From the NCBI GenBank assembly GCA_963722075.1, contig CAVRJM010000001.1, positions 704,001 through 768,000 of the forward strand: DNA of 64,000 nt, given 5' to 3'. Shown here one piece after another: positions 1-64,000 of the stretch. The notes below the pieces were generated by a model. That model did not search any database. It had not been told where the DNA came from and was given only the letters and a program-made list of their open reading frames with translations. The DNA comes from Candidatus Babeliales bacterium. GTDB lineage: Bacteria > Babelota > Babeliae > Babelales > JANWKD01. The position numbers and the translations under genes were made by a program. Position 1 is the first letter of the stretch; each line of letters starts with the position of its first letter.

Positions 1-7
1 CTATGCA

Positions 8-202
8 TGTCATCCTGAACGAAGTGTAAGGATCCAGCAAATAAATCAAAACATTTTTCTCCGAACCTGGATTGCTTCGATCCGTCTTCGTTAATCCGGC
101 CGTCGCTAAAAGCTATGGCGGAGTAAACAACTACGCCGGACAGGCATGCTTCTTGACGGAATCCGGCGAAGCCTTGGCGAAGTCGGACGCATTCGCAACG
201 AC
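8..202. repeat. Palindromic intergenic element (family A arms GTCATCCTG...GGATCCAG / CTGGAT...GAC) with a 110-nt family B composite (81-190) in the right arm
   Basis: Left arm GTCATCCTGAACGAAGTGTAAGGATCCAG; 81-190 aligns end to end with 7297-7406 and 16663-16772. Confidence 0.85.
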
Positions 203-323
203 GTACATTAATAATTTTATACCATTTGAGCAAGATTTTTTGCTTAAATACTTATTATTTGGAACATCTGCCCGTCATCATCCCGGAGAAACAATGCAAG
301 GTTATTGTTAAATGAGAAACTAA

Positions 324-746
324 TTATGCTGAAACATCATGAAATTTTTGACCCATAAAGATAATAATGCGGGATATCTTTTTAAGTGGGCGGATGGATA
401 TAGAGCAATATTTATTTGGCTTTTCGAAGTTTAAGAGAGATTCAGAACCCTTAAATGCATTGGTTTGCCACCAACCAAGCCGCTCCATTTCTTCTTGATA
501 AAAGTTAGTTGCATGTTGATAATCAATCGGAACTTCATAGGTAATTAAAGAGCTCTCATCAACACAAGCACTATTATTAATATTTTGTACCAGTTGCGCA
601 TTCATAAGGACCGGTACATCATATAATTTTGCTTCTAAATGCTTACTTTGCCAGCGCTCAGAAAGAAGATCCTGATTATTTCGTTTACATGAGGAAAAAA
701 AAGCCAGGAATATAAAAAGCCCTGGCCACCATATTTTATTCAGCAT
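324..746 (-). CDS. Hypothetical lipoprotein
   Basis: Hydrophobic N-terminus ending in a lipobox-like FSSC; start overlaps the rplS stop. Confidence 0.7.
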   Translation of the reverse strand: MLNKIWWPGLFIFLAFFSSCKRNNQDLLSERWQSKHLEAKLYDVPVLMNAQLVQNINNSACVDESSLITYEVPIDYQHATNFYQEEMERLGWWQTNAFKGSESLLNFEKPNKYCSISIRPLKKISRIIIFMGQKFHDVSA

Positions 747-1168
747 TACTCAGCGATCATTTCTGTTTCACCAGGAACATTAGGAATAAAGTTGCTCTCT
801 TGGGATATTGCTTTCTTAGGCTGTACACGTGCTGCTTTACCTATACGTTTTCTCATATAGTATAATTTTGCGCGTCTTACCTTGCCGGAACGAACAAACT
901 TAATAGAAGCTATTAAGGGAGAGAAATAGGGGAAAATCTTTTCAACTGATACTGAATTTGCCCCAATACGGCGCACGGTAAAGGTTGTTGAAATACCACT
1001 ATTATTAAAGGCTATTACATCCCCTTCAAAATCTTGTAAGCGTTCTTTTTCGCCTTCTTTGATCTTTTGGGAAATAATAATAGTATCACCGATGGTAAAT
1101 GCGGGGAACTTACGGTCGATCATATCAACATTTTTAATGGTTTCTTTAGTATATTTTTTAGCCTTCAT
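746..1168 (-). CDS. rplS: 50S ribosomal protein L19
   Basis: KEGEKERLQDFEG, TFTVRR and GKVRRAKLYYMR motifs. Confidence 0.97.
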   Translation of the reverse strand: MKAKKYTKETIKNVDMIDRKFPAFTIGDTIIISQKIKEGEKERLQDFEGDVIAFNNSGISTTFTVRRIGANSVSVEKIFPYFSPLIASIKFVRSGKVRRAKLYYMRKRIGKAARVQPKKAISQESNFIPNVPGETEMIAE

Positions 1169-1334
1169 GGGGATTAATCCTTTGAATTATCTAGAAAAAA
1201 GCTCTTTAAAATTAGAAATATATATACTAGTATAGGGAAAAATTGCAATTATGCCAATATGGAGTCTTTATAAAAGAATCATTAAATTATTTCCTAATTG
1301 AATTTTTATATTAGAAATCCCAAGGGAGTCACTT

Positions 1335-2174
1335 ATGAAAGCCACCTATTTATTAATTTTGGTGTTTAATATATCAATGCTGACCGCAATGGAAAATGGT
1401 CATCATCAAAGCACGTATGTTGCAAATGATTTTTACTTTCATAAGAAATATAAGCTGCACCAAAATACCGATTTTTTTACCGTAGTTATAAACATTTTAA
1501 AAAGAAGAATAAAAAACTTTACCCAAAAGAAATTATGCAACGAATTTACTATTATTTCACAACATTCATTAGAAACAGTCCCCTCTATATCATTTACCAT
1601 AGAAGATATTAAAGAGGACCCGAAGAAAAAGCATCAGCGATTGATCATTGATATGCGTAATTATAACAAGGCAATTATTACTCCCTATTTGGCAGAACTT
1701 GAACAACTTAGGCATAAAAATAAATTGCTCGTAGAAATGGCACAAAGGGCTGAAAAACAGGGAGAAGAACTTACACAAGAATGGAAAAGTAGAATAAGTA
1801 AACTTGAACACATAGTGCTATTACAAAATGAGGCTGCAGGAAAAGACACAGAACTACTCAGTAAAGAATGGCAAAGAAGGTTAAACGAACTTAATGAAAA
1901 TCATAAAAAAGAACTTGTAGAATTCCAACAACAACATGATGATGAAATTATAAAATTAAATAAGCTTGTTAATTCTTATATGCATTCCGCTAAATCACCC
2001 GACACAACTCTTCAAATTGCTCAACCAATAAAAAGCAGTTTTCATCCTGCTCCAATTCAAAGTAACTTCTTCCAAAAACATCCTTACATAACTCCCTTAA
2101 CAACCTTATGCTTAGGCATCGCTGGTACGTTTGTATGGATGAAATATGCAGATCATTTAAAGAGCTTTTTATAA
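1335..2174 (+). CDS. Secreted coiled-coil protein with C-terminal TM helix
   Basis: Signal peptide ...MLTA|MEN, E/K/Q-rich helical middle, hydrophobic tail [23 protein letters not shown]. Confidence 0.75.
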
Positions 2175-3145
2175 TACCCAAAGCCTTCTTTTTCTGGATC
2201 TTCAACGGGAATAAACCGCATTGCGGCGGAATTCATACAATAACGCAATCCCGTTGGCGCCGGGCCATCATTAAATACATGTCCTAAATGAGAATCACCT
2301 TTTTTACTGCGTACCTCAGTTCGCGGAGAAATTCCGGTCGTATCTTCCTTTTGAATAATATTCTTTGGTTCAATTGGTTGAGTAAAACTTGGCCACCCAG
2401 TACCCGAATCATATTTATCTAAAGAACTAAAAAGTGGTTCACCAGTAACAACGTCAACATATATGCCCGGTCTTTTATTATCCCAGTATTCATTATCAAA
2501 TGGCTTTTCAGTTTGATCTAATTGCGTAACTTCGTATTGCAGTGGTGTTAACTTCTTTTGCAATTCTTGTTCAGAAGATGATGTCGGTTGCTTTTCAATC
2601 TTATTTGCCCATGCTTGGCTAATAAAACTATCACGCCCAGAATTGGATCGATATAATGAATAGCCCTGAGGATTTTTTTTATAATAATCTTGGTGATATT
2701 CTTCGGCCTTATAAAATGGGGATTCTTTGAGAATTTCAGTAACAATCGGTTTTTTAAATCTACCTGATTGTTGTAATTCTTGTTTTGATTTTTCAGCGAG
2801 TTCCTTTTGATGCTCATCATGATAAAAAATAGCTGATCTATAGTGTGGCCCTCGATCAACAAATTGCCCGCCAGAATCAGTGGGATCAATCTGCTGCCAA
2901 AAAGTATCAAGTAATTTTTCATATGAGATTATGGATGGGTCATAAATAATTTGATTGGCCTCAATATGACCCTTTTGAGCATAATCATTGTAGGTGGGAT
3001 TTTCTCCGGTGCCACCCGTATAACCAGCAACCACACTCACCACACCGTTTAATTTTTCAAACGGTGATTGCATACACCAAAAACAACCACCAGCAAACGT
3101 AGCTTTTTCAAGCTTTTTATTAGTATCCGTTGTATTAGCTACCAT
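2153..3145 (-). CDS. msrAB: Bifunctional peptide methionine sulfoxide reductase MsrA/MsrB
   Basis: MsrA GGCFWC and AEEYHQDYY; MsrB GTGWPSF, HLGHVF and RYCMNS. Confidence 0.96.
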
Positions 3146-3456
3146 CGTATCACCTCTCTACAAAACTAAAAACGGGCGAATAGAAATTTGAATATTAGTT
3201 ATTGAGTACAATACAAAATTGTATACGGTCATTGCAATTAAGAAATATATAAAATCATACTGTTACTCGATTTAAATAAAGGCTTTGATATAATTTAAGT
3301 AAAATTCTATAAATTGGGGTAACGGGAGCATCCTTAGATGCTCAATTAATTAAATTGATTATCTGCAATTATATTTATTTCTTACGCATATTTCTTAACC
3401 GTATGCTTGGAAAAAACTAATATCTATTTTTTAACCACTATTTTTTGAGGAATTCA

Positions 3457-5325
3457 ATGAATTACAATTATAATTATAATGTTGTTCGTTTTTGCTTTTT
3501 TATATTATTACTTTTTCATCATGCATGCTCAAGCTGTGAGGCATCCGATCGTTGTCATTCGGGTTTAAGCACATCGGTTATAACAAAAAATGAAGAGCGG
3601 GATTTGGAGCTTTTTGACTCTCTTAACCAGTCTCATCAAGGCATTTTTTCGGTTTTTGATAAAACCTACACTGCATCAGGTAAATTACGCTTGATGTATC
3701 ATTTAAAAAACCCAACAACTGATGTTTCACTTCTTAAATTACGGCAAGAGCAGATTAAGTTTTTACTTGAAAATCCTACATTACTTGAAGAAATAAAAGG
3801 ACTGCTTGCACGCATTAAAGCTGCTGAACCCGATCTATTATATTTTATTAATAACCAAGAAGATCCGGTTGCGCATACTATTATTGATACCTTCTACTTC
3901 AAGAATACCCTGTTAAAAGATTTAAATGAAAGTAGTATTGCTCTTGATGTACGTAACTACCTAAAGCAGCTTGGCTTATTTAGCCCGGTAATTGAGCATC
4001 TCGTGTTTCATTTTGCTCTTTCCTTTATTCAGGAAAAATTAACGCAGAATCCTACTGAGCATCACCACCATCATCACGATCATGAGGCTCATCATGATCA
4101 CGCCCATAGCAATTGCTCTCATTATTGCGTAAGTAGTCTTAAAGCACCCGCTGATTCTTCAACTTTTGTTAAAGGTGCTTTTACTGCATTAAAAGCTGCT
4201 CACTTTGGCATGCACTTACTGGGTATCAAGGAAATGATTCAGCAAATGGGCGCAGAATTAGCTGTCGTAAATCAACTGTATAAAAAAGTTGCCTCGGTAA
4301 AAGAAGGTCTCCATGCAATTATTACGTTACATAATCGTATGCAAGAGAGTAATTATGTATACAATTCCTTCGCCTCTCAGCTGGTAGATAGTGATACTCT
4401 TAACATTGAATCAAATATAAAATTTTTTGCTCCGCTTCTTGATAGTACCTATTTTGACAGCAACAGCTCACTAGGATATTTCTCTCCTATTGGTAACACC
4501 GTATACAACTATCAGCTACTCAAGAATAATGCGAGTTTATTGCAATCTTTTATGGCAGCTGTAGCAGATATAGATGCACTGGTTTCTATTGTCGAATGGT
4601 GTAAAGAACAGACAACTAAAAAAGCGCCTGTTTGTTTTGTAGATTTTGTTACTGGGGTTTGTACACCGGTTATTGTACTAGAAGGCATGCGGCATGTGGG
4701 GCTTTCTCCAGACGATGCAGTTATGAATGATATTGAATTGAGTGCTGATAAAGGGGCTTATAAGTTTATTATCACCGGTCCGAATAAGTCAGGTAAATCG
4801 ACCATTATAAAAGCAGTAGGTCTCAATATTATTCTTGCACAAACTTTTGGTATTGCCGCGGCACATAATGCAAAAATTACCGTGTTTCGTAAATTATTAA
4901 CGTACATCACCATAACTGATGATATAGTACAAGATCGTTCACTGTTTGTGGCTGAATTATTACGTGCAGAAGAATGCATCCAGGCATTACAATCATTACC
5001 AACAGATGAGCTTGCGTGTATATTACTTGACGATTCATTATTTAAAGGTACCAGCCTTGAGAAATCGCAGGATATAGCACTTCGTTTTTTAATTAAGATA
5101 GGTAGTTATTCTAATAGTTGTGCTCTCATTGCTACTCACTGTGCTGCATTGACACAATTGGAGGAAGAAAACCCTACTATTTTTAAGAATTATCGCATTA
5201 AGATAGGCGCTGATGCACAGGGTAACGCCGAAAGTCTATTTATATTAGAAGAAGGGATTGCTAATCAAGCAGCTGTTTTTGATGTTATTAAAGGACAGCG
5301 CACGGCTTCTTTTTTAGATAACTAA
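3457..5325 (+). CDS. MutS-related ATPase (core and domain V only) with signal-like N-terminus and His-rich insert
   Basis: Walker A GPNKSGKST, SLFVAEL, ATH and L-EG motifs of MutS domain V; ATG 3457 follows GAGG. Confidence 0.85.
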   Translation: MNYNYNYNVVRFCFFILLLFHHACSSCEASDRCHSGLSTSVITKNEERDLELFDSLNQSHQGIFSVFDKTYTASGKLRLMYHLKNPTTDVSLLKLRQEQIKFLLENPTLLEEIKGLLARIKAAEPDLLYFINNQEDPVAHTIIDTFYFKNTLLKDLNESSIALDVRNYLKQLGLFSPVIEHLVFHFALSFIQEKLTQNPTEHHHHHHDHEAHHDHAHSNCSHYCVSSLKAPADSSTFVKGAFTALKAAHFGMHLLGIKEMIQQMGAELAVVNQLYKKVASVKEGLHAIITLHNRMQESNYVYNSFASQLVDSDTLNIESNIKFFAPLLDSTYFDSNSSLGYFSPIGNTVYNYQLLKNNASLLQSFMAAVADIDALVSIVEWCKEQTTKKAPVCFVDFVTGVCTPVIVLEGMRHVGLSPDDAVMNDIELSADKGAYKFIITGPNKSGKSTIIKAVGLNIILAQTFGIAAAHNAKITVFRKLLTYITITDDIVQDRSLFVAELLRAEECIQALQSLPTDELACILLDDSLFKGTSLEKSQDIALRFLIKIGSYSNSCALIATHCAALTQLEEENPTIFKNYRIKIGADAQGNAESLFILEEGIANQAAVFDVIKGQRTASFLDN

Positions 5326-5342
5326 ATATATAAATGAATGAC

Positions 5343-5381
5343 ATGAAGCAAAAAATACTTTTGCCTGTTTTTTTGCTTCAT
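5343..5381. terminator. Hairpin between convergent genes, possible bidirectional terminator
   Basis: ATGAAGCAAAAAA...TTTTTTGCTTCAT inverted repeat. Confidence 0.45.
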
Positions 5382-6691
5382 CAGAGGTCCATTTTGGATA
5401 TATTGATTCCCAGCCAACGGTCAAAAATGATGGCCGCTGCTGAACGTACCGATAAATGATTAAAGGAAGAGAACCCTTCAATAGGAAGAAATAAATAATC
5501 ACATCTTTCTATTACTGATGGTGCTAAACCACGTCCTGTACCAAATATAAATAGCACCGGGCGTTTTTCATGCCACACCTTAGATTGATCATAATAAGTA
5601 ATAGAAGGAGCACCCTGCTCATTAGTATGTGCTGAAGTTGCTATGATAATTGGCTTTTTATCTTCTTTTTGCTCGATAGTCTTAATAGCCTCATCTAACG
5701 ATGAAACTACGTGCACGGCATTCACTGCTTGATGGCGATGGGGATTATAATCGATGCCCACGCCTGTTTTCCAAAATTCAAGAAGTCGATTAACAATTTT
5801 TTGTTGGTCTATTAAAGGCGTAACAATAAAATATTCTTTAATGCCATACGTTTTTGCCGAACGTGCAATATCATGAATATCTAAGGAAGTTACTGAGGTT
5901 GTTCCTTTTTGATCATGCGGCAAAAGAATCTCATCATGCATTAATACACAATAATGTGGGGGAATATATGCTTGAGCAATCGATCGTTGCTTTGCTGATG
6001 TTGGATACGAGCGTAACCATTCAAAATGATGTAACACGGTTTTTTGAGCTGCCTGTTCCTGCCGCCACTGTTCAATTTTTTCATGATTACCTGAGCGAAC
6101 TATCTCAGGCACTTGATGCCCCTTCCAGACTACCGGTGCTGTGTATTCAGGATAATCAACAAAGGGTCCTGAAAATGATTCTCGTTCAATAGATTCTTTT
6201 TTTCCTACCACCTCTGGCAATAATCGTACCATTCCTTCTAACAGCACCATGGCTGCCAAATCGCCTGCCATAATAACAAAATCACCCAGAGAAACGGTAA
6301 GATCTTCATACTCCAATTCAACACGTGCATCCATCCCTTCATAGCGGGCCGGAAACAGCATAAGATGATTCGTTTCTTGTGCTTTTTTTGTTATATACGC
6401 TAAAAGTGGTTGATTAAGTTTTTTGCCTTGAGGCGAAAAAAAAACTCTAAACCCACGCCCATACTTGCTCTCCTGGTTGGTAACAAATTGCTCAACAAGA
6501 TCCGGGCGCAAAAGCATTCCTGGGCCGGGGCCAAACGTGGGGGAATCAATACGTTCTTTAGGTTGTACTAAAGAAAAATAAGAAATAATATCATAATGAA
6601 CTAACGATTTTTCTTGAGAACGACCCATAAGACTCGTTTTTAAAAAAACATCATATAGATCAGGAAAAACCGTAATAAGAGAAATATTCAC
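5381..6691 (-). CDS. trmD: tRNA (guanine-N1)-methyltransferase TrmD fused to a C-terminal SPOUT methyltransferase (DUF2168-like)
   Basis: GPGPGMLL, RYEGMDARV, YPEYTAP and SGNHEKI in the N-half; TSVTSLDIHDIARSAKTYG, FGTGRGL and NHLSVRSAAAIIFDR in the C-half. Confidence 0.92.
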   Translation of the reverse strand: MNISLITVFPDLYDVFLKTSLMGRSQEKSLVHYDIISYFSLVQPKERIDSPTFGPGPGMLLRPDLVEQFVTNQESKYGRGFRVFFSPQGKKLNQPLLAYITKKAQETNHLMLFPARYEGMDARVELEYEDLTVSLGDFVIMAGDLAAMVLLEGMVRLLPEVVGKKESIERESFSGPFVDYPEYTAPVVWKGHQVPEIVRSGNHEKIEQWRQEQAAQKTVLHHFEWLRSYPTSAKQRSIAQAYIPPHYCVLMHDEILLPHDQKGTTSVTSLDIHDIARSAKTYGIKEYFIVTPLIDQQKIVNRLLEFWKTGVGIDYNPHRHQAVNAVHVVSSLDEAIKTIEQKEDKKPIIIATSAHTNEQGAPSITYYDQSKVWHEKRPVLFIFGTGRGLAPSVIERCDYLFLPIEGFSSFNHLSVRSAAAIIFDRWLGINISKMDL

Positions 6692-6924
6692 TGAGTACTA
6701 TCTAAATTAATTTCAATATTGTCGCGGCTATCTATACTATTAACTAAAGCACGAATTGCTCGTACTACACGCCCTTCTTTACCGATAATTCGCTTAAGAT
6801 CAGGATGGGCTACTCGTACTTCTATAATAGTCTTAGGACCTGAATCAGGTTTTTCTCTTACAAGAACTAGCTGTGGGTTATCTACCAACTGCTTTACAAT
6901 ATATTCAACAAGATCGGTTACCAT
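6688..6924 (-). CDS. khpA: KH-domain RNA-binding protein (KhpA/YlqC)
   Basis: LVEYIVKQLVDNP and IIGKEGR (GxxG); canonical position after rpsP. Confidence 0.9.
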   Translation of the reverse strand: MVTDLVEYIVKQLVDNPQLVLVREKPDSGPKTIIEVRVAHPDLKRIIGKEGRVVRAIRALVNSIDSRDNIEINLDSTQ

Positions 6925-6935
6925 TCTATCCTATA

Positions 6936-7193
6936 TTATGCCGCAGCTGTCTTTTGCTTATTATATTTTTTTTGTAATTTAGAAACTGATTCAGTTGGAA
7001 TAGCACCTTTAGAAATCCAATCATTGATTCGCTCTTGATGGAATTGGATAATTTCACCCGTAAGCGGGTTATACGTACCAAGATCCTCAATAAACATCCC
7101 ATCCCTTTTTCTGCGAGAATCGATCGCTACAATTCTATAAAATGGGGCCTTTTTTTTGCCAATGCGCGATAGACGTATCTTAACGGCCATCAA
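6936..7193 (-). CDS. rpsP: 30S ribosomal protein S16
   Basis: MAVKIRLSRIGKKKAPFYRIVAIDSR...GTYNP. Confidence 0.97.
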   Translation of the reverse strand: MMAVKIRLSRIGKKKAPFYRIVAIDSRRKRDGMFIEDLGTYNPLTGEIIQFHQERINDWISKGAIPTESVSKLQKKYNKQKTAAA

Positions 7194-7285
7194 TAATTCC
7201 TTTCAATAAGTGTACTATTTAGATAAGGTAAATATACCATAAATACTCTTTTTTTCAAATGTTAACCAAAATGAGGTATTAATTA

Positions 7286-7463
7286 ATGGATTCCCATCCG
7301 TCTACGTTAATCCAGCCGTCACTAAAAGCTATGGCGGAGTAAATAACTACGCCGGACAGGCATGCTGTTAACGGAATCCGGCGAAGCCATAGGCGAAGTC
7401 GGACGCGTTCGGAATGACAATCAGAACGACAATTGTCATGGCGAATTTGCGCTGAGCTTCCAT
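7286..7463. repeat. Family A arms (tail to tail) with 110-nt family B composite at 7297-7406
   Basis: ATGGATTCCC[B]GTTCGGAATGACA followed by a degenerate TGTCAT...TCCAT arm. Confidence 0.85.
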
Positions 7464-7501
7464 TAATAAAATCATTCATCTTGATATATTTTCTATTTGA
7501 A

Positions 7502-8839
7502 TTAAAACATGCCGGGCATGCGTCCAAGTTTTTTGAACATCTTTAAAAATTGCTGACTTTTTTCAAATTTATCCAAGAATTCATGTATCTGCGTCACGCT
7601 AACGCCCGCCCCTTTAGCAATACGCTGTTTTCGAGATCCATTCAGTATTTGTGGGCAAAGCCGTTCTTTTTTATTCATCGAATTAATAATTGCCTGAAAT
7701 CGTTTTAACTCAGCTTCTCCTTTTTCAATCATTTCTGGAGAAATTTGTTTGGTTGAAACACCAGGTAGATAGTTCATGATCTGAGAAAGCGAGCCCATTT
7801 TATTAACCATCTGCAACTGTGTTGCAAAGTCCTGAAGGGTCATTTTTCCTTTATGAATTGAGCGCTCTAAGGCATCATGATCAGTTTGTTTTATTTTTTC
7901 TTGTGCTTGTTCAATAAGCGTTTGAATATCACCCATTCCTAATATGCGACTTGCCATTCGTTCAGCACGGCAATATTCCAAATCAGTAACTTTCTCACCA
8001 CTTCCCATAAAAACGATCGGTTTTTTTATAACATAGCGAAAAGCAAAGGCAGCGCCACCACGCGTCTGACTATCCATTTTGGTTAAAATAGCACCAGTAA
8101 ATCCAATACTATCTTCAAATGCTTGCGCAATACGCAATGATTCTTGCCCGGTCATAGCATCAAGTACTAAATATTTGTATTTAGGTTCAATTTTTTCATC
8201 AATAAGCTGTAATTCGCGTAGCATCGTATTATCAATATGCATTCTACCTGCAGTATCAAAAATCAAATGCTCAAACCCATTATTTTTATAATAATTATAG
8301 ATATCTTGAGTGGCCGCAAGAACTTCTTTATAGGCAGATCGGTAAAAAACCACCTCTAATTGCGCGGCTAAAATTTCTAATTGATCAAGAGCTGCTGGAC
8401 GGTAAAAATCTACTGAAGCAAGTAGAATCTTTCTTTTTTTGCCTCTTTTTTCCGCTTGCTTTTGAATAAAATAGGCTAATTTAGCAGCCGTCGTTGTTTT
8501 TCCTGAACCTTGCAAACCCATGAGCATTATTACTGAAGGGATCTGAAACGTAATGGTGTCAGGCCCACTCGTGCCCCCTAATAACGCCACAAATTTATCA
8601 TTAATAATTTTTATTAATTGTTCACCCGGCTTTATTGAACTGGTAATTAACTTTTGTCCCACCACTTCAGCGGTTACTTCTTGTATAAAAGTCTCAACCA
8701 GCTGATAAGGCACATCGGCTTCTAATAATGCCTCTTTTACCTTTTGTAAGGTATCCTGAATATTATGCTCAGTTAATTTATGTTGGCCGGTTAACCGAGA
8801 AAAGAGATGAGAAAATTTATTAGATAAGAAATCGAACAT
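7502..8839 (-). CDS. ffh: Signal recognition particle protein
   Basis: ALLEADV, GLQGSGKTT, DTAGR and TKMD motifs; Met-rich M domain. Confidence 0.97.
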   Translation of the reverse strand: MFDFLSNKFSHLFSRLTGQHKLTEHNIQDTLQKVKEALLEADVPYQLVETFIQEVTAEVVGQKLITSSIKPGEQLIKIINDKFVALLGGTSGPDTITFQIPSVIMLMGLQGSGKTTTAAKLAYFIQKQAEKRGKKRKILLASVDFYRPAALDQLEILAAQLEVVFYRSAYKEVLAATQDIYNYYKNNGFEHLIFDTAGRMHIDNTMLRELQLIDEKIEPKYKYLVLDAMTGQESLRIAQAFEDSIGFTGAILTKMDSQTRGGAAFAFRYVIKKPIVFMGSGEKVTDLEYCRAERMASRILGMGDIQTLIEQAQEKIKQTDHDALERSIHKGKMTLQDFATQLQMVNKMGSLSQIMNYLPGVSTKQISPEMIEKGEAELKRFQAIINSMNKKERLCPQILNGSRKQRIAKGAGVSVTQIHEFLDKFEKSQQFLKMFKKLGRMPGMF

Positions 8840-8848
8840 ATAGGTTAC

Positions 8849-9184
8849 TCAATATAAAGCTTTAAGAATAAAATGAATACTAACCAAAGTTAACGCGCAT
8901 GTTGAAATTGCAGGCAATATAGTTTTTTTATATTTTGCATACGATGATTGTGTTTTTTTACTTAATTGCTCTAAATTACATGATTTTATTTCTTTTAATG
9001 AAAACTCATTAGCATTCTTGTTTGGTATTTTTTTTAACTTTTTTTTAGTTTTTTGTAATGAGCAATAAGCACCATAGCCAAAGGCCATCCCTATGCCCGA
9101 AAAAATAACAGAATCTATTATGCAATAAACTGATGAAGAACAAAGTAAGATAGATAAAAATAATAAGGTTTTCTTTAATAACAT
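8849..9184 (-). CDS. Hypothetical membrane protein
   Basis: N-terminal signal/TM segments and a C-terminal hydrophobic helix; 9 nt upstream of ffh. Confidence 0.6.
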   Translation of the reverse strand: MLLKKTLLFLSILLCSSSVYCIIDSVIFSGIGMAFGYGAYCSLQKTKKKLKKIPNKNANEFSLKEIKSCNLEQLSKKTQSSYAKYKKTILPAISTCALTLVSIHFILKALY

Positions 9185-9335
9185 ACAGTTTCCTATAAAA
9201 TATTATTTTTTATTTTACCAATTGTATCAAATATCACAAGGAACATATTGTCCCTTTTTTAAACTCTTGCGATAACCATTAAAAAAAAGTTACTATTAAA
9301 CATATATTTTCTTTAAAAGGGACAAAAAGGGGAAT

Positions 9336-10334
9336 ATGGGACAATCAATAATGAATGCTATTCAGCATTCAAAAATTATCCAATCAGGGGCCGATTACGT
9401 TAAACGATTAGGAAATCATTTTTCAATTGCCCTACTCAATCCTATTTGTAAATTTTTTAGTATTCCTTCCGTGGATGGTATTATTGGCTATAAAACGTTC
9501 GCCAATTGTGCCATTGTGATGGGGGATCCGTTATGTAACAACCCTGAAGATATTCCTACGCTTACCATGGCCTTCCATGATTATTGCCAAAAGTACAAAA
9601 ATATTATTTACGTAGTTACCTCTGAAAATTTTACCAATTGGTCGTTAAATAATACCTGTACTCTTGCACTTCAAATTGGTAATGAGCTTATTTTAGATCC
9701 TCGCATTAATTATAAAGAACGTTCTGGAAGAAAAGCATCTCAATTGCGTAATAAATTTAATCAATCAATTCGCTGTGGTCTTGTAGTTAACGAGTATAAA
9801 GAGCACAATGCGCAGTTAGAAAAGGAAATCGAACAAGCAGGAGCCAGCTGGCTTAATAACCGATCGGGAATACAGCTTTTTAATTTACCCATCAACATTT
9901 TTGCTGGTCGTTCAGGTAAACGATGGTTTTATGCGCAACATAATAATAAAGTAGTGGGTATCCTTATTCTTAATAAATTAGAATTTTATCAAGGATGGGT
10001 ACTTAATGTGGTAATGCTAACACCCGACGCTCCTAACACCACCTCAGAATTCTTAGTCTTAAACATGTTAGAAACATTACGGGCCGAAGGATGTCCTTTT
10101 TTTTCAGTAGGAACACTGCCTACCGCTCAACTAGGACGTATAGAAGGATTTGGTACCATTGGCCAAAATCTAGTACAATGCTCATTTAAAGTTACTCAAT
10201 TACTACAATTACATGAACGGCAACGCTATTGGCAAAAATTCCAACCCGAGAGTAAACCCTCTTTTCTTCTTTTTAGCAAACCACGTATCCGACTCCGTGA
10301 AGCCTGGGCTATTGTGCGGGCATTCAGTTCATAA
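9336..10334 (+). CDS. Stand-alone MprF C-terminal-like (DUF2156) aminoacyl-transferase domain protein
   Basis: MGDPLC, GRKASQLRNK, PDAPNTTSEFL, FSVGTLP and QKFQP resemble the phosphatidylglycerol lysyltransferase C-terminal domain. Confidence 0.75.
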   Translation: MGQSIMNAIQHSKIIQSGADYVKRLGNHFSIALLNPICKFFSIPSVDGIIGYKTFANCAIVMGDPLCNNPEDIPTLTMAFHDYCQKYKNIIYVVTSENFTNWSLNNTCTLALQIGNELILDPRINYKERSGRKASQLRNKFNQSIRCGLVVNEYKEHNAQLEKEIEQAGASWLNNRSGIQLFNLPINIFAGRSGKRWFYAQHNNKVVGILILNKLEFYQGWVLNVVMLTPDAPNTTSEFLVLNMLETLRAEGCPFFSVGTLPTAQLGRIEGFGTIGQNLVQCSFKVTQLLQLHERQRYWQKFQPESKPSFLLFSKPRIRLREAWAIVRAFSS

Positions 10335-10436
10335 ATTTTAACAATAACCCTTTGTGGCCAGCTTTTTCATAATGTAATAAATTATGATAAGCTTAGTGTT
10401 AAGTTAACCTAACTTAAGCCAAATTATACTACATCA

Positions 10437-10538
10437 GTCATTCTGAGATCTTGCCTGTGCAAGATCGTAAGAATCCAGTTATAAAAATAATGACTTTCTA
10501 TTCATTCACTGGATCCTCACGCTTCGCTCAGGATGACA
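10437..10538. repeat. Family A palindromic element, empty (no B insert)
   Basis: GTCATTCTGAG...GTAAGAATCCAG, AT-rich spacer, CTGGATCCTCACG...CTCAGGATGACA. Confidence 0.85.
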
Positions 10539-10634
10539 TTTGAATATTTTATATCGCTGGTTTAACAAGTTAATATAATGTAAAATAGAAATCGAATCAC
10601 CATAATATTATATTTCCCCCGGAACCTTATTTAT

Positions 10635-11741
10635 ATGAAAAAGAAAGCTGAAAGCTTAGAAATTTACCGCCCTAAACTGTTACTAGTTGGCATCCATGCA
10701 CCGTATAATAGCACTCCCAATATTCAGTCCTATTATGAAGAATTTGTTAATCTGGTTAAATCAGATAATTTAACCTTTGATGAAGCAATTTTTTTTAAAT
10801 TACGAGATATTGACCCGAGCACCTTTATTTCCAAAGGTAAATTAGAAGAAATTGCTGAAATATGTGAAAAATATGATATTGATGAAATTATTATTTCAGA
10901 ACCGCTTACCCCACAACAAGAACGTAATTTGCGCGACTATTTACATCGCAAAGTATTTGATCGCACACAACTTATTTTAGAAATTTTTGAAAAAAATGCT
11001 CATTCAGCCGAAGGTAAGTTGCAAGTAGAAATTGCCATGCTCCAGCACAAAAAATCACGCTTGGCAGGCAAAGGAATCTCATTATCGCAGCAACGCGGTC
11101 GTGGCGTTATTGGAGGCGCTGGTGAAACGGGCAAAGAACGGGAACGTCGCCATATTGAAGAAGAGATTTTAAAACTAAAAAGAGAACTGAAACAACTGGA
11201 AAAAACAAAAGAAACGCAACGCAAGCAACGATTACAAAGTAAAGTTCCATTGCTTTGCTTAATTGGTTATACAAATGCTGGTAAATCAACCATTCTTAAT
11301 GCGCTCACCAAAAGCAATGTACTCGCTGAAGATAAATTATTTGCCACCCTTGATACTACCACCCGTCAACTTTTTATTGATGATCTCAAAGTTGGTACCC
11401 TCTCTGATACCGTAGGATTTATACAACTATTACCACATAATTTAATTGAAGCATTTAAATCGACGCTATCAGAACTTAATTACGCTGATCTGTTATTACA
11501 TGTCATCGATGTTTCTGATCGCAATTGGCAAAACCATATTCATGTTGTACATCATATTATTGAAGATTTAGGCATAGAAAAACCAATGCTCTATGTCTTT
11601 AATAAGGCAGATGCTGCGCAAATTACTCCCGCATTAACTGATTTGATAGAAAGCTTTAATCCTCACGTGCTTATAAGCGCTACCTCAAAAGAAGGAATTC
11701 AGCCCTTGAAAGACTTTTTAATTACCTGGAAATCGGATTAG
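10635..11741 (+). CDS. hflX: Ribosome-splitting GTPase HflX
   Basis: GYTNAGKST, LFATLDTT, DTVGFI and NKAD motifs. Confidence 0.97.
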   Translation: MKKKAESLEIYRPKLLLVGIHAPYNSTPNIQSYYEEFVNLVKSDNLTFDEAIFFKLRDIDPSTFISKGKLEEIAEICEKYDIDEIIISEPLTPQQERNLRDYLHRKVFDRTQLILEIFEKNAHSAEGKLQVEIAMLQHKKSRLAGKGISLSQQRGRGVIGGAGETGKERERRHIEEEILKLKRELKQLEKTKETQRKQRLQSKVPLLCLIGYTNAGKSTILNALTKSNVLAEDKLFATLDTTTRQLFIDDLKVGTLSDTVGFIQLLPHNLIEAFKSTLSELNYADLLLHVIDVSDRNWQNHIHVVHHIIEDLGIEKPMLYVFNKADAAQITPALTDLIESFNPHVLISATSKEGIQPLKDFLITWKSD

Positions 11742-11756
11742 TTTTTTATTAATGGA

Positions 11757-11829
11757 TCCGCCTACGTTAAAACTACGGCGGACACAGTCCCCCACACCTC
11801 TGTCCCGGCATAGCTTTAGCGACGACGGA
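11757..11829. repeat. Two family B hairpin units in inverted orientation; the first is the uninterrupted 26-nt form
   Basis: TCCGCCTACGTTAAAACTACGGCGGA (11757-11782) and TGTCCCGGCATAGCTTTAGCGACGACGGA (11801-11829). Confidence 0.8.
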
Positions 11830-11945
11830 TTCGTTCGGGACAAGAAGGAAAATTAAATAAATAACATAAGACTCTTTAAACTTTCATCAAAATATACTAT
11901 TGTTTGGTAAGTTGTAAAAAAAACACTTTTTTACTTAGGAGTCGT

Positions 11946-12947
11946 ATGAATAAATTAACAACTAGCTTACTCGTTGTAGCTTCACTCAATTTTTGCGCAC
12001 AAGCAATGGAACAGCAGCAACAAGTACAAACCATAACCCTTATGACAGAAACACCAAAATTATCTAAGAATCAAAAGAATAAATTTGAAAAAAAGTCACC
12101 ACAAGAGCTCGGCACTAGTTTTATGAATTTATCAGATCAATTAGCCAAGGCACACAAAAACGCTGTTGATGTAGCAAAAGATCCTCGCAGGTCCCAAAGA
12201 GCTGAGATTTGGAATCTTTTAAAAATTAAAGTTGGTAAGGATAAAGCACGAGAATATGCATATGGATACGCCGATGATTTTAGCGATGAAGAAAAAGACT
12301 TTGAGCAAATAGATAAGGATGATTATTCATGGAAACGCTTTTATGAAAACTCAAAGCGTAAAACCGATACGGTTATTTCTGGAATTGGCACCAAAAAAGA
12401 AGTTGCTGAAACTAGTATAATTGCTGCTCAACAACGAGAAAAAGTAATTGAAGAAAAAACACGAAATGTAAAAGAACAAAATGATGCAGCAATAAAAATT
12501 CTTAACGCTAAAATTGAAGAACTTGAATTATTAAGCAAAAAACATGAAGATGTCGCGGAAAAAGAATTAGAAGAAATTGCTCATGAAGTAGGAGTTTTAC
12601 AATCTTCAGTTGAGAAATATACCAAAGCAATTGTTCACCACACCAATACAAAGAAGCAGAATGAGGCAGTATTGATGAAAGTGAAAGAAGAACGCACAAA
12701 AGAATTAGAAGAACTAGATAAAACTATTGAGCAATTTAATGGCGAGCTAGAAGCGTTATTACTTAATAATCAGCAGTCAAATTATGCAAAAATTAAAACC
12801 GATCTTGAAGGTTCCAAACAAAAAGCAGTTCAACGAAAAAAAGATTTGCATGCAGAATTGGATGATATTAATTACCGTTTACCAAAAATTAATGAACCCG
12901 GTTCAAAAACACGTTATTTAACAGGCTGGTTTTATTCAACAAAATAA
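11946..12947 (+). CDS. Secreted coiled-coil protein
   Basis: ATG 11946 follows AGGAG; signal ...CAQA|MEQ; long K/E-rich helical region. Confidence 0.75.
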   Translation: MNKLTTSLLVVASLNFCAQAMEQQQQVQTITLMTETPKLSKNQKNKFEKKSPQELGTSFMNLSDQLAKAHKNAVDVAKDPRRSQRAEIWNLLKIKVGKDKAREYAYGYADDFSDEEKDFEQIDKDDYSWKRFYENSKRKTDTVISGIGTKKEVAETSIIAAQQREKVIEEKTRNVKEQNDAAIKILNAKIEELELLSKKHEDVAEKELEEIAHEVGVLQSSVEKYTKAIVHHTNTKKQNEAVLMKVKEERTKELEELDKTIEQFNGELEALLLNNQQSNYAKIKTDLEGSKQKAVQRKKDLHAELDDINYRLPKINEPGSKTRYLTGWFYSTK

Positions 12948-12968
12948 ATTCATAATCAACTTATTAAT

Positions 12969-13002
12969 AAAAAAGGCACATGCACAAACGTGTGCCTTTT
13001 TT
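12969..13002. terminator. Rho-independent terminator
   Basis: AAAAAAGGCACA-loop-TGTGCCTTTTTT. Confidence 0.75.
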
Positions 13003-13074
13003 ATTGCCTAAATTTTTAACATCTCGTACACTTAAAAAAGTTTTCATATAATCATTTATAATTTTCATCTTCTT

Positions 13075-15327
13075 ATGCAACAAAATTTCAACGAATTCTT
13101 AAATCAACAACTGAATGCGCAACAACAACAAGCCGTGTTACAAAAAGATGGTGCATTATTAGTTATTGCTGGTGCTGGTTCAGGAAAAACGCGCATTATT
13201 ACCGCGCGTATTATAAATCTTATTGTTAATGAAAAATGCAATCCTGCTTCGATTGTAGCACTCACCTTCACTAATAAAGCCGCACAAGAAATGAAAGAAC
13301 GCATCACGCACTTTTTAGGCGCAGCCGCATCATCTATATTTATAGGTACCTTCCATTCATATTGCCTTTTACTATTGCGAAGCAATGCTCAGTTTCTTAA
13401 GATGCCAATTTTTACCATTTTGGATGCCGATGATCAACAGCAACTATTACAATCATTGATTAAAAGAAACGTATTACAAAAGAAAATCACTGCTAAAAAT
13501 CTTGCATACTCTATTTCATTTAAAAAAAATAATCTCAATAAAGGTGTAAATGATACGAACGCTGATGATCCGGTGATTGATCAGTTATATAAAGCATATG
13601 AAAAAGAAAAAAGAGTAAGTAAATCATTAGATTTTGATGATTTATTATTAGAAGTTTTAAATCTTTTTTCTACTCAAGAAACTTTTAAAACTATATTCCA
13701 ACAGCGCGTTCGCCATATTTTAGTAGATGAATATCAAGACACTAATACCGTACAGCATGAACTATTAAAACAAATGACCTTATCTGAAAAAAGATTAGCA
13801 GTCGATTCATTATGTGCCGTTGGCGATGAAGATCAATCAATCTATTCATGGCGCGGCGCTACCGTAGAAAATATGGTGAATTTTAAAAAAGATTTTCCTG
13901 ATACCATTACCATAAAAATTGAACAAAATTATCGCTCAGTGCAACCTATTTTAACTATTGCCAATCAAATAATACAACATAATAGTAACCGTAACGAAAA
14001 AAATTTATGGTCTGCGCGCGATGCCCAAAATAGAAGTCATACCATTACGTGCGTATCGGACTATCAAGAAGCAGACCTTATTGCGCAAGCAGTAAAAGCA
14101 TATCATCGTACTAAGAGAAAGAGTGCCATTGGCATTTTGTATAGAGCGCATTACCAATCGCGTATTATTGAAGAAACATTATTAAAAAATGGTATTGCCT
14201 ACACCATTATTGGCGGTATTCAATTCTATGAACGTAAAGAAATTAAAGATCTTTTAGCCTATTTAAAATTAATTGCTAATCCTTTTGATCGGGTCTCATT
14301 TTTTCGCGTTATTAATATACCGGCACGCGGCCTAGGTGAAAAGTTTGAAGAAGATGTACAAAAAATATGGAATACGCAACCTCTTTATGCATTTAATGAC
14401 GTACTTAATCATCTGATTGCAACCGGACAGGTGAGCGGAAAAAAAGCCGGACAAGTAAAAAAGTTTATTTCCTTACTAGCGCACATAGCGCATGATCATA
14501 AGCCAAGTAGTACCCTTACTCATGTTATCTATGAGACTGATTATTATGCCTATTTAAAAGAGCAATTTGAGCCAAAAGAAGCTGAGTCTCGTATCGATAA
14601 CGTTAAAGAATTATTACGTGCAGCAAAACATTTTGAAGATCAATCAATTAAATCAACCACACTCGATTTTTTACACGAAATTGCCTTAATGCAGGAAAAG
14701 ATAAAGGAGCATACTGATAATGAAGAACAGCTATTCCTGATGACCTTGCATAGCGCAAAAGGGTTAGAATTTGATTTTGTATTGTTGGCCGGATTAGAAG
14801 AAGGTATTTTCCCTTCTAACCATTCCTTATACAATCCTGAAGCAATTGAAGAAGAGCGACGCCTTTTATATGTAGGGATTACCCGAGCAAAAGAATATCT
14901 GGTAATCACTCATGCCCGTTATCGCTATAGCTTTGGTTCAATGTCTGATCAACGCGCTTCACGATTTTTATCAGAAGTTCCTGAACAATTATCAAAAAAG
15001 GTGGAAGTTTCTCGATCAAGCCAATTAGAACAGTATCAATTATTTGATCGTTGGTTTAATAATAAAACAGAAGCGGTGCGCCCTGCCATTATTACCTTTT
15101 CAATGCCTGGTTCTACTGGGCAGAAACAATCATCAACTTCCGTTACTCAAAAAACGTCTGCTGCCACAAACCAGTCATTTAAGAAATTGCAATCAGTTAA
15201 CCATGCAAAATTCGGAGTTGGCATTATCCAAGAAGTGGAAGAAAAAAATCCTTCCACTATTTATATTACTGCCAAATTTAAATCGGGCGTCAAAAAAATC
15301 AAATCAGATTTTGTAGAACGGGTGTGA
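13075..15327 (+). CDS. pcrA: UvrD/PcrA ATP-dependent DNA helicase
   Basis: AGAGSGKT, VDEYQDTN, VGDEDQSIYSWRGA, MTLHSAKGLEF and EEERRLLYVGITRA; C-terminal Tudor-like HAKFGVG. Confidence 0.95.
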   Translation: MQQNFNEFLNQQLNAQQQQAVLQKDGALLVIAGAGSGKTRIITARIINLIVNEKCNPASIVALTFTNKAAQEMKERITHFLGAAASSIFIGTFHSYCLLLLRSNAQFLKMPIFTILDADDQQQLLQSLIKRNVLQKKITAKNLAYSISFKKNNLNKGVNDTNADDPVIDQLYKAYEKEKRVSKSLDFDDLLLEVLNLFSTQETFKTIFQQRVRHILVDEYQDTNTVQHELLKQMTLSEKRLAVDSLCAVGDEDQSIYSWRGATVENMVNFKKDFPDTITIKIEQNYRSVQPILTIANQIIQHNSNRNEKNLWSARDAQNRSHTITCVSDYQEADLIAQAVKAYHRTKRKSAIGILYRAHYQSRIIEETLLKNGIAYTIIGGIQFYERKEIKDLLAYLKLIANPFDRVSFFRVINIPARGLGEKFEEDVQKIWNTQPLYAFNDVLNHLIATGQVSGKKAGQVKKFISLLAHIAHDHKPSSTLTHVIYETDYYAYLKEQFEPKEAESRIDNVKELLRAAKHFEDQSIKSTTLDFLHEIALMQEKIKEHTDNEEQLFLMTLHSAKGLEFDFVLLAGLEEGIFPSNHSLYNPEAIEEERRLLYVGITRAKEYLVITHARYRYSFGSMSDQRASRFLSEVPEQLSKKVEVSRSSQLEQYQLFDRWFNNKTEAVRPAIITFSMPGSTGQKQSSTSVTQKTSAATNQSFKKLQSVNHAKFGVGIIQEVEEKNPSTIYITAKFKSGVKKIKSDFVERV

Positions 15328-15329
15328 AA

Positions 15330-15827
15330 TTATTCCTTTTTCAATGGATTTTTTGGTAAAAATGCACGCAACATCCATGCCATTTTTTCATGTTTTTCAA
15401 GTACTTCAAGTAAGAAATTATTCGTTCCTAAATCATCATACTTATCTAACACCTTTGGCGCTTCATCGCGAATCAATCTAATAACGGTTTCTTGATCTTT
15501 AGCAAGCTGCTCAATCATTTGTAATGCATTTTTGCCACCACCAAAAAGTTCATCTTCAACCTTTGATAATTTTGCAAATTCTTTGAGAGAAGCTATCGCT
15601 TTACAACCAACCGAACGAACGCGCTCAGCAGTATCATCTACCATATCAAGTAGTTGCTCATATTGTTGTTCAAAAAATATATGCAACGCATGAAAATCAG
15701 CACCTTCAACATTCCAATGATAATTTAATGTTTTGGTATATAAACTATATTGATTTGCTAAGATCTTATTTAATATAGCAGCTACCTCATTGCGATTTTT
15801 TTCTGAAATTCCTATATCAACTTTCAT
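15330..15827 (-). CDS. dps: DNA starvation/stationary phase protection protein Dps
   Basis: NYHWNVEG...LH, DDTAER and HEKMAWMLRA ferroxidase motifs. Confidence 0.95.
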   Translation of the reverse strand: MKVDIGISEKNRNEVAAILNKILANQYSLYTKTLNYHWNVEGADFHALHIFFEQQYEQLLDMVDDTAERVRSVGCKAIASLKEFAKLSKVEDELFGGGKNALQMIEQLAKDQETVIRLIRDEAPKVLDKYDDLGTNNFLLEVLEKHEKMAWMLRAFLPKNPLKKE

Positions 15828-15934
15828 AGTAATCCCTCTTATTATTAATTTTGTATTTTCTACAGTATAAGTAAATTACTTTTTTAACTGCAATATTTTT
15901 ATACTACAACTAGAATCAAAAGCAGTTACCGCTG

Positions 15935-15962
15935 TTGACGCTTTTTAATAACTGAGTAGACT
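15935..15962 (+). promoter_or_regulatory. Possible sigma70 promoter for skp
   Basis: TTGACG-16 nt-TAGACT upstream of the RBS AAGGA. Confidence 0.35.
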
Positions 15963-15996
15963 TTTTCATATTACCATAAACATAAGAAAGGAATTT

Positions 15997-16638
15997 ATGA
16001 AAAAAATCAGCGTTTTATTAATAACCTCGGGCATGTTAACTGCATATGCAGATTTAAAAATGGATACTCCTCGCGTACCAGCAGGCCCTAGCGTTATTGC
16101 AAAAGATTCAACAAAATCTGTTCCTGAAACCGTAAAAATCCGTTATATCGATCCCTATAAAATTGTCCCTAATTTAGAACAATGGAAAGATGAACGTAAT
16201 ATCGTTCAAGCTGATTTAGATGCTCGCGCTAAACAAATTGAAGAATTACGTACCCTATACACCACTAAGACAAATGAAATTCAAAGCATGGGCTCAATGG
16301 CCAAAGATAAGGCTAAAGAAAGTGCTATAGAAGAACTCAGGCAATTAGAAACAAGTATTCAAATTAAACAACAAACATTCCAAGAACATGCTGAACGCGC
16401 TGGTCAAGAAGCACAAATGAAGATTTTTAAAGAAATAGAAACAGTAGCTAAAGAATATGCACAAGAAAATAATATTGATTTTATCTTTGCCGGTGGCGCT
16501 ATTTACGTAGCTGATGCTTATGATATTAGCGATGAAATTGCTCAGCGCATGAATAAGAAGTATCTAGCACAAAGAAAGACACCTGCAGTAACACCAAAGT
16601 TTGAATTACCTAAATCTGCTGGACCGCAGTTGAAATAA
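15997..16638 (+). CDS. skp: OmpH/Skp periplasmic chaperone
   Basis: Signal peptide, KIRYID, long coiled coil, AKEYAQENNIDFIF...DISDEI. Confidence 0.8.
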   Translation: MKKISVLLITSGMLTAYADLKMDTPRVPAGPSVIAKDSTKSVPETVKIRYIDPYKIVPNLEQWKDERNIVQADLDARAKQIEELRTLYTTKTNEIQSMGSMAKDKAKESAIEELRQLETSIQIKQQTFQEHAERAGQEAQMKIFKEIETVAKEYAQENNIDFIFAGGAIYVADAYDISDEIAQRMNKKYLAQRKTPAVTPKFELPKSAGPQLK

Positions 16639-16648
16639 AACTATAATA

Positions 16649-16846
16649 CTGGATCCTCACGTTCCGTCTCCGTTAATCCAGCCGTCGCTAAAAGCTATGG
16701 CGGAGTAAACAACTCCGCCGGACACGCGCTTGCTATTACGGAATCCGTCGTAGCCTTGACGAAGTCGGACGCGCGCTCCTCAGGATGACATAGTCTGCGT
16801 TGTAAGTTGAGGTTGAATGTCATTCCGAGTTTACGTGGGAATCCAT
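16649..16846. repeat. Family A arms (tail to tail) with 110-nt family B composite at 16663-16772
   Basis: CTGGATCCTCACG[B]GCGCTCCTCAGGATGACA, then TGTCATTCCGAG...GGAATCCAT. Confidence 0.85.
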
Positions 16847-16868
16847 TAATAAAATAAAAAGTCCTACA

Positions 16869-17402
16869 ATGAATCAACCAATCTCCCTCAAATCGATCAA
16901 AGCAATTATCGGGCTAGGCAATCCTGGCCCTAAATTCTATTACAATCGCCATAATATTGGGTTTCGCGTGGTAGAAGAATTAGCTAAACGGTATAACGGT
17001 GCTTTTAAGAAGAACGATCAAATGGAACTAGCACAAATTACCATTCATGATAAACCGTATATACTCATCATGCCGCAAACATTTATGAATTCATCGGGGA
17101 ACGTATTACCCTATTTAACCAAAAAAGGAATTGCTGCCAATGAAATCTTAGTAATTCATGATGAATTGGAGCTTCCTTTTAACAAGCTAAAATTGAAATA
17201 TGGCGGTAGTGCCAAGGGGCATAATGGCTTGAAATCTATTATTTCACGAATTGGATCTGATTTTTATCGATTGGCAATTGGTATTGATAGACCTGATAAC
17301 CGAGAAGACGTACCTGATTATGTTTTAACTAATTTTCAGGATGCCCGTGCAGTTGATGATGTTATAAATCAGGCAGTTGATATCATTGAAAAAAATAGCT
17401 GA
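16869..17402 (+). CDS. pth: Peptidyl-tRNA hydrolase
   Basis: GLGNPG, RHNIGF, FMNSSG, HDELE and GHNGLKS motifs. Confidence 0.97.
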   Translation: MNQPISLKSIKAIIGLGNPGPKFYYNRHNIGFRVVEELAKRYNGAFKKNDQMELAQITIHDKPYILIMPQTFMNSSGNVLPYLTKKGIAANEILVIHDELELPFNKLKLKYGGSAKGHNGLKSIISRIGSDFYRLAIGIDRPDNREDVPDYVLTNFQDARAVDDVINQAVDIIEKNS

Positions 17403-17412
17403 AAATTAATCA

Positions 17413-17712
17413 TTAATACTGATCAAATAACATAGAAACCACACCAGCAATACCATATAATACAGATATATATGCTATTGTATAACAATTTTCATTGAAA
17501 AATTCTTTAAATTCTTGCGATCGGGTTTTAGGAATAAGTTGAATTGCTTCTGGATCATAATTTTGAATCCATTCTTGTCGCATACGCTGATTAAATTCCA
17601 AAAGTTGCCCCGTTTCTTTTGCTGATTTCTTAATAAATCCTTCCTGCTTTTTTTGCATTGAAGACAACGGCAATACACATAATAAAAACATTATTAAATA
17701 ATATTTGCTCAT
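17413..17712 (-). CDS. Small secreted protein with C-terminal TM (tandem family 1, divergent member)
   Basis: Signal ...PLSS|MQ, NYDPEA, hydrophobic tail. Confidence 0.65.
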   Translation of the reverse strand: MSKYYLIMFLLCVLPLSSMQKKQEGFIKKSAKETGQLLEFNQRMRQEWIQNYDPEAIQLIPKTRSQEFKEFFNENCYTIAYISVLYGIAGVVSMLFDQY

Positions 17713-17743
17713 ATTTTTAATTCCTTAGCTGAATAATTTACTT

Positions 17744-18085
17744 TTAAGATTGCAGGTATTCAAGTACCATTAACCCTACTCCTGCTGCAATGCCACCACT
17801 AATACCGCTGGTCAGGAAAACAGCAAAATAGAAACAACATGGATTTTTCATTATTGCATTACCTCCATTAATAATAAAATTTTTGCCAATTGAAGCTTTT
17901 TTTTGCACAGGACGATGATAATGGGCTTCTTCGGTATCATAATTAGGGCTATCGATTGCATATGCTCTTCGCTCTCGGATATAGTTTATCAAAATCTCTT
18001 CATTAGATAATTGTTCTTTGCCAATTTCCATTGAATACAATGGAACTATGGATAATAAAGTCATGAGCAAATAACATGCACGCAT
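17744..18085 (-). CDS. Small secreted protein with C-terminal TM (tandem family 1)
   Basis: ATG 18085 follows AAGGAG; ...PLYS|ME, NYDTEEA, GNAIMKNPC, SGGI, ends YLQS. Confidence 0.7.
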   Translation of the reverse strand: MRACYLLMTLLSIVPLYSMEIGKEQLSNEEILINYIRERRAYAIDSPNYDTEEAHYHRPVQKKASIGKNFIINGGNAIMKNPCCFYFAVFLTSGISGGIAAGVGLMVLEYLQS

Positions 18086-18114
18086 AGTTTCACTCCTTAA
18101 TTCTTTAAAAATTT

Positions 18115-18465
18115 TTAAGATTGTAAATATTGAAGTATCAATGAAGTTATTGTATACGATATAAGGGCTGAAATACCGCCACTTATACTTCCTATTGCCC
18201 CCAGAATACAAAGATTGCGACAGGGATTTTTTATTATTGCATTACCTTCTTTAATAATATGTTTCTTACACCATGGTTCATTTCTTAGTGCAGTATAATG
18301 GAACGTGGCTTCCTCAACATCATAATTACTGCTATTACTTACAAAGGCTTTATGAGTTCGGATATATTTTCTTATTGGCTCTTGATCATACTCCATCGAA
18401 AGTAAATTCCCAACAATAGGAATAACACAACCTAATAATAGTAAAATGCAATATAGCTTTTTCAT
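18115..18465 (-). CDS. Small secreted protein with C-terminal TM (tandem family 1)
   Basis: ...NLLS|ME, NYDVEEA, GNAIIKNPC, SGGI, ends YLQS; clear paralog of its neighbour. Confidence 0.7.
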   Translation of the reverse strand: MKKLYCILLLLGCVIPIVGNLLSMEYDQEPIRKYIRTHKAFVSNSSNYDVEEATFHYTALRNEPWCKKHIIKEGNAIIKNPCRNLCILGAIGSISGGISALISYTITSLILQYLQS

Positions 18466-18477
18466 AATATTAACTCT

Positions 18478-19362
18478 CTAATCTTTTAATAATTTCATTA
18501 TCTGTTTAAACTGTTCTTTTTTTTCAGCGTTATTTTTGTTTATTTTTTTCTGTTTACGTGCCGTTTCATACGCATCTTTACTATTTGCACCCTTACTCAA
18601 TAATAGTTGCACCACCGTAATCTGCCCTGCAAACACAGCGCTCATCAAAGCAGTAGGCCCTTGCTCAATTTTTCCATGTGGCCACATAGAGCGCTTACCG
18701 CGTTCATCAATACCGGCACCATGTCGTAAAAGCAAATCTACAATCAATGAAAAACCTTTTGAAGCAGCTTCTTGTAAATGTCTAAAGTCATCATATTCAT
18801 TATCAATTGTAACTGGGGCGCCTGCGTTTAATAATAATTCTACTATTGTTACATTCCCCTTCATTGCTGCACATGTAAGCGGGTTATTAGTAAATCCGCC
18901 ATATTGTCGTATATCATGAACTGGACCTTCATCGGTAAAGTATTTTTCAAAATTAGGATTTTGCGTAAGAAAGTAGGCAACCACTGGCGTTTGACCCGTT
19001 TGAATCGCATAATTAAGAGCAGGTCTGCCAAAAAAATCTTTTTGATAGAGGTCAGCCCCTTGTTCTACTAACAATTTAATCGCTTCTAATCGACCTTTAT
19101 CGGCGGCATACATGAGTGCAGTACGATCTTTATATTTCTGATTAACGTCAATTTTATGACCAAGCAATACTTCTATAAAATCAACCTCTCCCTTTTTTGC
19201 TGCTTTATGAATGAGCGGCAATTTTTTTTTGCCTACTCGTACATCCTTTAGATTATTGGTATCAAAGCTAGATTCTTGCAGTTCTTTTTTTACCTGTTTA
19301 TATGAATGCATAGCAAAACTAACATAAGGAATTGTGCATGCAAGTAATAATTTTTTTATCAT
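18478..19362 (-). CDS. Secreted ankyrin-repeat protein
   Basis: About six repeats such as TALMYAADKG...LLVEQGAD and TALMSAVFAG...LLLSKGAN. Confidence 0.9.
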   Translation of the reverse strand: MIKKLLLACTIPYVSFAMHSYKQVKKELQESSFDTNNLKDVRVGKKKLPLIHKAAKKGEVDFIEVLLGHKIDVNQKYKDRTALMYAADKGRLEAIKLLVEQGADLYQKDFFGRPALNYAIQTGQTPVVAYFLTQNPNFEKYFTDEGPVHDIRQYGGFTNNPLTCAAMKGNVTIVELLLNAGAPVTIDNEYDDFRHLQEAASKGFSLIVDLLLRHGAGIDERGKRSMWPHGKIEQGPTALMSAVFAGQITVVQLLLSKGANSKDAYETARKQKKINKNNAEKKEQFKQIMKLLKD

Positions 19363-19382
19363 TACCACTCCCTTTTTAATAA

Positions 19383-20105
19383 CTATTTATTATTTTTTTC
19401 GTGCTCTATAAATTTTTCCAGATCGTGGATTAACATTTCAACATTATCGGTAGGATATTTTTTATTTATTTCTTTTAAAAATTCAAGCTTCTGTTGATGA
19501 GTTTCATTACAGCGACCTTTAGTATTAATGAGTGCTTCGCTTGCCATATGAGTAAGAATTTGAATTATCTGCGCAAATTCAGCTTGATTAGTACTATGTA
19601 AATTCTTCATATAAGCATCAAATTCATTAACATTTTCATGGTGCCCAAATACATCAGCACATATTTCATAATTTTTATTAACAAAACATTCCTTATTGTG
19701 ACAATCTAATTTTTCTTTAATTTTTATTAAGCTATCATAAGATTCTTTGGAAATAGTATCTTTATATGCATCTAAAATATAGGTCTCATCAACATTATAG
19801 AGAGTTGCTCGATTAACATGAGCTCCTGCAGCAAATTCCATAAATAAAGCATATTTTATATCACCCGGATTTGTTACATTATTTTTTGTTTCTTCTTTAA
19901 ATGCTTTTTTAAGCTTCTTTAATTTCTTGCACCCATCTTCATTGTTGTTTTGATAACATTCTTTAGATTGTTCGCCCATCTGCTCATAAAAATATCCTAA
20001 TCGCACAATAAATTCTCTTGTGGGGTTTTTATCTTCAGCATGGGCTGTATTAAAGCCGATTAAAAAACTGAACGCTAAACTATATATGAGTGATTTTTTT
20101 TGCAT
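19383..20105 (-). CDS. Hypothetical secreted protein
   Basis: Signal peptide ...NTAHA|ED; RBS AGGAG. Confidence 0.7.
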   Translation of the reverse strand: MQKKSLIYSLAFSFLIGFNTAHAEDKNPTREFIVRLGYFYEQMGEQSKECYQNNNEDGCKKLKKLKKAFKEETKNNVTNPGDIKYALFMEFAAGAHVNRATLYNVDETYILDAYKDTISKESYDSLIKIKEKLDCHNKECFVNKNYEICADVFGHHENVNEFDAYMKNLHSTNQAEFAQIIQILTHMASEALINTKGRCNETHQQKLEFLKEINKKYPTDNVEMLIHDLEKFIEHEKNNK

Positions 20106-20262
20106 AAAAGCTCCTTAGGAAAATTAACTATAAATCCATTCAAGTATAAGCATTTTTAATAGCTACTCAACTAATGTTTCTTATTAAAAAGACTCTTTTT
20201 TCTTTAACTACTAATTATGATAAAATTATCATTATAACATCCCCACATTTTCTGGAGCATTC

Positions 20263-21246
20263 ATGAAAATTTTTATAAAAACCTTACTGTTATCCTCCAT
20301 TTTCCTGCAATTAATTCAAGCCATGGACCCGCAAAAAGGAATATTCCCATTTTTAGATGCACCCATAGAAATGCAACAATTAATTGTTAGTGACTTAATG
20401 AGTAGCATACCTTCCATTGCCGCTATTAAAACATATCTCAGCTTTAATAGATGTAGTAAACATTGCCGTGCCTTGATAACAGGTGATCACTTTATTACGC
20501 AAGTAGCTACCGCATGGGCCACCGACGCTGCTACGCTCGCACTCATTTTTGGTGATTTTGAATCGCCTTTGTATAAAGAAAAAAAAGAACAATTAGAACA
20601 ATTATCAAAAATAGAACGTTTAGAAGATGTTATTAATTCTAAATGTAGCTATTCTAGGGAACCTCAAAGAACTCTTAACAATTTCAAATATTCACCATTA
20701 GGTCTTTTGGTTCTACTTAAATTACGTTTACCCTATGACATAAAAGCAGGATTTAGAACTGCAGCAAAGGTAAATGATCCTAATCTTGTGCAATTTTTTA
20801 CAACTATGAACAATATCACTCAATCTGATCTTAATCAGGCTTTACAAGCCGCTGCCAAAAAATTAGCTTTTAAAACTATGCGCCAATTAATCGAATTAAA
20901 TGCGGATATTACTACTCGTAATCGATCAGAAAATACCGTACTCTTAAGAACAATACGCGACTACTACAGAAATAAAACAGTAAAATCGACCAGAGTTGAT
21001 TCCTCTTTTGATAAGTTTCTTTCGATTTTAAATCTGCTTATCACTCCTTCCACTATTAATGAGAGAAATGATTATAGATTTTCTCCTATTGATCATGCAT
21101 TGCTTGAAGAAGATTCCGTTTTAGCACAGTTCTTAATTAATAACGGCGCTGATACTTCCGAATGCGATGAAGAAAAGCTATCAGATCTTTTAAAATCAGA
21201 TAATAAATTCGATGCAAGGGCCTCAAAGAGATCCCTATGCAATTGA
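20263..21246 (+). CDS. Secreted F-box-like plus ankyrin-repeat protein
   Basis: Signal ...IQA|MD; FLDAPIEMQQLIV...FNRCSKHCRAL (F-box-like); ALQAAAK...LNAD and SPIDHAL...FLINNGAD (ankyrin). Confidence 0.7.
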   Translation: MKIFIKTLLLSSIFLQLIQAMDPQKGIFPFLDAPIEMQQLIVSDLMSSIPSIAAIKTYLSFNRCSKHCRALITGDHFITQVATAWATDAATLALIFGDFESPLYKEKKEQLEQLSKIERLEDVINSKCSYSREPQRTLNNFKYSPLGLLVLLKLRLPYDIKAGFRTAAKVNDPNLVQFFTTMNNITQSDLNQALQAAAKKLAFKTMRQLIELNADITTRNRSENTVLLRTIRDYYRNKTVKSTRVDSSFDKFLSILNLLITPSTINERNDYRFSPIDHALLEEDSVLAQFLINNGADTSECDEEKLSDLLKSDNKFDARASKRSLCN

Positions 21247-21467
21247 TTTTGGTTGAGATGCTCAAATAAAAAACCTCAAGGACACTAAGCAGCAGTATAT
21301 TCAGCAATATTTAATCGATTTTTCCTCAGAATACACTTCAAGATGCAGAAGATGATTACCATAGACAATTAGAAATTCTTAAAACAAGAAAATATGCAGA
21401 TGAAGTAGTACAACGTATGCGAGCAGAATGGTCTATGAGACCAGAAGGTTCTAATTTTCAATATTAA
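21212..21467 (+). pseudogene. Possible degraded ORF remnant
   Basis: Coding-like frames MQGPQRDPYAIDFG*DAQIKNL... and ...QDAEDDYHRQLEIL...SNFQY*, broken by a stop and a frameshift. Confidence 0.3.
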
Positions 21468-21498
21468 ATTATTAATTTTCTAGTAGATAGGAAACAAC

Positions 21499-22182
21499 AT
21501 GAAAATTATTATAAAAGTATTTATTTTATCATTAGTAGTTTTTACTTCATTGCATGGTATGGAGAAAGATATAATCCATGGTTTTTTATTTTCAACCTCC
21601 AGGAATAATGTACAGCAAGATTCAATTCGTAGCTTTTATAAAGCAGTACAAAATAATGATGCTCAGACAGTGGATTTTCTCACCGCTAACGCAGCTCAAT
21701 TACCGCTCAGTACCAAGAGGCTAAATAAAGCCTTAAAGAAAGCTACCGACCTTAATGTTTATAGTTATGATGTTATTCCGGTTCTTATTAATCGCGGTGC
21801 AGACATTTCTACTAAAGACAAAAGAAAATACACACCGCTTATGCGCGCAATCGAACAATTTAATACACTTCAACATAGCCGATCATCCCAGAGACCTAAT
21901 GTAACTTATGATGAATTGTTTAAAACATTACTGTTATTAATCAATGAAAATACTATAAATGAAGCCGCGCCTAAAACGGTAACTTATAGACCTGCGCCAA
22001 CTCCCTTAGCACTTGCAATATTATACAGAGATCCATTATTAGTAGAATTTCTTATTGAACATGGTGCTGATAAAAAATCGCTTGTTGATGTGTGGAGACA
22101 ACAAAGACCCCTTTCAGAATATGCTCAAGGAGTAGAAATGCCTAAGGAAGACAAAGAAAAAATAGTTAAGTTATTAGAATGA
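21499..22182 (+). CDS. Secreted ankyrin-repeat protein, paralogous to the C-half of 20263-21246
   Basis: ...SLHG|ME; LNKALKKA, YTPLMRAI and TPLALAI...FLIEHGAD. Confidence 0.85.
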   Translation: MKIIIKVFILSLVVFTSLHGMEKDIIHGFLFSTSRNNVQQDSIRSFYKAVQNNDAQTVDFLTANAAQLPLSTKRLNKALKKATDLNVYSYDVIPVLINRGADISTKDKRKYTPLMRAIEQFNTLQHSRSSQRPNVTYDELFKTLLLLINENTINEAAPKTVTYRPAPTPLALAILYRDPLLVEFLIEHGADKKSLVDVWRQQRPLSEYAQGVEMPKEDKEKIVKLLE

Positions 22183-22196
22183 TGCAAAAAATGATG

Positions 22197-22436
22197 TTAT
22201 TGCGTTAAAATTACCGTGGCTTGTTCACGGGTAATATGTAGAATGCCCCCGGCGATAGTAGTAGATTCTTGTTCACCATTTTGCAAACAATAAATCAGCG
22301 GCTTATTGGGAGAAAGTACTAAAATCATGGGTGCATGCCCACGTTGCATAACAAAGTTACCCACCGGGGTATTTACTTCAAGCCACGCAATATCAACTAT
22401 TTTTTTATCCCCTAAACTCACCATAAAAAGCTTCAT
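22197..22436 (-). CDS. atpC: F1 ATP synthase epsilon subunit, N-terminal domain only
   Basis: Directly after atpD; G..GHAPMI and IAGGILHI motifs; 79 aa with no C-terminal helices. Confidence 0.8.
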   Translation of the reverse strand: MKLFMVSLGDKKIVDIAWLEVNTPVGNFVMQRGHAPMILVLSPNKPLIYCLQNGEQESTTIAGGILHITREQATVILTQ

Positions 22437-22438
22437 AT

Positions 22439-23902
<1,464 letters not shown>

Positions 23903-24059
23903 TTAAATTTATATAGTAATAACCTTAATTTAAGCCTAGTAAATTGTAAAGTTTTTAACGTTGTAAAGTATATTCTCTTGTAATTAAACGTACTAACAGC
24001 CTATTCTATCAACATGAAAAGAATTAACCAATTATTTAAAAAGCAATAAGGAATATCGT

Positions 24060-25529
24060 ATGAAATTACTTTTTTACAGCCTTATTTTCTGGGTTATTCC
24101 CCTGATGAGCGCCCCTCAAATTGCCCAACCAAAAGAAAAAACTGCTCCTCAAGAGCTTCCTGATTATGACAAAGTTATTTTCCAATGGTCAAAATCGTTT
24201 GCTGAAGTAATACATATTATTAATAAAAAATACCATGAACCTATTAACCCCGAAAAAGGTATGATTAATGCTATTAATGCATTCTTGAATACGCTTGACC
24301 CTCATTCAGACTTCATGGATAAAAAAAAATACAAAGATATTATTGAAACAACCCAAGGAGAGTTTTATGGTATCGGCGTCATCATTGATTATATGAAGGA
24401 AAACGATCAGGAATTTTTAAAAATAATTGATATTGTGCACGGAGGTCCTGCTGATAATGGTGGTGTTAGGGCTGAAGATCTTATTGTGCAAGTTAATAAT
24501 GAATCGCTTAAAGGAATGTCTGTTGAAGAAATAGTGGCAAAGTTAAAAGGTAAAAAAAATACTGAAGTTCATATAAAAATTAAACGTGCCAATAATCCTG
24601 AACTCCTTTCTTTCACTTTAAAACGAGACGTAGTTAAAGAACAAGACGCCCTTTGCTACTATTTCAAAGACCATGCCATATACTATTTATCTCTGCGCAT
24701 GTTTACTGAAAACTCAGTAAAACAATTAGAACAACTATTAAAAAAATGTCAGCAAACTACTAAAGGCTTAATTCTTGATTTACGTAATAATTCTGGCGGT
24801 CTTTTAAGTGCTGTTACTGATATTGCCGGCCTCTTTTTACCAATTAATAGTTTAGTGGTAACTACCAAAGAACGTGAGCGGCAGGTTGATTATAAAACCA
24901 CTCGAGAACCTATTAATAAATGCACCATGCCCATTTTTATTCTTATTAACAATTTTACCGCTTCTGCAGCAGAAATTTTAGCTGGATGCCTACGCCATCA
25001 TTCTGAAACTAATAATAAAATACCTTTTGTATTCCTGGTGGGTAGTAAAACATTTGGTAAAGGTTCAGTACAAGAGGTAATTCCTATTAATAATGATTGT
25101 GCTGCTAAAGTGACCACTTCTCTTTACTATCTGCCTAATGATATTTCTATTCAAAGTGTCGGTATAGAACCTGATTTTTCTATTGAGCAACGTATTGCTC
25201 CTACTAAAGAAATGCAATGGTTTAATAAATTTTTTGGGTATGAAAGCAGTTTAAAAAATGCAATAAAAAACAAAGATGTACCTCCCCTCACTCAAAAAGA
25301 TGATGCTGTTACTGATGCCAAAGAAAAAGAAAAAACCTGGCAAGAAAAAAAGAAAGAACAGATTGGAACTGATTATATCATTTTAAGCACCTTACGATTA
25401 ATTGAAATGTACTCCATGGCAAAAAAAGCATATCCTCAGGAACTTACCACGCGCAAAGATGTTGTTTCTTTTTTACGCAAAAATTATATTACTTCCGACG
25501 CTTTGACCATGGAAGAAATTACTGTTTAA
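24060..25529 (+). CDS. ctpA: S41 family carboxyl-terminal processing protease
   Basis: LDPHS, PDZ GIGV, DLRNNSGG, TASAAEI and TFGKGSVQ motifs. Confidence 0.92.
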   Translation: MKLLFYSLIFWVIPLMSAPQIAQPKEKTAPQELPDYDKVIFQWSKSFAEVIHIINKKYHEPINPEKGMINAINAFLNTLDPHSDFMDKKKYKDIIETTQGEFYGIGVIIDYMKENDQEFLKIIDIVHGGPADNGGVRAEDLIVQVNNESLKGMSVEEIVAKLKGKKNTEVHIKIKRANNPELLSFTLKRDVVKEQDALCYYFKDHAIYYLSLRMFTENSVKQLEQLLKKCQQTTKGLILDLRNNSGGLLSAVTDIAGLFLPINSLVVTTKERERQVDYKTTREPINKCTMPIFILINNFTASAAEILAGCLRHHSETNNKIPFVFLVGSKTFGKGSVQEVIPINNDCAAKVTTSLYYLPNDISIQSVGIEPDFSIEQRIAPTKEMQWFNKFFGYESSLKNAIKNKDVPPLTQKDDAVTDAKEKEKTWQEKKKEQIGTDYIILSTLRLIEMYSMAKKAYPQELTTRKDVVSFLRKNYITSDALTMEEITV

Positions 25530-25577
25530 TTTTAAGTTAGTTATCGCATACACTAATATTTGAGTAGATAAATGAAT

Positions 25578-25660
25578 GTCATTCTGAGGCGAAGCCGTAA
25601 GAATCCAGTTATAAATTTTCATTTTCTGGATCCTTACGTCGCATTGCTCCTCAGGATGAC
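25578..25660. repeat. Family A palindromic element, empty
   Basis: GTCATTCTGAGGCGAAGCCGTAAGAATCCAG...CTGGATCCTTACG...CTCAGGATGAC. Confidence 0.85.
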
Positions 25661-25689
25661 GGTAGGAAATATTTTTTATTAGGGGTCTT

Positions 25690-26544
25690 ATGAAAAAGTA
25701 TCATATTTTTATTATTATTAATTTATTACACCTATATTCATATGCTGCTGAAAAACCTATCGTACAAGATGCTAAAGAGATTGAGCGCATTATAGAAAAA
25801 AATTCTGAACTTGCTAAAGAAGCACAAAAAAAAGCATACGAAGCTGAACAAGCAGAAATGACGGCAAAAACGGAAAAAGAAAAATATAAAACAATAATGG
25901 ATGATACTTCTTTACCCGCTGAAAAACAAGAAGCAGCACGCACTGAATATATTATATGGGGGGGCAAAGAACAAGAATACGCTAAAACTAAAATTCAAGA
26001 ACAAACCAAAGCAAATGATTTAATAACCGATAATACAAAATTAACTCAATCGCAACAGGAGGTGCAAAAAGAATTCACTGCAGAACCAACACCAGAAACA
26101 AATATATTAAAAGAGCAATTTGAATCTTGTATAAAATCCGATATTCTGACCTTATTTCAAAGCCAAAAATTACAAAATTTAAATAGCCCGCAAATGATAG
26201 AGTATATGAAAGAATTAAGCCAACAGCTTGCAGATCTTACACAATATGAGCGCACAAACTTTTATCAAAGTTATACATACACGGAGCAACAATGGAAGCA
26301 GATTCATAATGATGTTCTACAAAATCCTAATAAATATGACCCACGCTATAGAAAATTAATCCAATCACTAAATGAATTAAAGAAAAAAATTGAAGCGAAC
26401 CTCAAACAAAATAATATTGAAATACCAACTACCGCTAATACCGATAGATGTTTTGTCAAAATATATGCAGATGTTAATGCAAAAATAATTAAAATGGAAA
26501 AATTGATGGGCAAAGATATTGATTCATCAATTATTTGGGATTAG
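25690..26544 (+). CDS. Hypothetical secreted helical protein
   Basis: Signal ...YSYA|AE; E/K/Q-rich. Confidence 0.7.
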   Translation: MKKYHIFIIINLLHLYSYAAEKPIVQDAKEIERIIEKNSELAKEAQKKAYEAEQAEMTAKTEKEKYKTIMDDTSLPAEKQEAARTEYIIWGGKEQEYAKTKIQEQTKANDLITDNTKLTQSQQEVQKEFTAEPTPETNILKEQFESCIKSDILTLFQSQKLQNLNSPQMIEYMKELSQQLADLTQYERTNFYQSYTYTEQQWKQIHNDVLQNPNKYDPRYRKLIQSLNELKKKIEANLKQNNIEIPTTANTDRCFVKIYADVNAKIIKMEKLMGKDIDSSIIWD

Positions 26545-26792
26545 AACAAGGTAAAACAGGAGAAGTACGAAAACGTGGATCTTTTTTATGCGGCGGATAG
26601 TTATTAGTAAGGATAAAAATGAACAGAAAAATAAGTGTTGATGTTAGTGAAACAACTATGCGATATTTATTTTTTCTACACATACAATTTAATCGTTAAA
26701 TACAACCTCTTATAATATCATATGCCTAATTAATTTTTTGTCAAAAAGGGTAATTACTTTTCATCTACTCTCTGTTCAAAAAGGAAATAGCA

Positions 26793-28208
26793 ATGAGATT
26801 ACCGCTTGTGCCTCTGTACATCTCTTTAATTTTATTTACAAATAGCCATTCAAAGCCGCCATTGGGAGAAATTCTCAATGTAGCAGCTCATGACGATCAG
26901 CAACATGACGCTCAACAACCTTATGAGCTATCCGCATGGCGTGGTATTGTAGCAATCGAAAGCAGTCTCATAAAAAATATCTGGCTGTATGCTCATACCG
27001 CTCATGCTACTACCCAACTTAGTAAAAAACTGTTTCATGTAGAAGTTGATGAAGAACTCTTCATTACCAGTTATGAACCATATGCTCGATTTACCCTTGA
27101 AACTATCATTTCCTTAATTCAATCGCTCCATAATGGCTCATTATGTAAAAGCAGTAGTTCATATAAATATAAATACACTCACATATTAGCTTTAACCACT
27201 ACCTTTCAAGGAAATAAATCACCGGCACGACTTAAGAAATTAATAAAATTAATTAAGAATTCCCTAACAGAAGAACAGCATTATTATCCCACGGGAACTA
27301 CTATGCAAATATTATTAGCGTTACTCTATCTTAAAAGCCAAGGAACCAAAGAAATGAGTTGTATCATGGTACCAAAAGAAGCTATCTATCACCCTCTTGA
27401 ACATAACATGGTCCCGGTGATTGTTCCCCTCATTTATACTCATTATTATAAACCAAACCATCCCCCAAAAGTAGCATGGGCGCGACGCGTAGTATATAAA
27501 GATTATCCACCTATCTCTGATTGTGTTGAAACCGCAATAAGAAATGTTATTAATGAACTTATGTTCGATGATACTAAAAAACAGTTTTTGCTAGAATACG
27601 TGCCACCACACATATCTGAACAAGTTAAAGAATTTTATGTAAATTTTGCATCAGCAAAAACATATGATGAAGTTAACCATCCTGATTTACATCAAGATTG
27701 GCTTACCCGTGTTTCCAATTTAGAATCGTGTATATATAGAAAAGAAGGTTTTGAGATTCATCCCAGTGCTGATAATTTTTTTTCAACACTCTGTATTTTA
27801 TTAGGTATAGAAAAAGCTGGAACTAACGATATACCATCTTTAATTAATAAGTTCTGCGCTGAATGCTCTAGAAACCCCTTTATAACCATTAATTTTTTAG
27901 GATGTTCAACAAAAACCGACACCTATAATCATTTCAGCTTTAGTCTATATAATAAAAATAACTCACTCATCAAAAGATATATTACCGTTCATATCAAAAA
28001 GGACCATGCCTGGATGACACAAGAGACTAAATCTGATGACGCAATAATTAGTGATAATCCTGCACCATCAACAATTAGCAACCTCATTGATTATGATAAA
28101 GCACTTATGCATATCATGCCTCGTAACTTTGAGACAGATCCTCCGTTTACACAAAATAGCTTATTTTTTTCTTTATCTTCTGGTGCACCAGAAGGGGTAA
28201 AAATCTAA
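26793..28208 (+). CDS. Hypothetical secreted protein, possible Cys-dependent enzyme
   Basis: Signal peptide; SDCVETAIRN and later KDHAW motifs; RBS AAGGA. Confidence 0.65.
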   Translation: MRLPLVPLYISLILFTNSHSKPPLGEILNVAAHDDQQHDAQQPYELSAWRGIVAIESSLIKNIWLYAHTAHATTQLSKKLFHVEVDEELFITSYEPYARFTLETIISLIQSLHNGSLCKSSSSYKYKYTHILALTTTFQGNKSPARLKKLIKLIKNSLTEEQHYYPTGTTMQILLALLYLKSQGTKEMSCIMVPKEAIYHPLEHNMVPVIVPLIYTHYYKPNHPPKVAWARRVVYKDYPPISDCVETAIRNVINELMFDDTKKQFLLEYVPPHISEQVKEFYVNFASAKTYDEVNHPDLHQDWLTRVSNLESCIYRKEGFEIHPSADNFFSTLCILLGIEKAGTNDIPSLINKFCAECSRNPFITINFLGCSTKTDTYNHFSFSLYNKNNSLIKRYITVHIKKDHAWMTQETKSDDAIISDNPAPSTISNLIDYDKALMHIMPRNFETDPPFTQNSLFFSLSSGAPEGVKI

Positions 28209-28226
28209 AGCCATTAGGCGTGAACC

Positions 28227-31200
28227 TTATCTTCGCGGATGTTCTAATAAATATGCCCCATAAAGTGCCGAACTTATTATTAAGATAATTCCTAATAAGC
28301 CACCAAATAATACTCCTGGATAAGCGCCAAAAACCATTTGCTGAATAATAGCAAGAATCACTTTAACCGCTGCTAAAATAATGATCGCACTACGCATAAA
28401 ACGAATTGCATAGGCGTACACAAAACAAAGTGCAATACCCATAGCCAATCCTACCAATAGCCACAACCATATTGATGCTATTTCCGGTAGATCAATACTC
28501 ATCAAACTTGATAAAATAAGGACCATTACTGCAAGCCATCGATGTTTTTTCCATCCATCAGTAATATATTCAAGCGCCGTATAAATAAGCAACAAGAATA
28601 TGCCCATTTCCATGAACTTCGTCCATTGCGCAAGCGCTTCACTGAGCCATGGCAGATAAGCTCCTGCCGCAGTAAAATCAGGCCACAGGGGTTTATTATG
28701 AGGTATTACCAGTTTTAAAATGGCTAATAAGCCCGCTAAAAAGACGCCAATGGAACATGCATAGCCAACAATATTTAAAAGAGATGATTTCAACTGCGCT
28801 GATTTAAAGAAACAGTAGTATAGAAATCCAGCAAGGATACCGAATAAAAAAGATTTAAAAAAGGCATACATAAACCAAAAACCAATTACACGCCACAATT
28901 GGAAACTGTATGGTTCAGTAGTATTAAAGTAAATGGTAGCAGTTGGCAAAATATTAACCATTTGAATACAGGATTTAATAAATAATGATCCCATAACTAG
29001 CGCACATAATTTTATACTAAATACCCCTCGTTGCCATGCATGAGTAATAACAATGCTACCCGCAAGAATAAGGAGTAAATAAAAAATGAGTCCCGTTGCT
29101 GTTATCATCAATGCAATAAACGATTTTTCATCTTTATAATCGCGTTCCCATTGCTCAGGCACAAAAATGGACCGCTGAAAATCCATTACCTGTGTACCGT
29201 CAATCTGTATCTTAATACGTGCTTGACCCGATCCTATTTGTTGATGAATATCACTATAGGTAAGTACCCAATCAACCCTATCAGGTTGTTTAGTTGGAAT
29301 TACTGAGATTTCTTTAAGATCTTCTGGTAATAAACCATATTTTTGCTCAATAAATACTAATGCCTTCTGTTTTGCTTCATCAATTGAGAGCGATTCTAAC
29401 TGTTTACTTTCAGGTAACGTATGTTCAAACCGATACAATGCTGCTTTATCATGAACATCATTAAAATAGAGATTATATTCCTCTGCGCGATCGGTAACAG
29501 TTCCTTCAAAAGTAACGATTCTCGTTTTGTATACCGTTGGCATAAGATATGAGGAAAGCAACTTTTTATATAATGTTTTACCCTGTGTTCTCCAAATATA
29601 AATATGTTGCATCTCGGCATCGCCATATTCCGGCGTCTCTACGCCGATAAGCGGTGTCCATGATGTATTTTTTATTTCGGTAACTTCTTGCGCATAGGTA
29701 ATCGCTTGGGCACGAGGATTTGCTAATGGCAGCATGTCAGCAGAAAATCGGGTACACAGTAACCATACAATGAACCCGCCAAATCCTAATAATGAAAAAA
29801 TTATTTTCTTCTTATGAGAAAATGAAATAGTATGCATTGGCTCTTCATTAATTTCTGGATGGCGCATGCTACTTACCTGCGGTGGATGCCAAGCGGCATT
29901 ATAATAAGAAGCCTCAAGAGTATGCCATCTTTTTGCTTTTGACCATCGGTACATAATAATACCTAATGGGATCAAGCAGATACTGATTATAAGTGTTTTA
30001 TCAAGCCAAATTTCGGGAGCAGTTGAAATAAAAATAGGCAATGCAAACCATACCACATCATAAATAAAATGTAATAAAATCGCTGGCATTAGCCCATACC
30101 ACAAATACAAGATCCCAAAAATAGCTGAAGGGATCAGTAATTCAATTAAACGCGCATATGCAGGCTGTGCAGGATAATTTGCATGTGCTGCACTAAAGAT
30201 AATTGCTTGGATAATAAAAGCTGCTGCAATCCATAGATTTTTTTTACCAAATCGTTTACCTAGAAGAGCTGCGCCTGCAAGTGGAATAGCACGAAATAAC
30301 GTTTCTTCTAAAACCCCGGCGCTTAATGATGCAGCAATTGGATGAAGCCACGGCAAGAACATTGCGAGAACATTGGGGTTATACAATGTTTCTGATGGTG
30401 ACCACCACCCAAAATACCGTATTGCAAAGTAATAGACAAGAATAACGTAAGCAAAAAATATTCCTAACCATAAATAAGCACTGAGCGTTCTGCCAAGTAC
30501 CTGCAATGATGAGCCGGCACCGGGTGACCATAACCGCCATAATTGAATTTTATGAGGAAATGCCTTACGCGTTAAACTTTCTGCTACCATAAGAAACATA
30601 GTCGCTAAGCTCGTAGAAATAAGAAATTGAATAATTACTTGCAGAAGCTGTAACCCTAAAAATTTATATAATGAAACGGCAGTATCATAATAAAACCATA
30701 CTAATGGAATTTGGTTAATGGTATCGGCAGCTTGAAAAAGCCCAATTACAAGTCCCCATATAAAAGCAGGACGCCAAAGCAACCAACGATTACGCAGTAA
30801 ATAATAAAACCCAATGAGACAACCACCAAAAACATATAGGAAAACAACCGCAATAAATGCAATTAAGGCAATAAATTCATTTAAAGAACGCATTTCCTCA
30901 TATTTTCGCGTAAATCTTTCTGGCACCTTTACTGACAATTTTAATTCCGTTAAGGTGTCACCGCTTACCACCAGCTTTAACCGATACGGTGCATCAGCAA
31001 TTTTTTTGTCGGTACGTTCAAAAACAAAGGTATGATCAATACGACCACTGGGTGAAACTTCTTGAGATTCTTCCACGCTATGATACAGCGAAAAATCAAC
31101 ATGCCAAAAATCTGCCGCTTCTTTTATGGCAATTGATCGCGCTTGTTCTTGAGATAAAGCCGCCCCTGGTGATAATTGAGAAACCTTTTTTTCAAATCCG

Positions 31201-31598
31201 TACGGAACACCTTCTGGCGTAAAAAATATTTTAGTCTCAGTTGGATCAAGCTCTTTGAAATGGCGCACTGCCCAGGTATAGGGAGCATAATATTTTTCTT
31301 TTAAAACCTGCCCAAAAGCATCAGGGCCGCCGCCTTCTAATTCAATAAAATATTGCGTCTTCGCATCCACATCAAAAGAAGCTGCTTGGTGATAATCAAC
31401 CGGTCCCCATTTAAATTGTTCATCAAGTTCATGTGCCTTTTTTAAGGCAGCACGTCGATCCATGGTAATATGTAAATCTACAATGGGAAATGCGCGGGAG
31501 AAATAATGATAGGAAAAATATATGCCAAGCGCGGAAGCAGCGGTAAAAATAATCCAAAACAGTGGTGTGCGTGTGATTGACTTAGAATCAAGAATCAT
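28227..31598 (-). CDS. Large CPBP (Abi/Rce1-type) intramembrane glutamic endopeptidase with duplicated flanking module
   Basis: EETLFR, FSAAH and H-FIY-D CPBP motifs; many TM helices. Confidence 0.85.
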   Translation of the reverse strand: MILDSKSITRTPLFWIIFTAASALGIYFSYHYFSRAFPIVDLHITMDRRAALKKAHELDEQFKWGPVDYHQAASFDVDAKTQYFIELEGGGPDAFGQVLKEKYYAPYTWAVRHFKELDPTETKIFFTPEGVPYGFEKKVSQLSPGAALSQEQARSIAIKEAADFWHVDFSLYHSVEESQEVSPSGRIDHTFVFERTDKKIADAPYRLKLVVSGDTLTELKLSVKVPERFTRKYEEMRSLNEFIALIAFIAVVFLYVFGGCLIGFYYLLRNRWLLWRPAFIWGLVIGLFQAADTINQIPLVWFYYDTAVSLYKFLGLQLLQVIIQFLISTSLATMFLMVAESLTRKAFPHKIQLWRLWSPGAGSSLQVLGRTLSAYLWLGIFFAYVILVYYFAIRYFGWWSPSETLYNPNVLAMFLPWLHPIAASLSAGVLEETLFRAIPLAGAALLGKRFGKKNLWIAAAFIIQAIIFSAAHANYPAQPAYARLIELLIPSAIFGILYLWYGLMPAILLHFIYDVVWFALPIFISTAPEIWLDKTLIISICLIPLGIIMYRWSKAKRWHTLEASYYNAAWHPPQVSSMRHPEINEEPMHTISFSHKKKIIFSLLGFGGFIVWLLCTRFSADMLPLANPRAQAITYAQEVTEIKNTSWTPLIGVETPEYGDAEMQHIYIWRTQGKTLYKKLLSSYLMPTVYKTRIVTFEGTVTDRAEEYNLYFNDVHDKAALYRFEHTLPESKQLESLSIDEAKQKALVFIEQKYGLLPEDLKEISVIPTKQPDRVDWVLTYSDIHQQIGSGQARIKIQIDGTQVMDFQRSIFVPEQWERDYKDEKSFIALMITATGLIFYLLLILAGSIVITHAWQRGVFSIKLCALVMGSLFIKSCIQMVNILPTATIYFNTTEPYSFQLWRVIGFWFMYAFFKSFLFGILAGFLYYCFFKSAQLKSSLLNIVGYACSIGVFLAGLLAILKLVIPHNKPLWPDFTAAGAYLPWLSEALAQWTKFMEMGIFLLLIYTALEYITDGWKKHRWLAVMVLILSSLMSIDLPEIASIWLWLLVGLAMGIALCFVYAYAIRFMRSAIIILAAVKVILAIIQQMVFGAYPGVLFGGLLGIILIISSALYGAYLLEHPRR

Positions 31599-31655
31599 GT
31601 TACTAAACCCTTATATTTTTTCATGTTTATTTTTTTTATCATACTCATACCAAAT

Positions 31656-31687
31656 AAAAAAGGCCACCTAAAAAATTTTAGGTGGCC
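31656..31687 (-). terminator. Rho-independent terminator
   Basis: GGCCACCTAAAA/TTTTAGGTGGCC stem with a U-tract on the minus strand. Confidence 0.75.
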
Positions 31688-31709
31688 ATATAATCAATTT
31701 ATTGAAAAA

Positions 31710-32171
31710 TTATTTTTCCTGATCTTTAGGAAATTTAGGCTTTCTCTTAAGCATGTGAATAATAGACTTATAGGGAATAGTATTCCTTATATTAGTTTCT
31801 TTCTTAATTATTTTCTTCTTTGGTTTATTAAATGGATTTTGATAGCGTTCAGAATGTTCCGTTGAGGGACGACCTTCAACTTGCATTTCCGGATTTATTG
31901 ATTCATTTCCATCTATGAGGGCTTCAATTCCATCCCATTCACTTTGAAATTCACTAACATTTTCAGGAACAATTTCTTCACCATCTCTAGATTGAAAAAG
32001 ATTTTGCATAGCTAATTGTTCTACAAAATTATTTGATGAAGCGGATTCATGCGTTATTTGCAATAATTGCTGTTGAATCTCATTATCTTGTTCTTGTAGT
32101 CGTGAATCTTCCATCGCACTGAGCGAAGCAAAACTCATTATTAAAAATAACGCGTATAATAATTTCATCAT
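31710..32171 (-). CDS. Secreted low-complexity protein with basic C-terminus
   Basis: ATG 32171 follows GAAGGA; ...SLSA|MED; KPKKKIIKK and KRKPK. Confidence 0.65.
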   Translation of the reverse strand: MMKLLYALFLIMSFASLSAMEDSRLQEQDNEIQQQLLQITHESASSNNFVEQLAMQNLFQSRDGEEIVPENVSEFQSEWDGIEALIDGNESINPEMQVEGRPSTEHSERYQNPFNKPKKKIIKKETNIRNTIPYKSIIHMLKRKPKFPKDQEK

Positions 32172-32194
32172 ATTTCCTTCATTTAATAAACAAA

Positions 32195-32527
32195 TCAATC
32201 ATGAGGTTGCTGAAAAATTGATTGAGGTAAAACCTCACTCGTGAATCGATCGAATGCAAGTTTACGCCGTATGCGCTTTATAGCTCTACTACGTTGCGGC
32301 TTCATGATCTTTTTTTGAAAGGTCTTTTTCCTTGTTGTATTGCGCGGAGGAGTCAAATTATTCCGCATTACCGTACTTTCTTCTTCATTTTCACGCTGAT
32401 TTTTAGGGAAACAAGTTTCATATAAATCTGACCGAATTTCCGGCATTGGATTTTCATCACCATTTTCCATTGAGAAAGTTACAATTGGAAATATAAATGA
32501 TAAAAGTAACAATAGTAAAATATACAT
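32195..32527 (-). CDS. Secreted low-complexity protein with basic region
   Basis: ...VTFS|MEN; TPPR and KRIRRKLAF. Confidence 0.65.
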   Translation of the reverse strand: MYILLLLLLSFIFPIVTFSMENGDENPMPEIRSDLYETCFPKNQRENEEESTVMRNNLTPPRNTTRKKTFQKKIMKPQRSRAIKRIRRKLAFDRFTSEVLPQSIFQQPHD

Positions 32528-32626
32528 TAATTGGCACCTTTATAACTAATTAAAATACTGAATTATATATATAATTTTATCAAAAATTAACACTTTGTCA
32601 ATAAAAATATGGGTAAAAAAAGGGGT

Positions 32627-33982
32627 TTATTCCTCAAAAAGACCAAGTAATTCATACACTGATTGAAAGGCATGAATAGAAGCAGAAATAGCCTTATCCT
32701 TATCTAATTTCTGTTTTCGGGCTAAAAATAAGGTTTCTATGCCAAATTTTTGGGCCTCATTCAGGTGTATATTTATTTGATTTACTGATTTGATATGCCC
32801 GGTTAAGTTAATTTCCCCTAAGGCAATGGATTTAGCCGGTAACGGCTTTTTGCAATAACTGGAAAGTAATGCCAACGCTATTCCTAAGTCAGCGGAGCTT
32901 TCTTTTAATTTAAATCCCCCACTTACTTTAAAAAATATATCATGAGCACTGAAGGGTATTTGTAAATACTTTTCTAAAATGGAAGCGATAATAACTACTT
33001 GTTTTTGATCAAGCCCAGAAATAACCCGCTGCGGTATACCAAACTTTGAAGGCACAATAAGCGCTTGTAATTCAAGCAACAATGGACGAGTACCTTCGCT
33101 ATAGCTAATTAATACTGAACCAGGAGCATAGGATGCTTCATTAATAAGTTGCTGGTTTATATTAGAAACTTCTTGCAAACCCTGCTCATTCATTTCAAAA
33201 AATCCGATTTCATTAAGCGTCCCGAATCGGTTTTTTACTGACCGCAAGATTCGTGTTTGCCACCGATCTTCCCCTTGTAAATAAAAAACTGCATCCACCA
33301 TATGCTCAAGCATTTTGGGTCCGGCAATGGTACCTTCTTTAGTAATGTGACCGGTTACAATCACCGCAATGTTGTGCTCTTTTGCTAACCGCATTAAATG
33401 GAACGCCGATTCGCGCAGCTGGCCAATAGTACCAGGAATTGTTTGTGCCGTAGTAGAATAACAATTTTGAATGGAATCTATAATAATTATATGCGGCTTG
33501 CGTTCTTGCGCGGTTGCAATAATTGATTCTAAATTGCCTTGGTCAGAAAAATAAAGTTGTCCTGAAGCACATTGTAAGCGCAGCGCACGCATTTTTACTT
33601 GTTCTAATGATTCTTCAGAAGAAAAATAAAAAATAGTATATTCTTGCGAAAGCTGATGCGCTACTTGTAATAATAAGGTTGATTTACCAATTCCCGGATC
33701 TCCCGTTACCACTATAAAGCAACCAGGCATAATACCGCCACCAACTACGCGATCCCATTCAGTTATCCCTGTTAACATACGACTTTTTGTATCAAAAGCT
33801 ACTTGATCAAGTGTTGTTAAAGAAAGCATGCTACCAGTTTTTAATGGTGCCGCATTTACCGTTTGCATCATTTTTTGCTTTTCAGTAACACTTCCCCATT
33901 CTTGGCAGCTGGGGCAGCAACCTAACCATTTTGGCGGACGGTAATCACAATTAGTACAATAAAATTCTATTTTTTGTTTCAT
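32627..33982 (-). CDS. radA: DNA repair protein RadA/Sms
   Basis: CxxC...CxxC zinc finger, GDPGIGKST, KNRFG, Lon-like C-terminal domain. Confidence 0.97.
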   Translation of the reverse strand: MKQKIEFYCTNCDYRPPKWLGCCPSCQEWGSVTEKQKMMQTVNAAPLKTGSMLSLTTLDQVAFDTKSRMLTGITEWDRVVGGGIMPGCFIVVTGDPGIGKSTLLLQVAHQLSQEYTIFYFSSEESLEQVKMRALRLQCASGQLYFSDQGNLESIIATAQERKPHIIIIDSIQNCYSTTAQTIPGTIGQLRESAFHLMRLAKEHNIAVIVTGHITKEGTIAGPKMLEHMVDAVFYLQGEDRWQTRILRSVKNRFGTLNEIGFFEMNEQGLQEVSNINQQLINEASYAPGSVLISYSEGTRPLLLELQALIVPSKFGIPQRVISGLDQKQVVIIASILEKYLQIPFSAHDIFFKVSGGFKLKESSADLGIALALLSSYCKKPLPAKSIALGEINLTGHIKSVNQINIHLNEAQKFGIETLFLARKQKLDKDKAISASIHAFQSVYELLGLFEE

Positions 33983-34044
33983 ATTTTTTTACATATAAAA
34001 TTTTGGTATGTTATACCAGTATATCAGTAATAATAAAGGATCAT

Positions 34045-34275
34045 ATGAATAAAAAATTATTGTATTTTAATTTGTTTATTGTAATCACCTTAAATGGTAT
34101 GAATAACAATCAAAAAACTCCCATAGAAAAATTAAAAGAAAATCTTATAGCTTTAAAAACTAAAATACCACCTCAAGTTCCATCCAATCAACAAAATGAA
34201 GATCTTTCAGATTCATCAGAACCCTTTTGTGGCTTTAAAAAAGGTTTTTTAAATAATCAAGAAAATGAAAATTGA
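34045..34275 (+). CDS. Small secreted protein
   Basis: ATG 34045 follows AAGGA; ...TLNG|MN. Confidence 0.55.
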   Translation: MNKKLLYFNLFIVITLNGMNNNQKTPIEKLKENLIALKTKIPPQVPSNQQNEDLSDSSEPFCGFKKGFLNNQENEN

Positions 34276-34288
34276 CCTTCATTTGTTC

Positions 34289-34357
34289 CTGGATCTTTAC
34301 ATTGCTAAGGCATCTCAGGTTGACAAATTTATCAAGATGTCATTCGTAGGAATCCAG
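34289..34357. repeat. Degenerate family A element (tail to tail; second arm internally deleted)
   Basis: CTGGATCTTTAC...CTCAGGTTGACA...TGTCATTCGTAGGAATCCAG. Confidence 0.7.
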
Positions 34358-34558
34358 TAACAAATTGATATGCCATCTTAGTTAGCTGTAGCTATTACAT
34401 CATGACCCTGCGCACTAATCCCTCGCTATTTTATTTCAAATAGAATTTACATTGATAAAAATTAGCTCCTTATTACATTATAAAATTGACAAATATTTAT
34501 AAACATATAGATTTAATTATTAGTGAGGTTATTATTTTTTTTAAAACAGGATTTTATT

Positions 34559-34990
34559 ATGAATAAATCTTTATTATTTAAAGCAGTACTCCTATCAGTT
34601 GCTTTATTATTTTCTTGCCAAACATTCAGCATGGAATCTCTAAAAAAGAGACAAGAATCATTACACCAATGGTTTGCAGATCATTCTACCTGCAAAGCAA
34701 TAGCAGTAGCCTGTGGAACAGCTATTCCCATGATTGCAGTTTCAGCTTTCTTAACGAATTATCAATCTGAATTGGGATTCGGCAATATTAAAACTGATAA
34801 TTACCATAATATAAGCGCTGCATTGGGAGTCGCAAGTGGATGCGCATCAGGCTTTTTAACATATATGTATCCAGAAATTAGTTTTGCATATCCAATTTTG
34901 GCAGGTTTATTTTATGTTACCAAAAAAATAGGCTGTCAGATGGTAGAAGATTTTGTAATACCCCCGCTCTCTTGCAGAAGGCCAATTTAG
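34559..34990 (+). CDS. Secreted multi-TM protein (tandem family 2)
   Basis: ATG follows AGGA; ...QTFS|ME; QWFADH and GVASGCASGFLTY.YP. Confidence 0.7.
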   Translation: MNKSLLFKAVLLSVALLFSCQTFSMESLKKRQESLHQWFADHSTCKAIAVACGTAIPMIAVSAFLTNYQSELGFGNIKTDNYHNISAALGVASGCASGFLTYMYPEISFAYPILAGLFYVTKKIGCQMVEDFVIPPLSCRRPI

Positions 34991-35047
34991 TTTCACCATC
35001 TAGGGGTTAAAAATCGTTACAACATTTAAAATGATAGGATTTTTATT

Positions 35048-35509
35048 ATGAAAAAATCGTTAATTTTCAACTCAATAGCAATCTTATTGCTTGCTGCATC
35101 AATATGCACACAATCACATGCCATGTTTAAGTTTAATTATCATGAAACAAAACAATGGTTTGTAAATCATCCAAATTATAAAAAAGCACTTGTTATCGGC
35201 GCTACTATTGCTCCTATGGTTATTGTCCCGTCGGTTTTAGCATGTACGCAAGCACGCATGGTAACAGAAAGCAATGGCTACACCGAATGGAACAATATAA
35301 GTTTTGACAATACCCATCCCTATTTAAACGCTTTAGCGGGTATAGGTTCTGGCTTAGCGGCTGGCTGTTTTACTTATAACTATCCACAAGTAACCGCACT
35401 TACTACAAAAGCTAGTGCATTAGTTGGCCTTGGCGGGTTGGCACTTGCAACCGGCGTATATGTTATCACAAAAGCAGGATCTCAATTAGCAAAAATTATT
35501 ACTCAATAA
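35048..35509 (+). CDS. Secreted multi-TM protein (tandem family 2)
   Basis: ...QSHA|MF; QWFVNHP and GIGSGLAAGCFTY.YP. Confidence 0.7.
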   Translation: MKKSLIFNSIAILLLAASICTQSHAMFKFNYHETKQWFVNHPNYKKALVIGATIAPMVIVPSVLACTQARMVTESNGYTEWNNISFDNTHPYLNALAGIGSGLAAGCFTYNYPQVTALTTKASALVGLGGLALATGVYVITKAGSQLAKIITQ

Positions 35510-35554
35510 AGTAACTATTTTGAGGTTATTAATATTTTTAGATAGGATTAATTT

Positions 35555-35941
35555 ATGAACAAATCATTATTAACTAAAACACTGTTCTTATTACTTATTG
35601 CATCGTGCATTACATCAACTTATCCGATGCAAAAATCAAAATTGGAACAATGGGTATATGACCATCCATCTTTAAGCACTTTTATAGCAACAATAATACC
35701 CGCTATTGCGATCCCTACTATTTTAACCTATGCGCCACCGTCAAAAAGGTTTGACGACATCAGTTCTAATCATAAATTATTAATGGGATTAGTAGGCGGG
35801 TTCGGCTCAGGATTTTTAATGTATAACGAACCTGAACTTTCCCTTGCTTGTTTTAAAGGTGGAACAATAGGGTTAGGAATTGGAGCAATAGTAACTATTG
35901 CTCGTTTAGGAATCAAAAAAATCTTCCAAAGCAACAAATAA
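35555..35941 (+). CDS. Secreted multi-TM protein (tandem family 2)
   Basis: ...STYP|MQ; QWVYDHP and GLVGGFGSGFLMY.EP. Confidence 0.7.
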   Translation: MNKSLLTKTLFLLLIASCITSTYPMQKSKLEQWVYDHPSLSTFIATIIPAIAIPTILTYAPPSKRFDDISSNHKLLMGLVGGFGSGFLMYNEPELSLACFKGGTIGLGIGAIVTIARLGIKKIFQSNK

Positions 35942-35950
35942 AGATGCAAT

Positions 35951-35992
35951 AAAAAAAGAAGGCCGAAGTAAATCGTTCGTCCTTCTTTTTTT
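35951..35992. terminator. Bidirectional terminator between convergent genes
   Basis: AAAAAAAGAAGG...CCTTCTTTTTTT. Confidence 0.7.
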
Positions 35993-35999
35993 AAGTATT

Positions 36000-36584
36000 T
36001 TAAAACATCGGCTGCTTATCAATTTTATGGCAACTGCGGCAGCGCGCTTGATAACTTTCTTGTGCACCAACTAAAATAATCGGATCATCGTGACGCGCTG
36101 GCTTACCATTAACCAACCGTTGGGTAAAATGCGCATCCTTGCCACAATCAATACAAATTGCTTTTAACTTTGTAATCTCATCAGCAATAGACATTAATAT
36201 GGGCATGCACCCAAATGGCATCCCCTTAAAATCTAAATCTAACCCCGCAACAATTACCCGTTTGCCTTCATCAATTAACTGACATATTACATTAATTACA
36301 TCCATGGAAAAGAATTGCACTTCGTCAATACCAACAACGGTGGTACTTAATTCAATATAAGGCATAATCGAACGGGGATTATCCAACGGAACGGCATATA
36401 TTTTATCACCATTATGAGAAGCAACATATTCTATGGTAGTACGATCATCAAGACAATGTTTAAATGTCTTAATTGATAAACGCGCGTATTCGGCGCGTTT
36501 TAAACGGCGTATTAATTCTTCTGTTTTTCCTGAAAACATAGAACCACAAATTACTTCTAACCTTCCCTTACTTTCATTATTCAT
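36000..36584 (-). CDS. tdk: Thymidine kinase
   Basis: GSMFSGKTEEL, IDEVQF, CxxC...YQARCRSC. Confidence 0.97.
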   Translation of the reverse strand: MNNESKGRLEVICGSMFSGKTEELIRRLKRAEYARLSIKTFKHCLDDRTTIEYVASHNGDKIYAVPLDNPRSIMPYIELSTTVVGIDEVQFFSMDVINVICQLIDEGKRVIVAGLDLDFKGMPFGCMPILMSIADEITKLKAICIDCGKDAHFTQRLVNGKPARHDDPIILVGAQESYQARCRSCHKIDKQPMF

Positions 36585-36619
36585 GATATATATTCTTATT
36601 TATAATATTTGTTTAAGAT

Positions 36620-36979
36620 TTAAAAATAATTTAAAAATAAATAAAAAAATCTTTTGAGAGAATTTTTTATAGTTGATTGCTCATTTAATGCTTTAATTCT
36701 TGCCCCAATTAATGGGCCCTTTTTTTCATACAACTCATTTTTTATTACATCCCAATAAACCGCACGTTTCTGTTCTTTTGAAGCCAAATCAATGGGGTAC
36801 GGTTTTCCATTAATCATAAGAAGGTGCTTACTTGGTTTATGAACAATAAATAATTCATCGTGGTTTGAAACAATTTTTAATTTATTAATGCGCGAAACAG
36901 ATTTTTTTTGATCAATAAACTCCATACTTGATGCGGTAAAAAAAATGCTCAATGCCAAGACACAAAAAAAAAGTACCAA
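36620..36979 (-). CDS. Hypothetical secreted protein
   Basis: TTG start follows GAGGAG; ...TASS|ME. Confidence 0.6.
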   Translation of the reverse strand: MVLFFCVLALSIFFTASSMEFIDQKKSVSRINKLKIVSNHDELFIVHKPSKHLLMINGKPYPIDLASKEQKRAVYWDVIKNELYEKKGPLIGARIKALNEQSTIKNSLKRFFYLFLNYF

Positions 36980-37167
36980 TAAAAGCTCCTCACTTCGTGA
37001 ATGTATAAATATTTTATTGATTTTAAAATGTTTTTTTTAAAAAACAATAGCTTTCTTTTTTTTATTTTTTTATTATCCTAGCAACATTAGAACAAACGCT
37101 TTTAAATAGAAGCCATAAGATTAATCAAAAGTAAATACGAATAACAAACTAAGGACAAATAATTTCA

Positions 37168-38514
37168 ATGAGCACCACCTCCCATCCTTCTAGCGTAATA
37201 CCATCTACTATTTCACCTATGCAATCTGTTCTTCATGACGATGCAACTATTGTTATTAATCAATCGTTAGAACTAAAAGGACAGGCAACATTAAGCGGTG
37301 CAAAAAATGCAGTATTAGTTATCATTGCCTCACTGATCTTAACAGAAGGAAAATCAGCATTATATAATGTTCCTAATTCAGATGATGTCCTGCAAATGAT
37401 TTCCTTAATGCGTGAACTTGGTGCTCATATTCAATTTGATAGCACGCAAAACAAACTTGAAGTAGAAACCTCTTTTATTTCTAATTATAAAGTATCACCA
37501 TCGCTCATGAAGAAGATGCGCGCCTCGGTATTAGTGATGGGCCCCCTTCTGGCTCGTTTTGCACGAGCTGAAATTGCGCTTCCGGGCGGTTGCTTACTGG
37601 GCGCACGGCCAATCGATTATCATATAAAAAATTTTGAAAAAATGGGTGTTATTTTTACTATTGATGGGGAATTTTTAAGCGGCATTACTGATCGATTAAA
37701 GCCTGCTCGTATCGTACTTGATTACCCAAGCGTTGGTGCAACTGAAAATCTCTTAATGGCAGCAGTACTCACCCCAGGAACCACACATATTATCAATGCA
37801 GCATTAGAACCAGAAGTATTGGATTTAATTTCTATACTTACAAAAATGGGTGCGCTGATATCTATTGATGCACCGGCTACTATTATAATACAAGGGGTGC
37901 AAAAATTACGCGCCATTGAGCATCATATCATATTTGATCGGCTTGAAGCGGGTGCCTTATTACTAGCAACGGCAATCACCGGCGGCTCTATTTATTTACC
38001 ACAAGCCCGCGCTGATCAATTGGATGTTTTCTTGTTAAAACTCCATGAGATGGGACATCATATTGAAACTGATTCAGGACAAGGCATACGATTACGTGCA
38101 ACAAAAACACCACGTGCGGTCTCATTTACTACTGCTCCTTATCCGGGGTTTCCTACTGATTTACAAGCTCCTATGATGGCAGCACAATGTCTTGCTAATG
38201 GCAAAAGTGAAATTCATGAAACGGTATTTGAAAATAGATTATTACATGTACGTGAATTACAAAAAATGGGCGCCCAAATAACCGTCAAAGGCGACCGCGC
38301 CTTGGTAACGGGCGTGGATACCTTATATGGCACTTCCGTTATTGCTACTGATATTCGTGCCTCATGCGCACTGGTACTAGCAGGCTTAGCGGCCCGTGGC
38401 ACTACTGTTATGACCGGCATTAATCATTGGAAACGCGGGTACGAAGCACTAGAAAAAAAATTGGCACAATTAGGCGCTTCTATTACTGTCCAAAAATTAG
38501 TACAACAAACCTAA
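37168..38514 (+). CDS. murA: UDP-N-acetylglucosamine 1-carboxyvinyltransferase
   Basis: GAKNA, MRAS, PGGCLLGARP (catalytic Cys), YPGFPTDLQ and TDIRAS. Confidence 0.97.
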   Translation: MSTTSHPSSVIPSTISPMQSVLHDDATIVINQSLELKGQATLSGAKNAVLVIIASLILTEGKSALYNVPNSDDVLQMISLMRELGAHIQFDSTQNKLEVETSFISNYKVSPSLMKKMRASVLVMGPLLARFARAEIALPGGCLLGARPIDYHIKNFEKMGVIFTIDGEFLSGITDRLKPARIVLDYPSVGATENLLMAAVLTPGTTHIINAALEPEVLDLISILTKMGALISIDAPATIIIQGVQKLRAIEHHIIFDRLEAGALLLATAITGGSIYLPQARADQLDVFLLKLHEMGHHIETDSGQGIRLRATKTPRAVSFTTAPYPGFPTDLQAPMMAAQCLANGKSEIHETVFENRLLHVRELQKMGAQITVKGDRALVTGVDTLYGTSVIATDIRASCALVLAGLAARGTTVMTGINHWKRGYEALEKKLAQLGASITVQKLVQQT

Positions 38515-39353
38515 AAAAAGCCACCAATAAGATCAGTAAGTTCGGCCGTAATTTTAGCCTGGCGCATCTTATTATAGGTAAGGCGCATAGAATCAAGTAA
38601 AGTACCGGCACTGCGTGTTGAATTATCCATAGCAATAAAGCGCGCTGCTTGCTCAGCTACTAATGATTGGAATAACAGCTCATACATAGTTATATATACC
38701 ATTTGCTCAATAAGATAATTTAAGATATCGCCGGGAGGTTCTTCCCATATATATTCATTAAAAATATCTTTTTGGGTACCGGTATCTTGTACGGTAAATG
38801 GAATAAGTTGCGTAATTTGGGGTTTTTGCACAAAGAACGTTTTTGAAAAGTTGCTATAAATCATTACGGCGCTGTGAGAGCCAGCGGTTTTTACGATATA
38901 TTCACTTATCTGCCGACAAATAACTTCTATATTTGCAATAGAAAAGGTATCAAAATTTTGAATGATTGTATTATTGGCATGACGCGCATATTCATGTGCT
39001 TTTTTACCGATGGTAATAAGCATTGGCTTTTCTTGATTTTTAACTGCTTTTTCAAAAAAGGCAAAAAGCTCTGTATTAAAATTACCACATAATCCTTTTT
39101 GTGATCCGATTAAAATGGCTAATTGGGGAGCATTAGTATTCTCTGCCCTTAATAATGGATGGTTCCAATTTGTTTGCCCAGCATAGAGGGGCAAAAAAAT
39201 AGCTGCTATTTGTTGCCTATATTCTTCAATACCATTTTTTTTAGATCGCAATCGTAAATGGCTCGACATAGAAATTAAGCGCAACGCATGCGTTATTTTT
39301 TTGATCGTTTTAATAGCTTTAATGCGCTGGCGCATTCGAATTAATTGAGACAT
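38511..39353 (-). CDS. atpG: F1 ATP synthase gamma subunit
   Basis: KGLCGNFN, EQAARFIAMDN and YNKMRQAKITAEL. Confidence 0.95.
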   Translation of the reverse strand: MSQLIRMRQRIKAIKTIKKITHALRLISMSSHLRLRSKKNGIEEYRQQIAAIFLPLYAGQTNWNHPLLRAENTNAPQLAILIGSQKGLCGNFNTELFAFFEKAVKNQEKPMLITIGKKAHEYARHANNTIIQNFDTFSIANIEVICRQISEYIVKTAGSHSAVMIYSNFSKTFFVQKPQITQLIPFTVQDTGTQKDIFNEYIWEEPPGDILNYLIEQMVYITMYELLFQSLVAEQAARFIAMDNSTRSAGTLLDSMRLTYNKMRQAKITAELTDLIGGFF

Positions 39354-39562
39354 ACAATTTGCCTTATTATAATGAAGAAGCTACTTTCTAATGTAATAAG
39401 GATAGGGCAATTTTGCAATTTATTATCCTTAATTGAGATCATTTTACCGTCACCGCTCAATGAATCTACTTGAAACAAAGCATACTACAATGGTTGTATT
39501 ATTACCTATAAATTATTTATAATATACATAAAAAAATATTATAAGGTATATGAAAATAATTC

Positions 39563-40132
39563 ATGAAATTACTCATTGACGGTTATAATCTGTTAAAAAA
39601 AATAAAAAAAACATCGTATATTACGGATAGTGAGCGCAATAAATTTCTTAAACAACTCAACAATTATGCACATCAAAAAAAGTTATCTATCATTATTGTG
39701 TTTGATGGTGGTCCATTTAATTGGCCTCAGCATGAAAAGATGAGTTCGGTGGTAGAGGTAATTTATTCCGGGGCACAGCAAAACGCAGATACCTATATAA
39801 AGCAGTACTTAGATGAACACGCTAATAAAGAGCTGTTATTAATAAGTAGTGATCGAGAATTAGTAAATTACGCACATAACCATAACGTTATTTCATTGGA
39901 TTCTTATACCTTTTCTGAATTACTCTATCACAATCAATCATTACCAAAAATAGCTACTCATAAAGAGCCCCTACGCAAATTGACCATTCAAAGCACACCA
40001 GAGCTTGATATCTTAATGGAACAGTTAAAAGTGCCAACAAAAACTACTGAGGATAGAAAACGGGAACGGGGAAAAACTCATACTTTATCTAAAGAAGAGC
40101 GCAAATTATTACAAAAATTGAAGAAGTTATGA
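39563..40132 (+). CDS. NYN/PIN-domain ribonuclease (YacP/Rae1-like)
   Basis: IDGYN, VFDG, ADTYI and SSDREL acidic motifs. Confidence 0.85.
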   Translation: MKLLIDGYNLLKKIKKTSYITDSERNKFLKQLNNYAHQKKLSIIIVFDGGPFNWPQHEKMSSVVEVIYSGAQQNADTYIKQYLDEHANKELLLISSDRELVNYAHNHNVISLDSYTFSELLYHNQSLPKIATHKEPLRKLTIQSTPELDILMEQLKVPTKTTEDRKRERGKTHTLSKEERKLLQKLKKL

Positions 40133-40142
40133 CATATAAAAA

Positions 40143-40240
40143 TGTCATTCTGAGACCGTAGGCGTAAGAATCCAGTAATAAAAATAAGCCTTTTATATAT
40201 TCACTGGATCCTCACGGCGCTCTCGCGCCTCAGGATGACA
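40143..40240. repeat. Family A palindromic element, empty
   Basis: TGTCATTCTGAG...GTAAGAATCCAG...CTGGATCCTCACG...CTCAGGATGACA. Confidence 0.85.
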
Positions 40241-40246
40241 TCTTGA

Positions 40247-40669
40247 TTATATTGTAACCTTGGGCACCGCCGAAGATTTCTCTAATAACATTTTCCGTGC
40301 GATTTGTATAAAGGCAATCATCAATGCAGTCGCGGTTATTTCACGCCACCAAATGCGTGGTACGGTACTCAATCCTTGAATAAACGTCCAGAATGAAATT
40401 TCACTCTCTGTTAAAATATTACGCCCATCATAACGCAATTCTTTTGCATATTGTAAGGCAGCTTCCTTAGAAAAAAGATAGCGATGCCCTATATCAGTTA
40501 AAATTTCACCCAATGCCCATAATGTAACACCACCAATAAAAAAACGGGCGAGCAGCGGTTTTAAAAAAGAATCCGGCTGTTGGCTTATAATGGGGGGCTT
40601 TATGTTCTGATTATCTGCATTCACAAAACTACCGCTTAACAATAGAAAAAAGAAAATTATTTTTTTCAT
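40247..40669 (-). CDS. Hypothetical membrane protein
   Basis: Signal ...FVNA|DN plus two hydrophobic helices. Confidence 0.65.
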   Translation of the reverse strand: MKKIIFFFLLLSGSFVNADNQNIKPPIISQQPDSFLKPLLARFFIGGVTLWALGEILTDIGHRYLFSKEAALQYAKELRYDGRNILTESEISFWTFIQGLSTVPRIWWREITATALMIAFIQIARKMLLEKSSAVPKVTI

Positions 40670-40761
40670 GATAAAGATTCTCCCACTATTAAGATTGTTT
40701 TGATAAATAAAAGTAGTATATAATAAATTATATTATTTCAATCATAATAAAAAACAAGCGG

Positions 40762-41205
40762 ATGAATATTGCTTTAAATTCAAAATCGGTAACATTTTCG
40801 TTAGATACTCTTAATACCATTGCGCATGATCTGTATGTATTAAAAAATCAATGCGCTATTTATACCTTTGAGGGCCCATTAGGCGCCGGTAAAACAACCT
40901 TAGTAAGATCGTTATTTAAGCAATTTGATATTCATGCTCCTATCACTAGCCCTACTTTCAGCTATATGAATGTATATGAAAACAATAAAGGCGAACTTTT
41001 ATATCATTTTGATTTATATCGCTTAACAAATCTTAATGAATTTTTAGAAGCTGGCTTTGATGAATTTTTATATGTACCTAATAGTTGGGCTTTTATAGAA
41101 TGGCCAAAAATTATTAAATCATTATTAACTAAAAATGTCTGTGATATTACTCTTGATTATGGAGCTGATCAACAGCATAGAATTTTACAATGTAGCATAC
41201 GATAA
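40762..41205 (+). CDS. tsaE: tRNA threonylcarbamoyladenosine biosynthesis ATPase TsaE
   Basis: GPLGAGKTT, ITSPTF, YHFDLYRL and IEWP. Confidence 0.96.
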   Translation: MNIALNSKSVTFSLDTLNTIAHDLYVLKNQCAIYTFEGPLGAGKTTLVRSLFKQFDIHAPITSPTFSYMNVYENNKGELLYHFDLYRLTNLNEFLEAGFDEFLYVPNSWAFIEWPKIIKSLLTKNVCDITLDYGADQQHRILQCSIR

Positions 41206-41232
41206 TAAGTTCTATTATATTTTGTTTTCGTT

Positions 41233-41793
41233 CTATTTTTGCATCAGCACGATATCGGAATCTTTCTTTCCTCTTATATGTTTAGGAAGCAGCTTTCCAG
41301 GATTTTCTTTTTTCCATTCTCCTACGGTACATTCAATCATTACTTTGCCACCACACTCTTTAATCAATTGTTGCATTTCTTCATTACCTTCAGGAAAAAC
41401 ATCTGCCATCAATTGGGCAAATGGCAACGTATCACTGCTATCACCGTGTTTAGCAATTACGTCATCACCAAATTGAGCTAGTAACAATTTTGCTTCTTGC
41501 AGATCATTATAACGAATAGCCTGATGAAACAACCATGTCTGCGAAATTTTAGCACTAAAAATAGGCTTTCTTGCCATCAATTCAGCAATAGCTTTTTTGG
41601 TATCCTCTCCTGCATTTTTAATAATTTCTACAATTTTTTCATATTCGCATGAAAACTTGTAATTTGATATTGTTTGAGCTAATTCACTGGAATCAGCTAA
41701 ATCTTCTTCGGTAAATTCAATTACTCGTTCCATCGTATGGGTAACAGCAACCAAGGCATTAATTACTAATAGTAATCGGAAATATATTTGCAT
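41233..41793 (-). CDS. Secreted protein with a degenerate ankyrin-like segment (tandem family 3)
   Basis: ...VTHT|ME; WLFHQAIRYND...LLAQFGD. Confidence 0.7.
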   Translation of the reverse strand: MQIYFRLLLVINALVAVTHTMERVIEFTEEDLADSSELAQTISNYKFSCEYEKIVEIIKNAGEDTKKAIAELMARKPIFSAKISQTWLFHQAIRYNDLQEAKLLLAQFGDDVIAKHGDSSDTLPFAQLMADVFPEGNEEMQQLIKECGGKVMIECTVGEWKKENPGKLLPKHIRGKKDSDIVLMQK

Positions 41794-41829
41794 AAGATTC
41801 CTTTAACGTAAATCTTCTAAAGCCATACT

Positions 41830-42405
41830 CTATTTTTGAATGTGAACTATCTCATCATCATTTTTACCTTTAAGCCAGTCTGGTAGCTCTAAACCGGGAT
41901 GTTCCCTTAACCATTCTTGCTTATATTCACCCGCTTTGTAACATATCACCTCATGACCACCATGTTGGCTTATCAATTCTTGCATTGGTTCAGTGCCGCA
42001 CGAAAAAGAATCAGATATTAATTTAGCAAATGGTAATGTATCGCTGCCATGACCAACCGAAGCAATGATATCATCACCAAATTGAGCTATTAATTTCTTT
42101 GCTTCATCAATGTCGTTGTATCTAACAGCCTGATGAAATAACCAAGTTTATGGTATCTTAGCACTATAAATAGGATTTGCAATCATAAGTTCATATATTG
42201 CTTTTTTAAGCTCTGCTTCATTCCTTTTAATAATTTCCAAAATTCTTTTATACTCATTCATTTCTTGATAAGTATCGACACTTATACCATATGATTGGCT
42301 GGCATGCGAATGGCAGCTTCGTTTGTTTTGTTTTTCCATTGCTTGAATAGCTAAAACTAAAGATAATATTACTACTGATAAAAGATTTTTTATTTGTATG
42401 TTCAT
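41830..42405 (-). pseudogene. Paralog of 41233-41793 interrupted by one in-frame TAA (42148-42150)
   Basis: Frame continues SAKIP*TWLFHQAVRYND...GKNDDEIVHIQK*, matching SAKISQTWLFHQAIRYND...GKKDSDIVLMQK*. Confidence 0.85.
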
Positions 42406-42520
42406 ACTATTTCCCTAATTAACGTGAAAGTGAATCAGTCTCATTTTTACTAAAACGTATGATAGTACAAAATGATTGGCGGGTAAAGGTAGTTAAAAGA
42501 GTTAATTGAAATTTTATTTT

Positions 42521-42626
42521 ATTACTGGATCCCTACGGCCTAAAGGCCTCTGGATGACATTTTAATCATCATGTCATTCTGACCCGCCGTAGCTTTTAGC
42601 GAAGGCTGGGGTAAGAATCCAGTAAT
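42521..42626. repeat. Family A element (tail to tail) with one family B unit (42583-42610) in the loop of the second arm
   Basis: ATTACTGGATCC...GGATGACA...TGTCATTCTGA[CCCGCCGTAGCTTTTAGCGAAGGCTGGG]GTAAGAATCCAGTAAT. Confidence 0.85.
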
Positions 42627-42636
42627 ATATTATACT

Positions 42637-44844
42637 TTAATTGAATATACCTTCTTCACGGAGTAAATCCATTGCAATATTCAATAGCGATTTACCTTCT
42701 TCTAGTTTATAAGGACGTACCCATTTACCTTCTGCATCTTTATAAACCGTAACCTTATAATTCTTGTAATGTTCATCAGAAAGTTCATCAGTTAAGCGCG
42801 GGAAGTGCGTAGCAATAGTGCAAAGACTATTATTCATCGCACCTAATTCTTGTGCAAACAATAATGCTGCCTCTTCACCTTCTTTTGGAGAGGTACCACT
42901 AAACACTTCATCAATGATAGTGAAACTAAATTCGCCTTCAGTAAGAGCACGCACTGAGTTAATCAATGCTTTAGCACGCAATACTTCTGCTTTAAATAAT
43001 GAAGTTCCCGCTGTTAAATCATCGGTAATATTTAAGTAACAGTTCAAGTTTGCAAATAACGTAAAGATTAACGATTTTGCCGGTGCAATACCTAAGGTTT
43101 GCGCTAACAGAATATTTATTAAGAGCCCTTTAATAACAGTAGATTTACCACCCGTATTAGGACCGGTTAAAATAATATTGTTTGGATTTTTTTCACCAAT
43201 TAAAATACTGTTAACCACTACCGTATAGGCATCAATAAAGAGATTCCAGAATTCTTCTGCAGTAAGTGAAGCATCTAAACTCTTATCAATAAATTCAGGC
43301 ATACAGAATTGAGCCGGCGTATTTTGATGCTTTGAATATAATTTTGCGGTAGAAAGATATGCGTCTAGTTGACCTGCTGCTGCACATGCAGGAACTAATT
43401 CTTCGTTTACTTTTTGCATTAAGCGATGTGCTGCTAGTACGCGCCCCGATAATGAAAATACTGATGCGTCACCGGTAAACGTATTATGATCCAAGATTTC
43501 TAGTAATTTCTTTGCATCCGCAGATAAAGAAGATTGCTCTGTAAATAGGTTATTTAATGCAGAAACGTCGATTAACTCGGATAAAACCGGATCAGTATTA
43601 ATAATAGCTGTTAATGTTTTGAGCGCATTAATATATGAAGCAACGGCAATCATACGCGTTTGCAGATGATTAATAATTGCTTGCTTTAATTGAGCATCTT
43701 GAACTGCTTTATAGGCTGAATAGCCATACCACGCTGTTAATAAGCCCGGGATTACCCAATTAAATGCTATACCGATATTTCTCACTACCGGCGTAACATT
43801 TTTAAGCCAATAGATGCGATCACCTAAGGTGTGTGGCGGCTTAAATTGTAATTTTCCCTGACGTTGTTCTAGCGATAAATCTTTGAAAGATTTTTGGGCA
43901 AAGATATCAAACCCATTTTTATCAACGCCGACCTTGTCACTCCAATCAGTAAACATTTCGGCATCTAAACCCTTATAGGCATCTAAACGCGGATCAAATT
44001 CATCAGGCAATGTCTTTATAGCTTCAACTGCACCTTCTTTTAGTAATTGTTTTACTGATGGTAAATCCTGATGGCCCTTTTTCATCATTACTTCGCCAGT
44101 CTTAGTTAAGGTTCTACTGGCAAACGCTAAAGAAGGAAGCATGGAAAGACTAAAAAAAGTGCCTAAATTATCTAAACGGGTAACAATTTCAAGTGCTAAT
44201 GGGCTATTATTTAAAAAGTTTAATCGCTCCCCCCAATATACCTTCTTAAATAACTCTTCATTTACCACATTTTCTTTTTGAAAATAGCTAATAAAATATG
44301 GTTCAGCGGCTTTAATGACTGCTAATTGTTCTTGGATAGCAGTAAGCACCTGTTCATTTTTTAATAAATACTGAATAATTTGTTGGCGGTTGCGCAATAA
44401 TGCAGCATCATAAGTTGGTTGCCCCAATTGGCGCGCAAGCATAACGTACCCAAAAACGGTTTCAGTTTCATTAACTTTATTTAATAAACTGTTTTTTGGC
44501 TGCTCTTCACCAACATATAATTCCATCTTTTTTAAAAACGTTTTATCAAGTGAGCTGCTTTTAACAAATGGCTGCTCTGCCAATTTGCATAGCTGGTCCA
44601 TCACTAAATAACACATTTTATCATGAGATGGTTGCTCTATTTGCAACGTTAATTTTTTCTTTGTATCAACTACCACCTCTTCTTCTTGCTGGATATCTAA
44701 TGATTTATTAAAAAGATCTTTAATAGCAGTAAAAATAGATGATTGTTGTACAACTTGTTGATTAGTACAAGAAATAAATTGAATAGTTACTATAAAAAAA
44801 AGAAAAAAACTAAGCCGTTGTGCTTTTATTGAATATGTGAACAT
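42637..44844 (-). CDS. MutS-related ATPase (core and domain V) with N-terminal and internal hydrophobic segments
   Basis: GPNTGGKST, SLFKAEV, IIDEVFSGT and ATHF; start may extend to TTG 44883. Confidence 0.87.
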   Translation of the reverse strand: MFTYSIKAQRLSFFLFFIVTIQFISCTNQQVVQQSSIFTAIKDLFNKSLDIQQEEEVVVDTKKKLTLQIEQPSHDKMCYLVMDQLCKLAEQPFVKSSSLDKTFLKKMELYVGEEQPKNSLLNKVNETETVFGYVMLARQLGQPTYDAALLRNRQQIIQYLLKNEQVLTAIQEQLAVIKAAEPYFISYFQKENVVNEELFKKVYWGERLNFLNNSPLALEIVTRLDNLGTFFSLSMLPSLAFASRTLTKTGEVMMKKGHQDLPSVKQLLKEGAVEAIKTLPDEFDPRLDAYKGLDAEMFTDWSDKVGVDKNGFDIFAQKSFKDLSLEQRQGKLQFKPPHTLGDRIYWLKNVTPVVRNIGIAFNWVIPGLLTAWYGYSAYKAVQDAQLKQAIINHLQTRMIAVASYINALKTLTAIINTDPVLSELIDVSALNNLFTEQSSLSADAKKLLEILDHNTFTGDASVFSLSGRVLAAHRLMQKVNEELVPACAAAGQLDAYLSTAKLYSKHQNTPAQFCMPEFIDKSLDASLTAEEFWNLFIDAYTVVVNSILIGEKNPNNIILTGPNTGGKSTVIKGLLINILLAQTLGIAPAKSLIFTLFANLNCYLNITDDLTAGTSLFKAEVLRAKALINSVRALTEGEFSFTIIDEVFSGTSPKEGEEAALLFAQELGAMNNSLCTIATHFPRLTDELSDEHYKNYKVTVYKDAEGKWVRPYKLEEGKSLLNIAMDLLREEGIFN

Positions 44845-45162
44845 ATATAATACCTTTAGTATGAGATAATAATGAAGAAACAAGAATGTTTTTTGTGTAT
44901 GAACAGCCTCCTAGAAAATAATGCAACTCTAATAATAATGTTAAAAACCACAACCATTACCATTTGATAATAATAATGTTTTTTTTATGTGCCTGCAAAT
45001 TGCAATAACGCTAAAAATCCGCTTTAGAATTACCTTTTATGAAGCCAGCAAACTACGCTCAGGGCACAGTAATTATTAAATAAATGTCAGAAAAAGTTGA
45101 AATCTTTATGAAAACCAATATTATTAACGTAAATTACCTCTTAAAATTGAAATTAATAATCG

Positions 45163-45248
45163 GGCGAGATTCCCGAGCGGTCAAAGGGGACGGACTGTAA
45201 ATCCGTTGGCTTATGTCTTCGTAGGTTCGAATCCTACTCTCGCCACCA
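45163..45248 (+). tRNA. tRNA-Tyr(GTA)
   Basis: GGCGAGA/TCTCGCC acceptor stem, CT-GTA-AA loop, long variable arm, GTTCGAATC, encoded CCA. Confidence 0.97.
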
Positions 45249-45355
45249 GTCATTTCCTTCAGAAATGCCTGGCAGGCCAGTCCTTTTTAAGGAAGGCATA
45301 ATTGGTAGGTAGCGTAGGCTGCTTGCGCGCCATAGCTCACAGAGCGATGGCGGGA
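45249..45355 (+). repeat. Degenerate tRNA-trailer repeat plus inverted 34-nt B unit (45322-45355)
   Basis: GCCTGGCAGGCCAG, GCGTAGGCTG and CTTGCGCGCCATAGCTC...GAGCGATGGCGGGA. Confidence 0.65.
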
Positions 45356-45412
45356 GAAAAGAGTGAAGACAGCCACATTGGCTTCAAGAAAAATTATATT
45401 GAAATAGTATGC

Positions 45413-45488
45413 GCGGGAATAGCTCAATTGGTAGAGCGGCAGCCTTCCAAGCTGTAGGTTGCGGGTTCGAGTCCCGTTTCCCGCTCCA
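45413..45488 (+). tRNA. tRNA-Gly(TCC)
   Basis: GCGGGAA/TTCCCGC stem, CT-TCC-AA loop, CCA. Confidence 0.97.
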
Positions 45489-45608
45489 GTATTCGCTCCT
45501 ATGGAGCTTCGCCTGGCACGGCCAGAAATTAGCCCAAGACGTGTCCGACGAAGCTTGCCAAGCCGGAAGGCCTGGATAAGCGTAGGCTGTACTACTAAAA
45601 AAGCGAAG
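45489..45608 (+). repeat. tRNA-trailer repeat
   Basis: Close match to 46179-46296 (TTCGCTCCTATGGAGCTTCGCCTGGCAC.GCCAGAAATTAGC...TAAGCGTAG...AAAAGCGAAG). Confidence 0.85.
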
Positions 45609-45634
45609 GATTAATTTTAAGAGCATTTTATTAT

Positions 45635-45710
45635 GCTGGCGTAGCTCAGTTGGTAGAGCAACTGATTTGTAATCAGTAGGTCGCGGGTTCAAATCCTGTC
45701 GCCAGCTCCA
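45635..45710 (+). tRNA. tRNA-Thr(TGT)
   Basis: GCTGGCG/CGCCAGC stem, TT-TGT-AA loop, CCA. Confidence 0.97.
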
Positions 45711-45958
45711 ATCTTCGCCTTCACGAGAAAGACTTCGAAGGTAAGTTTGGCTTCGATTGGCTGCGCTGCTATCGGCTTGAAATGATGCGAAGATTGTCCG
45801 TCGTAGTTCAGTTACACTTCGATGATATTCTACCGCAAACGAAGACTGGACTAATCCGCCTGGCACGGCCAGAAATTAGCGAAGACTGCTTGCGCGCCAT
45901 AGCTCGAAGAGCGACGGCTGGATGCCAAACCGGAAGGCATGGATAAGCGTAGGCGGAC
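45711..45958 (+). repeat. Divergent tRNA-trailer repeat followed by a partial second copy carrying an inverted 34-nt B unit (45889-45922)
   Basis: CAATCTTCGC/GCGAAGATTG stem; GCCTGGCACGGCCAGAAATTAGCGAAGACTG; GGATAAGCGTAGGCGGAC. Confidence 0.75.
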
Positions 45959-46103
45959 ATAGCTAGTAACAACATAGGAATTGAGATTATCAAAGCGTCA
46001 AGCGAAGACGGACAAAAAGATAAGCAATTATAAGCAACTAATAGATAAAAATGAGTTGTGTTTTTCTAATTTTTTATTTATTCTATAACATACTCATGCT
46101 TTA

Positions 46104-46178
<75 letters not shown>

Positions 46179-46296
46179 GTCTTCGCTCCTATGGAGCTTC
46201 GCCTGGCACTGCCAGAAATTAGCGAAGACTGTCCGGTGAAGCTTACCAAGCCTAAAGGCGTGGGTAAGCGTAGTCTGGACTTACATAAAAGCGAAG
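46179..46296 (+). repeat. tRNA-trailer repeat (best preserved copy)
   Basis: CAGTCTTCGCT (46177-46187) is complementary to AGCGAAGACTG (46221-46231); then GTCCGGTGAAGCTT...AAGCGTAGTCTGGAC. Confidence 0.85.
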
Positions 46297-46335
46297 AACG
46301 TATAGAGAAATTGTAAAAGTTAAAATTGGTGATTT

Positions 46336-46494
46336 ATGGCGAAAAATAGAGTGACAACTCACTTAACATGTGAAGAGTGCAAAGAACGTAACTATACTCA
46401 AGTTGTCGGGAAAAAAAGAACGGTTGGAACATTAAAATTAAAAAAATTCTGTTCCCGCTGTCGTAAGCATAATCCCCATAAGGAAGCCAAATAG
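46336..46494 (+). CDS. rpmG: 50S ribosomal protein L33 (zinc-binding CxxC form); not in the ORF track
   Basis: Manual translation MAKNRVTTHLTCEECKERNYTQ...KLKKFCSRCRKHNPHKEAK. Confidence 0.95.
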   Translation: MAKNRVTTHLTCEECKERNYTQVVGKKRTVGTLKLKKFCSRCRKHNPHKEAK

Positions 46495-46501
46495 ATTTTG
46501 G

Positions 46502-46578
46502 AGGCCAGTAGCTCGAATTGGTAGAGCGGCAGACTCCAAATCTGCGGGTTGGGGGTTCGAATCCCTCCTGGCCTGCCA
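46502..46578 (+). tRNA. tRNA-Trp(CCA)
   Basis: AGGCCAG/CTGGCCT stem, CT-CCA-AA loop, CCA; canonical position before secE. Confidence 0.97.
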
Positions 46579-46622
46579 AAAAAAATTTTTTGTAATAAAT
46601 AATAATATACCCTGGTGATGTA

Positions 46623-46802
46623 ATGAAAAATGTAAGTCAGTTTTTTAATGAGGTTGCCATTGAACTTTCTAAGATCATATGGCCAAGTATTGATGAATTA
46701 GTTGGATCAGTAATCATAGTTTTAATTCTGGTCGTTGCATTTTCTATTTATTTGGGTGTTGTTGATTTTGTATTTTATAGACTTGCTCAACAGATTTTTT
46801 AA
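46623..46802 (+). CDS. secE: Preprotein translocase SecE; not in the ORF track
   Basis: Manual translation MKNVSQFFNEVAIELSKIIWPSIDEL plus one TM helix (59 aa). Confidence 0.93.
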   Translation: MKNVSQFFNEVAIELSKIIWPSIDELVGSVIIVLILVVAFSIYLGVVDFVFYRLAQQIF

Positions 46803-46846
46803 ATGCAATGCAAGTTACAATAACGGCTACAGAACGGATACTTTAG

Positions 46847-47380
46847 ATGAAACGTTGGTATGTTGCTCAAGTTTATGCGGGGTATGAAGACGCAATTAAA
46901 GCTGATCTTTTACACCATATTGCTCAGAGCCCGCTTAAAGATTATTTTGGTGAAATTCTTATTCCTTCTGCAAAGTTAAAACCTTTATTTGATAGTGCAC
47001 TAACACCCCAAGAAGGGAAAAATGAACAGCAACTCTTTCCTGGCTATTTGCTTATAGAGATGGAAGCATTGCCAGAATCGATTAGGCTCGTACAAACAAC
47101 TCCTCGTATTTCTCGGTTTTTAGGAGGTTCACATCCCATACCACTCTCTCAAAAAGAAATTGACCGTATCATTGGTCAAATAAAAGGAGAAGTGGCGGTA
47201 GCACCCAAGAAAAGCGAGTTTTCTATGGGAACAGAAATTGAAATTAAGGAAGGACCCTTTGCAGGATTTATGGGCATTATCGACAAAATTGATGAGGAAA
47301 ATGAAAGGCTTACTGTTATGGTAAGTATTTTCGGTAGAATGACTCCAGTAGAATTAGGATTTGATCAAATAAAACGTTAA
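46847..47380 (+). CDS. nusG: Transcription termination/antitermination factor NusG
   Basis: RWYV, FPGYL, KOW EGPFAGF and IFGRMTPVEL. Confidence 0.97.
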   Translation: MKRWYVAQVYAGYEDAIKADLLHHIAQSPLKDYFGEILIPSAKLKPLFDSALTPQEGKNEQQLFPGYLLIEMEALPESIRLVQTTPRISRFLGGSHPIPLSQKEIDRIIGQIKGEVAVAPKKSEFSMGTEIEIKEGPFAGFMGIIDKIDEENERLTVMVSIFGRMTPVELGFDQIKR

Positions 47381-47397
47381 ATTAAATAGGTTTAAAA

Positions 47398-47823
47398 ATG
47401 GCAAAAGAAGTTAAAGCAAGTATTAAGGTTTTAATTCAAGGTGGCGCTGCGAATCCAGCACCGCCAGTAGGTTCCGCTCTTGGTCCCCATGGCGTTAATA
47501 TCATGGAATTTTGTAAACAATTCAACGCTAAAACAGCAAATCGTAAAGGTGAAACTGTTCCCGTTGTTATTACTGTTTATAAAGATAAGTCTTTTGATTT
47601 CATTATAAAAACACCACCTACTTCAGAATTAATTAAAAAGAAGATTAATGTTCCAAAGGGATCATCAAAGCCCAATACTGATAAAGTGGGAAGAATTTCA
47701 TGGAATGCAGTAGAAGAAATAGCAAAAATTAAATTGCCAGATTTAAATGCGTTTTCTTTAGATCAAGCAAAGAAGATAGTAGCTGGAACAGCACGCAGTA
47801 TGGGTATTGACGTAATTGATTGA
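47398..47823 (+). CDS. rplK: 50S ribosomal protein L11
   Basis: [22 protein letters not shown] and GTARSMG. Confidence 0.98.
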
Positions 47824-47834
47824 GGTAAAATTAT

Positions 47835-48530
47835 ATGGCATTGCAGGGTAAAAAATATAGAAACGCTAAAGATAAACTTCCCCAAGATAAACAATTTTCT
47901 TTAGTAGATGGTTTAACTAAATTAAAAGAACTGGCTCACGCACAGTTTGATGAATCAATTGATGCTCACGTAAATATTGGTATTGACCCTTCAAAAGGGG
48001 AGCAATCAGTTCGTGGCTCAGTAGTATTGCCATTTGGATCAGGCAAAAAAACGCGTGTTATTGTTTTTGCTAAAGGCGATTATGCTGAACAAGCAAAAAA
48101 AGCAGGCGCTGATTACATTGGAACTGATGATCTAATTGATAAAATTTTAGGTGGTTGGCTCGATTTTGAGTATGCCGTTGCAACACCCGATATTATGGGA
48201 TTAGTAGGTAAACTCGCAAAAATATTAGGGCCTAAAGGGCTTCTTCCTAATAAAAAAGTAGGCACCGTCACCTTTGAAGTTGCTGATATTGTTCAAGATT
48301 TAAAAAAAGGTCGTACTTTTTTTAAAAATGACAAAAATGCAATCATTCATTTTACTTTTGGAAAAAAATCATTTGATGTTAAGCATTTGCAGGAAAACAT
48401 TACCGCTTTTATGAAAGCATTAGCATCCTCAAAACCTGCAACATCCAAAGGGAAATTCATAAAAAAACTTACTATAACTCCTACTATGGGGCCTGGAATT
48501 CCAATTAATTTAGAAGAACTAAAACTGTAA
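47835..48530 (+). CDS. rplA: 50S ribosomal protein L1
   Basis: FDESID, LGPKGLLPNKKVGTVT and TMGPG. Confidence 0.97.
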   Translation: MALQGKKYRNAKDKLPQDKQFSLVDGLTKLKELAHAQFDESIDAHVNIGIDPSKGEQSVRGSVVLPFGSGKKTRVIVFAKGDYAEQAKKAGADYIGTDDLIDKILGGWLDFEYAVATPDIMGLVGKLAKILGPKGLLPNKKVGTVTFEVADIVQDLKKGRTFFKNDKNAIIHFTFGKKSFDVKHLQENITAFMKALASSKPATSKGKFIKKLTITPTMGPGIPINLEELKL

Positions 48531-48548
48531 TTATTAAAGGTATATTAC

Positions 48549-49079
48549 ATGAATCGCCAAGAAAAAGAGCATATTATTCAATCATTAAAGCAAAATTTTG
48601 AACTAAGTCAGGCATCATTTTTAGTAGGATATAAAGGATTAGACGTAGCTCAAGTTATGCAACTACGCAAGAAACTTCACCAACAAGGTGGCTCATTTAA
48701 GGTTGCTAAAGTAACTTTAATGAGACGAGTTGCTTCCGATATGCCTTCTGTAGAAAAGTTAATGCCTTTTTTTAAAGACCAAGTTGCCCTTGTTTTTGCG
48801 CCAGCAGAATCACCTGCTATCGCAAAATTACTCTATGATTTTGCAAAAGAAAACCAGCAACTAACGGTATTAGCAGGATGCATGGATTCAATTCTTTTAA
48901 ATAAAGAATCGGTCAAAATATTAGCATCTTTACCAGCAAAAGAAGTTCTATTAGCTCAAGTATGCGGTGCTATTAAATCACCAATTGCAGGCTTGGTTCA
49001 TGTACTCAATATGCTTATTTTACGATTGCTGTTTGTACTTAAAAAAGTTGAAGAAAAAAAGGCGTCTGGTTCTTTATAA
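48549..49079 (+). CDS. rplJ: 50S ribosomal protein L10
   Basis: YKGLDV..LRKKL, VAKVTL and LASLP; position in the operon. Confidence 0.93.
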   Translation: MNRQEKEHIIQSLKQNFELSQASFLVGYKGLDVAQVMQLRKKLHQQGGSFKVAKVTLMRRVASDMPSVEKLMPFFKDQVALVFAPAESPAIAKLLYDFAKENQQLTVLAGCMDSILLNKESVKILASLPAKEVLLAQVCGAIKSPIAGLVHVLNMLILRLLFVLKKVEEKKASGSL

Positions 49080-49177
49080 ACCACGTGGGCGCCAAATGGA
49101 TAGCATAGGCGACCACTTTTAGTAATTAATGAAGCAAATAGGTACTGTGTATTTTTATTTTATGTACGGAGAATCTT

Positions 49178-49564
49178 ATGGCAACAAAGTCATTTGAACA
49201 AATCATTGATCAAATCGGTAATCTTTCTGTTTTAGAATTAGCAGAATTGGTAAAAGGATTAGAAGAAAAATTTGGTGTATCTGCAGCAATGCCTATGGCA
49301 GCAGCTCCAGCAGCAGGTGCGGCGGCAGCAGAAGCTCCTAAAGCAGAAGAAAAATCTGAATATAAAGTTACACTCAAAGATGGTGGCTCAGAAAAAATCA
49401 AATCTATTAAAGCTCTTCGTCAAGTAACCACCTTAGGTCTTACTGAAGCTAAAAATGCTGTTGATAATGCTCCTACTGTTATTGCAGAAGCAGCATCTAA
49501 AGCAGATGCAATGAAAATGAAAGAAACATTGGAAGCAGCGGGCGCTAAAGTTGAATTAAGCTAA
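49178..49564 (+). CDS. rplL: 50S ribosomal protein L7/L12
   Basis: LEEKFGVSAA, Ala-rich hinge, LGLTEAK and LEAAGAKVEL. Confidence 0.98.
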   Translation: MATKSFEQIIDQIGNLSVLELAELVKGLEEKFGVSAAMPMAAAPAAGAAAAEAPKAEEKSEYKVTLKDGGSEKIKSIKALRQVTTLGLTEAKNAVDNAPTVIAEAASKADAMKMKETLEAAGAKVELS

Positions 49565-49654
49565 ATAGCATAGTAAGGATTAAGTACCATACGTTTAGGC
49601 TATTGATCAACGAGTGAAAAGCAATTATTTATTGATATAAGGAGGAATAATTTA

Positions 49655-52600
49655 ATGTCTAGCCTTCAACTGGGCGCTCATATTATTCGTAAATCTTTTG
49701 GAAAAATTAAAGATATAGTTCAAGTTCCTGACCTCATAGAGATTCAATCTAAGTCTTTTAATGACTTCGTTCAGTTGGATAGACTTCCTTCAGAACGTAC
49801 AATGATTGGTCTTGAAAAGGTTTTAAAGGATATTTTCCCTATAGATTATAATGACAAAATGTCATTAGAATATGTTAGCTATGAACTAGGTTCCTGGTCA
49901 TGTACCTGTAACAAGCTTACCGGTATTGTTAATAGGTATACCTGGCATTGTTCTTCCTGCAAAAAGTCGGATTGTTCTCGATTAAATGATAATTTAGAAT
50001 GCCCTTTTTGTAAGAAAAATACTGCACGCTACAAAACATGTTCTAATTGCTTATCACGGGTTACCGTACAGTTACCCATGACGCTTGAAGAATGCCGTTC
50101 AAGTGGTCAAACGTTTTCAATGCCTTTAAAAATTAAAATACAATTGATCAGCTGGGACGTTAATCCTTCCGGTCAAAAAGTAGTACGTGACATCAAAGAG
50201 CAAGATATATTTTTTGCAGATTTACCGGTAATGGCAAATCTTTATGAACAAGATGGTGTTTTTAAACTTGGTAACCTCGGTACATTCTTAATTAATGGTG
50301 TAGACCGCGTAGTAGTAAGTCAATTGCATCGTTCCCCTGGCGTTGTTTTTGCTCAAAGCAAAAAGGTCAAGGACATTCGCGGTAGACCATACTATATTGC
50401 ACGTATTATACCAATGCGTGGATCATGGCTTGATTTTGAGTTTGATAGTAATGATTTGCTCTATGTTCGAATTGATAAAAAGAAAAAGCTGTTGGTAACA
50501 ACGTTCTTACAAGCACTTGGCGTCACCCGAGATCAAATTATCCCGCTTTTCTATAATTTTGACAAAATTAATTTACAGAATAATGAGTTTTTCAAGAAGG
50601 TTAATACTAATTTATTAGGTCAACGCCTTGAAAAAGGTATGGTTCCAGAAAAAGAAGGGGCTCCTTTTATCGGCATTAGAATCACTAAGGATATCCTTAA
50701 TCAATTGAAAAATGCCGGTATTGATAAGCTTGCTCTTAAAAAAACGCATATCATTAATCGTGTTTTTGCATCAGATGTTATCGATCCAGATACCGGTGAA
50801 ATTATTATCGAACAAGGTCAGGTGGTAACTGAAGATTTATTATCATTATTACTAAAGCATAAAAGCTTGGAATTTGATTTAATTGCTTCTTCAGGATATG
50901 TTTTCCAACCTACTATTGCATTAACGCTTACTCAAGATCGTTGCTATACCCAAGACGAAGCTTTAAAAGAACTGCATAATAAAATATGGCCCGGTGATAG
51001 TTCTTCGTTGAAAGAAATTAAAGAACGCCTTGAATCAATATTATTTAGCAGTAGATTATATGACCTAACTAAGGTTGGTAGAATAAGAATGAACCGAAAA
51101 CTCGGTCTTTCTGTTGCTGAAGATATTGAAGTGCTTACCCGTGAAGATATTTACGCTACTATTAAGTACCTAGTAAACTTACGTGAACTTGGTGAAGGCG
51201 AGCTTGATGATATTGATCATTTAGGTAACCGTCGTGTCCGCTTGGTAGGAGAACTTCTCAATAATCAATTATATCTTGGATTCTTGCGCATTGAACGTAT
51301 TGTTCGAGAACGTTTTAGAATGCAAGAGTTTCATGGCGCACTTATGCCACAAGACTTTCTTAACGTTAAGCCATTAAGCGCTGCGTTACGCGAATTTTTT
51401 GGTACTGGGCAATTATCTCAATTCATGGATCAAACAAATCCATTAGCAGAAATTGCACACAAGCGTCGTCTTTCTGCTCTTGGGCCCGGTGGTGTATTAA
51501 AAGATCGAGCAACTTATGAGATTCGTGACGTTCATACCTCTCACTACGGACGTATCTGCCCTATTGAAACGCCAGAAGGTCAAACCGTTGGTTTAATTTC
51601 ATCACTGGCAACGTATGCAATGGTTAACGATCTCGGGTTTATTGAAACTGCTTACCGTCCGGTAGAAAAAGGTAAGATCAAGGATGAAGTTGTTTTCTTG
51701 GACGCGTTTCAAGAAAATGATAAATACATTGCTCAAGCAAATACCCAACAAGCAAATGCTACCATCAAAGAAGATCGCGTCTTTGCACGCCATGAAGGTA
51801 ACTTCATGTACGTTGATACCGATAAAGTTGATTTCATTGGTTTATCACCAAAAGAACTTGTTTCTGTTTCAACCGCATTAATACCCTTTTTAGAACATGA
51901 TGACGCCAGCCGTGCATTAATGGGTTCTAACATGCAACGACAAGCAGTTCCTTTAATTAAATGCCAACCCCCCGTTGTTGGTACCGGGATGGAACATGAA
52001 ATATGTAAATCATCCGGTGCTGTTATTGTTGCAAAACGAGCTGGTACCGTTGAATATGTTAGTTCAGAAAAAATCATCATTAAATGTGATGAGGCTTCTT
52101 TTAAAAATGTTGAAGATTGGATTGAACAAGGCATCGATACCTATCATTTAAAAAAGTTCCAACGATCAAGTTATAGCACCTGGATTCATCATACCCCTTG
52201 TGTTAAACGAGGAGATCGCGTTGAAGCAGGAACTATTTTAACGCACGGACCTGCAATCAATTCAGGTGAATTAGCGCTGGGATCTAATTTATTAGTAGCC
52301 TTTATGCCATGGCATGGGTACAACTTTGAAGATGCTATCGTCTTAAGCAAGCGACTTGTTGCAGACGATTCATTAAGCTCAGTTCACATTGATGAATATA
52401 TTGTAGATGCACGTGATACCAAACTTGGGCCTGAAGAAATTACCAAAGATATACCAAATGTTAGTGATACCGCGCTTTCAAGCTTGGATGAAGACGGTAT
52501 TGTACGTATTGGTACCCGCGTAAAAGCAGGCGATATCCTTGTTGGTAAAGTTACGCTTAAGGGAGATATCCAATTTTCTCCTGAAGAAAAATTATTGCGG

Positions 52601-53977
52601 GCTATTTTTGGTGAAAAATCACGTGAAGTACGTGATACTTCATTGAAAGTACCACCTGGGGTAGAAGGTACGGTTATTGACGTTAAAGTATTTTCTCGCA
52701 GTGGTGTAAGAAAAGACAAACGGTACAAAGATATCATTGCTAAACAAATTGAAAAATTGGAAGCTGAATTTGCCACACATCAAGAGTTTCTGCATAAAAT
52801 GGTAAGTCAAAAACTTATAGCATTCTTAGCTGGCCAAAAAGCATCAAGCAAAACTGCTGCAAAACTGCTTAAAAATGATAAATTTGATAAAGCAAAACTT
52901 GAACAACTTTCCCCGGTCGACTTACTTGCTTTGAAGCCTGAAGATAAAGAAGTTAACGAAGAAGTAAAAAAACTAAAAGACGCTTTAGAAAACCAGATCA
53001 GAATTCTTGCTGGACTTAAAGAAGAACGTATCAATCGCTTTAAAAAAGGTGATCCTTTACCTTCTGGTGTTATTAAAATGGTTAAAGTCTATATCGCAAG
53101 CAAGCGAAGTGTCGCTGTTGGTGATAAAGTTGCTGGTCGCCATGGTAATAAAGGCGTTGTGTCTATTATTTTACCACGCGAAGATATGCCTTATTTAGAT
53201 AATGGTACACCAGTAGATATCGTGCTTAACCCACTTGGTGTTCCTTCACGTATGAACGTAGGTCAAATTCTGGAAACAGTACTTGGATTTGCCGGCACTG
53301 AGCTTGGTAAAAAACTAGGTGAAACCTTAAAAACTGATTCCTATAAAAAAGTTAAAGAATTTCTTGCTAATTATTTTGGCAACGAAGTTATTAACCTCTA
53401 CGAGAAAGAACATGGTCAAGAAGGTGTAATGGCATTGGCTGAGCGAACTGCCGAATTTGGTGTATCATTTAAAACACCGGTATTTGACGGCGCTCACTAT
53501 GAAACAGATATCAAACCATTATTATCAGAACTTAATTTACCTGATAGTGGCACCTTCAAACTTCGTGATGGCAGAACAGGAAACTATTTTGATCAACCAG
53601 TAACCGTTGGTACCATCTATATGATGAAACTAAACCATATGGTTGATGATAAATTGCATGCGCGTTCAGTTGGACCATATTCCTTAGTAACACAGCAACC
53701 ACTCGGCGGTAAAGCACAAATGGGTGGTCAACGTTTTGGTGAAATGGAAATTTGGGCTCTTGAAGCATATGGTGCTGCATATACATTACAAGAAATGCTT
53801 ACCTACAAATCAGACGATATTAACGGTCGTCCAAAGGTATATGATGCTATTGTTCGTGGTGAGAAATTGCCTGAACCAGGATTGCCAGAAGCATTTAACG
53901 TATTGATTAAAGAATTACAAAGTTTAGGACTACAAGTGGATCTATTCAAAAGCGGCAAGGAGGAAGTAAGTGAATAA
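49655..53977 (+). CDS. rpoB: RNA polymerase beta subunit
   Basis: SQLHRSPG, SQFMDQTNPL, GRICPIETPEG, GDKVAGRHGNKG and GGQRFGEME. Confidence 0.99.
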   Translation: MSSLQLGAHIIRKSFGKIKDIVQVPDLIEIQSKSFNDFVQLDRLPSERTMIGLEKVLKDIFPIDYNDKMSLEYVSYELGSWSCTCNKLTGIVNRYTWHCSSCKKSDCSRLNDNLECPFCKKNTARYKTCSNCLSRVTVQLPMTLEECRSSGQTFSMPLKIKIQLISWDVNPSGQKVVRDIKEQDIFFADLPVMANLYEQDGVFKLGNLGTFLINGVDRVVVSQLHRSPGVVFAQSKKVKDIRGRPYYIARIIPMRGSWLDFEFDSNDLLYVRIDKKKKLLVTTFLQALGVTRDQIIPLFYNFDKINLQNNEFFKKVNTNLLGQRLEKGMVPEKEGAPFIGIRITKDILNQLKNAGIDKLALKKTHIINRVFASDVIDPDTGEIIIEQGQVVTEDLLSLLLKHKSLEFDLIASSGYVFQPTIALTLTQDRCYTQDEALKELHNKIWPGDSSSLKEIKERLESILFSSRLYDLTKVGRIRMNRKLGLSVAEDIEVLTREDIYATIKYLVNLRELGEGELDDIDHLGNRRVRLVGELLNNQLYLGFLRIERIVRERFRMQEFHGALMPQDFLNVKPLSAALREFFGTGQLSQFMDQTNPLAEIAHKRRLSALGPGGVLKDRATYEIRDVHTSHYGRICPIETPEGQTVGLISSLATYAMVNDLGFIETAYRPVEKGKIKDEVVFLDAFQENDKYIAQANTQQANATIKEDRVFARHEGNFMYVDTDKVDFIGLSPKELVSVSTALIPFLEHDDASRALMGSNMQRQAVPLIKCQPPVVGTGMEHEICKSSGAVIVAKRAGTVEYVSSEKIIIKCDEASFKNVEDWIEQGIDTYHLKKFQRSSYSTWIHHTPCVKRGDRVEAGTILTHGPAINSGELALGSNLLVAFMPWHGYNFEDAIVLSKRLVADDSLSSVHIDEYIVDARDTKLGPEEITKDIPNVSDTALSSLDEDGIVRIGTRVKAGDILVGKVTLKGDIQFSPEEKLLRAIFGEKSREVRDTSLKVPPGVEGTVIDVKVFSRSGVRKDKRYKDIIAKQIEKLEAEFATHQEFLHKMVSQKLIAFLAGQKASSKTAAKLLKNDKFDKAKLEQLSPVDLLALKPEDKEVNEEVKKLKDALENQIRILAGLKEERINRFKKGDPLPSGVIKMVKVYIASKRSVAVGDKVAGRHGNKGVVSIILPREDMPYLDNGTPVDIVLNPLGVPSRMNVGQILETVLGFAGTELGKKLGETLKTDSYKKVKEFLANYFGNEVINLYEKEHGQEGVMALAERTAEFGVSFKTPVFDGAHYETDIKPLLSELNLPDSGTFKLRDGRTGNYFDQPVTVGTIYMMKLNHMVDDKLHARSVGPYSLVTQQPLGGKAQMGGQRFGEMEIWALEAYGAAYTLQEMLTYKSDDINGRPKVYDAIVRGEKLPEPGLPEAFNVLIKELQSLGLQVDLFKSGKEEVSE

Positions 53978-56900
53978 TTCAATATTAAGCCGTTTTAGAG
54001 AATATATTAGCAGCGCTCAATTCAATGCTATGAGAATTTCTATTGCTTCTCCGGCAAAGATTAGATCGCTCTCTTATGGCGAAGTAAAGAAGATTGAAAC
54101 AATCAACTATCGAACCTTAAAACCAGAACGCGACGGCTTGTTTTGTGCGCGTATATTTGGTCCCGTTAAAGATTGGGAATGCAACTGCGGTAAATATAAA
54201 CGAATGAAACATCGTGGTGTTACCTGCGAAAAATGTGGTGTTGAAGTTATTCAATCACGGGTACGCCGTGAACGAATGGGTCACATTGAGCTTGTTGCTC
54301 CCGTAAGCCATATTTGGTACCTTAAAGGGGTTCCTAGCTATCTTAGCTTGATTATGGATATGTCGGTTAAGGATTTAGAACGCGTCATCTACTTTGACTG
54401 CTACATCGTTATTCATCAAGGAAATTCTCCTTACCCCCGTAAAACATTATTAACTAATGCTGATTACGAACAATATGTCGATACACACCCAGAAGATATC
54501 AATTTTGTTGCTGATAGTGGTGCTCAAGCAGTTAAAACAATTCTTTCTTTAGTAGATCTTAATCTTGAGATTTTAAAACTTGAAGAAGATTATCAAAAAA
54601 TATCTTCAGTTGCCATTCGCCACAAAATTATGCGTCGTATCAAAATCCTTACCGGATTGATGCATGCTAATATTAGCCCTTCCTGGATGGTTTTAGAAGT
54701 TTTACCCGTATTACCACCTGATTTACGACCATTAGTTCCTTTAGAGGGTGGTCGCTTTGCAAGCTCTGACTTAAATGAATTGTATCGCCGTGTTCTCAAC
54801 AGAAACATTCGTCTGCAAAGACTTATCGAAATTGAAGCTCCTGAAGTTATTATCAAAAATGAAAAACGAATGCTTCAAGAATCTGTAGATGCTTTAATTG
54901 ATAACGGAAGACGTGGTCAACCGGTACGCAGCAATCGCAGGGCGCTCAAATCATTAAGTGAGATGTTACGTGGTAAGCAAGGGCGCTTTAGACAAAATCT
55001 TCTTGGTAAACGAGTAGACTATTCTGGCCGTTCGGTGATTGTGGTTGATCCGGAATTAAAAATGGATCAATGCGGTCTTCCAAAAATTATGGCCTTAGAA
55101 CTATTCAAGCCTTTTGTTTATTCGGGATTAATTGAACGTGAATTTGCACCTAATTTGCGCGTAGCAAAAAAAATGGTTGAAGATTCCGATCCGCTTATTT
55201 GGGATGTGCTGGAAGAAGTGGTACACAATCGTCCTGTACTACTAAACCGTGCCCCTACCTTGCATCGTCTTGGTATTCAAGCATTTTATCCGATTTTAGT
55301 TGATGGAAAAGCGATCAAGATTCACCCATTAGTTTGTTATGCATTTAACGCTGACTTTGACGGTGACCAAATGGCTGTTCATATCCCATTAAATGATTTG
55401 GCACTACTTGAATCAGAAAATATTGTTCTTTCTACCAAAAATATTATTTCAGCAGGAAATGGTCGTCCCGTTACCGTACCTGATAAAGAAATGGTTCTTG
55501 GACTCCATTACATGACCAAAGTTCGGTGTAATGAGGTTGGTGAAGGAATTGTGTTCTCTTCAACTAAAGAAGTGGTTACCGCGTTCCAATTTGAAAAAGT
55601 TAATTTACATGCCCGTATTAAAGTACGTATCAACAATAAAATATATGATACCACTGCCGGCAGAGTATTGTTATTTGATGCGCTTCCTGAGGGATCAGAT
55701 TTTAATTGGGTAAATAAAGTCCTTAAAAAAAGCGACTTAGTAAGTTTAGTTGAAAAGATATATTACCGTTTTGGCAATGAACAAACCGTTCAATGCCTTG
55801 ATAAAATCAAAAAGCTTGGCTTCTATTATTCAACCATGAGTGGTATATCATTTGCAATTGATAACTTAGTAATACCTGCTTATAAAGATTCCATTATTAC
55901 CAAAACCGAACGTGAAGTTAATAAAGTTGAAAAACTATATATGGAAGGTGTTATTACTAACGGTGAACGCTATAATAAAGTTATCAGCTTATGGTTTCAT
56001 GCTACTGCTGATGTTGCAGGCGAAATGAGCAAGGAGTTAGAAAGCCAAAACCATCAATCATTCTTAAATGAAGATAAAGCATTTGAGCCTTTCAACCCTA
56101 TTTTTATGATGCTTGAATCTGGTGCGCGCGGTTCTAAAGATCAAATTAAGCAGCTTGTGGGTATGCGTGGACCAATGGCAAAACCATCTGGTGAAATTAT
56201 GGAAACACCAGTTATTAGTAATTTTAAAGAAGGCTTAAGTGAATTTGAATACTTTATTTCTACTCACGGTGCACGTAAAGGTCAGGCTGATACTGCGTTA
56301 AAAACAGCAAACTCTGGTTATCTTACCCGTCGACTTGTTGACGTTGCACAAGATGTGGTAACTACCATCCATGATTGTAAAACATTAGGCTATATTGAAT
56401 TAGAAGCGCTAAAAGAATCTGGCGATGTGCTTTCTCCGCTTTCCAATAGAAGTTATGGTCGTGTTTTAGCTGCAGATCTCAAAGATCCTGTTTCTGGACA
56501 ATTATTGTTTAAACAAGGCGATATTATAAAGCGTGAAGATTTAGAAACTATTGCAAATTCAGCAGCATCAAAAATGCTAGTCCGATCAGTACTCACTTGC
56601 CAGGCAAAACGTGGCGTATGCTCCCTTTGCTATGGCGTTGATCTTTCTAAAGGTAAGCTCATTGATGTAGGTGCTACGGTGGGAATTATCGCAGCACAAT
56701 CTATTGGTGAACCAGGAACACAGCTTACCATGAGAACGTTCCACATTGGTGGTACGGCTAGTGGTTTGGGTGATCAGCCATACATTACTGCAAAATACCC
56801 AGGAATCATCCAGTGGCGTAACATTCGTACCGTAAAAAATCGCGAAGGCCAAAACGTTGTAATGACACGCCAAGCACGGATGTTAATTCTATCTGAGGAT

Positions 56901-58079
56901 GGTCGAGAGCTACAACGAAATGAAATTGAATATGGCTCAGTTATTTTAGTTGAAGATGGAACTCACATTAAAGTTGGTCAAAAGCTAATAGAATGGGATG
57001 CCAATAGCCGTGTTATATTAACTGAGAAAGCTGGTACAGTTAAATATCTCGATCTTATTGAAAATATAACTATTCAAAATAGATTTGATAAAGCTACTAA
57101 TAAATCTACTAAGGTTATTCTTGATCATAAGGGTGAAAAATACCAGCCATCAATTAGTATTATTGATAACACCGGTGAAGAAATTGCTCAATATTATTTA
57201 CCAACCAGTTCATATGTGGTGGTTGAAGACAATCAATCAGTATCAGTTGGTGATATTTTAGTAAAAATGCCACGAGAAATCTCTAAAACTAAAGATATTA
57301 CCGGTGGTTTACCTGCTATTGCAGAACTCTTTGAAGCACGAGTACCTAAAGATCCTTCTATCATAGCAGATATTGATGGTGAGGTGGTCTTTGGTGGATT
57401 ACATCGCGGTCTTCGTAAAATAAGTATTGTAAATGGGTATGAAACCTTTGACTATTTTGTACCACGCGGTAAGCAAATAAACGTTGCCAATGGCGATCGC
57501 GTATCTGCTGGTGATGCATTAACGTCGGGAACTCCTGTTTTACATGATATTTTAAAAATACTTGGACCTGAAGCATTGCAAAGACATTTAGTTAATCGTA
57601 TTCAAGAAATATATTTACTCCAAGGAATTACGATTAATGACCGTCATATTGAGCTTATTGTTCGGCAAATGTTACGAAAAGTACGTATCGTTGATCAAGG
57701 GGATACCGATTTCCTTATTGGTGACCGTGTTGATCGTATTCATTTTAAATCAGTAAACTCAATTTTACAGGCAGAAGGCAAAAAGACCGCAACTGCTAAA
57801 CCAACGCTCATGGGACTTACGCTTGCTTCTTTAGCTACTGAAAGCTTTATTTCAGCAGCTTCGTTCCAAGAAACAACTAAGATTTTATCTGAAGCATCTG
57901 TTTCTGGTCAGATCGATAATTTATATGGATTAAAAGAAAATATAATTATCGGTAAAATAATACCAGCCGGTACCGGAATCAAGTCTTTTAGAGTTAAATA
58001 TCTAGGTGATAATGAGTCTGAGTTGGAACGTCAAGCAAAAGTAGAAGAAATGAGCGTATTACAAGAACTTGGTGGATAA
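53970..58079 (+). CDS. rpoC: RNA polymerase beta' subunit
   Basis: NADFDGDQMA, zinc fingers and GEPGTQLTMRTFH; GTG start overlapping rpoB. Confidence 0.99.
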   Translation: MNNSILSRFREYISSAQFNAMRISIASPAKIRSLSYGEVKKIETINYRTLKPERDGLFCARIFGPVKDWECNCGKYKRMKHRGVTCEKCGVEVIQSRVRRERMGHIELVAPVSHIWYLKGVPSYLSLIMDMSVKDLERVIYFDCYIVIHQGNSPYPRKTLLTNADYEQYVDTHPEDINFVADSGAQAVKTILSLVDLNLEILKLEEDYQKISSVAIRHKIMRRIKILTGLMHANISPSWMVLEVLPVLPPDLRPLVPLEGGRFASSDLNELYRRVLNRNIRLQRLIEIEAPEVIIKNEKRMLQESVDALIDNGRRGQPVRSNRRALKSLSEMLRGKQGRFRQNLLGKRVDYSGRSVIVVDPELKMDQCGLPKIMALELFKPFVYSGLIEREFAPNLRVAKKMVEDSDPLIWDVLEEVVHNRPVLLNRAPTLHRLGIQAFYPILVDGKAIKIHPLVCYAFNADFDGDQMAVHIPLNDLALLESENIVLSTKNIISAGNGRPVTVPDKEMVLGLHYMTKVRCNEVGEGIVFSSTKEVVTAFQFEKVNLHARIKVRINNKIYDTTAGRVLLFDALPEGSDFNWVNKVLKKSDLVSLVEKIYYRFGNEQTVQCLDKIKKLGFYYSTMSGISFAIDNLVIPAYKDSIITKTEREVNKVEKLYMEGVITNGERYNKVISLWFHATADVAGEMSKELESQNHQSFLNEDKAFEPFNPIFMMLESGARGSKDQIKQLVGMRGPMAKPSGEIMETPVISNFKEGLSEFEYFISTHGARKGQADTALKTANSGYLTRRLVDVAQDVVTTIHDCKTLGYIELEALKESGDVLSPLSNRSYGRVLAADLKDPVSGQLLFKQGDIIKREDLETIANSAASKMLVRSVLTCQAKRGVCSLCYGVDLSKGKLIDVGATVGIIAAQSIGEPGTQLTMRTFHIGGTASGLGDQPYITAKYPGIIQWRNIRTVKNREGQNVVMTRQARMLILSEDGRELQRNEIEYGSVILVEDGTHIKVGQKLIEWDANSRVILTEKAGTVKYLDLIENITIQNRFDKATNKSTKVILDHKGEKYQPSISIIDNTGEEIAQYYLPTSSYVVVEDNQSVSVGDILVKMPREISKTKDITGGLPAIAELFEARVPKDPSIIADIDGEVVFGGLHRGLRKISIVNGYETFDYFVPRGKQINVANGDRVSAGDALTSGTPVLHDILKILGPEALQRHLVNRIQEIYLLQGITINDRHIELIVRQMLRKVRIVDQGDTDFLIGDRVDRIHFKSVNSILQAEGKKTATAKPTLMGLTLASLATESFISAASFQETTKILSEASVSGQIDNLYGLKENIIIGKIIPAGTGIKSFRVKYLGDNESELERQAKVEEMSVLQELGG

Positions 58080-58087
58080 AAATGAAG

Positions 58088-58162
58088 AGGCGCGTAGCTC
58101 AGTGGCAGAGCATTGCTTTGACGTAGCAAGGGTCAGCGGTTCAAATCCGCTCGCGCCTACCA
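58088..58162 (+). tRNA. tRNA-Val(GAC)
   Basis: AGGCGCG/CGCGCCT stem, TTGCT-TT-GAC-GT-AGCAA arm, CCA. Confidence 0.93.
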
Positions 58163-58189
58163 GAGGTACATAATTTCATAAGGAATTTA

Positions 58190-58453
58190 ATGAATAAAGA
58201 ACTTAAAAAACAGTTAATACAAAAATTTAAACAAAGTGAAAAAGATACTGGATCTGTTGAATTGCAAATTGCTTTATTAACAAGTCGTATTGAAAGCTTA
58301 ACAAACCATTTTAAAACACATCGAAAAGATTTCGGCTCAAAGCAAGGTCTTTTTAAATTGGTAAGTCGTCGTAAAAAGTATTTACAATATTTAGAAAAAA
58401 ACGATATAGAAAAGTATAGAAATTTAATGGATCGCCTTGAGATTCGAAAATAA
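58190..58453 (+). CDS. rpsO: 30S ribosomal protein S15
   Basis: DTGSVELQIALLT and HRKDFGSKQGL. Confidence 0.97.
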   Translation: MNKELKKQLIQKFKQSEKDTGSVELQIALLTSRIESLTNHFKTHRKDFGSKQGLFKLVSRRKKYLQYLEKNDIEKYRNLMDRLEIRK

Positions 58454-58483
58454 TAAGTTAACAAAAATGCATATAGGTTTTTA

Positions 58484-60574
58484 ATGGTACATAAATTCAA
58501 TTTAAAAGATTTTGATTACGAAGTAGAAATAGGTAAATTTGCAACTCAAGCTGATGGTGCAGTATGGTTTAAACAAGGAGGAACTGTTGTTTTAGCAACC
58601 GTTGTTTCTGCTCCTTCTTCAGAATTTCCAGGATTTTTACCATTAACAATCGAATATCGTGAGCAATTTGCTGCCGCTGGAAAGATTCCTGGCGGTTATT
58701 TTAAGCGAGAAGGTAAGTCTACTGATAAAGAAGTTTTAACAGGAAGGCTTATTGACCGCTCTTTAAGACCTTTATTTCCGGAAAACTATTTTAATCAAAT
58801 ACAAATTATTGTAACGGTCTATTCAGTCGATAAGGAACACCAACCTTCAACTATGGCTCTTTGCGCAGCATCGTTAGCACTATCAGTTTCAAAAATTCCA
58901 TTTTTAGGACCGGTGGGCGCCGTCGATATCGCCAGAGTAGATGGCAAGCTTATTTTAAATCCGCTTTACTCTGAATCACTGCAATCAGATATTCGTATTA
59001 CCGTGGCAGGAACCAAAGAAGGTATCAACATGGTTGAAGGTGGAACCAATGAGATTTCTGAACAAGAAATGGTTGATATGTTCTTTAAAGCCCATGCCCT
59101 TATTAAAGATCAAATTGCATGGCAAGAAAAAATTCAACAAGAAGTAGGCATCCCTAAAGAAGCGATTGTTGATACAATCAACTGGAATGAATGGAACAAT
59201 AAGTTTAATTCATTCTTAACCGAAGAGCGCGTTCGCTCTACTTTCATTGCCGATAAAGTTATTCGTAACCAGGCCCTTGATACCATTCGCGATGAATTTA
59301 AAAAGGAACATCAACAGCAAATTGAAGAACAAAAGATTAATGATAAAATTCTTGAATATCTCTTAGATGATGTCTTAAAGAAAAAGATCAACGATCTTAT
59401 ATTTAAACTTCAAAAGCGTATTGATGGCAGAACATTTGATCAAGTACGTTATGTTTCTACTGAAGTTGGCCTTTTACCTTTCACTCATGGATCAGCATTA
59501 TTTAATCGCGGCAGAACTCAGGCACTCGTCTCGGTAACCCTTGGTGGTGGGCAAGATGAACAAAAAGTTGAAGATCTTATGGGAAATACGGTTGAAAAAT
59601 CGTTTATGCTTCACTATAATTTCCCCCCCTTTTCAGTTGGTGAGGTACGCCCAATGCGTGGCCCCGGAAGACGAGAAATTGGCCATGGTCATCTAGCAGC
59701 TTCAGCTGTTGAACCAATGCTTCCTAAAAAAGATGCGTTCCCTTACACCATTCGTATCGTTGCCGATATGTTAGAATCTGATGGATCTACATCTATGGCA
59801 ACCGTCTGTGGTTCTACCATGAGCCTTATGAATGCCGGCGTTCCTATTAAAAAAATGGTAAGTGGTATTGCGATGGGCCTACTACAAAGCAATCAAGGTG
59901 ATTTTCAACCTATCAGTGATATTTGCGGTATTGAAGACGCATTTGGTTTAATGGATTTTAAAGTAGCTGGAACTGAAGACGGTATAACGGCGATCCAAAT
60001 GGATATCAAATATAAAGGCGGATTACCACGAGAAGTATTTCAAAAAGCTCTTGAACAGGCAAAAAAAGGACGTCTCCACATATTAAATGAGATGAAAAAA
60101 GTTATGTCCAAGCCAAATCCAACGCTTTCTGAATTAGTTCCACATATCATTTCATTTAAAGTACCTACTGATAAAATTGGTGCTATTATTGGTACTGGCG
60201 GTAAAACTATTCGCAGTATTATTGATAAAACCGGCGTTATGATTGATATTGAAGATGATGGTTTGGTAAAAATTTATGGCCACCCAGGTCCAAAAATGGA
60301 TTATGCAATCAATTGGGTTAAAGTGCTTGGCGGGCATATTGAAAAAGGTCAAATTTTCCACGGTAAAATTAAACGTATTGCTGAATTTGGTCTTTTTGTG
60401 GAAATGGTACCGGATTTTGATGGGCTTGTTCACATATCAATGATCCCAAAAAATAAGCAAGCAAACTTATCACGTGAATATAAGATTGATGAGCCAGCTA
60501 CAGTAGAAGTGCTTGATTATGATGAAAGTTCTGGCAGAGTTCGTCTTAAATTAGTTGAAGAAGATAAAAAATAA
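58484..60574 (+). CDS. pnp: Polyribonucleotide nucleotidyltransferase (PNPase)
   Basis: GKIPGGYFKRE, RREIGHG, GSTSMA, MDFKVAGT; KH and S1 domains. Confidence 0.98.
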   Translation: MVHKFNLKDFDYEVEIGKFATQADGAVWFKQGGTVVLATVVSAPSSEFPGFLPLTIEYREQFAAAGKIPGGYFKREGKSTDKEVLTGRLIDRSLRPLFPENYFNQIQIIVTVYSVDKEHQPSTMALCAASLALSVSKIPFLGPVGAVDIARVDGKLILNPLYSESLQSDIRITVAGTKEGINMVEGGTNEISEQEMVDMFFKAHALIKDQIAWQEKIQQEVGIPKEAIVDTINWNEWNNKFNSFLTEERVRSTFIADKVIRNQALDTIRDEFKKEHQQQIEEQKINDKILEYLLDDVLKKKINDLIFKLQKRIDGRTFDQVRYVSTEVGLLPFTHGSALFNRGRTQALVSVTLGGGQDEQKVEDLMGNTVEKSFMLHYNFPPFSVGEVRPMRGPGRREIGHGHLAASAVEPMLPKKDAFPYTIRIVADMLESDGSTSMATVCGSTMSLMNAGVPIKKMVSGIAMGLLQSNQGDFQPISDICGIEDAFGLMDFKVAGTEDGITAIQMDIKYKGGLPREVFQKALEQAKKGRLHILNEMKKVMSKPNPTLSELVPHIISFKVPTDKIGAIIGTGGKTIRSIIDKTGVMIDIEDDGLVKIYGHPGPKMDYAINWVKVLGGHIEKGQIFHGKIKRIAEFGLFVEMVPDFDGLVHISMIPKNKQANLSREYKIDEPATVEVLDYDESSGRVRLKLVEEDKK

Positions 60575-60597
60575 CGCTCAACTTAGGATTAAGTTAC

Positions 60598-61374
60598 ATG
60601 GTACGTGCTCATGGTCGTGCTCACGATCAATTAAGACCTATAAAAATTCATTATGATGTAGTAGATTATGCTGCTGCATCTCTATTATATGAGCAAGGAA
60701 GAACAAAAATATTATGCGCCATCACCTTACAAAATGGCGTTCCTCCTTTTTTAAAAGGTAAAAAAACGGGATGGGTAACTGCTGAGTATGCCATGTTACC
60801 AACGGCTACCCATATTCGTAAGGAACGAGACAATTCTCTACATAAACCTAATGGGCGCTCTATAGAAATTTCTCGCTTAATTGGGCGCACCTTTCGCTCT
60901 ATTCTTGATCTTGCTAAACTTGATGAGCGAACCATTATTATTGATTGTGATGTTATTCAAGCAGATGGTAGTACCCGCACTGCATGCATTACGGCCGGCT
61001 TTATTGCCCTCAAATGCGCTATGGATAGATGGTTAAATTCCGGCAAAATTGCACATAACATTATTCAAGAAGAATTAGCTGCAGTATCATTAGGAATTAG
61101 CAATAATGACATTTTATTAGATTTAGATTTTTCAGAAGATGCCCTCACTGATGCTGATTTTAATTTTATTATGACGCGCAGTGGTAAAATTGTAGAAATA
61201 CAAGGATCTGCCGAAAAACACCCCATTAATTGGCAAGATGTAGAAAAAATGCATAAACTTGCCTTGCAAGGAATCACTTCAATTTTTCAACTGGTTGAAG
61301 CACCATCGATGCCGCCTCCGGCAAGCAAAATACCTTTTAATGGTATTAGAATTCGCCCTGAACAAGCTACCTAA
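60598..61374 (+). CDS. rph: Ribonuclease PH
   Basis: GWVTAEYAMLP, GRSIEISRLIGR and QADGSTRTA. Confidence 0.96.
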   Translation: MVRAHGRAHDQLRPIKIHYDVVDYAAASLLYEQGRTKILCAITLQNGVPPFLKGKKTGWVTAEYAMLPTATHIRKERDNSLHKPNGRSIEISRLIGRTFRSILDLAKLDERTIIIDCDVIQADGSTRTACITAGFIALKCAMDRWLNSGKIAHNIIQEELAAVSLGISNNDILLDLDFSEDALTDADFNFIMTRSGKIVEIQGSAEKHPINWQDVEKMHKLALQGITSIFQLVEAPSMPPPASKIPFNGIRIRPEQAT

Positions 61375-61378
61375 TAAT

Positions 61379-62290
61379 ATGGATTTAGTTACCTTTCTTC
61401 ACCAGGAACCTAATCTAACAAATCCTCCTTTGTGTTTTACGAGCACCCAACAAATACCGTTTCTTTTTTCTTTAATTCAAAAAAAATTACGTGGTCATTT
61501 TGATTCATTAGTACATATTGATACCATTGAAAGTGAATCTGCCTTAAAAGCACTCCTGGAAATTTCATTTCTAGATACCAAAACCTTTTATTGGCTCTCA
61601 GAAGAAATTATTACTAAATATCCCTTTTTAACAAAATATCTCCTTACTTATAAAGGGCCACATACAATAGGATTTTTTAGCAGTAAACCCCCTAATATAA
61701 ATCCAATAATACAAATACCGTTACAATTGGATATCAATTCGTATCAACATCTTTTTGCCTTTATGTACCCTACACCAGCTAAAAAAAAAGAAACTATTAC
61801 TCAAAAAGTGTTTGATTTATATAAGACTATTCCTTTTAGTGGTGCTTTTCTTTTAATGCACTATACCCAATTAATTGGCAATAAAAGTGAAACTTTTATT
61901 CAAGAATGGCTTCCTTCCATCATCCAACCAGAAAAATCGTTATTCAACTTGAGTGGTTATTTTTTTGCAAAAAAAACATCATTGTTCTTTGAGCAATGGC
62001 AGCTTATTGAATCTGATTATTCTGAACTTTTTTGGATTACCTACTGGTCAGAGCAACTCTTTAAAGCGTACGCTTATATTCAGTTACAAAAAGCACAACA
62101 GCTAAGAGCTGCTAAGCAAATTGCGTATCGCCTTCCTTTTTCTTTTATACAAAAAGATTGGAAGAATCTTTCCTTAATGGAATTAAAAAAAGCACATAAT
62201 CATATTTATACGTTAGATTGGAATATCAAAAATGGGCTTTCCGGTAATTTTGAACATTTTTACAGCCAATTTTTTTTAAATAGGTTGTAA
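61379..62290 (+). CDS. Probable divergent DNA polymerase III delta subunit (HolA-like)
   Basis: About 300 aa; C-terminal LKKAHNHIYTLDWNIKNG resembles the HolA L...D..IK.G helix; ATG 61379 just after the rph stop. Confidence 0.45.
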   Translation: MDLVTFLHQEPNLTNPPLCFTSTQQIPFLFSLIQKKLRGHFDSLVHIDTIESESALKALLEISFLDTKTFYWLSEEIITKYPFLTKYLLTYKGPHTIGFFSSKPPNINPIIQIPLQLDINSYQHLFAFMYPTPAKKKETITQKVFDLYKTIPFSGAFLLMHYTQLIGNKSETFIQEWLPSIIQPEKSLFNLSGYFFAKKTSLFFEQWQLIESDYSELFWITYWSEQLFKAYAYIQLQKAQQLRAAKQIAYRLPFSFIQKDWKNLSLMELKKAHNHIYTLDWNIKNGLSGNFEHFYSQFFLNRL

Positions 62291-62413
62291 ACAAACTTAG
62301 GCGTCAGGAATAATACTCATTTATAAAGTATTCGCATTCTAAACTTGCTTTATGAATACAATAAAATATACTCTTGCTAGCACAGTAAACCATTATACAT
62401 AAAGGAGTTTCCA

Positions 62414-62569
62414 ATGATAAAAAAACTAATTATCATAACACTTAGTATTGAGTACTATAAAGAAGCAAAATATCACGCGCAAGGCTACTATAAGCAGGAA
62501 CAAGCCGATATTGATTTTTTCACTACAACTATTTCAGATCTTGACCTTAAATTAGTTTTTAATATCTAG
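62414..62569 (+). CDS. 51-aa ORF, possibly an internally deleted secreted-protein gene
   Basis: AAAGGAG RBS, TTGCTT-16-TATACT upstream, MIKKLIIITLSI truncated signal-like start. Confidence 0.35.
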   Translation: MIKKLIIITLSIEYYKEAKYHAQGYYKQEQADIDFFTTTISDLDLKLVFNI

Positions 62570-63123
62570 TCCACAGCATCATTAAGGATAAGCGATTTTG
62601 CAGATAAATCTAAATACGCAGCTAACGGCTGCCCATTAAAATTTAGAATACCTTTATCTTGTATCATTGCATTAATATTGGCTTTTCCGTCAAGTAAAAT
62701 ATCTTTACCAATTATTTTGCCGTTATTTAATTGCACACCATTACCAGGAACAATATAAAATCCCATATTAGTTTTAACAATTTGGTAATACTTTCCTTGA
62801 ATAGTAGGATTTTCCCTCATATACGGGCCTTTCCAATGATGAGGATATTTTAGGTGCATCGTGCCAATTTCAGAACCCTCAAAGGAAATAACATTTAAAA
62901 AATCGATATAATTTTGCTGTTGATATTGAAAATCGATAATAATACAATCATGATGAATGCTATTAAAAACAGTTGAAAGAACTGTGATATCTTCGGCAAT
63001 AATTTGGTTGGTGTATACTTTTGCCTGTTGCCAAAAATTGATAACGGTAATAGCACACAAAATAAAAATAAGGCCTACAATGGCAACTTGCGTATATTTT
63101 TGCTTGATTGTTACTCCGTGCAT
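62566..63123 (-). CDS. Membrane-anchored pseudopilin-like (GspG-like) protein
   Basis: Single N-terminal TM, amphipathic helix, WKGPYMRENP motif. Confidence 0.45.
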   Translation of the reverse strand: MHGVTIKQKYTQVAIVGLIFILCAITVINFWQQAKVYTNQIIAEDITVLSTVFNSIHHDCIIIDFQYQQQNYIDFLNVISFEGSEIGTMHLKYPHHWKGPYMRENPTIQGKYYQIVKTNMGFYIVPGNGVQLNNGKIIGKDILLDGKANINAMIQDKGILNFNGQPLAAYLDLSAKSLILNDAVD

Positions 63124-63248
63124 ACTATCTTCTTCTCTTTTTTAAACCAATGCGCATTTTAAAATGTTCATTAGTACAATTGTTTAATTAGTAAGGTCAA
63201 TAGAAAACTGTACCAAATCGTTATATAAAAAAAAAGAAAATTTAGGAT

Positions 63249-63872
63249 TTATGCTAAAAAAACTCTGATATTGGAAGGAATTGGTGTTAATAAATCAAGA
63301 GCTTCTGGGCAAATAATTATCTTAGTTGTTGATTTGTCATTATCTTTTGATTGTTTTCTTTGTTGCAGTACTAAGTGGGTTCTTTGTTGCAGTATATTTT
63401 CAATCAAAAACCATACCAGCGGGTTGGGGTCACGTTCAATTAATACAACAATCTCATCTTTTTTTGCGGTTCTTCGTACTAATCCTTCATTAAAAAAAGC
63501 AGTAATTAAAGGCGAATGATCGCATATATATTGAATAAGCTTTTTCTGAATCTCTTGATCCAGTTTAAGTTTTTTAAACCAAGAAAAACAACGTTTAAAA
63601 TTAGCAATTTTTCGTCCACCCTTATTTTGAATAGTGGTAAAAGAGGCTTCAATCAATAATGGAATATCATATTTACAAGCATGTTCAAAAATTATTTTTA
63701 ATCCTTTTTTGCCGTAGCGTTCTTCAACCAAATAAGCTGCCAATCTGCTTTTACATAACAACACTAATGGCTGTGGTTGAAAAAGTGATGGCTTTTCCTC
63801 ATTGGTAATAACTTCATCCCCGGTCCCGTAAGCACTAAAAACAATTAATAAGGACATCCATATCGCTAGCAT
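63249..63872 (-). CDS. Hypothetical secreted protein
   Basis: Signal ...FSAYG; strong RBS AGGAGGGG. Confidence 0.65.
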   Translation of the reverse strand: MLAIWMSLLIVFSAYGTGDEVITNEEKPSLFQPQPLVLLCKSRLAAYLVEERYGKKGLKIIFEHACKYDIPLLIEASFTTIQNKGGRKIANFKRCFSWFKKLKLDQEIQKKLIQYICDHSPLITAFFNEGLVRRTAKKDEIVVLIERDPNPLVWFLIENILQQRTHLVLQQRKQSKDNDKSTTKIIICPEALDLLTPIPSNIRVFLA

Positions 63873-64000
63873 AGTTATCCCCTCCTAGCCTGGGTTGTTC
63901 CTCTTTAAAAATAATCTAAATACATTACTTTTTTTACCTCATGAAGAGTATTCGATGCAACAGTTTGTGCAATATGGGTTCCTTTTTTCAATACATCGTC

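Follow-up and report, generated by a model that had tools for sequence, protein, structure and literature searches.

Of the proteins in this genome that bear an export signal, between a quarter and a third are predicted to start, once the signal is removed, with Met followed mostly by Glu or Gln. The predicted signal-peptidase cut exposes Met-[E/Q/N/D], and this terminus most likely stabilises proteins delivered to the cytosol of a eukaryotic host, a reading to which we give a probability of about one half.

A Met junction on predicted secreted proteins of the window

The window, that is, the whole stretch of 64,000 nucleotides that was analysed, holds 26 signal-peptide-like calls, and 17 of them carry the junction; signal lengths in the window were 17-25 residues. 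The initial annotation had listed 17 ORFs with Met directly after the predicted cleavage site, and all were found again at their noted starts with the same signal-Met junctions, 15 of them with E/D/Q/N at +2. Cleavage sites were predicted by our own model, trained with Met masked, rather than by SignalP or proteomics, and this model ranked the Met site first in 11/17, second or third in 5/17 and seventh in one (18465).

The + strand encodes a secreted coiled-coil orphan of 279 aa with an 18-aa signal (1335..2174; LTA↓ME, the arrow marking the predicted cut; ATG 1389, rank 1) and another of 333 aa (11946..12947; AQA↓ME, ATG 12006, rank 1). On the - strand lie a small orphan of 99 aa with a C-terminal hydrophobic segment (17413..17712; LSS↓MQ, ATG 17658, rank 1), an orphan of 113 aa (17744..18085; LYS↓ME, ATG 18031, rank 1), its 116-aa paralog, which is the weakest case (18115..18465; LLS↓ME, ATG 18396, rank 7), and an ankyrin-repeat protein of 294 aa (18478..19362; SFA↓MH, ATG 19311, rank 1). 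A divergent ankyrin protein of 327 aa with a possible F-box-like start (20263..21246, +; IQA↓MD, ATG 20323) is a paralog of an ankyrin protein of 227 aa (21499..22182, +; LHG↓ME, ATG 21559, rank 1). Ankyrin and coiled-coil passengers had been proposed and were recovered, but the F-box assigned to 20263 was not confirmed by Pfam. No homolog of 20263 was found; the ESM Atlas lead for this protein consists of ankyrin clusters, some of them named F-box. An ESM Atlas search with residues 1-45 as the query gave no match.

Further along, the - strand carries an acidic-then-basic orphan of 153 aa (31710..32171; LSA↓ME, ATG 32114, rank 1) and a 110-aa orphan with a basic tail (32195..32527; TFS↓ME, ATG 32470, rank 2), and the + strand an orphan of 76 aa (34045..34275; LNG↓MN, ATG 34099, rank 1). 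Three members of a hydrophobic family, of 143, 153 and 128 aa, are also on the + strand (34559..34990, TFS↓ME, ATG 34631, rank 3; 35048..35509, SHA↓MF, ATG 35123, rank 2; 35555..35941, TYP↓MQ, ATG 35627, rank 3), and the junction Met is retained in 5/6 aligned members of this family at ~30% identity. The remaining three are orphans on the - strand, one of 119 aa with a TTG start (36620..36979; ASS↓ME, ATG 36925, rank 1), one of 186 aa (41233..41793; THT↓ME, ATG 41733, rank 2) and its 85-aa paralog (42148..42405; IQA↓ME, ATG 42339, rank 1). Paralogy does reduce the number of independent cases, as had been anticipated, to 12-13 instead of 11-12.

Skp (15997), CtpA (24060) and a MutS-like protein (3457) are among the signal proteins of the window that lack the junction. 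It is also missing from the lipoprotein at 746, which carries a lipobox Cys. The absence from Skp, CtpA and the lipoprotein agrees with the initial annotation, whose list had nevertheless missed six signal-bearing orphans without it (9184, 20105, 25690, 26793, 40669 and 63872).

Genome-wide frequency and the proteins that carry the junction

The source bacterium belongs to the Dependentiae, a phylum of protist parasites. Across its whole genome, the Met-masked model placed Met at the predicted +1 position in 130/567 signal-peptide proteins (23%) against a background of 1.8%, which supports Met as the first residue after the predicted cut and excludes a chance origin genome-wide. Most offsets near +1 held 4-14 Met; the exception was 53 at +3, likely sites that had been placed two residues off. 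When one fixed script was used to find a small residue followed by Met-[EDQN], 164/632 signal-like proteins of the genome matched, compared with 4/212 in controls drawn from 68 loci of other bacteria. The four control matches resemble membrane anchors.

The bias extends to the next residue. E/D/Q/N stood at +2 in 142/185 junction proteins (E 82, Q 30, N 18, D 12), where 26% was expected from downstream residues, while small residues (10/185, 35% expected) and hydrophobic ones (12/185, 22% expected) were scarce. Paralog inflation was handled by collapsing to families, and with one protein per family the +2 count was 104/137. In a direct comparison, +2 EDQN was found in 75/90 junction proteins and in 53/205 non-Met signal proteins (p=2e-20). 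The signals themselves are ordinary n-h-c signal peptides with a basic n-region and a small residue at -1: A/S/G at -1 (160/185) and a mean length of 19.9 were as in non-Met signal proteins, and -3 was mostly L/I/S in both groups, which may be a genome-wide variant of the A-x-A rule. The genome has two SPase I genes. Four DNA sequencing runs yielded contigs without differences wherever they were compared, and hence no variants for testing conservation.

The junction was present on 30/50 eukaryote-like and 2/42 envelope signal proteins (p=1e-8). The motif is thus not equally common in housekeeping proteins, and the comparison supports the junction as a mark of host-directed rather than envelope proteins. 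It is not universal among the former: nine eukaryote-like enzymes all lacked it (two UCH, RING, SET, DOT1, two Macro, MavL-like and NADAR), as did 9/28 ankyrin proteins, and paralog families were mixed, with members on either side. A CaaX prenylation box was found in 7/183 de-duplicated junction proteins (0.15 expected), and 8/9 CaaX-bearing signal proteins begin with M[EQND] at the mature end; in relatives, CaaX boxes were on 1/53 junction and 9/453 other proteins. A second post-signal motif, termed the helix tag, was seen in 16 proteins and was near-exclusive with the Met junction (1/15, p=0.046). NLS-like motifs and tail anchors did not separate Met from non-Met orphans. Four signal-bearing GNAT proteins are encoded in the genome.

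Readings of the exposed terminus

SPase I would cleave directly before Met, and the protein would then leave the bacterium by a type II system or in vesicles. The genome encodes a type II secretion set comprising a secretin, a GspE-type ATPase, pseudopilins and GspL/M-like proteins, the pseudopilin and GspL/M labels being our own reading from position and sequence. Because T3SS, T4SS and T6SS markers (FHIPEP, VirB4 and VipB were searched for) are absent, the type II system is the probable exit for junction proteins. Arrival in the host would be post-translational, so that ribosome-bound host acetylation would be missed. There, the starts common on mature bacterial proteins (Ala, Ser, Gly, acidic or hydrophobic) would act as degrons, MetAP would trim Met-small to one of these, and UBR ligases would recognise Met followed by a hydrophobic or basic residue. 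Met-[E/Q/N/D] would remain the safest start, unclipped by MetAP and no general degron when unacetylated; host NatB acetylation could come later, and the model does not need it. The degron classes are those of section 9 of PMC11735805, where the evidence for small-residue degrons comes from human and plant cells and not from protists; the same section records that some unacetylated NatB-type termini do get degraded. Protection against host N-degron decay, one of the roles put forward at the outset, is favoured as the best reading, with Met-[E/Q/N/D] as the least-risk class. It would require another form of protection for the 20/50 eukaryote-like signal proteins without a junction Met, and it rates as risky the K/R/H found at +2 in 21/185 junction proteins.

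Met-[E/Q] could instead be a sorting tag for a second export step of the bacterium, with the helix tag as a second such class, although we consider this unlikely. The sharp split of orphans and eukaryote-like proteins from envelope proteins (30/50 against 2/42) fits such a tag, as does the near absence of the helix tag from Met-junction proteins. What reads the tag would be a secretin, an SPase I paralog or a factor that loads vesicles, and the genome does have two tandem secretins and two SPase I genes. Secretins were detected in 20/20 Dependentiae tested, nine of them motif-poor; since this gives no discrimination, co-occurrence of secretin and junction was discarded as a clue. An obligate second-step translocation signal, as originally suggested, is weakened by these motif-poor genomes, by the mixed paralog families and by the nine eukaryote-like enzymes and 9/28 ankyrin proteins without the junction, to which the CaaX proteins of relatives may be added. 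Convergent machines would, moreover, be needed to account for an identical pair of residues in another phylum, and the analogous Gln of Bacteroidetes is no sorting signal in the relevant passages of PMC5837995.

Three further proposals give the Met a different meaning. A terminus made for host NatB, its acetyl group needed for targeting or partner binding, would account for a +2 set that matches the NatB set D/E/N/Q; we regard it as distinctly unlikely. The suggested N-acetylation code loses ground because NatB is ribosome-bound and described as co-translational in the part of PMC11735805 that treats it, and because this genome shows no enrichment of Asp (12/185, p=0.5), one of the chief NatB residues at +2, though Asp is common in relatives (11/83). 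Very unlikely, in our estimate, is a relic of gene birth in which signal cassettes were grafted ahead of existing start codons, leaving a neutral Met. In one J-domain protein the Met does lie near the start position of cytoplasmic DnaJ, and 99/137 families are singletons, which implies fast turnover, so that grafting may fit the origin of some cases. It does not explain the +2 bias: cytoplasmic initiator Met in this genome is followed by EDQN in 58/262 and by small residues in 101/262, unlike the junction, and the Met is kept at ~30% identity and in sets of paralogs whose leaders have diverged. An internal start that yields a signal-less isoform on bacterial or host ribosomes is highly improbable. 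Gene callers sometimes begin at the junction Met, a signal-like leader lies upstream in 10/772 non-signal calls, and the database entry for the nearest homolog of 18478 begins with ME (P0002). A Shine-Dalgarno match of >=4, however, precedes the upstream ATG in 117/171 and the junction ATG in 6/171, in a set picked blind to ribosome-binding sites to avoid circularity from SD-guided start calls. A Kozak-like context for host translation was rejected as well, with AGY codons for -1 Ser in 18/45 against a 34% background and no codon bias at +2.

Occurrence in other bacteria and comparison with known systems

The junction occurs across the phylum Dependentiae but is patchy. It was weak or absent in samples from several families (0/39, 0/37 and 1/45), and many ankyrin proteins of two genomes (G040 and G041) lack it. 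It recurs in two alphaproteobacterial orders, distant relatives of the Dependentiae, and not in the sampled Rickettsiaceae order: in-frame pattern matches were 64/86 and 31/48 in the former and 10/30 in the latter. ATP/ADP translocases were found in 5/5 genomes tested from the junction-bearing orders, and these alphaproteobacteria are probably intracellular. In one of them (G151), envelope proteins again lacked the junction, and loci chosen independently of matches gave a junction rate of 4/44, a per-genome figure that rests on 330 kb. Tentatively, and with less confidence than in the stabilising role itself, we propose that signal peptides which make a fake eukaryotic initiator terminus, Met-Glu/Gln, arose independently in intracellular bacteria that are unrelated, namely in Dependentiae and in two or more alphaproteobacterial orders, and so hide hundreds of Sec-exported effectors from host N-degron surveillance. 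Together with the helix tag, this would form a mature-N-terminus code predicting, from sequence alone, which orphans enter the host cytosol.

Most members of the Dependentiae and of these alphaproteobacterial groups are uncultured, and the majority of the proteins they export belong to no known family. If true, a two-residue rule that tells host-directed proteins from envelope ones would yield a ready list of effectors (~185 in this genome) and would render testable how post-translationally delivered proteins survive host N-terminal quality control, a subject on which no literature was found. Gene callers can pick the wrong ATG in junction genes, and the signal peptide is then lost. No published description of a Met-[E/Q/N/D] junction was found in the literature searched.

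In Plasmodium, the PEXEL motif places RxL before the cut of a dedicated protease, and the host-exported proteins are left with a short N-terminus whose second residue is acidic or an amide. The likeness drawn to it stands as an analogy, in the exposed second residue, and fails before the cut: Arg at -3 was seen in 0/193 and Leu at -1 in 2/193, with A/S/G at -1.

Chromulinavorax destructans has signal peptides on 44% of its genes and 78% of its ankyrin proteins (PMC6561590), and Chlamydia CPAF and similar proteins take a Sec-then-T2SS route toward the host (PMC6717882). A mature N-terminal rule is absent from the passages on these proteins in the two papers, and the word 'methionine' does not occur in PMC6561590. 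The Q-rule of Bacteroidetes is, as presented in the passages of PMC5837995 on it, likewise a lineage-level statistical rule for the residue directly after the SPase I site and not a generic sorting signal; the title and abstract of a later paper (PMC10653852) tie it to stability. Its residue is Gln, which an enzyme of the bacterium itself cyclises, and it applies to most substrates whatever their compartment (PMC5837995). The junction instead joins Met (130/567) to a +2 bias and is limited to host-directed proteins, with envelope proteins at 2/42 and eukaryote-like ones at 30/50; a Gln +1 class was rejected here (24/567, no enrichment). Closest in its residues is the NatB class of the N-degron pathways, in which Met-D/E/N/Q termini retain Met and have the stability least dependent on acetylation, according to the sections of PMC11735805 on these termini. 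That class is made and co-translationally acetylated at the host ribosome, whereas the terminus described here is the predicted product of a bacterial signal peptidase.

Methionine at the predicted signal peptidase junction

The genome containing the window, G000 (1.47 Mb, 35% GC, 99% complete), was taken on sequence grounds as a member of the protist-parasitic phylum Dependentiae. RpoC shares 72% identity with that of a genome titled Dependentiae and 52% with those of two alphaproteobacteria, and G000 encodes three divergent ATP/ADP translocases. At about position 44000 of the window the cumulative GC skew stops falling and begins to rise, as it does near a replication origin. Genes were called with a purpose-written caller (1373 kept), and 601 were scored as signal-peptide-like by a hydrophobicity rule in which Met was neutral, a set that is not free of membrane anchors and false calls (31 of the 569 annotated).

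All 17 window ORFs in which the initial annotation had placed Met directly after a signal peptide were found to carry the junction, and +2 is E, D, Q or N in 15 of them, as it had stated. A cleavage model covering positions -13 to -1 was then applied to 567 G000 proteins, with Met masked in training and 34 lipobox-like proteins excluded. Met fell at the predicted +1 in 130 of these (23%), against a background of 1.8%, and allowing near-best cleavage sites gave a Met junction in 193/601 signal proteins. The Met site was the model's first choice in 11 of the 17 window ORFs, and ranked seventh for ORF 18465. A single script detected small-Met-[EDQN] in 164/632 signal-like proteins of G000 and in 4/212 across 68 control loci, the latter count excluding genes selected by pattern scan and 10 Dependentiae-like or alphaproteobacterial loci. 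Ankyrin homologs with a signal peptide were also examined from other sources, and none of the 54 had Met at the predicted +1. The Met junction is a real and strong rule, with cleavage itself predicted.

A stricter set of 185 G000 proteins, defined by a regular expression together with the cleavage model, had E at +2 in 82 cases, Q in 30, N in 18, and D and K in 12 each. Relative to residues just downstream, E and Q were enriched and N marginally so, Asp showed no enrichment in these 185 junctions, and small residues occurred in 10/185 against 35% expected. When each family was collapsed to one protein, +2 was EDQN in 104/137. The residue after +1 was EDQN in 75/90 Met-junction proteins, compared with 53/205 non-Met signal proteins; unlike the junction +2, the residue following the genome's own initiator Met was EDQN in 58/262 and small in 101/262.

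Protein classes were assigned by the author from a Pfam run on 569 of the 601 signal proteins (at least 90 aa, with a locus reference), and the junction was scored class-blind. The contrast drawn in the initial annotation held, with the junction in 30/50 eukaryote-like proteins and 2/42 envelope proteins (both doubtful). The eukaryote-like carriers comprised ankyrin (19/28, two doubtful), WD40 (5/5), zinc finger (3/3), J-domain (3/4) and Sel1 (1/1) proteins; elsewhere the junction was present in 176/396 proteins of no family, 5/50 other enzymes and 4/23 membrane proteins. Nine eukaryote-like enzymes lack it, which is evidence against a universal rule. Signal-bearing proteins without the Met junction include two UCH deubiquitinases (L056:17089-18114, L057:13208-14602) and RING (L056:14869-15831), DOT1 (L023:11406-12071) and SET (L065:6751-7221) proteins, several apparently starting with Gln. 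Four GNAT acetyltransferases have signal-like leaders (L031:3049-8454, L046:4823-5392), and MutS domain III+V proteins (window 3457-5325, plus strand; window 42637-44883, minus strand; L010:1-2016) have a signal-like or lipoprotein-like N-terminal leader and hydrophobic segments.

Distribution across genomes

The DNA pattern MK...[A/S]M[E/Q] matched 63 times in G000 against 6 in a reversed control, which underestimates chance; about 40 matches were in frame and signal-like. Across 150 relatives the median was 20 against 3, with at least 20 matches in 80 genomes and 10 or fewer in 17. At the protein level, 20-100 kb sampled from each of 14 relatives gave 35/440, ranging from 0/39 to 9/32. The junction is therefore widespread but patchy in the Dependentiae, and strongest in G000. 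One genome titled Pseudomonadota (G153; L152, L271-L274) is probably a mislabelled member of the phylum, because its RpoC is 66% identical to that of G000.

A search through 11 of the GTDB collection's 64 parts (120 stretches) pointed to G151, a genome titled Alphaproteobacteria, in which rpoC and junction genes lie on one contig, C9. The pattern was present in 15/73 of its signal-like proteins in 330 kb, and in 4/44 in loci not chosen on hits. Among the 46 of these 73 that were scanned, the carriers were orphans, one F-box-like protein, a subtilase and a hydrolase, while BamB, MlaA, MlaC, DacA, CtpA, LptA and a macroglobulin lacked the junction. Where about 36% is expected by chance, in-frame matches made up 64/86 in the order of G151 (27 genomes; 55/71 minus G151), 31/48 in that of a Paracaedibacteraceae genome (31 genomes), 10/30 in the Rickettsiaceae order (31 genomes) and 26/56 in 15 mixed genomes chosen for one hit each. 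ATP/ADP translocases were present in 5/5 genomes tested. None of the G000 junction proteins had a match in the sample from G151, a result that fits convergence; transfer between lineages is a possible source of the alphaproteobacterial cases, and the related genomes counted are not independent.

Destination and export route

C-terminal C[ILVM][ILVM]x was found in 7/183 de-duplicated junction proteins of G000, 1/362 other signal proteins and 1/772 non-signal proteins, and all eight junction proteins bearing it (one a duplicate) start M[EQND]. These CaaX-like termini are independent, sequence-based evidence of a cytosolic destination; in the relatives' samples the link was not seen, Cys being at -4 in 1/53 junction proteins and 9/453 others. 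Small junction proteins with such termini cluster at L040:4789-18496 (G000:C1:812523-826230), and one is duplicated on contig C3.

A separate motif, an amphipathic leucine helix of ~20 aa with L at heptad spacing, directly follows the signal peptide in 16 G000 proteins, compared with 1/1018 at positions 100-146. Its passengers are unrelated (RING, MavL-like, EEP and orphans; examples at L049:3112-3924, L046:6621-8108, L056:14869-15831 and L054:1-1341), and its HMM also matches Macro and NUDIX proteins at the C-terminus. Among 1439 proteins of relatives there was no convincing match. Window 34045-34275 resembles it weakly.

G000 encodes two tandem secretins of 932 and 799 aa separated by GspL/PilM-like and GspM-like genes (G000:C1:1151734-1160265), two GspE-type ATPases and pseudopilin-like genes; VipB, FHIPEP and VirB4 gave no match in this 99% complete genome. 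Two or three secretin matches were present in each of 20/20 Dependentiae tested. Among the alphaproteobacteria tested, secretin matches of unassigned type occurred in 5/5 and VipB in 4/4. Chlamydia CPAF provides a precedent for Sec plus type II secretion (PMC6717882). Two SPase I paralogs (C1:326730-327443, C1:1297849-1298550) are present, one near a GspE-type ATPase.

Proposed function and known systems

PMC11735805 describes E3 ligases that recognise several kinds of N-terminus: unacetylated G, A, S, T or C; basic, hydrophobic, acidic or amide residues; and Met followed by a hydrophobic or basic residue. Met is removed by MetAP only before small residues. For unacetylated NatB-type termini it gives no known ligase contact, yet some are degraded, and loss of NatB in yeast had no global effect on stability. 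Ribosome-bound acetylation would not be dependable for a protein delivered post-translationally, so that Met-[E/Q/N/D] would be its safest start. The scarcity of small and hydrophobic +2 residues agrees with this model. We infer, at a probability of about 0.5, that the junction shields delivered proteins from host N-terminal degradation.

Were the junction instead an export tag, the nine eukaryote-like enzymes without it would be hard to place, and this reading is unlikely; that it is a NatB code is less probable again. Grafting of signal cassettes, raised in the initial annotation, may account for origins, as in one J-domain protein, but leaves the +2 spectrum unexplained, and Met is kept in five of six members of the 34559/35048/35555 family at ~30% identity (Ile in one), so a relic Met seems a rather poor prospect; some junction families mix Met and non-Met members. 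The other alternative from the initial annotation, an internal start, is very improbable, as an SD of at least 4 precedes the upstream ATG in 117/171 cases and the junction ATG in 6/171. A host-translation context at the junction was also considered, and no Kozak bias was found.

No description of a Met-junction rule was found in the literature searched, which comprised the main texts of freely available papers. In their accessible text, Deeg et al. (PMC6561590) report an excess of signal peptides and do not mention Met, and an account of a Paracaedibacter-like symbiont with 158 signal proteins (PMC8163844) does not contain the word 'methionine'. The rule is apparently new to the literature and recurs across phyla; its mechanism should be testable, and the function is offered as a proposal. 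The closest known system, as far as the accessible part of PMC5837995 describes it, is the Bacteroidetes Q-rule, which is a rule of the same type but differs in residue, scope and likely agent, and the G000 junction rule is not a member of it.
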